Shown in pieces: positions 1-32,000 of a stretch of 32,000 nucleotides of DNA. The position numbers and the translations under genes were made by a program. The stretch covers positions 13,885 through 45,884 of the forward strand of contig JACPWU010000028.1 in the NCBI GenBank assembly GCA_016196885.1. The letters run 5' to 3'. The first letter of the stretch is position 1. The number at the start of each line of letters is the position of its first letter. Source of the DNA: Chlamydiota bacterium. Its GTDB lineage: Bacteria; Auribacterota; JACPWU01. The notes under the pieces are model-generated. The model did no database searches, had not been told where the DNA came from, and saw only the letters and a program-made list of their open reading frames with translations.

Positions 1-922
1 TCTCGGCATAGGCGATCAAGGCTTCTTTGATTTTTTCCAGTTCCTCGTCCATTTGTTTCACCAAATCATTTTTCTTGGTTGATATCTCTGCGTAACGATT
101 GACCAAGGTGACGCCCGTTTCATTCAAATATTCATGAACCGGCAGCACCTCCACTTTCCGAAGATGTTTCATCAGGGGACAAATATCCACAAACTCACAC
201 CAGGGGCAAATCGCACTTTCACGCGGCGGAAAATCCTTTGCAGATTCAACTTCGCGAATCACTTGAATGGTTTGCTCTCTCACTTGCGCCAAATCGGAAG
301 GCGAGCGTTCTGAAACAAGCTGTCGATCAAAGGCAAGATAATGCCAGACGAGGCGAACCCCTTTCACATCCGGCCATTGCTGCTGGATACCGATTTGATA
401 AAGGGCCAACTGACGATCCTGATCCACCTTCTCCTGTGTCGGTAAAGTCTGACCTGTTTTATAATCATGAATTTCAAGAACGCCATCTTCACCCTGGGCC
501 AGCCGATCAATAAAACCCATCAGGCGGTATTCCCCGCGTTCATCCAAATTGATAAAAATTTGCTGTTCCAGGCCCAAGGTTCTTGTCTGATCAAAGGGAT
601 AGAATTTTCGATAATAATCGCGAATACATTTTTCTCCCAACTTCCGATAATTTTCAGCCGTATAATCTTTTTTAATCATCTCCACATTTTCTGACCAATT
701 CTTGCGCCAGTCATCATTGTAAAAGGTGAGAAGATCGCCCAGGCTGTTCATCTTGGTCACCTTTAAATCGCGGTAAAGCTTCTCAAGCGTTTCGTGAACG
801 CGTTTGCCCAAAAAGGCCTCTATCGTCTCTCGGTCTTTCTTAATCCGATCCACGTAGCGGTATTTATATTGAAGGGGACAGGTCTCATAAGTCCCCAAGC
901 GAGAATGAGAATAGACTGGCAT
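1..922 (-). CDS. PD-(D/E)XK nuclease family protein, Cas4/AddB-like with Cys4 Fe-S staple (N-terminal ~307 aa; C-terminus runs off the left edge)
   Basis: My own translation of the minus strand from ATG at 920-922 gives MPVYSHSRLGTYETCPLQYKYRYVDRIKK... It stays open to position 1, so it is absent from the ORF track because it is open-ended. Motifs: N-terminal Cys in TCPLQY, nuclease core IHDYKTG and QLALYQ, and CPWCEFVDIC (C-x2-C-x5-C). Confidence 0.75.
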   Translation of the reverse strand, partial: MPVYSHSRLGTYETCPLQYKYRYVDRIKKDRETIEAFLGKRVHETLEKLYRDLKVTKMNSLGDLLTFYNDDWRKNWSENVEMIKKDYTAENYRKLGEKCIRDYYRKFYPFDQTRTLGLEQQIFINLDERGEYRLMGFIDRLAQGEDGVLEIHDYKTGQTLPTQEKVDQDRQLALYQIGIQQQWPDVKGVRLVWHYLAFDRQLVSERSPSDLAQVREQTIQVIREVESAKDFPPRESAICPWCEFVDICPLMKHLRKVEVLPVHEYLNETGVTLVNRYAEISTKKNDLVKQMDEELEKIKEALIAYAE

Positions 923-947
923 TGTTCTCAAATCCTTTTTTAAACCT

Positions 948-1622
948 TTATTTTTTTAGATTCCTTTCTTCCAAGTGATGCTTGATGGTCTTTCCCTGAA
1001 CCAAATAGATCACGTCCTCGCCAATGTTGGTGGCATGATCAGCAATCCGCTCCAAATGGCGGCCGATCAAAATCAGGTCCACCGCCCTTTCAATCGCCGA
1101 AGAGTCTTGAAGCATGTAAGTCAGAAGCTCTCTAAAAATCTGATCATTCAAATCATCCACTTCATCATCTCGCTCACACACACTGCGAGCCAATTTTGCA
1201 TCTTGATTCACAAATGCATCAAGGCTGTCTTTTACCATTTTTTGAGCAAGATTCGCCATGCGTGGAATGTCAATCAAAGGTTTGAGAAGAGGTTTTTTCA
1301 AGAGGTCTAGCGTTCTCTCAGCAATATTAACGGCCAAATCCCCCATGCGTTCTAAATCATTCACAATTTTCATCACCATGATAATCAGCCGCAAATCCGA
1401 CCCCGCCGGCTGATGAAGCGCCAAAAGTCTGAAACACATTTCCTCAATTTCAATCTCGAGCATGTTGATCACATCATCAGATCTAACCACACCTTCCGTC
1501 ATAACCTCGTCTCGATTCACCAGAGCCTTGACAGATAGGCTGATCGCATCCTCCACCAGCCCTCCCATTCTCAAAAGTTCTTGCTTTAATTTTCCCAGCT
1601 CCTCATCAAAATGTCGTTGCAT
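948..1622 (-). CDS. phoU: phosphate signalling/transport regulator PhoU
   Basis: 224-aa ORF with the duplicated PhoU repeat (DLERMGDLAVNIAE and HLERIADHATNIGE). It is the last gene of the pst operon. Confidence 0.95.
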   Translation of the reverse strand: MQRHFDEELGKLKQELLRMGGLVEDAISLSVKALVNRDEVMTEGVVRSDDVINMLEIEIEEMCFRLLALHQPAGSDLRLIIMVMKIVNDLERMGDLAVNIAERTLDLLKKPLLKPLIDIPRMANLAQKMVKDSLDAFVNQDAKLARSVCERDDEVDDLNDQIFRELLTYMLQDSSAIERAVDLILIGRHLERIADHATNIGEDVIYLVQGKTIKHHLEERNLKK

Positions 1623-1638
1623 AATAACTCCTGTTTTT

Positions 1639-1712
1639 AGTCGTGAGTCATGGGTCGTGAGTATTAAGGTTTTTATTTTTTACTCACGACTCAAGACCCA
1701 CAACCCACGACT
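1639..1712. repeat. heptamer-period hairpin element, GTCGTGA/ACTCACG word (pstB-phoU spacer)
   Basis: Left arm gtcgtga|gtcatgg|gtcgtga. Right arm actcacg|actcaag|acccaca|acccacg. AT loop ttaaggtttttattttt. Confidence 0.85.
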
Positions 1713-1716
1713 GTTT

Positions 1717-2469
1717 TTACCCGAATCTTCCCGAAATATAATCATTCGTTCGTTGATCTACCGGATTCGTAAAAATCTTGTCCGTCTGGCCAAATTCTAC
1801 AAGCTCCCCTAAGAGCATAAATCCAACATCATCTGAAATACGAGCTGCCTGCTGCATGTTGTGCGTTACAATGACAATGGTGTAACGTTCTTTCAATTGA
1901 AAACACAGTTCTTCGATCTTGGCTGTCGCAATAGGATCCAAAGCTGAGCAAGGCTCATCCATCAAAAGCACATCCGGTTCAATGGCCAGGAGCCTCGCAA
2001 TACAAAGCCTCTGCTGCTGCTCCCCTGAAAGAGACAGGGCCGAATGGTGCAACTTGTCTTTTAACACCTCCCACAATTCTACCGCACTTAAACACCGTTC
2101 TACCAGCCCTTCTAAGTCTTTTGATTTGGCCAAGCCATGAACCCGAGGGCCATAAGCTACATTTTCAAAAATAGAAATGGGGAAAGGATTGGGCCTCTGA
2201 AAAACCATGCCAATTCTTTTTCTCAACTCGGAAAGAAGAATGTCGCGACCAAAAATATTTTTCCCATCAATCAGAACTTCACCCTCTATGCGGACGCCGT
2301 CAATTAAATCATTCATTCGATTGAACACTCGAAGCAGAGTAGACTTCCCACAACCCGAAGGCCCAATCATAGATGTAATCCGGCACGCCTCAATGTTCAT
2401 AGAAACATCTTTCAAGGCGTGGAAAGAGCTGTAGTAAAGATTTAGATCCTGCACATGAATTTTGCTCAT
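1717..2469 (-). CDS. pstB: phosphate ABC transporter ATP-binding protein PstB (canonical Walker A, Q-loop and H-loop; signature LSGEQ)
   Basis: 250 aa with [47 protein letters not shown] and the typical PstB C-terminus YISGRFG. Confidence 0.95.
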
Positions 2470-2479
2470 CGTTTTTTAT

Positions 2480-2562
2480 CAGTCGTGAGTCGTCAGTCGT
2501 GGGTCGTGAGTTTTAAAGGTATTTTATTTTACTCACGACTCAAAACCCACGACTCACGACTG
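2480..2562. repeat. heptamer-period hairpin element, GTCGTGA/ACTCACG word (pstB'-pstB spacer)
   Basis: Left arm gtcgtga|gtcgtca|gtcgtgg|gtcgtga. Right arm actcacg|actcaaa|acccacg|actcacg. The loop tttaaaggtattttatttt is homologous to that of the 1639-1712 copy. Confidence 0.85.
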
Positions 2563-2565
2563 CCT

Positions 2566-3309
2566 TTAACCAAACCTCCCCGTAATGTATTCCCCTGTTC
2601 TATTGTCCCTTGGGTTAGTGAAAATCTTACTGGTTCCATCAACCTCCACCAATTCTCCCATTAAAAAGAAGGCAACCCGGTCACTCACGCGAGCCGCTTG
2701 TTTGGTATTATTTGTCACTAAAACCAATGTGTATTTTTCTTTCAGTTCAAGCATGGCCTCTTCCACCTTGGCTGTCGAAATAGGATCTAACCCAGAACAA
2801 GGCTCATCAAAAAGAATGACTTCCGGTTCTACCGCTAAAGTCCTTGCAATGCAAAGTCTTTGCTGTTGACCTCCCGACAATTTAAAAGCAGAACTGGAAA
2901 GACGATCTTTGACCTCCTCCCAAAGATAGGAGGCCTTGAGACTTTTTTCAACAATGTCTGCCAGTTCCTTTTTTTTGTGAATTCCATGCATACGCGGACC
3001 ATAAGCTACATTGTCAAAAATAGATAAAGGCAAAGGGAGAGGAAGCGCAAACACCATTCCAATTCTTTTTCTTAACAAAGAGACGTTGATTTTTTGAATA
3101 TCTTCCCCATCCATAAGAACCTGCCCTTCCATTCTCACGTGAAGTTCTAAATCGTTCAAACGATTCAATGTCCTTAGAAAGGATGTTTTCCCACTGTTTG
3201 CAGGTCCAATCGCTCCCAAAATCTCATTGCGGCGTATTTCCATGGAAATACCTTTTAAGGCATGAATAGAACCATAATAAACATGAAGATCTTCAACTTT
3301 AATTTTCAT
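2566..3309 (-). CDS. second PstB-like ATP-binding protein with degenerate Q-loop and H-loop
   Basis: 247 aa, a little over half identical to the neighbouring PstB by eye. Walker A is GPANSGKTS. The Q-loop position reads MVFALPLPLP (Q to A). The signature is canonical LSGGQQQRL. Walker B is ILFDEPCSGLD. The H-loop reads VTNNTKQA (H to N). Confidence 0.9.
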   Translation of the reverse strand: MKIKVEDLHVYYGSIHALKGISMEIRRNEILGAIGPANSGKTSFLRTLNRLNDLELHVRMEGQVLMDGEDIQKINVSLLRKRIGMVFALPLPLPLSIFDNVAYGPRMHGIHKKKELADIVEKSLKASYLWEEVKDRLSSSAFKLSGGQQQRLCIARTLAVEPEVILFDEPCSGLDPISTAKVEEAMLELKEKYTLVLVTNNTKQAARVSDRVAFFLMGELVEVDGTSKIFTNPRDNRTGEYITGRFG

Positions 3310-3312
3310 AAG

Positions 3313-3340
3313 CCTTTAAACTTTTAAACCTTTGAACTTT
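3313..3340. repeat. AAAC(C/T)TTT tandem word block (pstA-pstB' spacer)
   Basis: cctttaaacttttaaacctttgaacttt. The same words occur at 21438-21473 and 937-950. Confidence 0.7.
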
Positions 3341-3346
3341 CGCGAA

Positions 3347-4198
3347 TCACCACTGCTTTCTTCTTCTAAACCTCGCCCTGATAATCACCGCAAAAAGATT
3401 GAGAATCAGGACCATTCCGACCAACACCAAAGCTGTCCCATACTGAACTTCCGGTTTTACATTGGGAACTTGAGTTGAAAGCACATACAAATGGTAAGGA
3501 AGCACCATGACCTGATCAAAGAAAGAATGAGGCAGGCGCGGCAAATAAAAAGCTGCAACTGTAAAAAGAACTGGAGCCGTTTCTCCTGCCGCTCGAGAAA
3601 GGCCCAAAACAATTCCCGTCAAAATCCCTGGCAAGGCATTGGGCAACACCGCATGACGAATGGTTTGCCACCCTGTCGCACCCAAAGAGAGACTGACCTC
3701 TCGAAAAGAACGTGGCACCGTTGATAAAGCTTCTTTCGTAGATGTAATAATCACAGGAAGGGTCATGATTGCTAGGGTTAGAGCTCCAGCCAAAATTGAA
3801 GTTCCCATTTTTAGAAAAACCACAAAAAGTCCCAAACCAAAAAGGCCAAAGACAATCGAAGGAACACCCGCCAAATTTACAATCGCTACTTCCACAAAAC
3901 GTTTCAATGCATGGTCTCGAGCGTATTCCACCAGATAAACAGCCGCCAAAACGCCAAAGGGAATGGCAAAAAGCATGGTCACAGACACCAAATACAAGGT
4001 CCCCACAATGGCCGGGAAAATGCCCCCTGCCTTCATGCCCATTCTCGGCATCGCAGTCAAAAATTCCCAACTGATGCCGGGCCCCCCACGAATCACAATC
4101 AGAGCAATAATGACAAAAACAGGTGCGATCACCAAAACAGTGCACAAGGACAAAAGGGAAAAAGCAATTTTTTGAGTATGACGTGGAGAGATTATCAC
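3347..4198 (-). CDS. pstA: phosphate ABC transporter permease PstA
   Basis: 283 aa, polytopic, with an EAA-type loop (STKEALSTVPRSFREVSLSLGATGWQTI) followed by GETAPVLF. GTG start at 4196-4198, preceded by GAGGA. Confidence 0.9.
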   Translation of the reverse strand: MIISPRHTQKIAFSLLSLCTVLVIAPVFVIIALIVIRGGPGISWEFLTAMPRMGMKAGGIFPAIVGTLYLVSVTMLFAIPFGVLAAVYLVEYARDHALKRFVEVAIVNLAGVPSIVFGLFGLGLFVVFLKMGTSILAGALTLAIMTLPVIITSTKEALSTVPRSFREVSLSLGATGWQTIRHAVLPNALPGILTGIVLGLSRAAGETAPVLFTVAAFYLPRLPHSFFDQVMVLPYHLYVLSTQVPNVKPEVQYGTALVLVGMVLILNLFAVIIRARFRRRKQW

Positions 4199-4215
4199 AA
4201 TGTCCTCTGGTTAAC

Positions 4216-4289
4216 GTTCTTAGTTTTAAGTTTTTGGTTTTTGGTTTAAAAACTTTTTTCTGATCAACTCGAAACTCAAAACTAAGAAC
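4216..4289. repeat. heptamer-period hairpin element, NNNGGTT/AACTNNN word (pstC-pstA spacer)
   Basis: Left arm cttagtt|ttaagtt|tttggtt|tttggtt. Right arm aactcga|aactcaa|aactaag|aac. The outer 12 bp are perfect (gttcttagtttt/aaaactaagaac). Confidence 0.85.
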
Positions 4290-4293
4290 TGCA

Positions 4294-5223
4294 TTATTTC
4301 TTTCTATGCAATACAAAATCTGCAACTAAATTCACAAGAAATGTAATTAAAAATAAAACAATTCCAATCGCAAAAAGCGCAAAGTAATGAGAGCTACCCC
4401 GAACGGCCTCTCCCATTTCCGCGGCAATAGTCGCCGTCATGGTTCGAGCGGGATCAAAAAAACTTTTGGGTAAAATGGCCGCATTTCCTGTAATCATCAT
4501 TACGGCCATCGTTTCTCCAATGACGCGACCCATTCCAAGCATCACCCCCGCTAAAATTCCAGGAGCCGCCGCAGGAATTAAAACCCGATAAATGGTTTGC
4601 CACTGAGTTGCCCCTAAAGCAAAAGAACCTTCTCGATAGCTCTTAGGAACTGCATTAAAGGCATCTTCAATAATGCTTACAATCGTAGGCATCGCCATAA
4701 AAGCCAGCATCAAAGAACCTGAAAGGACCGTGAGTCCACTGCGTAAGTGAAAAAGATGTCTTACCAGAGGCACCAAAGTTACAAGCCCCACAAAACCAAG
4801 CACCACACTGGGAATCGCAGCCAAAAGTTCTACCCCTGCCTTAAAATAATCGCGCAAAGACCTTGGCACAATTTGGCCAATGAAAATAGCACATCCCAAA
4901 CCCAGGGGTACGGCAATCAAAACAGCTCCCAAGGTCACCCACAAAGATCCCATCAGAAGAGGAAGAACACCAAAGCGAGGAGGATCAGAAATGGGATACC
5001 AAAATTTTCCGATCAGAAAATCTTTGAGAGAAACGGTCTTAAAAAGAGACACGCCTTCTTTTAATAAAAATACAAAAATCAGAATGACAAAAAGGACAGA
5101 GGCTAAGCCACTGAGGAAAATTAGCTTTTCAATGATAAATTCAGAAATTTGTCTCTGTTGGATTTTCGTAATAGTCTCTCTTGTTTTAAAAATCCGAAGC
5201 ACGAATTTCGAAATCCGAAACAA
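4294..5223 (-). CDS. pstC: phosphate ABC transporter permease PstC (start codon uncertain)
   Basis: 309 aa with the permease loop IEDAFNAVPKSYREGSFALGATQWQTI followed by GETMAVMM. The only upstream starts are TTG (5221-5223) or GTG (5197-5199), and both lie inside the pstS-pstC hairpin element. Confidence 0.85.
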   Translation of the reverse strand: MFRISKFVLRIFKTRETITKIQQRQISEFIIEKLIFLSGLASVLFVILIFVFLLKEGVSLFKTVSLKDFLIGKFWYPISDPPRFGVLPLLMGSLWVTLGAVLIAVPLGLGCAIFIGQIVPRSLRDYFKAGVELLAAIPSVVLGFVGLVTLVPLVRHLFHLRSGLTVLSGSLMLAFMAMPTIVSIIEDAFNAVPKSYREGSFALGATQWQTIYRVLIPAAAPGILAGVMLGMGRVIGETMAVMMITGNAAILPKSFFDPARTMTATIAAEMGEAVRGSSHYFALFAIGIVLFLITFLVNLVADFVLHRKK

Positions 5224-5319
5224 ATCCGAAAACTCAAATTTAAAATTCTAACACTTTACACTTTCAACTGTTTAGATATTTGAATTTTAAATTTGTTTCG
5301 TACTTCGTGCTTCGAATTT
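5190..5319. repeat. heptamer-period nested hairpin element, CGAANNN word (pstS-pstC spacer, overlapping the pstC start)
   Basis: Helices at 5190-5205/5304-5319, 5216-5225/5291-5300 and 5236-5248/5282-5294. Arms are cgaagca|cgaattt|cgaaatc|cgaaaca and tttcgta|cttcgtg|cttcgaa|tttcgaa. Confidence 0.85.
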
Positions 5320-5324
5320 CGAAT

Positions 5325-6170
5325 TTATTTTTTCAACGGTACAAAATCCATTTGCTTCACAATTTCTTGACCTTGCGAGCTTTTTGCAAAATCAATAAAC
5401 ACCTTCACATTTCCCTGAGGAACGCCGCCCGTATACATGAGAAGAGGTCTTGAAATAGGATATTCTCCTTTGGAAGCGGTTTCAACCGAAGGCATGATAA
5501 AAGGTCCTTCTGGATTTTTAGAAACAGCGATTGCCTTTTCATCCTGGGTCAAATAACCCAAACCAAAATAGCCAATGGCCTCTGGATTATGCGAAACCTC
5601 TTCTGCAATCGTCTGAGAAGAAGGAAGCATCAAAATGGCAGGATCAAATTCTTCGGGGCCCTTTTCATTTCCACGTCTTACCACATGCTCTAAGAAAAAA
5701 ATATGCGTCCCTGAATTTCTCTCTCGGGAAAGCGCGACAATCTCACGATCCGGACCCCCCACTTCTTTCCAGTTCTTGATCTTCCCAGAAAAAATACCGG
5801 AAAGTTGATCAATATTAAGCTGACTCACGGGATTGTCCGGATGAACCACCACCGTCAAGGCATCAAGACCTACTACAAACTCCTTCACGTCATGCCCATT
5901 TTGCTTGGCCTGAGCAATCTCTTCAGGTTTCATGTTCCTAGAACTCTCTGCAATGTCACAGGTCCCATTGATCAAAGCCGCAATCCCAGTCCCCGAACCT
6001 CCCCCCGTCACTGCAATAGCCGAATCGGGATGAACCTCCATAAAGGCCTCTGCCCACGCCTGCCCCAGATTGACCATCGTATCCGATCCCTTCACCTGAA
6101 TCATTTTTTCACCGGCAAAAAGAGTTGTTCCACAAAAAAGCGATATAGCAAAAACCCAAAACTTTTTCAT
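5325..6170 (-). CDS. pstS: phosphate-binding protein PstS
   Basis: PBP-like motifs GSDTMVNLGQAWAEAF and VTGGGSGTGIAAL. I place the start at the second Met (ATG 6168-6170) because AAGGAGGA lies 4 nt upstream (6175-6182). From there the signal-peptide-like MKKFWVFAISLF begins. Confidence 0.9.
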   Translation of the reverse strand: MKKFWVFAISLFCGTTLFAGEKMIQVKGSDTMVNLGQAWAEAFMEVHPDSAIAVTGGGSGTGIAALINGTCDIAESSRNMKPEEIAQAKQNGHDVKEFVVGLDALTVVVHPDNPVSQLNIDQLSGIFSGKIKNWKEVGGPDREIVALSRERNSGTHIFFLEHVVRRGNEKGPEEFDPAILMLPSSQTIAEEVSHNPEAIGYFGLGYLTQDEKAIAVSKNPEGPFIMPSVETASKGEYPISRPLLMYTGGVPQGNVKVFIDFAKSSQGQEIVKQMDFVPLKK

Positions 6171-6200
6171 CCTATCCTCCTTTTTAAATTTCATTCACAA

Positions 6201-6229
6201 TACAGGAGTTTTGTGACAAGGGTGTGAAC
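6201..6229 (-). promoter_or_regulatory. Pho-box-like direct repeats (11-bp period) upstream of pstS, shared with the divergent CYTH gene
   Basis: The minus strand reads GTTCACA-ccct-TGTCACA-aaac-TCCTGTA. TGTCAC matches the E. coli Pho-box half-site CTGTCA(C/T). A TATTGT -10 candidate lies 9 nt downstream (6197-6202). Confidence 0.45.
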
Positions 6230-6243
6230 TTTTTGTTAAAGAA

Positions 6244-6909
6244 ATGTCAAATATGCTAGCATCATTACGGATGAAACAATCAAAAGAAATTGAATTTAAA
6301 TGGCAATGCGAGTCCCTTCAGGATTTTCAAAAATTCATAAAAGCGGCTCACACATGGGGTCATGATTTCAGCCAAACCAAAAAAGTTTCGATCCATGATT
6401 ATTACCTAGACACATCCCAACGATTCTTCGGCGAACGTCACGTCTCTTGCCGTCTTCGTAAACAAGACAAACGCTGGGAATTGACCTTGAAATCTAAATC
6501 AAAACTCAAGAGAGGACTGGCTGAAAGACTTGAAAAAACATGGCGTCTTGGGCACCTCCTCATTTTTTCTCAGGCGCTCAACCATTGTCAAAACCACATC
6601 CTTAAAGAAACGCTAAATTCTCAAAAACTTCAGGTGATTTTTGAAATCAGAAACAAGCGCCGCATGAAACAATTATGGATCACGCCTCACACCCAGGCCG
6701 CAATCTCTTTCGACAGCGTGAGCATCTCCAGAAAATCACGCTCCTTTCCCATGCTTGAGATTGAACTGGAATTCATTCGAGGGAATTCAGCTAGCTTTCT
6801 CTCTTTCATTCAAAAAATTTCTCGCCTCACAAAACTCAAAGCGGCCAAAACCTCTAAAGTTGAGAGGGCACTCAAAACATTTGGACTCAGGACGCGAAAG
6901 GGACCGTGA
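6244..6909 (+). CDS. CYTH-domain protein (triphosphate tunnel metalloenzyme family)
   Basis: N-terminal EIEFKW (ExExK), then CRLRK, LTLKSK and C-terminal LEIELEF, in the order typical of CYTH/TTM proteins. The true start may be an internal Met (MKQSKEIEFKW). Confidence 0.7.
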   Translation: MSNMLASLRMKQSKEIEFKWQCESLQDFQKFIKAAHTWGHDFSQTKKVSIHDYYLDTSQRFFGERHVSCRLRKQDKRWELTLKSKSKLKRGLAERLEKTWRLGHLLIFSQALNHCQNHILKETLNSQKLQVIFEIRNKRRMKQLWITPHTQAAISFDSVSISRKSRSFPMLEIELEFIRGNSASFLSFIQKISRLTKLKAAKTSKVERALKTFGLRTRKGP

Positions 6910-8098
6910 AACCAAAGGTGGATCCCCTCCCCCATTGAGATTGAACCCACACCTCACCCTTGTGGGCCTGAACAATGTGCTTCACAATGGAAAGCCCTAA
7001 TCCTGTTCCTCCCACATCGCCCAACTCGGGTCGGCCCAATCGAGGCGAGTTCACTTCTCGAGAGCGAGACTTATCTACGCGATAAAATCTTTCAAAAATC
7101 CTGGGCTGATCATCTGGAGGAATTCCAATCCCTGTATCCTTCACATTCACTTGGAGAAAATCTCCATCTTGAAAGGCACAAACCGTCACACGCCCTTTTT
7201 CAGGAGTGTATTTAATGGCATTGTCCAGGAGATTCACCATCACCTGAGAAAGCCGCACCTCATCTCCCAACACTTGAGGAATATCTTGAGCTAAATCTGA
7301 ATTCACAGAAAGAGTTTTTGCCCTCGCCGCTTGTTCCAAAATCGAAATTGCCTTTTGAATCACTCTCCTCATATCCACAGGGAGAAAAACCATTTTGACT
7401 TTTCCAGATTCCATTCGAGCCAAATCCAAAAGATCATCGACCAACTGGGACAAGCGATTGCTGTCACAGCTCACAATCTGTAGAAATTGACGAAGATCCG
7501 TCGGATTTTCCATGGCCCCATCCAGCAGCGTTTCAACATAACCCTTGATGCTGGAAAGGGGTGTGCGAAGCTCGTGAGAAACATTCGCAACAAAATCCTG
7601 TCGAACCTTTTCCAAGCGACGTAGTTCCGTAATATCATGAAAAACTAAAATGGCCCCCTCTACCTCATCTCGAATCACAACGGGCACCGCATTCACCTTA
7701 AAAAACTTTTCTTCAGGATGAGTTAACACTACCTCTTCAGTAATCAATCTATCTGTCAAACCCAGCGTTCTTTCCACAATATTTTGAATGGAAACATTTC
7801 GAATCATCTCCAAAGGGCTTTTTCCATAAGGATCCGTGTCCATCATGAATATTTTTTTGAAAGAAGGATTCGCAAAAAGAATGCGCCCCTTTGGGTCGGT
7901 AAGAAGGACTCCCTCAAACATGCTGGACAAAACAGCATCCAACTTGGCCTGTCCCATCCCCCCGGCCTCAGCCTTTTCTTTCAGATTGGACTGCGAACTC
8001 TTTAGAGAAGACTGCAAAGCTTGAATCAATCGGCGAGAACGATAGAGACGATAAAACAGAAAAAGCAGAAAAATTGTTAGTACGATTTGGAAGACCAT
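6887..8098 (-). CDS. phoR: phosphate regulon sensor histidine kinase PhoR
   Basis: TM segment, PAS-like region, H-box FVANVSHELRTPLSSI, N-box LLDNAIKYT, and G-boxes DTGIGIP and GGTGLGLSIVKHIV. ATG at 8096-8098 is preferred over the TTG at 8146, which lies inside the repeat element. Confidence 0.85.
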   Translation of the reverse strand: MVFQIVLTIFLLFLFYRLYRSRRLIQALQSSLKSSQSNLKEKAEAGGMGQAKLDAVLSSMFEGVLLTDPKGRILFANPSFKKIFMMDTDPYGKSPLEMIRNVSIQNIVERTLGLTDRLITEEVVLTHPEEKFFKVNAVPVVIRDEVEGAILVFHDITELRRLEKVRQDFVANVSHELRTPLSSIKGYVETLLDGAMENPTDLRQFLQIVSCDSNRLSQLVDDLLDLARMESGKVKMVFLPVDMRRVIQKAISILEQAARAKTLSVNSDLAQDIPQVLGDEVRLSQVMVNLLDNAIKYTPEKGRVTVCAFQDGDFLQVNVKDTGIGIPPDDQPRIFERFYRVDKSRSREVNSPRLGRPELGDVGGTGLGLSIVKHIVQAHKGEVWVQSQWGRGSTFGFTVPFAS

Positions 8099-8123
8099 AT
8101 TAAAATCCAGCCGTAAAAAAATA

Positions 8124-8239
8124 CAATGACAAATTCCCAATTTCAAATGTCAAATCAATGACCAATGACTCAATGTCCAATGGGTCATTGGTCCATTGGA
8201 AATTAATTTGTCATTGGGTATTGGTCATTTGAAATTGAA
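8124..8239. repeat. 7-8-nt-period hairpin element, CCAATGA/TCATTGG word (phoB-phoR spacer)
   Basis: The left half has tandem caatgac-like units and the right half tandem gtcattg/attggtc units. The centre is ccaatg-ggt-cattgg near 8184. Confidence 0.8.
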
Positions 8240-8283
8240 TAGAGGTATATTTCCATTTTATTCATCGAAACTTATAGTTATAA

Positions 8284-8970
8284 CTATTCCTCCTTAAATT
8301 TATACCCCATCCCTCTTACCGTCTCAATCCCATCCCCTGCCTTCCCTAATTTTTCCCGCAACCGCTTCACATGGGTATCAATGGTGCGCGTATCAATTTC
8401 AGCATGAACATCCCAAACATCTGCCAGCAAGCGATCTCTGGACTGAACGCGCCCTCGGCGCTCGATCAACACACACAAAAGTTTGAACTCCATGGGCGTC
8501 AACTCGATTCCCCTCTTTTGAAACGTCACCTCATGCCTAGGGATATCAATCTTTAAAGCACCCACCTCCAAAATTTCCTTTGGAGAAGCCTCCACACTCA
8601 CCCTTCTCAAAATGGCCTTGATCCGCAAAACAAGTTCGCGAGGGCTGAAAGGCTTCACCATGTAATCATCTGCCCCCAACTCAAGCCCCACCACCCGATC
8701 CACCTCTTCTCCCTTGGCCGTCAACATGAGAACCGGAATTCTTTTCCAACGCGCATCTTGCCGAATCAATCGACAAACCTCCAGCCCATCCATCCCTGGC
8801 AACATCAAATCCAAAATAATAAAATCCACCATTTTTTGATCTAAAACTTTAAAGGCCTCTTCACCGCTCATCCCCACGAAAGTCTCAAAGCCAGATTTTT
8901 CCAAGTTGTAAGCAATCAGCTTTGAGATATTGTCATCATCTTCAATGATCAAAACTCTTTTTTTGGGCAT
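8284..8970 (-). CDS. phoB: OmpR-family phosphate regulon response regulator PhoB
   Basis: Receiver domain (VLIIEDD, DLMLPGMDG, LTAKG) plus a winged-helix output domain (TPMEFKLL, VRGMGYKF). Adjacent to phoR. Confidence 0.9.
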   Translation of the reverse strand: MPKKRVLIIEDDDNISKLIAYNLEKSGFETFVGMSGEEAFKVLDQKMVDFIILDLMLPGMDGLEVCRLIRQDARWKRIPVLMLTAKGEEVDRVVGLELGADDYMVKPFSPRELVLRIKAILRRVSVEASPKEILEVGALKIDIPRHEVTFQKRGIELTPMEFKLLCVLIERRGRVQSRDRLLADVWDVHAEIDTRTIDTHVKRLREKLGKAGDGIETVRGMGYKFKEE

Positions 8971-9101
8971 GGCGTACTTAGCGCTACCTTGTTCTCATCT
9001 TGCGCATCATATCAAAATCACAGCCAAAAATCTTCCTTTCAGAGTTTAAGATTGTCTTCAAAGACAAGAGAGATCAACTTGTAGGAGAAAAAGGAAAGGG
9101 A

Positions 9102-9575
9102 CTATGATAAGGAAGCCATTTTTCTCTTCTCTTCCTCCTCTTCCTTCAAAAAATACTCAAAGAGATTGTGATCAAAAGGCTTGTGTTGGGGATTAGGAAG
9201 GGAACCTCGAATCCTGCAAAGGCAATAGTAACAAATGGTGATATTGGGTAAAAATTTATACAAAATAAAATCCAAAATAGCGACGACGGGTAAGCTCAGC
9301 CCATAAGTCCAAGGCACAAAACAAGCCCCGATGATCACAATCAGACATCCTGCCTCTTGAGGGAAATCTCTCTGCACATAAAAATCTTTTTTTTCACACA
9401 GGGGGCAAATATCTAGAACTTTTGATTTTAGAGACTCTGAAACAAAAACCTTTTTCTCATTCGCACACTTTTTACAACTCACCGCATGAAGATTTTCAAA
9501 GCCCTTGAATTTGTTTCGCCTCGAACAAATTCTTTCATCCGGCAACACATTCTGACAATCGTAAATAAGATCCAT
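9102..9575 (-). CDS. hypothetical zinc-ribbon membrane protein
   Basis: 157 aa with CKKC-x20-CPLC, two hydrophobic segments, CYYCLC, and an acidic/basic tail. No family recognised. Confidence 0.5.
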   Translation of the reverse strand: MDLIYDCQNVLPDERICSRRNKFKGFENLHAVSCKKCANEKKVFVSESLKSKVLDICPLCEKKDFYVQRDFPQEAGCLIVIIGACFVPWTYGLSLPVVAILDFILYKFLPNITICYYCLCRIRGSLPNPQHKPFDHNLFEYFLKEEEEEKRKMASLS

Positions 9576-9597
9576 AAAACTCCTTAAATTATAATAA

Positions 9598-9628
9598 GCA
9601 CGAAACTAGAATTTCGAATTTGTTTTTA
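9598..9628. repeat. solo arm of the CGAA/TTCG word family
   Basis: agcacgaaactagaatttcgaatttgttttt shares agcacgaa and gaatttcgaattt / aatttgttt with the 5190-5319 element. No inverted partner nearby. Confidence 0.6.
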
Positions 9629-10369
9629 AAGTGGCATTGCACACATTCTTGTCAAATACCCCGCCATCAATTCACCCATAAAAACAGAGGCCGTGGTGAA
9701 ATAAAGAATGCCTGTCGTCGAGCGATTCGAATGAATTTTTGCGCATTGATAAGCAAAAATCAGAAAAAAAATGGGCAAAAGCCCTCCCCACAAAAATCGG
9801 CTCAAAAATAAAATATCCCCTGCCTGATAAAACAACTTTGTCCAACTCCCCTCACCTCTAAGAAAGAGCGCAAAACCGACTTCACCCATTCTCAAAACTG
9901 ACAAACCCAGAAAAACCAAACACCCGAGAACCAAATGTCGGAAGGAAAGTCGGGGCCGGATTAAATACCAATGTCCCAAAACCATGCTAAAAAGAGAAGC
10001 CCCGAGTAAGAGGGCACTCAAGAAGAGATTTAAGAAAGCCTGCATGGAAATTTCCCCCTCCTCTCCAAGTCCCAGCACTAAAACAACCACACCTACGGCA
10101 AAAACGGGCAAAACCCATAAATCTATTTTTTCTAATTCCAAGCGATTGATCGCCAAATACACCACCATGTCTAAAAAAATAAAAACCATCAATCCTATAT
10201 TGCCGATCAACCCCTGAAGAATCCCACCTAAAATACCAAAGGCAATGGATAAAAAAATCAGAAGACGAAAAAAGGTTTTTCCCGTATCCTGAAGAGGAAT
10301 CAAGGTCAACCAGGGAAGAATCCCGACAGACAATTTGATAAAGAATAAACTTAGGACGTGATTTAACAT
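9626..10369 (-). CDS. hypothetical polytopic membrane protein
   Basis: About 8 hydrophobic segments, with GHWYLIRP and a conserved-looking C-terminus. The start is placed at the internal Met (10367-10369) because the upstream part of the ORF is a 14-bp tandem repeat. Confidence 0.5.
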   Translation of the reverse strand: MLNHVLSLFFIKLSVGILPWLTLIPLQDTGKTFFRLLIFLSIAFGILGGILQGLIGNIGLMVFIFLDMVVYLAINRLELEKIDLWVLPVFAVGVVVLVLGLGEEGEISMQAFLNLFLSALLLGASLFSMVLGHWYLIRPRLSFRHLVLGCLVFLGLSVLRMGEVGFALFLRGEGSWTKLFYQAGDILFLSRFLWGGLLPIFFLIFAYQCAKIHSNRSTTGILYFTTASVFMGELMAGYLTRMCAMPL

Positions 10370-10374
10370 ACAAT

Positions 10375-10402
10375 GAAGAGTGTAAAGTGAAGAGTGTAAA
10401 GT
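10375..10402. repeat. perfect 14-bp x2 tandem (gaagagtgtaaagt), i.e. four 7-mers
   Basis: Occupies 10375-10388 and 10389-10402 and fills the short divergent gap before the ygfZ-like ATG. Related to cactttacactttc at 5252-5265 (reverse complement). Confidence 0.85.
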
Positions 10403-10406
10403 TGCC

Positions 10407-11333
10407 ATGGAAAAATTATCTTCTATCGAAAAAGAATGGAAAGCCGTCAGAACACAAGTGGGTTTTTTAGACTTATCTCATCAAGGGAAAATTCTTGTTG
10501 AAGGAAAAGATCGTGCGAGTTTTCTTCATAACATGTTTTCAAATGATATCAAATCTCTCACTCCTGGCATCCATCGCTACACCACGCTCCTGACACCCAA
10601 AGGAAAAATCATTTCGGACATTGACGTCTATGCTTTTGAAAATTATTTTATACTGGAACTTTATCCAGAAAACGTGAAAAAGGTTGTTGATCGGCTCAAC
10701 TCTTTTATCATCACAGAGGATGTAATGCTTAAAGACGTCAGCCCTCTTTTCGGCCACCTCTCTTTTCAGGGACCTCTTTCAAATGAGAAAATTCTTTCTG
10801 GAAACTTTCAAGCCTTTGATCACGAACGCTGTGGAGAGAAGGGTTATGACTTTATCATTCCCATGAAAAATTTAGAGACACAAAAGATCCAGTCCATTGG
10901 TCTCACAACCTACAATATCTTGCGGATCGAGGCTGGTATTCCCTGGTACGGATCTGAATTAGATGAAACCATTATTCCCAACGAGGCCAATCTGGAAAAT
11001 GCCATCAGTTGGACAAAAGGCTGCTACCCCGGCCAAGAAATTGTCGCCCGCGTTAAATATTTAGGTGGGGTTCAGAAAAAACTCACAGGAATTGTGATGG
11101 AAGGAAATGTAATTCCTCAAAAAGGTGACAGAATTTTAAAAGACGAAAAAGAAATAGGAATCATCACCAGTGCTGTCTATTCCTTTCAACTTTCTTGCCC
11201 CATCGCCCTGGCCTATTTAAAAACAGCATCAGCAACTCCTGATGAAAAAATTCAAATTCATCACGAAGATAAAATTTTAAACGGTAAAGTACAGTCCCTC
11301 CCTTTTTATAAAAGACAGGAGACCTCTTCATGA
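10407..11333 (+). CDS. ygfZ: YgfZ/GcvT-like folate-binding protein
   Basis: Aminomethyltransferase-like N-terminus (VGFLDLSHQGKILVEGKD) and the YgfZ signature KGCYPGQEIVAR. Confidence 0.75.
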   Translation: MEKLSSIEKEWKAVRTQVGFLDLSHQGKILVEGKDRASFLHNMFSNDIKSLTPGIHRYTTLLTPKGKIISDIDVYAFENYFILELYPENVKKVVDRLNSFIITEDVMLKDVSPLFGHLSFQGPLSNEKILSGNFQAFDHERCGEKGYDFIIPMKNLETQKIQSIGLTTYNILRIEAGIPWYGSELDETIIPNEANLENAISWTKGCYPGQEIVARVKYLGGVQKKLTGIVMEGNVIPQKGDRILKDEKEIGIITSAVYSFQLSCPIALAYLKTASATPDEKIQIHHEDKILNGKVQSLPFYKRQETSS

Positions 11334-11938
11334 GCTACCCCATCCTCAAAAACAGAATGGATTTAATAGGTCCTCTGGTCAAAGACAAAACAATTTTAGA
11401 TTTGGGCTGCGTAGATCACTATGTAAAGCAACTTCAAGGATCTTGGATGCATCGGGAACTTAAAAAACGAGCCAAAGAAGTGACGGGTGTAGACCATCTC
11501 CCCGAGGCCATCGAACAACTTCAAAAAATGGGTTATCACGTCGTCTGCCAGGATGTGGAAAAACTAAACTTGCATCAAAAATTTGACATCGTGGTTGCAG
11601 GAGAAATCATCGAACACCTTAAGAATCCCGGTCTATTTCTGGAAGGAGTGCAAAACCATTTAAAAGAAGACGGGCTTTTAATTCTGACTACGCCCAACCC
11701 TTTTTCCATTGCCCAATTTTTTAAAATCCTAAAACGCAACCAAATCAAAGTAAATGTTGACCACACCACCTGGTTCGATCCCCAAACCCTTCAAGTCCTG
11801 CTCACCAAAAATCACTTTCAGGTAAAAGAAATTTACTGGCTCAATGATTTTAAAAGATTCTGGATCCGATCCCTCTGGGCCAAGTTCAGACCCTATTTCC
11901 ACGATGGATTTTTGGTAGTTTGCGAAAAGAGAAAATAA
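11330..11938 (+). CDS. class I SAM-dependent methyltransferase
   Basis: Motif I ILDLGCVDH and the post-I/II motif DIVVAGEIIEHL. Its ATGA overlaps the upstream stop. Confidence 0.75.
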   Translation: MSYPILKNRMDLIGPLVKDKTILDLGCVDHYVKQLQGSWMHRELKKRAKEVTGVDHLPEAIEQLQKMGYHVVCQDVEKLNLHQKFDIVVAGEIIEHLKNPGLFLEGVQNHLKEDGLLILTTPNPFSIAQFFKILKRNQIKVNVDHTTWFDPQTLQVLLTKNHFQVKEIYWLNDFKRFWIRSLWAKFRPYFHDGFLVVCEKRK

Positions 11939-11953
11939 CCTGGGTTTAACATC

Positions 11954-13594
11954 TCAAATCTTCTTAAACATCCTCTTCCCGATTCTAGCCAATGCCGGAG
12001 AATGGTCTTTTCGACCAATTTGAATATTGAGGAGAAAAAAGTTTTTTTCGTCTGCAAGGGCATTTTCTAAGGCCCTCAGCAGTTCGCCCTCTGTTTGAAC
12101 AAAAAAACCACGGCCACCGCCTAAGATATTTGGAATTTGATGATATTTCCAATTCACAATGTCATTGTAAGAATGCTCTGCCTGTTCAATAATGCGCTCG
12201 GCGCCATAGCCTTGATTGTTGAGAAGTAAAACAATCGGATTCAACTTCCACCGGAGCATGGTTGAAAGTTCCAAGCCCGTCATTTGGAATGCGCCGTCCC
12301 CCACAATGACAATCGGCCTCAAATGAGGCCTCGCCAATTGAGCCCCCAAAGCCGCAGGAACAGAAAACCCCATCGAGGTATAATAAGCAGGACTGAAAAA
12401 TTCTGTGCGCTTACGAATGGTTAAATCCAAAGCACCAAAGAGAGAATCTCCGATGTCCGCAATCACCACCATTTTTTCATCCAGAAGCGTATCCAAATAT
12501 TGAAAAAACCTTTTCAGACAAACGGGGGCTTTGCTTTGAGTTTTGAAAAGTTCCTCTTTGCGAGATCCGCTTTTTTTGGGAGCCTTTCTTTTTCGAATGG
12601 GAGCATGCACCAAACCTCTCACAAAATCCTCGAAAACAATTTCTTCAAATCGATGATACCGAATCAGAATTTTTTCGGAGGTGGCATAAATTGAACGCGC
12701 CTGATCCAGTCGAGCCGTAAAAATTCCTAAATTAATGTCCGTCATAAAAGCACCCAACATGATCAGACAATCGGAATTTTCCACCCCTTGACGGACTTTT
12801 TCATCCCCCACCGCTCCTTCATATACGCCGCGATACAAGGGATGCACTTCACTGATCACCGATTTCCCCAGGGCTGTCGAAACCACAGGAATTTGAGTTT
12901 TCTCAACTAGTTTGATTAAAGCATCCTGAAGGCCAAAACGATGAATTTCAACATCGGCTAAAATGACAGGACGCCGACTTCTGTTAATCATTTGAACCGC
13001 TTCATCTAAGGCTTCCCTTAAAGCCTTAGAATTGCTGATGATTTGTGTGGGCCGTAACTGATGGGGATAAGGGCTTTCAACATCTGTCATGTCCCTGGGA
13101 AGCTCAATATAGACGGGTCGTTTGTAGCGTAAAGCCATGTCCAGAACACGGTCAATTTCTTGAAACGCCGTCAGAGGATCATTTAAAACCGTGCTCGCCA
13201 CCGTTAATTGATCAAAAATTTCTTTTTGAGTCGTGAATTCTCGCACACGGTGATGAAGCAGTGCATTTTTCTCCCGCTCCTTCATGCCCGGCGCCCCACT
13301 GATCAAAACCACAGGAGATTTTTCAGCATAAGCACCCGCGATGGGATTGGCCACATTGAGCCCACCCACGCAATAAGTGACGCAAACAGCCCCCAACCCT
13401 TTCATTCGCGCATAGGCATCTGCAGCAAAACCCGCAGAATCTTCCCGCGTGGTGACAATGGGTATCATTTCACTTGCTTCAATGAGGGAATAGAAGCGAA
13501 GGACATAATCGCCTGGAATACCAAAAATATGATCCACGCCTAAACTTTTAAGGCGTTTCAAAAGATATCGTCCGATGGAGATACGCTTTTGCAT
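11954..13594 (-). CDS. thiamine-diphosphate-dependent 2-keto-acid decarboxylase (pyruvate/indolepyruvate decarboxylase family)
   Basis: 546 aa with N-terminal GIPGDYVL, catalytic Glu context TTREDSAGFAADAYAR, and the ThDP motif GDGAFQMTGLELSTM...LLLNNQGYG. Confidence 0.8.
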   Translation of the reverse strand: MQKRISIGRYLLKRLKSLGVDHIFGIPGDYVLRFYSLIEASEMIPIVTTREDSAGFAADAYARMKGLGAVCVTYCVGGLNVANPIAGAYAEKSPVVLISGAPGMKEREKNALLHHRVREFTTQKEIFDQLTVASTVLNDPLTAFQEIDRVLDMALRYKRPVYIELPRDMTDVESPYPHQLRPTQIISNSKALREALDEAVQMINRSRRPVILADVEIHRFGLQDALIKLVEKTQIPVVSTALGKSVISEVHPLYRGVYEGAVGDEKVRQGVENSDCLIMLGAFMTDINLGIFTARLDQARSIYATSEKILIRYHRFEEIVFEDFVRGLVHAPIRKRKAPKKSGSRKEELFKTQSKAPVCLKRFFQYLDTLLDEKMVVIADIGDSLFGALDLTIRKRTEFFSPAYYTSMGFSVPAALGAQLARPHLRPIVIVGDGAFQMTGLELSTMLRWKLNPIVLLLNNQGYGAERIIEQAEHSYNDIVNWKYHQIPNILGGGRGFFVQTEGELLRALENALADEKNFFLLNIQIGRKDHSPALARIGKRMFKKI

Positions 13595-13606
13595 ATTTTT
13601 CGAGGA

Positions 13607-14023
13607 CTATTCTAGTAACTTTTCACGACGAGCTGCAAGACCTAAACGCTCATCCGAAGTTAAAAAACGTATATTTTTCTCTTTTGTCCTTAGTAAAAGC
13701 GCCGAAGCCAGATGAATCGAGTCTAATGCTTTTAATGCATGTTTCTCCAAAAGGAAACCCGCTTGATCAATCAATTCCTCATCCACCTCGACCCGCACAA
13801 AATGCTGCCAATCCTTTACAAAGGTCTGCAGTAAAATCTGCCATTCTTTCTTTGTGAATGTTCCTTCACGATGTCTACGAGCCAAAGCGGACTTCATTTC
13901 GATAAAAGCAATAATAGAAGTTGCAACAGCTGAGGCCTCACGCACATTCTCAGCAATTTTTTTAGAATCTGATTCTGCAATGTAAAGCTTGGCCAAAGAG
14001 CTGGTATCCAGATAAAGAATCAT
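13607..14023 (-). CDS. vapC: PIN-domain toxin VapC
   Basis: 138 aa with acidic residues in PIN order (LDTSS, IEM, LDSIHL, TSDERL). Overlaps the antitoxin stop by 4 nt. Confidence 0.85.
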   Translation of the reverse strand: MILYLDTSSLAKLYIAESDSKKIAENVREASAVATSIIAFIEMKSALARRHREGTFTKKEWQILLQTFVKDWQHFVRVEVDEELIDQAGFLLEKHALKALDSIHLASALLLRTKEKNIRFLTSDERLGLAARREKLLE

Positions 14024-14289
14024 TCTCGTTCTTCCAAAATGGTTTGAGAAAGGGGCTTGCCTTTAAGCATAATACGTTTTTTTAAACCCTGAGGTAAACC
14101 CCCTTCCCAAGAAACCCGGCCTTCTTGAAGCAATTGCAAAACGAAGGGATTTTCTTCCTCTGATCGAATGGGCATTAAAATCGCGATCTTTTTACCGCGC
14201 TCTGTAATGGCGACCATTTCACCTTTTTTAACATACCTCAAGTACTGGCTTAAATGCGCCTTTACAGCTCTCACACCTACAGCAGTCAT
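14020..14289 (-). CDS. Phd/YefM-type antitoxin
   Basis: 89 aa with an N-terminus typical of Phd/YefM (VRAVKAHLSQYLRYVKKGEMVAITERGKKIAILMP). AGGAGGGTGG RBS at 14291-14300. Confidence 0.8.
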   Translation of the reverse strand: MTAVGVRAVKAHLSQYLRYVKKGEMVAITERGKKIAILMPIRSEEENPFVLQLLQEGRVSWEGGLPQGLKKRIMLKGKPLSQTILEERE

Positions 14290-14300
14290 ACCACCCTCCT

Positions 14301-14331
14301 TGTAACTACAATATACAAAAATGTGACTACA
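14301..14331 (-). promoter_or_regulatory. direct 10-mers TGT(A/G)ACTACA spaced 21 bp apart, candidate TA operator
   Basis: tgtaactaca at 14301-14310 and tgtgactaca at 14322-14331, immediately upstream of the antitoxin RBS. Confidence 0.3.
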
Positions 14332-14370
14332 TTTTCAAGAAAAACTTTAATCACACCCCTATCCGATCCA

Positions 14371-14574
14371 GTATTTAAAAGTATGTCCTTTATTCATGCG
14401 GGTGACGCCCAACGGGGTTCCCATCAAGCGCCGGAAGAAAGAGTCACTCGCATCGGCTATACATCTGGCACCCTTATCGAGACCGACCCCACAGGGGCTA
14501 TAACCTCTGTGCCGTTGATGGGGTTGTTGGGCGACAGGACCCGCCACCTTTCCAAAGGACACACTTTTAAATAC
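14371..14574. ncRNA. candidate structured ncRNA, rod-like with an internal three-way region (6S-like architecture); strand unresolved
   Basis: GC-rich island in AT-rich DNA. Nested helices: 14371-14391/14554-14574 (21 bp, one A.C on plus that is G.U on minus), 14398-14403/14539-14544, 14406-14413/14526-14533 and 14420-14427/14515-14522. Internal hairpins: 14443-14450/14478-14487 and 14490-14497/14504-14511. The long ORFs on both strands here look non-protein-like. Confidence 0.5.
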
Positions 14575-14600
14575 ATCATCTTCCCATACAAAACCCCCGC

Positions 14601-14629
14601 TAGACAAAGTCACTCCCCTAAGGTAAAAT
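14601..14629 (+). promoter_or_regulatory. sigma70-like promoter for nuoJ
   Basis: TAGACA (14601-14606), a 17-nt spacer, then TAAAAT (14624-14629). GGGAAGG RBS before the ATG at 14657. Confidence 0.5.
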
Positions 14630-14656
14630 ACGCCAAAAATTTGGGAAGGCAATGAG

Positions 14657-15151
14657 ATGGAATCTGTTTTGTTTTACACCTTTGCAACCTTGGTTGTAAC
14701 AACAGCCCTTTTGGTGATTTTTTCAAATCATCCGGCTTACAGCGTTCTCTATTTGGTCCTGACTATGTTTGGTCTAGCATCTCTTTACGTCATGCTTCAC
14801 GCCTATTTCGTCGCAGCCATTCAATTGATGGTCTATGCAGGCGCCATTTTGGTTCTTTTCCTTTTTGTGATCATGCTTCTGAATTTGGAAAGAGAAGGTG
14901 AAGAATCTTTCCGATCAGGCCCCTCCCGATGGCTCGCACTTCCTCTGACCTTGGTTTTTCTGGTTGAACTTTATACAGTTGTCATGCAAATTCACATCAA
15001 AGGCTCTAAAGGCCTTTCGGTAGAAGGCAACACAGAATCTCTAGGACATCTGCTTTTCACCCAACATCTTTTACCGTTTGAAATCATTTCATTTGTTTTG
15101 TTGGCCGCTATTTTAGGAACCACGATTCTTTCCAAGAGGAATTGGAAATGA
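14657..15151 (+). CDS. nuoJ: NADH-quinone oxidoreductase subunit J
   Basis: 164 aa with VYAGAILVLFLFVIMLLN, typical of NuoJ/ND6. Confidence 0.9.
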   Translation: MESVLFYTFATLVVTTALLVIFSNHPAYSVLYLVLTMFGLASLYVMLHAYFVAAIQLMVYAGAILVLFLFVIMLLNLEREGEESFRSGPSRWLALPLTLVFLVELYTVVMQIHIKGSKGLSVEGNTESLGHLLFTQHLLPFEIISFVLLAAILGTTILSKRNWK

Positions 15152-15450
15152 TCCCTCTTTCCTATTATCTCATTTTGAGCGGCATTCTTTTTTCCATCGG
15201 CGTCCTGGGCATCTTAATCCGTCGTAATGCCATCATGATCCTTCTGTCTCTTGAAATTATGCTCAATGCCGTCAATTTATCCTTTGTTTCTTTCTCCCGA
15301 TTTTCTGGCAATTTAGAGGGACAAATCTTTGTTTTCTTTATTATGACCATTGCAGCGGCTGAAGTCGCCGTGGGATTGGCCATTTTAATCTCTATTTTTA
15401 GAAACAAAAAATCGGTAGACACCGATTACATGAAATCATTGAGATGGTAG
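15148..15450 (+). CDS. nuoK: NADH-quinone oxidoreductase subunit K
   Basis: MIPLSYYLILSGILF... and AAAEVAVGLAIL. Start placed at the ATG forming an ATGA overlap with the nuoJ stop. Confidence 0.9.
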   Translation: MIPLSYYLILSGILFSIGVLGILIRRNAIMILLSLEIMLNAVNLSFVSFSRFSGNLEGQIFVFFIMTIAAAEVAVGLAILISIFRNKKSVDTDYMKSLRW

Positions 15451-15455
15451 GAAGG

Positions 15456-15547
15456 CAGAAGTCAAAAAACAGAATTCAGGAGTCAGAATCCAAAATTCAG
15501 AATAAATAATGAACCTTATTATTCTGAATTCTGGATTCTGAATTCTG
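15456..15547. repeat. heptamer-period hairpin element, CAGAATN word (nuoK-nuoL spacer)
   Basis: Left arm cagaagt|caaaaaa|cagaatt|caggagt|cagaatc|caaaatt|cagaata. Right arm attctga|attctgg|attctga|attctg. 15477-15505 pairs with 15519-15547 (29 positions, 2 mismatches, 1 G.U). Confidence 0.9.
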
Positions 15548-15570
15548 TTTTCAAGGAGCGTAGCGACGTT

Positions 15571-17424
15571 ATGGCTTGGCTTATTTTATTTTCACCTTTA
15601 ATCGCATGTTTGCTAATCACCTTGATCACGTTGCGCAATTCTAAATTAAGCTCCTGGATCGCTGTCACAGCCCTCTTAATTTCTTTGGGGATTTCTTCCT
15701 CATTTTTCCTAAAGGCACTTCTCACGCCCCATTGGAAGCCCATGGAACTTTCAATCCATTGGATTACCCTCTGGTCTCTCAAAATTGAGTTTGGACTGAT
15801 TTTGGACCGGCTCTCTCTCCTCATGCTCATGGTCGTGACGGGAATCGGCAGCGCCATTTTCATTTATTCTCTGGGATATATGAAAGAAGATCCTGGCAAA
15901 TCCCGCTATTTTGCATGTTTGAGCCTCTTTGCCTTTTCAATGCTGGGGATTATCCTTTCCAACAATTTCATTCAAATGTTTATTTTCTGGGAATTGGTGG
16001 GGGCCAGCTCCTATCTCCTCATTGGCTTCTGGTACGAGAAAGATTCTGCAGCTGATGCAGGGAACAAGGCCTTTTTAGTCAATCGCGTGGGAGATTTTGG
16101 ATTTATGATGGGGATTCTTCTGTGCTGGTCCTTTTGCGGATCCGGGCTTCCAGAGAGAACTTTCAATTTTAACCAAATCCAACACATTTTCTCTGAAATG
16201 GTCGGAGCTGGTCTTTTGAGCCCAAAGCTTCTGGTCGTCGCAGGTCTGCTCATTTTTTGCGGCGTTCTCGGTAAATCAGCCCAATTTCCTCTGCATGTCT
16301 GGCTCCCTGATGCCATGGAAGGTCCCACGCCCGTCAGTGCACTCATCCACGCAGCGACCATGGTAGCAGCAGGAATTTATCTACTAGCCCGACTCTTTTT
16401 TCTTTTTGATGCCTCACCCACCGCTATGACCGTAATCGCCTATGTGGGAGCTTTCACCAGCGTTTTTGCGGCCAGCATTGCGTTCGTGCAAAATGACATT
16501 AAGCGCATCTTGGCCTATTCCACGCTCAGCCAATTGGGCCTGATGGTCTTGGCCATGGGACTGGGAGGACGACTCGAAGCCATGTATCATTTAACCACGC
16601 ATGCCTTTTTTAAAGCCCTTCTTTTCTTAGGGGCTGGAAGTGTGATCCATGCCCTTCACACTCAAGACATTTGGGACATGGGAAAACTTTTCAAGAAAAT
16701 GCCTATCACCTCAATCACTTTTTTAATTGGAACCCTGGCCCTCTGCGGTCTTTTTCCCTTGAGCGGTTTCTGGAGCAAAGATGAAATTCTTCTTTTAGCA
16801 TTTGAAAAAAATATTTTTCTCTACCGTCTGGCAAGTGTGGCCACATGGATGACTTCTTTCTACATGGCCCGCGCTTTTTTTGTCGCTTTTTTGGCCCCAG
16901 AGAAGAAGATTCACCACCCTGTTCATGAATCCTCATGGACCCTCACAGGACCCATGATTTTTTTAGCAATCGGAGCTTGTATCGCCGGCTTCATCCACAT
17001 TCCTGAATTTATTTTAGGCCATGATGTTTTGGAATCTCATATCAACCTCCCCATTGCATTCACCTCTCAAGCGATGAGTCTTTCTGGAATCGTGATCGCC
17101 TTTTTTCTCTATGCTTATCGCGATGCCTGGGGAGCTAAAAAATTAAAAGAAATTTTTAAAATTTTTCATATCATCTTGAGCCGAAAATATTTTATGGACG
17201 ATTTATACAACGGAATCGTGAAATACATTCAGCAAAATATTGCCGTTTTGTGTCACTTAACAGACCGAAATTTGATTGTTCGATTTGGAGTGAACGGCGT
17301 TGCAAAAATCACAAAAACATCCGGAGAATTTTTAAGATTTTGTCAGACCGGAAGAATTCAAACGTATGCCCTTTTCTTCTTTGCAGGCATTACGGTGATT
17401 GTGTTTGTTTTTATTTTAAAATAG
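15571..17424 (+). CDS. nuoL: NADH-quinone oxidoreductase subunit L
   Basis: 617 aa with WLPDAMEGPTPVSALIHAATMV and a C-terminal lateral-helix region (DRNLIVRFGVNGVA). AAGGAG RBS at 15553-15558. Confidence 0.95.
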   Translation: MAWLILFSPLIACLLITLITLRNSKLSSWIAVTALLISLGISSSFFLKALLTPHWKPMELSIHWITLWSLKIEFGLILDRLSLLMLMVVTGIGSAIFIYSLGYMKEDPGKSRYFACLSLFAFSMLGIILSNNFIQMFIFWELVGASSYLLIGFWYEKDSAADAGNKAFLVNRVGDFGFMMGILLCWSFCGSGLPERTFNFNQIQHIFSEMVGAGLLSPKLLVVAGLLIFCGVLGKSAQFPLHVWLPDAMEGPTPVSALIHAATMVAAGIYLLARLFFLFDASPTAMTVIAYVGAFTSVFAASIAFVQNDIKRILAYSTLSQLGLMVLAMGLGGRLEAMYHLTTHAFFKALLFLGAGSVIHALHTQDIWDMGKLFKKMPITSITFLIGTLALCGLFPLSGFWSKDEILLLAFEKNIFLYRLASVATWMTSFYMARAFFVAFLAPEKKIHHPVHESSWTLTGPMIFLAIGACIAGFIHIPEFILGHDVLESHINLPIAFTSQAMSLSGIVIAFFLYAYRDAWGAKKLKEIFKIFHIILSRKYFMDDLYNGIVKYIQQNIAVLCHLTDRNLIVRFGVNGVAKITKTSGEFLRFCQTGRIQTYALFFFAGITVIVFVFILK

Positions 17425-17450
17425 GGACTTAATCAATTTTTCAAGGAATT

Positions 17451-18986
17451 ATGGGCATTCTCACTTACATTTTATTACTGCCTCTTTTAGGGGCTCTTGT
17501 GATTCTCTTTCTTCCCAAAGAGAAGGAAACGTGGATTCGTAGAACCGCAGTTGCGGCTACGTTTATTCCACTGGTTCTGGCTCTTCTCGTCTGGGCAAAA
17601 TATGACCGGACCCTCGGGGGTTATCAATTTATATGCCGGATTCCCTGGGTTCCCTCTCTGGGCATCACTTATCAAGTGGGAGTGGATGGCATTGGCGTTG
17701 TGATGCTTCTCTTGCAGGGATTTTGTTCCTTTGCAGCCACCTTAATTTCTTATTTCATCAAGACACGCATCAAGGAATATTTTGTCTTTCTTCTTTTCCT
17801 CATCACCAGCGTTTATGGCGTCTTTATCTCCCTGGATCTTTTTTTCTTTTATCTCTTTTACGAAATGGCAGTTCTTCCCATGTATCCCCTGATTGGGATT
17901 TGGGGCTCTACCAACAAAGAATATGCAACGATGAAACTCACACTTTACATCACCACGGGCGCTGTACTGGCCTTTGTGGGACTCCTGGTTCTTTATTTTG
18001 CAAGTGGTATTCATTCCTTTGATTTAATCGCTCTTGAAGAACATTGCGCAGCTCATCCTCTCAGCCCAGAATTGCAAAAATTTCTTTTTGCACTGATTGT
18101 GGTAGGCTTTGGTGTCATCGCCTCTCTCTGGCCTTTCCATACGTGGTCCCCCATGGGTTATGCAGCCGCTCCTTCGGGTGTGAGCATGCTCCACGCAGGT
18201 GTTCTAAAAAAATTAGGCGCTTACGCAATGATTCGAATTGCGATCAATCTTCTCCCCCAGGGAGCCGCCTTCTGGTCCAGTACCTTGGCTACCCTTGCCA
18301 TGATGAACATTCTTTACTGCGGATGGGCAGCCATGGCTCAAAAGGACATGAAATTTATCGTGGGTTATTCGAGCTGTAGCCACATGGGCTATGTTCTCTT
18401 AGGGATTGCTTGTCTCAATCAAACGGGCCTCAACGGGGCTGTTCTTCTTATTTTTGCGCACGGCATCATGGCCGCTCTATCTTTTGCGCTCATTGGCTAC
18501 TGCTACGAGCAAACGCATACACGTAGGGTCGATGAACTCGGCGGCCTTGCCAAAAAACTTCCCTTCATTGCAACCTGTTTTAGTCTAGCAGCCATGGCCT
18601 CCAGCGGACTACCCGGTTTCGCCAATTTTGTTTCTGAAATCATGATTTTTATTGGAGCCTGGGAGAATTTAACCCCTCAGGCCATTGCCGCTATTTTTGG
18701 AATCATTATCACAGCCACTTATCTTTTAAGAATGATTCGGCATACATTTTTTGGTCCGCTCAACCCAAAATGGGAACATCTCAAAGATGCCACCGCTCCA
18801 TGGCAAAAATTGCCATATATCCTGCTGGTATCCGTGCTGGTCATTGTAGGCTTTTGGCCCTCTCTTCTGACAAAACCCATTGATTTGGGAATCTCTTCGA
18901 TTTTAAAACGCTCTGAAAGAAATATAGACCGAATGTTTGTGAAAAATAATATCAGCATTGAAAAAAGTGAGCCGCCAAAAGCATGA
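17451..18986 (+). CDS. nuoM: NADH-quinone oxidoreductase subunit M (divergent TM7 motif)
   Basis: 511 aa antiporter-like subunit with FYEMAVLPMY. It has HTWSPMGYAAAPSGVSMLHAG in place of the usual H.WLPDAH.EAPT. Confidence 0.85.
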   Translation: MGILTYILLLPLLGALVILFLPKEKETWIRRTAVAATFIPLVLALLVWAKYDRTLGGYQFICRIPWVPSLGITYQVGVDGIGVVMLLLQGFCSFAATLISYFIKTRIKEYFVFLLFLITSVYGVFISLDLFFFYLFYEMAVLPMYPLIGIWGSTNKEYATMKLTLYITTGAVLAFVGLLVLYFASGIHSFDLIALEEHCAAHPLSPELQKFLFALIVVGFGVIASLWPFHTWSPMGYAAAPSGVSMLHAGVLKKLGAYAMIRIAINLLPQGAAFWSSTLATLAMMNILYCGWAAMAQKDMKFIVGYSSCSHMGYVLLGIACLNQTGLNGAVLLIFAHGIMAALSFALIGYCYEQTHTRRVDELGGLAKKLPFIATCFSLAAMASSGLPGFANFVSEIMIFIGAWENLTPQAIAAIFGIIITATYLLRMIRHTFFGPLNPKWEHLKDATAPWQKLPYILLVSVLVIVGFWPSLLTKPIDLGISSILKRSERNIDRMFVKNNISIEKSEPPKA

Positions 18987-20419
18987 TGAATTTCATCTCT
19001 CTTCTCCATCCCTTCTCTCTTGAAATTGGCCTTGCAATTATTATTCTGGGCCTCTTTTTCCTAGATCTTTTCTCTGTCCAAGCTAAAAAAAACATTGGAT
19101 CTTGGGCATGGGGCCTCACATTCCTTCTTTTACTCATTCATCTATCGAACTGGAAACATTTTGTATCAGCACTTTCTTCTACTTATGTTCATGACGCTCT
19201 CTCTTTTCTCCTAAGTGTTTTCTTTCTCATCACCCTTCTTTTCATCTTAGCCATGTCAAAAAGTTATAGGCACCGTTTTGAAAGAGGCCACAGTGAATTT
19301 TACATGCTCATTCTTTTGGCCAGTTTGGGCATGATCACCCTTGCCTCCACCACAGACTTTCTTCTGCTGTTTGTATCGCTTGAACTCATTACAGTTTCCT
19401 TCTACGTCATGAACACTTATTTAAGAACCGATCCCAAATCTATTGAAGCAGGCTTGAAATATTTGGTCTTGGGAGCGCTTTCATCTGGATTTTTACTGTA
19501 CGGCATCAGCTTTATTTATGGTCTCTCTGGAAGCACGCATTTTTCGGACATCGCTCGATATGCTTCATCCCCAGAGGCCAACGCCAAAGTGCTTCTGTTT
19601 GGATTTCTTTTGGTCATGGTAGGGGTCGGATTCAAAATGGGATCTGTGCCCTTTCATTTCTGGATTCCAGACGTATATGAAGGGGCTCCAACCCCTGCAA
19701 CTGCCTTTCTTTCGGTGGGATCCAAAGCGGCGGGTTTTTTTATTCTCATTCGCCTCACGAACATCTTTTTTCCTCATTTTCAGAACGCATGGGTTCTGCT
19801 CTTCACCCTTCTTTCCGCGATAACGCTTATTTATGGAAATCTCGGCGCCATCCCTCAGAAAAACATCAAGCGCTTCTTAGGCTATTCAAGCATCGGACAC
19901 GCGGGTTATCTTTTAATGGGCTTTGCGGCAGGATCAACTCAAGGCCTTCATGCTGTGCTTTATTATCTCTTTTCTTACCTTTTCACCAATCTCTGCGCCT
20001 TTTGGGTGGTTATCCTTTTTTCCAAAGCCACAGAAAGCGATGAAATAGCTGACTACGCAGGTCTTTCCAAGCGCTCTCCCTTTCTCGCAGCAACTTTGTT
20101 TATCGCCTTAATGAGTTTGGCTGGGGTTCCTCCTCTAGCAGGTTTTTTTGGAAAATTCTTATTGATTCGCGCAGTTGTTGAAAAAAACCTTATTTGGCTC
20201 GCCGTTTTAGGCGCTCTGAATGTGGTGGTCTCTCTTTACTACTATTTGATGATTGTGAAAAAAATGTACATCGATGAGCCCCAAAATCCAGAAACAATCC
20301 CTCTGGACCCTTCTTCTAAAATCGGACTATCCATCGCAATTGCAGGCATCATTGGCTTAGGCATTTTTCAAGCACCGCTTTTACAGTGGATTGAGAGTGC
20401 TGTTAAAAGTATTTTGTAG
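18983..20419 (+). CDS. nuoN: NADH-quinone oxidoreductase subunit N
   Basis: 478 aa with FHFWIPDVYEGAPTPATAFL. ATGA overlap with nuoM. Confidence 0.9.
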   Translation: MMNFISLLHPFSLEIGLAIIILGLFFLDLFSVQAKKNIGSWAWGLTFLLLLIHLSNWKHFVSALSSTYVHDALSFLLSVFFLITLLFILAMSKSYRHRFERGHSEFYMLILLASLGMITLASTTDFLLLFVSLELITVSFYVMNTYLRTDPKSIEAGLKYLVLGALSSGFLLYGISFIYGLSGSTHFSDIARYASSPEANAKVLLFGFLLVMVGVGFKMGSVPFHFWIPDVYEGAPTPATAFLSVGSKAAGFFILIRLTNIFFPHFQNAWVLLFTLLSAITLIYGNLGAIPQKNIKRFLGYSSIGHAGYLLMGFAAGSTQGLHAVLYYLFSYLFTNLCAFWVVILFSKATESDEIADYAGLSKRSPFLAATLFIALMSLAGVPPLAGFFGKFLLIRAVVEKNLIWLAVLGALNVVVSLYYYLMIVKKMYIDEPQNPETIPLDPSSKIGLSIAIAGIIGLGIFQAPLLQWIESAVKSIL

Positions 20420-20459
20420 GAAAAGAATACTGCCACTCAAAATCTTTTCGTCTGATACT

Positions 20460-20777
20460 TTACTTTAACCAAAGAAAAGTAGACAAAGGCAGAGGAATAA
20501 TTCGAGGGTCTGAAATTTTCACATCTTCATTTAGGGTGATCAACAATCCAAAGGGGGCATTATAAACCGATTTCTCCAGGAACGCTCTCAAACCTAACGT
20601 ATCTTCATGCTCATCAATCCGTTTTCGGTATTTGACCTCAATAGGAATTCGTTTGGTACCCACTGTTAGAACAAAGTCAACTTCGGGTTCTGCCCCTCTC
20701 ATCGGGAAATAGGCTACATCCAAGTTGGGAATAGAAGCCAGAAAATATCCTTTTCGAAAAATGTACTTGAGGTCATT
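20460..20777 (-). pseudogene. C-terminal remnant of a COG1373-type AAA ATPase (DUF4143 / PD-(D/E)XK-like tail)
   Basis: The open frame runs only from 20777 (upstream in-frame TAG at 20778-20780) to the stop at 20460. It contains EVDFVL...IPIEVKY, typical of the C-terminal end of roughly 400-aa AAA+DUF4143 proteins. No ATPase part is present and leuD abuts it. Confidence 0.55.
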
Positions 20778-20791
20778 CTAACGGGATCTGA

Positions 20792-21430
20792 TTAATATTT
20801 CAACTGGGCATCATGCTTGGCTTCAAAGCTACTAATCGCTTTTTCATGCTGAAGCGTAATCCCAATATCATCCAGGCCATGAATCAGGCGATGTTTGATG
20901 GCAGCATCCATTTCAAAGTGGAATGAAATTTCTTCGGGGAGAAGAAGCGTCACACGTTGATGTTCTAATTCTACTTTGGCCTGAAGGCCTTTGAAGCGAG
21001 AGACCATTTGAAAAATTTCTTCAACTTCCGCTTCTTGAAGTTCAAGGGTGAGCAAACCATTTTTCAAACTGTTGTTTCTAAAAATATCGGCAAAACCTGG
21101 AATCACATTTTCCCCGCGCTCGACATTGGGCGCGATCACCACATGAAATCCATATTGCTCAATGGCCCAAACCGCATGCTCTCGGCTAGACCCGCAACCA
21201 AAATTGTTACGAGCCACCAAAATGGTGGCCCCTTTGAATCTATCTTGATTCAATTCAAAATCGGGATTGGGTTTTCCATTTTCCAAATATCGCCAATCCT
21301 GAAAAAGATGTTCGCCAAAACCCGTGCGCGTAATTTTTTTCAAGAATTGTTTGGGAATGATCTGATCGGTGTCTACGTTCGCTCGATCTAAGAGAGCGAT
21401 CAAACCTTGATGATTATTAAATGATTTCAT
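20792..21430 (-). CDS. leuD: 3-isopropylmalate dehydratase small subunit
   Basis: 212 aa with ILVARNNFGCGSSREHAVWAI. Located downstream of leuC. Confidence 0.95.
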   Translation of the reverse strand: MKSFNNHQGLIALLDRANVDTDQIIPKQFLKKITRTGFGEHLFQDWRYLENGKPNPDFELNQDRFKGATILVARNNFGCGSSREHAVWAIEQYGFHVVIAPNVERGENVIPGFADIFRNNSLKNGLLTLELQEAEVEEIFQMVSRFKGLQAKVELEHQRVTLLLPEEISFHFEMDAAIKHRLIHGLDDIGITLQHEKAISSFEAKHDAQLKY

Positions 21431-21437
21431 TCAATAT

Positions 21438-21473
21438 CCTTTGAACTTTTAAACCCTTAAACTTTTGAACCTT
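21438..21473. repeat. AAAC(C/T)TTT tandem word block (leuC-leuD junction, overlapping the leuC 3' end)
   Basis: cctttgaacttttaaacccttaaacttttgaacctt. Homologous to 3313-3340. Confidence 0.7.
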
Positions 21474-22866
21474 CTTTCCACTTCCGTATGTCCACAAAAT
21501 GCCCTTCCACCGCCGCTGCGGCCGCCATTTCAGGACTCACCAAGTGCGTGCGGCCGCCTTTACCCTGACGTCCTTCAAAATTGCGATTCGAAGTAGAAGC
21601 TGATCTCTCGCCTGACTTTAATTGATCCGGATTCATGCCCAAACACATGCTGCAGCCTGAAAAACGCCATTCGCAACCGGCTGCTTTAAAAATCTCATGC
21701 AGGCCTTCGCGCTCAGCCTGGTGACGCACCTTTTCAGAACCAGGCACAATCAAGGCTCGAACTTTCGAGGAAACTTTCCGCCCTTTAAAAATCTGAGCGG
21801 CCCGTCTTAAGTCCTCAATTCGGCCATTCGTACAACTGCCAATAAAAACGGTGTCCACTTTGACTTCTTCAAGAGGCGTTCCTGAAACCAGCCCCATGTA
21901 CGCAAGCGCCTGCTCGACATCTTTTGGGTTGTAACCTGGAACTTCATTTGGGTCCGGGACCTTGGCCGTGACGTCTGTCACCATCCCAGGACTGGTTCCC
22001 CATGTGACTTGCGGAGAAATTTTGGACGCATCGATTTTTAATTCCCGATGAAATTTTGCGTCCGAATCCGACGGAAGTGTTTTCCAAAATTGAATCGCTT
22101 TTTCTAAATTTTTGGGTGCAAAGGGACGACTCTCACGAGAAAAATATTCGAAGGTCACTTCATCTGGAGCAATCAAACCCGCTCGAGCCCCTGCTTCAAT
22201 GCTCATGTTGCAAACCGTCATGCGCTCTTCCATGGAAAGCCGGCGAATCGCATCACCCGCATATTCCAGAACACAACCTGTGGCACCTGCCGTTCCAATT
22301 TGACCGATTAATTTTAAAATCATGTCTTTCGCGGTGACATGGGGCTGAAGCTTACCTGTAAATTCCACCTTGAACGTTTTTGGCTTTTTCTGAGGAAGAC
22401 ACTGCGTCGCCAAGACATGTTCCACTTCTGAAGTTCCAATCCCAAAAGCCAGGGCGCCGAAAGCTCCATGCGTCGAGGTGTGAGAATCTCCACAAACAAT
22501 GGTTGTCCCTGGCAAAGTGATCCCCAGTTCAGGGCCAATCACATGAACAATCCCCTGGCGATCGCTTTTCAAATCATAAAGCGTAATGCCAAACTCTGCA
22601 CAATTTTTAGACAAGGCCTCGATTTGTGCCTTCGAAATAGGATCTTTAATTTCTCCCCGCCCATCGGTTGGAACATTGTGATCCATGGTGGCAAACGTAA
22701 GTTCAGAACGCCGGACTTTCCGATGGGACAAACGAAGGCCGTCAAAGGCTTGAGGGCTGGTGACTTCATGTACCAGATGGCGATCTATATAAATGAGCAC
22801 CGTCCCATCCGGCAAAGTTTCAACTACATGACGATCCCAAATTTTCTCGAAAAGTGTTTTAGGCAT
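21457..22866 (-). CDS. leuC: 3-isopropylmalate dehydratase large subunit
   Basis: 469 aa with aconitase-family motifs [35 protein letters not shown] and CSMCLGMN. Confidence 0.95.
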
Positions 22867-22888
22867 AGGGGCGCCAGTATACTAAAGC

Positions 22889-22953
22889 AGTGCTTAAGTG
22901 TCTAGGTGTCTGAGTGCTTAAGTTAGTAGGAAGGATTTTTTTACTTAGGCACT
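22889..22953. repeat. octamer-period repeat block with short inverted partner (leuC upstream region)
   Basis: gtgcttaa|gtgtctag|gtgtctga|gtgcttaa|gt, then acttaggcact at 22943-22953, followed by a T-run on the plus strand. Confidence 0.75.
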
Positions 22954-22967
22954 TTTTTTAATATTGC

Positions 22968-23405
22968 TTATGCCTTTGTTACCACAAAACTCGCCACATA
23001 ATCCGAGGGTTCTATCTTTTGCCCCATTTTTGGATAAGGCTCGACTTTGGAAAGGGTGATGATACAACCTCCGATCACTTCGGGAGATTTATTTTTTGGC
23101 ATCATCGGAAGAGCCAAAGTGTGATCCCCTAAATCTTGTCCATCTTTCTCCACATGCACTAAAACTTTCACTTGCCCCGCCCAAATACATTCAGCCCCCT
23201 CTGGGCATCGAGAATCGGAGGGAATACTTTTAAGCATCATTTTCAAATTTTCTGAGGGAATCGCAACTGTTCCACCCATTTTAAGTTGGAACTCTTCACC
23301 CAAAACCAGAACATGCTCATCTGAAAAAGCGAGATGGGAAAAATTTTTCATCTCTCCTGCCTGGAAAACCAGAAAGAAAATTAAAATGGTTACTCTAAAA
23401 AACAT
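22968..23405 (-). CDS. hypothetical secreted protein
   Basis: 145 aa with a hydrophobic N-terminus and the motif DSRCPEGAECIWAGQVKV. No confident family assignment. Confidence 0.5.
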   Translation of the reverse strand: MFFRVTILIFFLVFQAGEMKNFSHLAFSDEHVLVLGEEFQLKMGGTVAIPSENLKMMLKSIPSDSRCPEGAECIWAGQVKVLVHVEKDGQDLGDHTLALPMMPKNKSPEVIGGCIITLSKVEPYPKMGQKIEPSDYVASFVVTKA

Positions 23406-23423
23406 AAATACCTCCTGATGGAG

Positions 23424-23825
23424 CTACCGAATAGAATCTAAGAATGTTTTAGCATTCATGATCTTAATCCCCATATAACGACCCACTGCGAGAAGAGCCT
23501 TATCACCTGTGACAACAACCTCAGCCTCTAAGGCAACCGCACATTCAATAAACTTGTCGTCGTTGGGATCTTCTTTAACAATCTGAAGCGAAGGTGTCTT
23601 TGCTGTAAATACAGTATTGTATCCTTGTCCCCAAAGAGCAAGAAGCTCTTCAAATTCATCCCGACCTTCTAAACCCATTCTTTTAAGGACTTTTGTATAT
23701 TCCTCAAAAATCTCATCTGAGAGACAAAGAATGATTTTTCCTACCTTCCAAAAATCAATCACCCTCTTTGGGTTTCCACCAAAGAAAGAAGAAACAAACA
23801 CATTGGTATCAACAACCACTTTCAA
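23424..23825 (-). CDS. PIN-domain toxin (PIN_3-like)
   Basis: MKVVVDTNVFVSS, DPNDDKFIECA and VVTGDKAL. 4-nt overlap with the upstream antitoxin. Confidence 0.85.
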   Translation of the reverse strand: MKVVVDTNVFVSSFFGGNPKRVIDFWKVGKIILCLSDEIFEEYTKVLKRMGLEGRDEFEELLALWGQGYNTVFTAKTPSLQIVKEDPNDDKFIECAVALEAEVVVTGDKALLAVGRYMGIKIMNAKTFLDSIR

Positions 23826-24070
23826 CGCTGAGCCTCTCTCACCTCTTTGATGACACGACCTATATCATGAGAGCCAAATCCCTTAGAACGAAGCCTTTTC
23901 CCAATTCGTCCCCAAAGATTTTCAATATAACCCTCCATGTCGTGCTCTCGAATATAGGCTTGAAAAAGTTCGCGAACCACCTGACTTGTGGTTTTACCTT
24001 CACGTCTTGCCAAAATATCCATCTTGGATTTCATGACAGCGTCTATACGTATCATCATCTGATTTAACAT
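23822..24070 (-). CDS. ribbon-helix-helix (CopG-like) antitoxin
   Basis: 82 aa. IRIDAVMKSKMDILARREGKTTSQVVRELF fits an RHH strand-helix-helix. Directly precedes the PIN gene. Confidence 0.7.
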   Translation of the reverse strand: MLNQMMIRIDAVMKSKMDILARREGKTTSQVVRELFQAYIREHDMEGYIENLWGRIGKRLRSKGFGSHDIGRVIKEVREAQR

Positions 24071-24078
24071 AATAAAAC

Positions 24079-24116
24079 CTCATATGATATATTATATATA
24101 CAAGATATCATATGAG
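24079..24116 (-). promoter_or_regulatory. perfect 12-bp inverted repeat (CTCATATGATAT / ATATCATATGAG), candidate terminator and TA operator
   Basis: Arms at 24079-24090 and 24105-24116 with a 14-nt AT loop. It lies 10 nt after the M20 peptidase stop and 8 nt before the antitoxin ATG. On the minus strand it is followed by GTTTTATTATG, and the GAGG RBS overlaps the 3' arm. Confidence 0.5.
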
Positions 24117-24126
24117 CCGTCTTTTG

Positions 24127-25500
24127 TCAAACCTTCCATTTGGCCAAATCTCCATAGAAATATGCCATTCCCTCAATCCCTTTAAAAAAATTCACAAGAT
24201 CCAAACGCTCATTAGGAGCATGCGCATTCTCATCTGGAAGGCCAAAGCCCAAAAGCACACAAGGCTTTTTCAAAATATCCGAAATCGTCCTCACAAAGGG
24301 AATGGAACCCCCCTCGCGAATAAAATGGGCCTTCTTCCCAAAGGCCTTCTCCAAGGCCCTTTTCGCAACTTCAAAAATGGGATGATTCAAGCGCTCCAAG
24401 AAGGCCCTGGAACCATGATGTTTGATGACTTTCACGTTCACCGTCAAAGGAGAAATCTTTTCGACATGCTTTTTAAAAGCGGATGCAATTTTGTCAGGAT
24501 CTTGATCCGGAACGAGTCGCATGCTCACTTTGGCGCCCACCTTTGCCGGAATAATGGTTTTAGAGCCCTCTCCCGAAAACCCTCCAAAAATGCCGTTTAC
24601 ATCAAGTGTCGGGCGAGCCCACATTCTTTCCAAAGTAGAAAAACCTTTTTCACCTGTGAATTTTAGAGAACCTGTTACTTTAAGAAGTTTTTTCTCAGAA
24701 GCAGGCAGCCTAGCCAACATCCTTCGCTCCGTTTTTGACAAGGGATAAACATCTTTATAAAATCCAGGGATCAAAATCCTTCCGTTCTTGTCTTTGAGCT
24801 TTGAAAGAATCCCGGCCAAGACATGAACAGGATTTTCAACCGTCCCACCCCACATGCCAGAATGAAGATCCTGAGAAGAGCCCGATACATGAATTTCCAT
24901 ATAACATAATCCCCTCAAACCATAACAAATCGAAGGAACCTCACGGTCTAGCATGGGAGTATCAGAAATAATCACCTCATCCGCCTTGAGGAGATTTTTT
25001 TGCTCTTTGAGAAAATTTTTTAAACTGGGACTTCCTATTTCCTCTTCGCCTTCGATCAAAACTTTTACATTCAAAGGCAGTCTTCCCCAAGTCCTAAAAT
25101 AAGCCTCGAGCGCTGACAAATGAATATACACCTGCCCTTTATCATCCACTGAGCCTCGAGCATATAACCGCCCACCCCGAATATCCGGTTCAAAGGGAGG
25201 TTTCACCCATTCATTGAGTGGATCTACGGGCTGAACATCATAATGACCATACACCAGAACTGTGGGGTGTCCTGGAGCCTCTAGCCACTCTGCATAAACA
25301 ATGGGATGACGCTTCGTTGGAAAAATTTCTACTCGTTTCATTCCCATTTCTTTTAATCTTTGAGCCAAAAAATCCGCACAACGAGCCACATCAGAAACAT
25401 GGGAAGGACTGACACTGATACTCGGGATGCGAAGACATTCATTTAAATTGTTTAGAAAATCATTCTGATGTTTTTGGATGTAAGATAAAACTTGCTGCAT
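24127..25500 (-). CDS. M20-family dipeptidase/metallohydrolase
   Basis: 457 aa with YGHYDVQP, ARGSVDDKGQ, EGEEEIGS and the C-terminal DENAHAPNE. Confidence 0.85.
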   Translation of the reverse strand: MQQVLSYIQKHQNDFLNNLNECLRIPSISVSPSHVSDVARCADFLAQRLKEMGMKRVEIFPTKRHPIVYAEWLEAPGHPTVLVYGHYDVQPVDPLNEWVKPPFEPDIRGGRLYARGSVDDKGQVYIHLSALEAYFRTWGRLPLNVKVLIEGEEEIGSPSLKNFLKEQKNLLKADEVIISDTPMLDREVPSICYGLRGLCYMEIHVSGSSQDLHSGMWGGTVENPVHVLAGILSKLKDKNGRILIPGFYKDVYPLSKTERRMLARLPASEKKLLKVTGSLKFTGEKGFSTLERMWARPTLDVNGIFGGFSGEGSKTIIPAKVGAKVSMRLVPDQDPDKIASAFKKHVEKISPLTVNVKVIKHHGSRAFLERLNHPIFEVAKRALEKAFGKKAHFIREGGSIPFVRTISDILKKPCVLLGFGLPDENAHAPNERLDLVNFFKGIEGMAYFYGDLAKWKV

Positions 25501-25568
25501 AACATCTCCTGATATTGCAGTTTGCTACATTAAGATGACACGAGAATTAATATGTTTGCATTAATCCC

Positions 25569-26216
25569 TTAAGACCAATTGCCACTCCAACCATCTCCCA
25601 TCGCCTTCAAAAAGAGAGGGAGGGATTCACATTTGAAATAGGGATTTCCCTTTTTCTGCTCCCCCAAAGTAGCCGTCGGTGTATCGGCATAATTATGGCC
25701 AGGATATAAAATGATTTCGTTATCCAATTGACGCAACTTACTTAAACTTCGGAACATCTCTTCCGTGCTCCCTCCCGGCAAATCACAACGGCCGCAATAA
25801 TTGATAAAAAGCGTGTCTCCGGACACCAAGGAGTCCTCGACCCTAAAACATTGCGATCCGGGTGTATGTCCAGGCGTATGAAGAAAGCGAATCGTCACAG
25901 TGCCGATTTGCAGGGTATCTTCTCCATGTACCTTTTTCAGATTAGGCTCAAATTTCTTCAGGGCAAAGGCATCGTGCTCATTTACATAGACAGGGACATC
26001 ACTCTTTTTTAGAAGACCCTCAATCCCATTCACATGATCGAAATGATAATGGGTAGCGAGAATCCCTTTTAATTTCAAATCCTTTTCTTCAAGCGCCTCT
26101 TGAATTCTCTCAGGCTCCCACCCCGGATCCACCACCACCGCCTCGCGCGTCTGGGGACATCCGACAAGATAAACAAAATTCTGCATGGGACCCAATTCAA
26201 GTTGATGAAGAATCAT
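25569..26216 (-). CDS. MBL-fold metallo-hydrolase (glyoxalase II-like)
   Basis: THYHFDHVNG, HTPGHTPGS and YPGH. Start placed at the internal Met (26214-26216) because the longer ORF overlaps the upstream gene, which ends at 26222. Confidence 0.85.
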   Translation of the reverse strand: MILHQLELGPMQNFVYLVGCPQTREAVVVDPGWEPERIQEALEEKDLKLKGILATHYHFDHVNGIEGLLKKSDVPVYVNEHDAFALKKFEPNLKKVHGEDTLQIGTVTIRFLHTPGHTPGSQCFRVEDSLVSGDTLFINYCGRCDLPGGSTEEMFRSLSKLRQLDNEIILYPGHNYADTPTATLGEQKKGNPYFKCESLPLFLKAMGDGWSGNWS

Positions 26217-26221
26217 AGAAT

Positions 26222-26797
26222 TTATTCCTGAAAAATCTTCTGAACAACATGCAATTTTTGATGAAACTCTTTCCCCGATAACACTGGAGCTCCTTCGGTC
26301 GAAAAATTCTCGCCCAAGTTGACCCAGGATTTGCAACCCTCATATTCACTGCGATGAGGAACTAAAATTTCCTCAGGTAACCGGAATATTCGCAGGCAAA
26401 GGACATAAAGCCCTTTCTCTCTCCCCCAAGAGAAGCGCTCCTCCACAACGGACCTAGACCAGACATGCTGGCCCTCCAAGAGATAAAGCTTCTCTAATTC
26501 CTTCGCCTGATAAACCGCTTGAACCGAGGCATAAAATTGAAGATGGATATTGCCATCTTGGGGACGACTCTGGAGAAGGGCGTCCAATCTGGCATGAACA
26601 GACGGGATCAATTCTTCTTGATTCTGATGCTCATACGTAGGAAAAAGAAAAAATTCTCTTTCCTCGACTTCGAAGCCGCCAGTCCCTTCATGAATTCCAC
26701 CTTTGCGGAGGATCAAAATCTGATCACCCCCACCCAAGGCATCCACGACCACAGCCCATTCTTTAAAGGCTTTTGAATTTCTTTGAAGAACTTTCAT
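26222..26797 (-). CDS. DUF1802-family protein
   Basis: 191 aa. The N-terminus AFKEWAVVVDALGGGDQILILRKGGIHE matches my recollection of DUF1802 proteins. No function known. Confidence 0.55.
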   Translation of the reverse strand: MKVLQRNSKAFKEWAVVVDALGGGDQILILRKGGIHEGTGGFEVEEREFFLFPTYEHQNQEELIPSVHARLDALLQSRPQDGNIHLQFYASVQAVYQAKELEKLYLLEGQHVWSRSVVEERFSWGREKGLYVLCLRIFRLPEEILVPHRSEYEGCKSWVNLGENFSTEGAPVLSGKEFHQKLHVVQKIFQE

Positions 26798-26912
26798 CTC
26801 TCCTCTATTTTTCCCCTGACAAAGACCTACCTTTTATCATAATATATTGATCACTCAGGAAGGCTGATGATATCAAAGAAGTAAAAACGAGACAAAGGAA
26901 AAGGGTCACTTT

Positions 26913-28652
26913 ATGCGCCGCAAGTCTTTTTATATTTTTCTCTCACTTTTATTGACTGGATTTACGAATTTAGCCAAGTCTGAAGCCCTTTCTCAAACCC
27001 ACATTCAATCCTTTGAGGGAGAAGTCGAGGTTATGGGCCCAAAAGACACGTCTGGAAAACCCGCCCAGATGCAAAGGGTGCTTTCAGCCTCCGACACCAT
27101 CACCACAGGGGACCATGCCTATTGCGTGGTTCAAATAGACGCGGACAACCTTTTTCGAATCAAACAAAATTCCAATGTCAAAATCGAAAAAATATGGGAG
27201 GAGGTTCAGAAACCTGATGGATCCGTGGTCCAAGAGTACCGTGTTCATTTGGCCAAGGGAGAATTGACCGCAAAATTAAATGCCATCCCCCATCAAAGCC
27301 AATTCGATGTGACGAGCCCCGTCGCCATCGCTGGAGCAACGGGCACCGTCTACAATGTTAAAGTGGATCCTGAGACCTTGAGGACGGTGGTCAGCGTCCT
27401 CAACCACGAAGTTTTTGTCGAAAGCCAAAATGAACCCCAAAAGACCACGGTCTTAAAAACATTTCAGCAAGTGGAAGTAGCTCCTTGGCGAAATGCAATC
27501 TTAGAAGTGCTCGGTTGGGGAGATCCCGCGGAAACGCTTCTAGAGCCCCAAGATAAACCTGAAGAAATTGAAATCTACTCCCTTGGCCAAGGCGTCTCGA
27601 AGGAAGAAGCCAAGACCCAAGCCCTTGAAAAACTAACGCGGCTCATCCTCCACTTGCGAATGAAAAATTCGAAAACCCTGCAGGATTGGCTAAACCAGAA
27701 CCCGGACCTCACTCCAAAAATCTACACCTTAATCAATCAAGCTGAAATCATTCGGACAACCCCCCTCGTTTCCAAAGGAGAAAATTCCAAAATCAGAACC
27801 CTCTTCCAGGTGGAGATTCGTCTTCCCCTCACCTCTCTCTTAGAAATCATCCCCGAACCCCTTCAAGGCGTCAGAAGAAGCATCTTTCCTCTTTCCCAGG
27901 AAGAATATTTTTCAAAATTTGGAAGACCGTTTCAAAAAACAATTTTAGAAAAGGCATGGAAAGAAAGCCCCGCCTCCTTTCTAAAAACCTTAGAACAAAT
28001 GACGCTCTCATCCGGAAAAACATTCAAAGACACACTGGCACAAAACGAAAAAATCAAAGCCGCAGTTCAAAAATTGGTTCGCAATACTTCCATCGATGAG
28101 ATTGAATATTTTTCAGATGGATCTCTCATGATTTCTCTCAAGATCCCAGGAAAAGAAATCGTTCAATCCCTCACTTCCATCACAGGAAATATTTACGGTG
28201 AAAATTATTTTTCAGCCCCTCAGGCCCTGAACTTCGAAAATTTTAAAAACAGTCTGGAAATAAAATCCCTCGCTCTAGAAAACGGAAAACCGAAAATACT
28301 TCATGCTCAGAGCGCCCCCTTTAACGCCTCTGGTGAAGGAGGAGATTCAGAAAACAATTTGTCCTCTGTTGAAAACTCCATCACCCCCGTGGATCAAAAC
28401 CTTTACAAAGAACAATTCCAGCCGGCAAGAACACAAACCCATCCTTTGGGCACGGACTTCATCACACAGCCCAAAGAACCCAGTGGAATCGTGGAATCCA
28501 ATGGGGGAGAAAATCAGTCTATCGAACAACCCAGCGCTCCGACCCACACGCAGCCCAGCCCTTCGCCCAATCTACCTGACCGAGAAAGAGAGAGGGAGAG
28601 ACCGAATCTCCCAGTCCCAGAGCAAAATTCGCGAGACCGCCAAAATCGTTGA
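26913..28652 (+). CDS. secreted FecR-domain protein with a low-complexity C-terminal tail
   Basis: Signal peptide MRRKSFYIFLSLLLTGF. FecR-like beta region (FEGEVEVMGP...ITTGDHAYCVVQID...VHLAKGELTAKL). Two alpha/beta repeats of unknown family, then a Pro/Ser/Gln-rich tail ending DRERERERPNLP. Confidence 0.6.
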   Translation: MRRKSFYIFLSLLLTGFTNLAKSEALSQTHIQSFEGEVEVMGPKDTSGKPAQMQRVLSASDTITTGDHAYCVVQIDADNLFRIKQNSNVKIEKIWEEVQKPDGSVVQEYRVHLAKGELTAKLNAIPHQSQFDVTSPVAIAGATGTVYNVKVDPETLRTVVSVLNHEVFVESQNEPQKTTVLKTFQQVEVAPWRNAILEVLGWGDPAETLLEPQDKPEEIEIYSLGQGVSKEEAKTQALEKLTRLILHLRMKNSKTLQDWLNQNPDLTPKIYTLINQAEIIRTTPLVSKGENSKIRTLFQVEIRLPLTSLLEIIPEPLQGVRRSIFPLSQEEYFSKFGRPFQKTILEKAWKESPASFLKTLEQMTLSSGKTFKDTLAQNEKIKAAVQKLVRNTSIDEIEYFSDGSLMISLKIPGKEIVQSLTSITGNIYGENYFSAPQALNFENFKNSLEIKSLALENGKPKILHAQSAPFNASGEGGDSENNLSSVENSITPVDQNLYKEQFQPARTQTHPLGTDFITQPKEPSGIVESNGGENQSIEQPSAPTHTQPSPSPNLPDRERERERPNLPVPEQNSRDRQNR

Positions 28653-28708
28653 AGTTGCAACTTCCAACATTGTTAGAGTGGAAATTTTTATTTTGGCTTT
28701 ACACACCA

Positions 28709-28738
28709 TTGACGGCATTCCTTCGTTTATGCTAATTT
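28709..28738 (+). promoter_or_regulatory. sigma70-like promoter for the sdh operon
   Basis: TTGACG (28709-28714), an 18-nt spacer, then TAATTT (28733-28738), 28 nt upstream of the ATG at 28766. Confidence 0.4.
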
Positions 28739-28765
28739 GAAGGCCATTTTTGCAAATGGAATTTC

Positions 28766-29497
28766 ATGAACATTTCACAATCACAGAACAACACTTCCGT
28801 TTTAACTTTCAGAACCGACTTTTGGTGGCTTGCACCCCTGTCTTCTGTTTTAGCCATTGTAGCTTTTGTTATTTATTCCACCTGGGCCGCTTTTCAGGGT
28901 GGACATTTTGAATACCAAAATTATCACTCCCCCTTTTCTTGGCCCATCCATCCCAAGTGGTGGCCTTTTTCACCTGCCTTTTTAACCATTTGGGCTCCTC
29001 TGGGATTTAGAGCCACATGCTACTATGTGCGACGAGTTTATTATCGCTCTTTCTTTAGAGATCCGATCGCTTGCGCCGTTCGAGAATCTCGTAAGAGCTA
29101 CAGCGGAGAAACCGATGTCCCTTTCATTTTTCAAAATCTTCATCGTTTTTTTCTCTACACCACCTTGATAGAACTGGCTGTTTTGTGGCTCGATGCCATT
29201 CATGGTTTTATATTTTCCGGAAGATTCGGATTTGGAATAGGATCTTTGGTCCTATTGATGAATTCAACGCTCCTTTCGCTCTACACCTTTTCCTGTCATG
29301 CCTTTCGACACCTGGTGGGCGGCAATTTGGACTGTTTCTCTCAATGTCCCAAACGCTCTTTTTTATGGAAAAAGATCAGTATTTTGAATGAAAGACACGG
29401 GCTTTACATGTGGATTAGTTTAGGATGGGTAGGGTTTTCGGATCTTTATGTCAGAATGTTGTCTATGGGGATCTGGAAGGACATTAGGTTCTTTTAA
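28766..29497 (+). CDS. putative single membrane-anchor subunit of succinate dehydrogenase/fumarate reductase (SdhC-like)
   Basis: 243 aa, about 5 hydrophobic segments, several conserved-looking His and a CH-x3-H-x7-C-x3-C cluster. The assignment rests mainly on its position directly upstream of sdhA and sdhB in C-A-B order. Confidence 0.5.
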   Translation: MNISQSQNNTSVLTFRTDFWWLAPLSSVLAIVAFVIYSTWAAFQGGHFEYQNYHSPFSWPIHPKWWPFSPAFLTIWAPLGFRATCYYVRRVYYRSFFRDPIACAVRESRKSYSGETDVPFIFQNLHRFFLYTTLIELAVLWLDAIHGFIFSGRFGFGIGSLVLLMNSTLLSLYTFSCHAFRHLVGGNLDCFSQCPKRSFLWKKISILNERHGLYMWISLGWVGFSDLYVRMLSMGIWKDIRFF

Positions 29498-29504
29498 AAA
29501 AGAG

Positions 29505-29590
29505 GACAGAAGTCAGAATCCAGAATCCAGAATAAAAAACTAAAAATCGCTGCTTTTTGATTTTATTCTGAATTCTGAATTCTAGATTCT
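29505..29590. repeat. heptamer-period hairpin element, CAGAATN word (sdhC-like - sdhA spacer)
   Basis: Left arm cagaagt|cagaatc|cagaatc|cagaata. Right arm attctga|attctga|attctag|attctaa. It shares the gcagaagtca...cagaataaa head with the 15456-15547 copy. Confidence 0.9.
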
Positions 29591-29595
29591 AAATT

Positions 29596-31357
29596 ATGAC
29601 CTACGAATCTCACGAACATGATGTGATTATTATTGGAGCCGGTGGAGCAGGTTTAAGAGCTGCCATTGAAGCTGCAAGCCAGGGTCTGCGGGTTGCCGTC
29701 ATTTGTAAATCCCTTCTGGGTAAGGCGCACACAGTCATGGCTGAAGGCGGAATTGCAGCGGCCATGGAAAGTCCATTTTAGAGACACCATGCGCGGCGGG
29801 AAAATGCTCAATAACTGGAGAATGGCAGAACTTCATGCAACAGAAGCCCCCGATCGCGTGAGAGAACTCGAAGCCTGGGGCGCCCTTTTTGACCGCACCA
29901 AAGATGGAAAAATTCTTCAGCGTGATTTTGGCGGTCATCGCTATGCAAGACTCGCCCATGTAGGAGACAGAACCGGACTCGAAATTATTCGAACCCTTCA
30001 ACACCATGGGATTCATCAAGGCATTGATGTTTACATGGAATGCACCATCACAAAATTGCTCAAAGATGGAGAAAAAATTTCTGGGGCCTTCGGTTATTGG
30101 AGAGAAACCGGCAAATTCGCAGTCTTTAAAGCCAAAGCCGTCATTCTAGCGACCGGAGGCATTGGCAAATGCTGGAAAATTACCTCAAATTCTTGGGAAG
30201 GTACAGGCGACGGTGTCATGCTTGCCTTAGAGGCAGGTGCCGCACTCATTGATATGGAATGCCAACAATTTCATCCGACGGGTATGGTCTGGCCTCCCAG
30301 CGTAAAAGGCATTCTCGTCACAGAAGGTGTGCGTGGAGAAGGCGGAACCCTGCGTAACAGCAAAGATGAACGCTTCATGTTTCGATACATCCCCGAGTTT
30401 TTTAAAGCAGAGACAGCGGACAATGAGGCGGAAGCCGACCGCTGGTACAAAAACAAAAAAAATAATCGCAGAACACCCGATTTACTCCCCCGCGACGAAG
30501 TCGCCCGATCCATCAATTCAGAAATTAAGGCCGGACGAGGAAGTCCTCACGGCGGCGTCTTCTTGGACATTGCTTCCAGGCTGGGCGCAGAGGATATTAA
30601 GAAAAAACTTCCTTCGATGTATCATCAATTTATTGAACTCTCAGGCGTAGACATCACGAAAGAGCGCATGGAAGTCGGCCCCACAGCCCATTACATGAAT
30701 GGCGGCATTCGTGTGGTAGCGGACACCACAGCGACAGAAATCCCCGGCCTTTTTGCAGCGGGTGAAGTGGCCGGAGGTCTTCACGGCGCCAATCGCCTCG
30801 GAGGAAATTCTCTTTCTGATCTTTTGGTCTTTGGCCGAAGAGCCGGCCTTCATGCCGCAGAATACGCAAAAAATTTCAAAGGAACGCTCTCTATCTCTTC
30901 TGATCAATTGGACTCCCTCGCCGCTGAAAGTCTAAAACCTTTTGAAAATTCTGGGAGCGAAAACCCTTACACGATTCATCAAGAGCTGCAAGAGACGATG
31001 CAAAGCTGGGTCGGTATTATTCGAATCGAATCAGAACTCAAAATCGCTTTAGAGAAAATCTCTCAATTAAAAGCCCGAGCCAAAAAAGTTCATGTGGAAG
31101 GACATCGCCAGTACAATCCCGGATGGCATTCGGCCCTAGATCTCTCTTCCTTATTACTCATCTCAGAAGCCGTCACAAAATCAGCCTTGGAAAGAAAGGA
31201 ATCGCGTGGGGGTCACGCCCGTGATGATTATCCTAAAATGGATCCCAATTTTGCGAAGGTCAATGTTGCCATCCGCAAAAGAGAAAATGAGCTCGTCACA
31301 ACTTTAGAACCGATTGCGCCCATACCAGAAGAGTTGAAGAAAATATTTACTGAATGA
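29596..31357 (+). pseudogene. sdhA: succinate dehydrogenase/fumarate reductase flavoprotein subunit with a broken reading frame (+1 shift at 29764-29767)
   Basis: Frame 1 gives MTYESHEHDVIIIGAGGAGLRAAIEAA...GKAHTVMAEGGIAAAM and then stops at 29779-29781. The conserved continuation WKVHFRDTMRGGKMLNNWRMAELHA... runs in the +1 frame to 31357. The rest is intact (HPTG, RGEGG, GGLHGANRLGGNSL, ESRGGHAR). Confidence 0.85.
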
Positions 31358-31390
31358 AAATTTAAATATTAGTAAAGCGCTACGGCAAGA

Positions 31391-31484
31391 ATTTGTAGTC
31401 GCCCCATTTATGGGGCCGCCCCCTGCATGGATTTGCCCGATGAATCGGGCGACTACAAAGATTGCCCCATAAATGGGCGACTAC
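31391..31484. repeat. REP/REPIN-like cluster: three copies of GTAGTCGCCC + small hairpin (one forward, two reverse)
   Basis: Copy 1 is at 31391-31416 (forward), copy 2 at 31435-31460 (reverse) and copy 3 at 31464-31484 (reverse). A 13-bp perfect long-range stem forms between 31392-31404 and 31447-31459. The region is GC-rich, unlike the other spacers. Confidence 0.8.
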
Positions 31485-31512
31485 TTTATTTTTGATTTAA
31501 AGGAAAGAAGCT

Positions 31513-32000
31513 ATGGCTAACACAACATTAAAGGTCTTCCGGGGTCTAAGTGGTAAAGGCAACTTTCAAGAGTATACCGTCCCTCTTGACCCAGGCATGG
31601 TCGTCCTTGACGTTGTGCATCGCCTTCAAGCGACGCAGGCTCAAGACCTCGCCGTACGATGGAATTGCAAGGCAGGTAAATGTGGTTCCTGCAGCGCTGA
31701 GATCAACGGACAGCCTCGCTTGATGTGCATGACCCGAATGGATATTTTTCCTGAAGGCAAACCCATCACGATTTCACCCATGCAAGCCTTCCCTCATATA
31801 CGAGACCTGGTGACCGACGTCTCTTACAATTATAAAGTTGCTAAAACCATTCCCCCGTTCAAACCCAAAGCCCCTGAAGCCGATGGAACCTGGAGAATGC
31901 AGCAAGAAGATGTCGAACGCTCACAAGAGTTTCACAAATGTATCGAATGTTTTCTCTGTCAAAATGTCTGTCATGTCTTAAGAAACCATGACAAGAAAGA
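31513..32000 (+). CDS. sdhB: succinate dehydrogenase/fumarate reductase iron-sulfur subunit (N-terminal part; runs off the right edge)
   Basis: My own translation gives MANTTLKVFRGLSGKGNFQEYTVPLDPG...CKAGKCGSCSAEINGQPRLMC (2Fe-2S) and CIECFLCQNVC (4Fe-4S). Open to the window end. Confidence 0.9.
   Translation, partial: MANTTLKVFRGLSGKGNFQEYTVPLDPGMVVLDVVHRLQATQAQDLAVRWNCKAGKCGSCSAEINGQPRLMCMTRMDIFPEGKPITISPMQAFPHIRDLVTDVSYNYKVAKTIPPFKPKAPEADGTWRMQQEDVERSQEFHKCIECFLCQNVCHVLRNHDKK

Follow-up and report, generated by a model that had tools for sequence, protein, structure and literature searches.

What are the spacers, built from 7-nt tandem repeats and mostly folded into hairpins, that separate genes of the pst, nuo and leu operons of this bacterium, and do they act on the operons that carry them? 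Twelve such spacers had been listed by the initial annotation of the window, that is, the whole 32-kb stretch of DNA analyzed here, and in total about 32 kb of the host genome and about 42 kb of a sister genome were examined. When the 20 short spacers of the window were pooled (1763 nt), the identity at lag 7 was 0.410, compared with 0.273 ± 0.011 in dinucleotide shuffles (z = 12.0), and under the same null the harmonics at lags 14 and 21 had z values of 8.4 and 4.7, respectively. The coding DNA of the window lacks the signal (lag-7 identity 0.252). Taken singly, the spacers at 1623-1716, 2470-2565, 4199-4293, 5190-5324, 8121-8283, 15451-15570 and 29498-29665 gave lag-7 z values of 4.8-7.2. 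Period-7 arrays were called by TRF at 1682, 2481, 2531, 4230, 5311, 8156, 10374, 15521, 29514 and 29565, with 75-90% matches between units, and inverted arms were found at 1640/1681, 2480/2531, 4216/4272, 5190/5291, 8138/8220, 15472/15519 and 29508/29561, a second, inner pair (8160/8178) being nested in the 8138/8220 hairpin. The arms are heptad arrays of 18-36 nt that enclose AT-rich loops of 13-65 nt, and the RNA folds of the seven long spacer hairpins range from −21 to −48 kcal/mol (z −3.2 to −9.6). Both the 7-nt period and the hairpin architecture are genuine and greatly exceed what chance would give.

The common architecture and period that had been proposed are thus borne out by the TRF, lag-7, inverted-arm and fold results alike, as is the variation of the repeated word from locus to locus: at least nine loci and at least six distinct, unrelated words were found within the 32 kb. 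Placement inside operons also holds, all seven robust hairpins lying between co-directional genes, and the inverted-repeat analysis found several about equally good pairing registers, as had been suggested. The list of twelve needs revision. It is made up of seven robust heptamer hairpins, one or two direct heptamer arrays and three octamer arrays (3313-3340, 21438-21473 and 22889-22953, all of period 8), while 9598-9628 is weak and 10375-10402 is a duplicated 14-nt unit that lacks an inverted arm. Among the gene assignments, those of pst, phoB–phoR, nuoK–nuoL and leuC–leuD were supported by NCBIfam, but the supposed sdhC (28766-29497) has no family match.

Table 1. Periodic spacer elements of the window, with strand, structure and the calls that delimit them.
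Position	Strand	Element	Location	Calls
1639..1712	-	heptamer hairpin, GTCGTGA/TCACGAC	pstB1–phoU spacer	TRF; inverted repeat I10
2480..2562	-	heptamer hairpin, GTCGTGA family	pstB2–pstB1 spacer	TRF; inverted repeat I2
3313..3340	-	direct array, period 8 (AAACYTTT), no inverted arm	pstA–pstB2 spacer	TRF, period 8/16
4216..4289	-	hairpin, heptamer arms GTTTTNG/CNAAAAC	pstC–pstA spacer	TRF; inverted repeat I15
5189..5326	-	largest element, nested hairpin, CGAAAYY-type heptamer arms	pstS–pstC spacer	TRF; I3, I9, I18
8124..8239	-	hairpin, heptamer arms CCAATGA/TCATTGG	phoB–phoR spacer	TRF; I17, I22
9598..9628	-	weak short CGAA-type periodic stretch, membership doubtful		lag-7 0.42, z = 1.8; no TRF row
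10374..10402	.	perfect 14-nt unit, two copies (heptamers TGAAGAG + TGTAAAG)		TRF, period 14, 100% matches
15456..15552	+	hairpin, heptamer arms CAGAATY/RATTCTG	nuoK–nuoL spacer	TRF; inverted repeat I1
21431..21473	-	direct array, period 8, AAACYTTT family	leuC 3′ end and leuC–leuD spacer	best lag 8
22889..22953	-	period-8 array (GTGCTTAA-like), short 12-bp stem, weak member	upstream of leuC	best lag 8 (0.41)
29505..29590	+	hairpin, CAGAATY family	between ORF 28766-29497 and sdhA	TRF; I5

Every junction of the pst operon carries an element (Table 1). The one preceding phoU begins 4 nt past the pstB1 stop codon and finishes 16 nt short of the phoU ATG, so that the AGGAG Shine-Dalgarno site of phoU stays free, and its sense strand folds at −38.8 kcal/mol (z −7.7). 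Its relative at 2480-2562 begins 3 nt past a stop codon and finishes 10 nt short of an ATG; its arms of 32 nt are 84% complementary and its fold of −48.0 kcal/mol (z −9.6) is the strongest, at a junction where the sister genome has a spacer of 2 nt. The direct array at 3313-3340 has its best lag at 8 (identity 0.66), and a related word, GTTCAAAGTTTAAAGG, is present at the orthologous junction of the sister locus L619. At 4216-4289, which starts 4 nt past the stop codon, arms of 18 nt with 94% complementarity fold at −21.0 kcal/mol (z −4.2; lag-7 z = 4.8). The largest element abuts the pstS stop codon (lag-7 z = 7.2) and folds on the sense strand at −46.5 kcal/mol (z −6.8), and the same spacer is only 5-8 nt long in the sister and the next relative.

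Outside the pst operon, the phoB–phoR hairpin (lag-7 z = 5.0) folds at −39.2 kcal/mol on the sense and −43.0 kcal/mol on the antisense strand, and the sister genome has another word at this junction, GACGACA, in nine direct copies. The nuoK–nuoL element begins 5 nt past the stop codon, and between it and the ATG lies a conserved AAGGAGCGTAGCGACGTT leader; its arms of 34 nt are 85% complementary, its lag-7 z is 6.8 and its fold is −38.7 kcal/mol (z −6.6). At this junction the related loci L011 and L012 have a spacer of 5 nt, and the sister locus L010 has an element of another word followed by the same AAGGAGCGTAGCGACGTT leader. Arms of the same family recur at 29505-29590 (lag-7 z = 5.9), where they align with those of 15456-15552 and with L010 20985-21110. 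This hairpin finishes 5 nt short of the true sdhA ATG at 29596, with no Shine-Dalgarno site visible, and it does pair better as the antisense strand, as had been claimed (−32.8 versus −24.2 kcal/mol for the sense strand). The sdhA gene itself has an apparent frameshift. Junction comparison with L010, L011 and L013 indicated that the array at 21431-21473 replaces the ancestral leuC stop codon and lengthens LeuC by five residues. At 22889-22953, the fold of the hairpin did not reach significance (z −1.3 to −1.6). The 14-nt duplication at 10374-10402 (lag-7 0.59, z = 2.8) falls within a divergent promoter region and could be an operator instead.

The LeuC and PstA of the window are labeled "MAG: Chlamydiae bacterium", their next homologues come from Omnitrophica or Verrucomicrobia MAGs, and the window has a nuo operon of nuoJKLMN type. 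This uncultured bacterium belongs to the PVC superphylum, has its nearest outside homologues in the Omnitrophota and is a new host for such repeats. The sister MAG had lag-7 z values of 15.5 and 7.0, whereas those of the next relatives lay at 2.0-2.9, and period-7 TRF arrays numbered 3.8 per 10 kb in the window, 10.8 in the sister locus L010 and 0.5 in L011. With about 11 elements in 21 kb, the sister genome is richer in elements than the host, and the next relatives have almost none, running the same operons with spacers of 0-8 nt. Judged from these junctions, the elements are lineage-specific additions that fill places 0-8 nt long in relatives. They begin 0-10 nt past the upstream stop codon and usually leave the Shine-Dalgarno site free, and at the orthologous nuoK–nuoL and leuC–leuD junctions their words differ between genomes. 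Of 10 elements in the sister genome, 4 occupy convergent or divergent spacers, and in a uvrA-like ORF of that genome (L619) elements of a GCTCGAR family with a conserved loop occur in frame twice, both absent from the L620 orthologue. Further afield, the suf operon of a Chloroflexi genome (L024) has the same layout of stop codon, array, loop, inverted array and AAGGAG.

The elements fall into families: copies have in common their arms, their loop and the sequence in which variant units follow one another. The two GTCGTGA hairpins (1639-1712 and 2480-2562) are 86% identical, loop included, although the pstB paralogues flanking them share only 60% protein identity, and in the sister locus L010 seven co-oriented elements align as one family of about 140 nt. 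The view that these are not a single dispersed family therefore stands as far as the words differ, but not for these copies. Of the marks of a MITE, which are terminal inverted repeats, a target-site duplication and a related autonomous IS, inverted arms are present, but no target-site duplication could be defined by comparing filled with empty junctions, and no transposase, RAYT, IS or other mobilizing gene was found in the window. The ATGAAAC array of L013 takes in the leuC stop codon, and since some arrays, such as this one, look seeded from local sequence, they fit growth in place and not insertion. Within arrays, a high share of the mismatches between units falls on two neighboring positions (0.741 versus 0.655 ± 0.027 for the null, in 42 arrays with mirrored arms and overlapping TRF rows double-counted), which suggests a conserved pentamer followed by two free positions.

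One junction can be compared between the two genomes in detail. The pstB–phoU spacer is 84% identical (79/94) to its orthologue in the sister (L619 12410-12503), at a divergence where four-fold sites are saturated (0.30-0.35 identity). By BLAST, 2 of 23 window spacers were similar to the sister genome, both of them GTCGTGA hairpins, and the one-sided changes in the pstB–phoU hairpin give sense-strand G-U at 4/4 pairs. From this comparison, at least this element looks constrained. The non-orthologous GTCGTGA copy of the window matches the sister copy just as closely (85.5% over 76 nt), and the 84% conservation could reflect a family-level constraint instead of a benefit to the host.

Of the 12 oriented elements of the window and sister, 6 fold better as the sense strand, in keeping with the proposal that the mRNA-sense strand is not consistently favored. 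No covariation or compensatory change backing an RNA structure was found, and Rfam gave no match in the window at the gathering score. Termination is disfavored because no element fits the terminator scan, in which no heptamer hairpin was called on its sense strand; with A runs following the sense strands and loops of 13-65 nt, intrinsic (Rho-independent) terminators were rejected. Contingency repeats for phase variation were likewise rejected, the arrays being degenerate and identical in assemblies from two runs (two samples).

Heptanucleotide repeats of bacteria have been known since 1990, and the STRR sequences were reportedly described by Mazel et al. in 1990. The initial annotation did not recognize a described class, which proved incorrect, as 7-bp STRR repeats that form hairpins have already been described in cyanobacteria, for example between hupS and hupL, where roles in transcript stability or translational coupling were proposed (PMC2670836). 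The window elements resemble STRRs in having a tandem degenerate 7-nt unit, several words per genome, an intergenic and often intra-operon position and the capacity to form hairpins. As to the words, CCAATGA/TCATTGG (8124-8239) and GACCAAT of Nostoc are one circular word, the other window words being without a match, and TTTTGAW of the sister genome resembles TTTTGAA of Nostoc. In control scans of public data, pentamer cores of any kind recurring every 6, 7 or 8 nt proved common, so shared words carry little weight. The host differs, being a PVC-superphylum MAG and not a filamentous or heterocystous cyanobacterium, and, with STRRs compared by description, so do the inverted partner of nearly every array and the families with shared loops. 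In other bacteria heptanucleotide repeats are over-represented, and in many of them no long simple repeat is more abundant; inverted heptamer arrays are on record for Xanthomonas, Nostoc and Beggiatoaceae, and polymerase slippage has been proposed as their origin (PMC4679880, PMC4692102); the idea that slippage favors 7-nt units is credited there to Mrazek 2007 (via PMC4679880). Published words include GGGAATC in Xanthomonas and GGGGAYT in Nostoc (PMC4692102) and TAACTGA in Beggiatoaceae (PMC4679880). As tandem arrays of a 5-11 nt unit, longer than chance and mostly intergenic, the window arrays are LSSRs by the definition quoted in PMC4679880, and they share with published LSSRs the preference for a 7-nt period, the intergenic enrichment, some inverted pairs, a frequent position just upstream of start codons, and differences in length and sequence when one junction is compared across close relatives. 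The published cases, however, have one dominant word per organism, mostly direct, whereas the elements studied here use many words and as a rule form hairpins; the G-quadruplex proposed for G-rich words is not possible for the window words.

The REP elements of enterobacteria and pseudomonads are GC-rich sequences of 20-40 nt that bear a GTAG head but lack a 7-nt period inside, are mobilized by RAYT transposases, and, as REPs or BIMEs within operons, are known mRNA stabilizers or decay barriers. Like these, the elements are short dispersed palindromes in co-directional spacers with family-level conservation across species, and 7/7 L010 copies are co-oriented. They differ in their arms of heptad arrays, their AT-rich loops and the lack of a GTAG head, and no RAYT (IS200/IS605-like) transposase was found in the window. 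A separate REP-like cluster with GTAG/CTAC heads lies at 31392-31480, the only part of the window that fits REPs. Rickettsia palindromic elements (RPE), reportedly described by Ogata et al. in 2000, insert in frame in protein-coding genes without breaking the ORF, as the GCTCGAR family does in the uvrA-like gene of the sister; the sequences are unrelated, RPEs have no heptamer periodicity, and the window holds no in-frame copy, the nearest case being the C-terminal extension of LeuC by a period-8 array. Hairpins processed by RNase III stand between cistrons in the early region of phage T7 and in rpsO-pnp. Like the window elements, they have long stems of nearly perfect pairing (25-36 bp) that separate the cistrons of a transcript, but they are conserved individual structures, whereas the window elements are repeat families.

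The reading that we favor, with reasonable though far from full confidence, is that these are STRR-like dispersed palindromic elements, non-coding and 70-140 nt long, which are mostly passengers, become intercistronic stem-loops once transcribed and in a minority of cases have probably been recruited. Arrays would arise by replication slippage favoring 7-nt units, would be turned palindromic by strand-switch or fold-back copying and would spread by copying; with such an origin and spread they would therefore be mainly tolerated passenger DNA. Elements inside operons would be co-transcribed and fold into stems of 25-36 bp, which may be processing sites for a double-strand-specific RNase or barriers to 3′ exonucleases, and either would give the cistrons on the two sides different mRNA stability. 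By analogy with the REP elements of E. coli operons, the RNase III sites of T7 early genes and the proposal for STRRs between hupS and hupL, such a processing site or exonuclease barrier is the most plausible RNA-level effect. A minority of copies, for example that at pstB–phoU, would probably have been recruited to a role in mRNA stability.

Two other accounts take up parts of this evidence, and we consider both unlikely. If each spacer had grown its own array from local sequence by slippage, with no mobility, no function and neutral decay, the commonness of heptanucleotide repeats among long simple repeats in many bacteria (PMC4679880, PMC4692102), the arrays that start at or over stop codons and may include them (ATGAAAC in L013), the different words at orthologous nuoK–nuoL and leuC–leuD junctions and the degeneracy of the arrays (75-90% matches) would all be expected. 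Such growth in place is at odds with the loop and variant-unit order common to copies at different loci, with GTCGTGA copies far more alike than the gene duplicates preceding them, with conserved-loop elements in frame twice in one gene compared with its orthologue, and with a pstB–phoU element kept at 84% despite saturated four-fold sites. That conservation, together with the sense-strand G-U pairs, argues instead for regulatory RNA structures selected junction by junction, in which RNase III/RNase E processing, partial termination or 3′-end protection would set the PstS/PstCAB/PhoU ratio. The co-directional setting of 7/7 robust window hairpins, the stop-hairpin-Shine-Dalgarno-start layout recurring in the window, L010 and the Chloroflexi locus, and the largest element standing directly after pstS agree with this account; the 0-8 nt spacers of the same operons in relatives, the sister elements in convergent or divergent spacers (4/10) or inside an ORF, the lack of compensatory changes, the better sense fold in just 6/12 and the failure of any element to match the terminator pattern speak against it.

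Binding sites for a protein recognizing a 5-nt core at 7-nt spacing in DNA or RNA, with the hairpin secondary, are a much less probable explanation. The concentration of mismatches in two adjacent positions would suit such a protein, and protein binding was proposed earlier for the TAACTGA repeats and the Nostoc heptamers. With at least six unrelated words coexisting in 32 kb, one protein cannot read all of them; the double counting in the 5+2 test and the commonness of pentamer cores at period 6, 7 or 8 weaken the argument further, and no gene nearby encodes a candidate protein. That the elements are an artefact, from MAG assembly or a chimera, is hardly credible. MAG contigs can mis-join at repeats, and the frameshift in sdhA might point that way, but independent assemblies from different runs are identical, over 13,193 bp in L009 and at 100% over 2098 bp, both GTCGTGA hairpins included, in L014 (SRR12113416), and the sister MAG has elements of like architecture, including at an orthologous site.

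A broader version, improbable in our judgment, would make the elements a class of non-autonomous elements that crosses phyla (PVC/Omnitrophota-like bacteria, Chloroflexi and cyanobacteria), with a 5+2 unit grammar, dedicated machinery that writes or moves them by acting on hairpins, in-frame entry into genes and repeated recruitment as operon punctuation. An example of recruitment would then be the pstB–phoU copy, whose conservation outlasts the saturation of synonymous sites. The lineage offers a clean comparative series, two genomes being saturated with heptamer hairpins and close relatives having almost none in the same operons, and whole genomes and transcript ends could decide between growth in place and copying, between passenger and recruited elements, and between the DNA and the RNA level. 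For annotation the elements are a hazard, with start codons called inside them for pstC (TTG 5223) and phoR (TTG 8146) and the leuC stop codon displaced.

A lag-7 identity of 0.410 was found in the pooled 20 short spacers of the window (1763 nt), compared with 0.273±0.011 in dinucleotide-preserving shuffles (z=12) and 0.252 in coding DNA, with harmonics at lags 14 and 21 (z=8.4 and 4.7, respectively). This confirmed the observation of the initial annotation that the spacers contain 7-nt tandem repeats. Period-7 TRF arrays occurred at ten places, all in spacers except one minor row. Seven spacers were individually strong at lag 7 (z 4.8–7.2), and precisely these seven carry inverted arms of 18–36 nt with 75–94% complementarity and AT-rich loops of 13–65 nt, folding at −21 to −48 kcal/mol (z-scores −3.2 to −9.6) with several pairing registers of roughly equal quality. 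Twelve loci of constant 7-nt period had been proposed; seven stood as robust hairpins, whereas three have a period of 8, one is a weak member and one is a 14-mer doublet, which could be an operator instead of a member of the hairpin class.

Coordinates of repeat elements and neighbouring features in the window and in the compared loci
Locus	Positions	Strand	Feature	Details
Window	1639–1712		GTCGTGA hairpin	pstB1/phoU spacer
Window	1717–3309		Tandem pstB paralogues	Same layout retained in L619 and L620
Window	2480–2562		GTCGTGA hairpin	pstB2/pstB1 spacer
Window	3313–3340		Array	Period 8
Window	9598–9628		Array	Weak member
Window	10374–10402		Perfect 14-nt direct repeat	TGAAGAGTGTAAAG ×2.1, between divergent 9626–10372 (−) and ygfZ/gcvT-like gene at 10407 (+)
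Window	14535–14568		34-nt stretch in small-ORF region upstream of nuoJ	94% identical to 20859–20892 of L011, a relative otherwise saturated
Window	15456–15552		CAGAATY hairpin	nuoK/nuoL spacer
Window	21438–21473		Array	Period 8
Window	22889–22953		Array	Period 8
Window	24079–24116		Perfect-centred AT-rich palindrome	CTCATATGATATATTATAT / ATACAAGATATCATATGAG, upstream of antitoxin/PIN pair; overlapped by promoter-like hexamers
Window	29505–29590		CAGAATY hairpin	Before sdhA
Window	29596–29790		sdhA start region	ATG 29596 (MTYESHEHDVIIIGAGGAG...), frame ending near 29780; long ORF 29666–31357 in different frame
Window	31392–31480		Three ~22-nt GC-rich palindromic units, GTAG/CTAC heads	sdhA/sdhB spacer; GTAGTCGCCCCATTTATGGGGC, GCCCGATGAATCGGGCGACTAC, GCCCCATAAATGGGCGACTAC; −54.7 kcal/mol, z −7.8
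Window		minus	phoU, two pstB paralogues, pstA, pstC, pstS, phoR (PnpS-type), phoB	NCBIfam and Pfam scans
Window		plus	nuoJKLMN	NCBIfam and Pfam scans
Window		minus	leuD, leuC	NCBIfam and Pfam scans
Window			Two PIN/antitoxin pairs; M20 dipeptidase; sdhA and start of sdhB	NCBIfam and Pfam scans
L619 (sister)	9044–9073		CTCACAA ×4.3 heptamer array	Within 5′ coding end of pstC (MKSSQLTTHNSRL...)
L619 (sister)	16210–16300, 18345–18532		GCTCGAR-family copies	In frame in uvrA-like ORF; −61 and −101 kcal/mol
L010 (sister)	17140–17175		Small GC-rich palindrome	Nested in arm of heptamer hairpin
L024 (Chloroflexi)	11520–11650, 12040–12120		Small GC-rich palindromes	Nested in loops of heptamer hairpins
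L001 (Sedimentisphaerales)	3509–3578, 5508–5596		Consecutive direct heptamer arrays CTCGTGA, ACGGAGG, AATATCC, GATTTCN	pst neighbourhood

The elements fall into families. Along a stretch of about 95 nt that includes the loop, the two GTCGTGA hairpins share 86% identity, whereas the pstB paralogues preceding them share only 60% protein identity, the mark of an old duplication; the hairpins are thus younger than the duplication or have been homogenised. Common arms similarly link the two CAGAATY hairpins to each other and to a sister-genome element that lies at a non-orthologous site. Seven elements of the sister locus L010 (GCA_016178055.1; LeuC 88% identical) can be aligned as a single ~140-nt family, alike in variant-unit order and loop and in a single orientation, and one copy holds a nested 30-nt GC-rich mini-palindrome. 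Small dispersed repeats have been reported within cyanobacterial heptamer arrays, and the nested palindromes of the sister and Chloroflexi loci recall them.

Comparison with relatives indicated that junctions have gained elements in a lineage-specific manner. Synteny of M20, leuCD and nuoNMLKJ is retained in all relatives. The sister genome is even richer in elements: about 11 hairpins lie within 21 kb, and its two loci reach lag-7 z values of 15.5 and 7.0. The next relatives, whose LeuC is 85% and 83% identical, are nearly devoid of elements (lag-7 z of 2.0–2.9) and have spacers of 0–8 nt. At nuoK/nuoL the empty state reads TAA-CGAAT-ATG; in the window and the sister an element is followed by the common leader AAGGAGCrTAGCGAC(g)TT-ATG, and the words differ (CAGAATY and AAAATCA, respectively). 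Three different arrays occupy leuC/leuD in three genomes, each beginning at or over the stop codon, and in the window the period-8 array displaces the stop codon and adds five residues to LeuC. Elements also occupy convergent and divergent spacers of the sister genome; they are tolerated in every spacer type and even within an ORF. The clade offers an unusually clean comparative handle on the old open question of bacterial heptamer repeats.

[quoted passage not shown] Slippage of a 7-nt unit may have given rise to the arrays, strand switching to the palindromes, and copying to their spread. This reading was weighed against pure slippage in place, arrays for heptad-spaced protein binding, regulators evolved site by site, and artefact. 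Assembly artefact is ruled out, since the elements are 100% identical between Logan assemblies made independently from two separate runs. The view of purpose-built regulators is countered by the uvrA-like ORF of the sister genome, which stays open for >1762 codons and holds two GCTCGAR copies translated as low-complexity segments; both copies are absent from the orthologue in the element-poor relative L620, which argues for inserted or copied DNA. Rickettsia palindromic elements insert in frame within genes, and the GCTCGAR copies behave like them. The sister pstC array shows that N-terminal tails can absorb arrays.

Constraint was found in one family. The sister pstB/phoU spacer holds an orthologous GTCGTGA hairpin, alike in junctions and loop and identical to the window at 79 of 94 positions (84%), whereas four-fold degenerate sites of the flanking pstA, pstB and phoU are only 30–35% identical, that is, saturated. 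Among the 23 window spacers, BLAST similarity to the sister genome was found in only the two GTCGTGA hairpins. The constraint is real, and the level at which it acts is ambiguous: the sister pstB/phoU copy resembles the non-orthologous copy of the window just as closely (85.5% over 76 nt), which is what constraint on the family consensus would produce. All four one-sided changes in the pstB/phoU stem produce G-U pairs on the sense strand (p about 0.06), a hint of possible selection at the RNA level. The covariation analysis of two family alignments (A5 and A6) returned no compensatory pairs and is uninformative because the alignments are nearly invariant.

With respect to placement, the array or stem starts 3–10 nt past the upstream stop codon in six of the seven window hairpins, the exception being phoB/phoR (46 nt), and ends 5–25 nt before the downstream start codon. 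The Shine-Dalgarno sequence is usually left free, such as AGGAG before phoU, GAGGA before pstA and AAGGAG before nuoL. None of the heptamer hairpins matched in a sense-strand scan for intrinsic-terminator patterns, and an Rfam search of the window gave no match. Of the 12 oriented elements in the window and sister genome, 6 fold better as the sense strand, in agreement with the earlier remark that the mRNA-sense strand is not consistently favoured, and among all 17 elements 11 fold better as the G-rich, presumed leading, strand; neither result is significant. Inside operons, transcribed stems might be processed or block exonucleases, which would uncouple the stability of neighbouring cistrons. 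Mismatches within arrays cluster in two adjacent positions (0.741 vs a null of 0.655±0.027, with mirrored arms counted twice), which suggests that the unit may be 5+2. Reading the words as GANTC methylation sites was rejected, as GAGTC or GATTC occurs in some and is absent from most, and so was a Pho-box reading of the pst arrays, as Pho boxes have an 11-bp repeat and the arrays 7 or 8.

The interpretation offered by the initial annotation is supported in part. It did not recognise a described element class, a view that the literature does not support. In filamentous cyanobacteria, STRR sequences mostly consist of 7-bp repeats and are capable of hairpin formation; several species carry them between hupS and hupL, and they may raise transcript stability or give translational coupling (PMC2670836). 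Among long simple repeats, heptanucleotide units are the commonest in the genomes of many bacteria, for which polymerase slippage has been proposed, with intergenic GGGAATC in Xanthomonas and GGGGAYT in Nostoc, at times as inverted pairs, and TAACTGA directly upstream of start codons in Beggiatoaceae (PMC4679880/PMC4692102). A Nostoc preprint lists GACCAAT and TTTTGAA, the former being the same circular word as CCAATGA of the window. The novelty lies in the host lineage, the phenomenon itself being known. Our literature searches found no paper tying heptamer repeats to PVC bacteria, and the only full-text match to the GTCGTGA array was a primer. LeuC and PstA of the window are recorded under 'MAG: Chlamydiae bacterium' on a 45.9-kb NCBI contig, and their nearest homologues outside the small clade belong to Omnitrophica and Verrucomicrobia MAGs, which places the uncultured host in the PVC superphylum and not among the cyanobacteria.

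Scanning metagenome contigs with a 20-nt GTCGTGA-family pattern found nine contigs (GC 0.39–0.72), several with hairpins of the same word. One is a Chloroflexi (Anaerolineae) MAG, and a 1.7-Mb contig of a relative carries heptamer hairpins in the suf operon, laid out as in the window (stop codon, array, loop, inverted array, AAGGAG). Two metagenome contigs were set aside: L017 (Ga0075108_10070357), picked up by the pattern scan, is probably a eukaryotic subtelomere, in which (TTTAGGG)n telomere-type repeats adjoin ACTCAAA heptamer arrays, and L019 probably matched by chance within coding DNA. In viral contigs, TGAGTNN ×4 and CAGAANN ×4 each gave at least 120 matches; controls at periods 6 and 8 did so too, and 116 matches came from a permuted core (GATGT). 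The recurrence of words such as GAGTCGT among unrelated contigs is therefore not evidence of a shared vocabulary. In one genome-contig scan, no close relative was found and the closest by PstA (63%) was the Sedimentisphaerales MAG, whose direct arrays stand at gene ends without an inverted partner, indicating heptamer arrays in another PVC phylum too.

Several neighbouring features were also recorded. The units in the sdhA/sdhB spacer look like a cluster of REP/BIME type and differ in kind from the heptamer elements, and the palindrome preceding the antitoxin/PIN pair probably serves as an operator for autoregulation. The apparent frameshift in sdhA is either an assembly error or genuine. Automatic start calls for pstC (TTG 5223) and phoR (TTG 8146) are suspect, as the longest ORFs of these genes extend into window hairpins.
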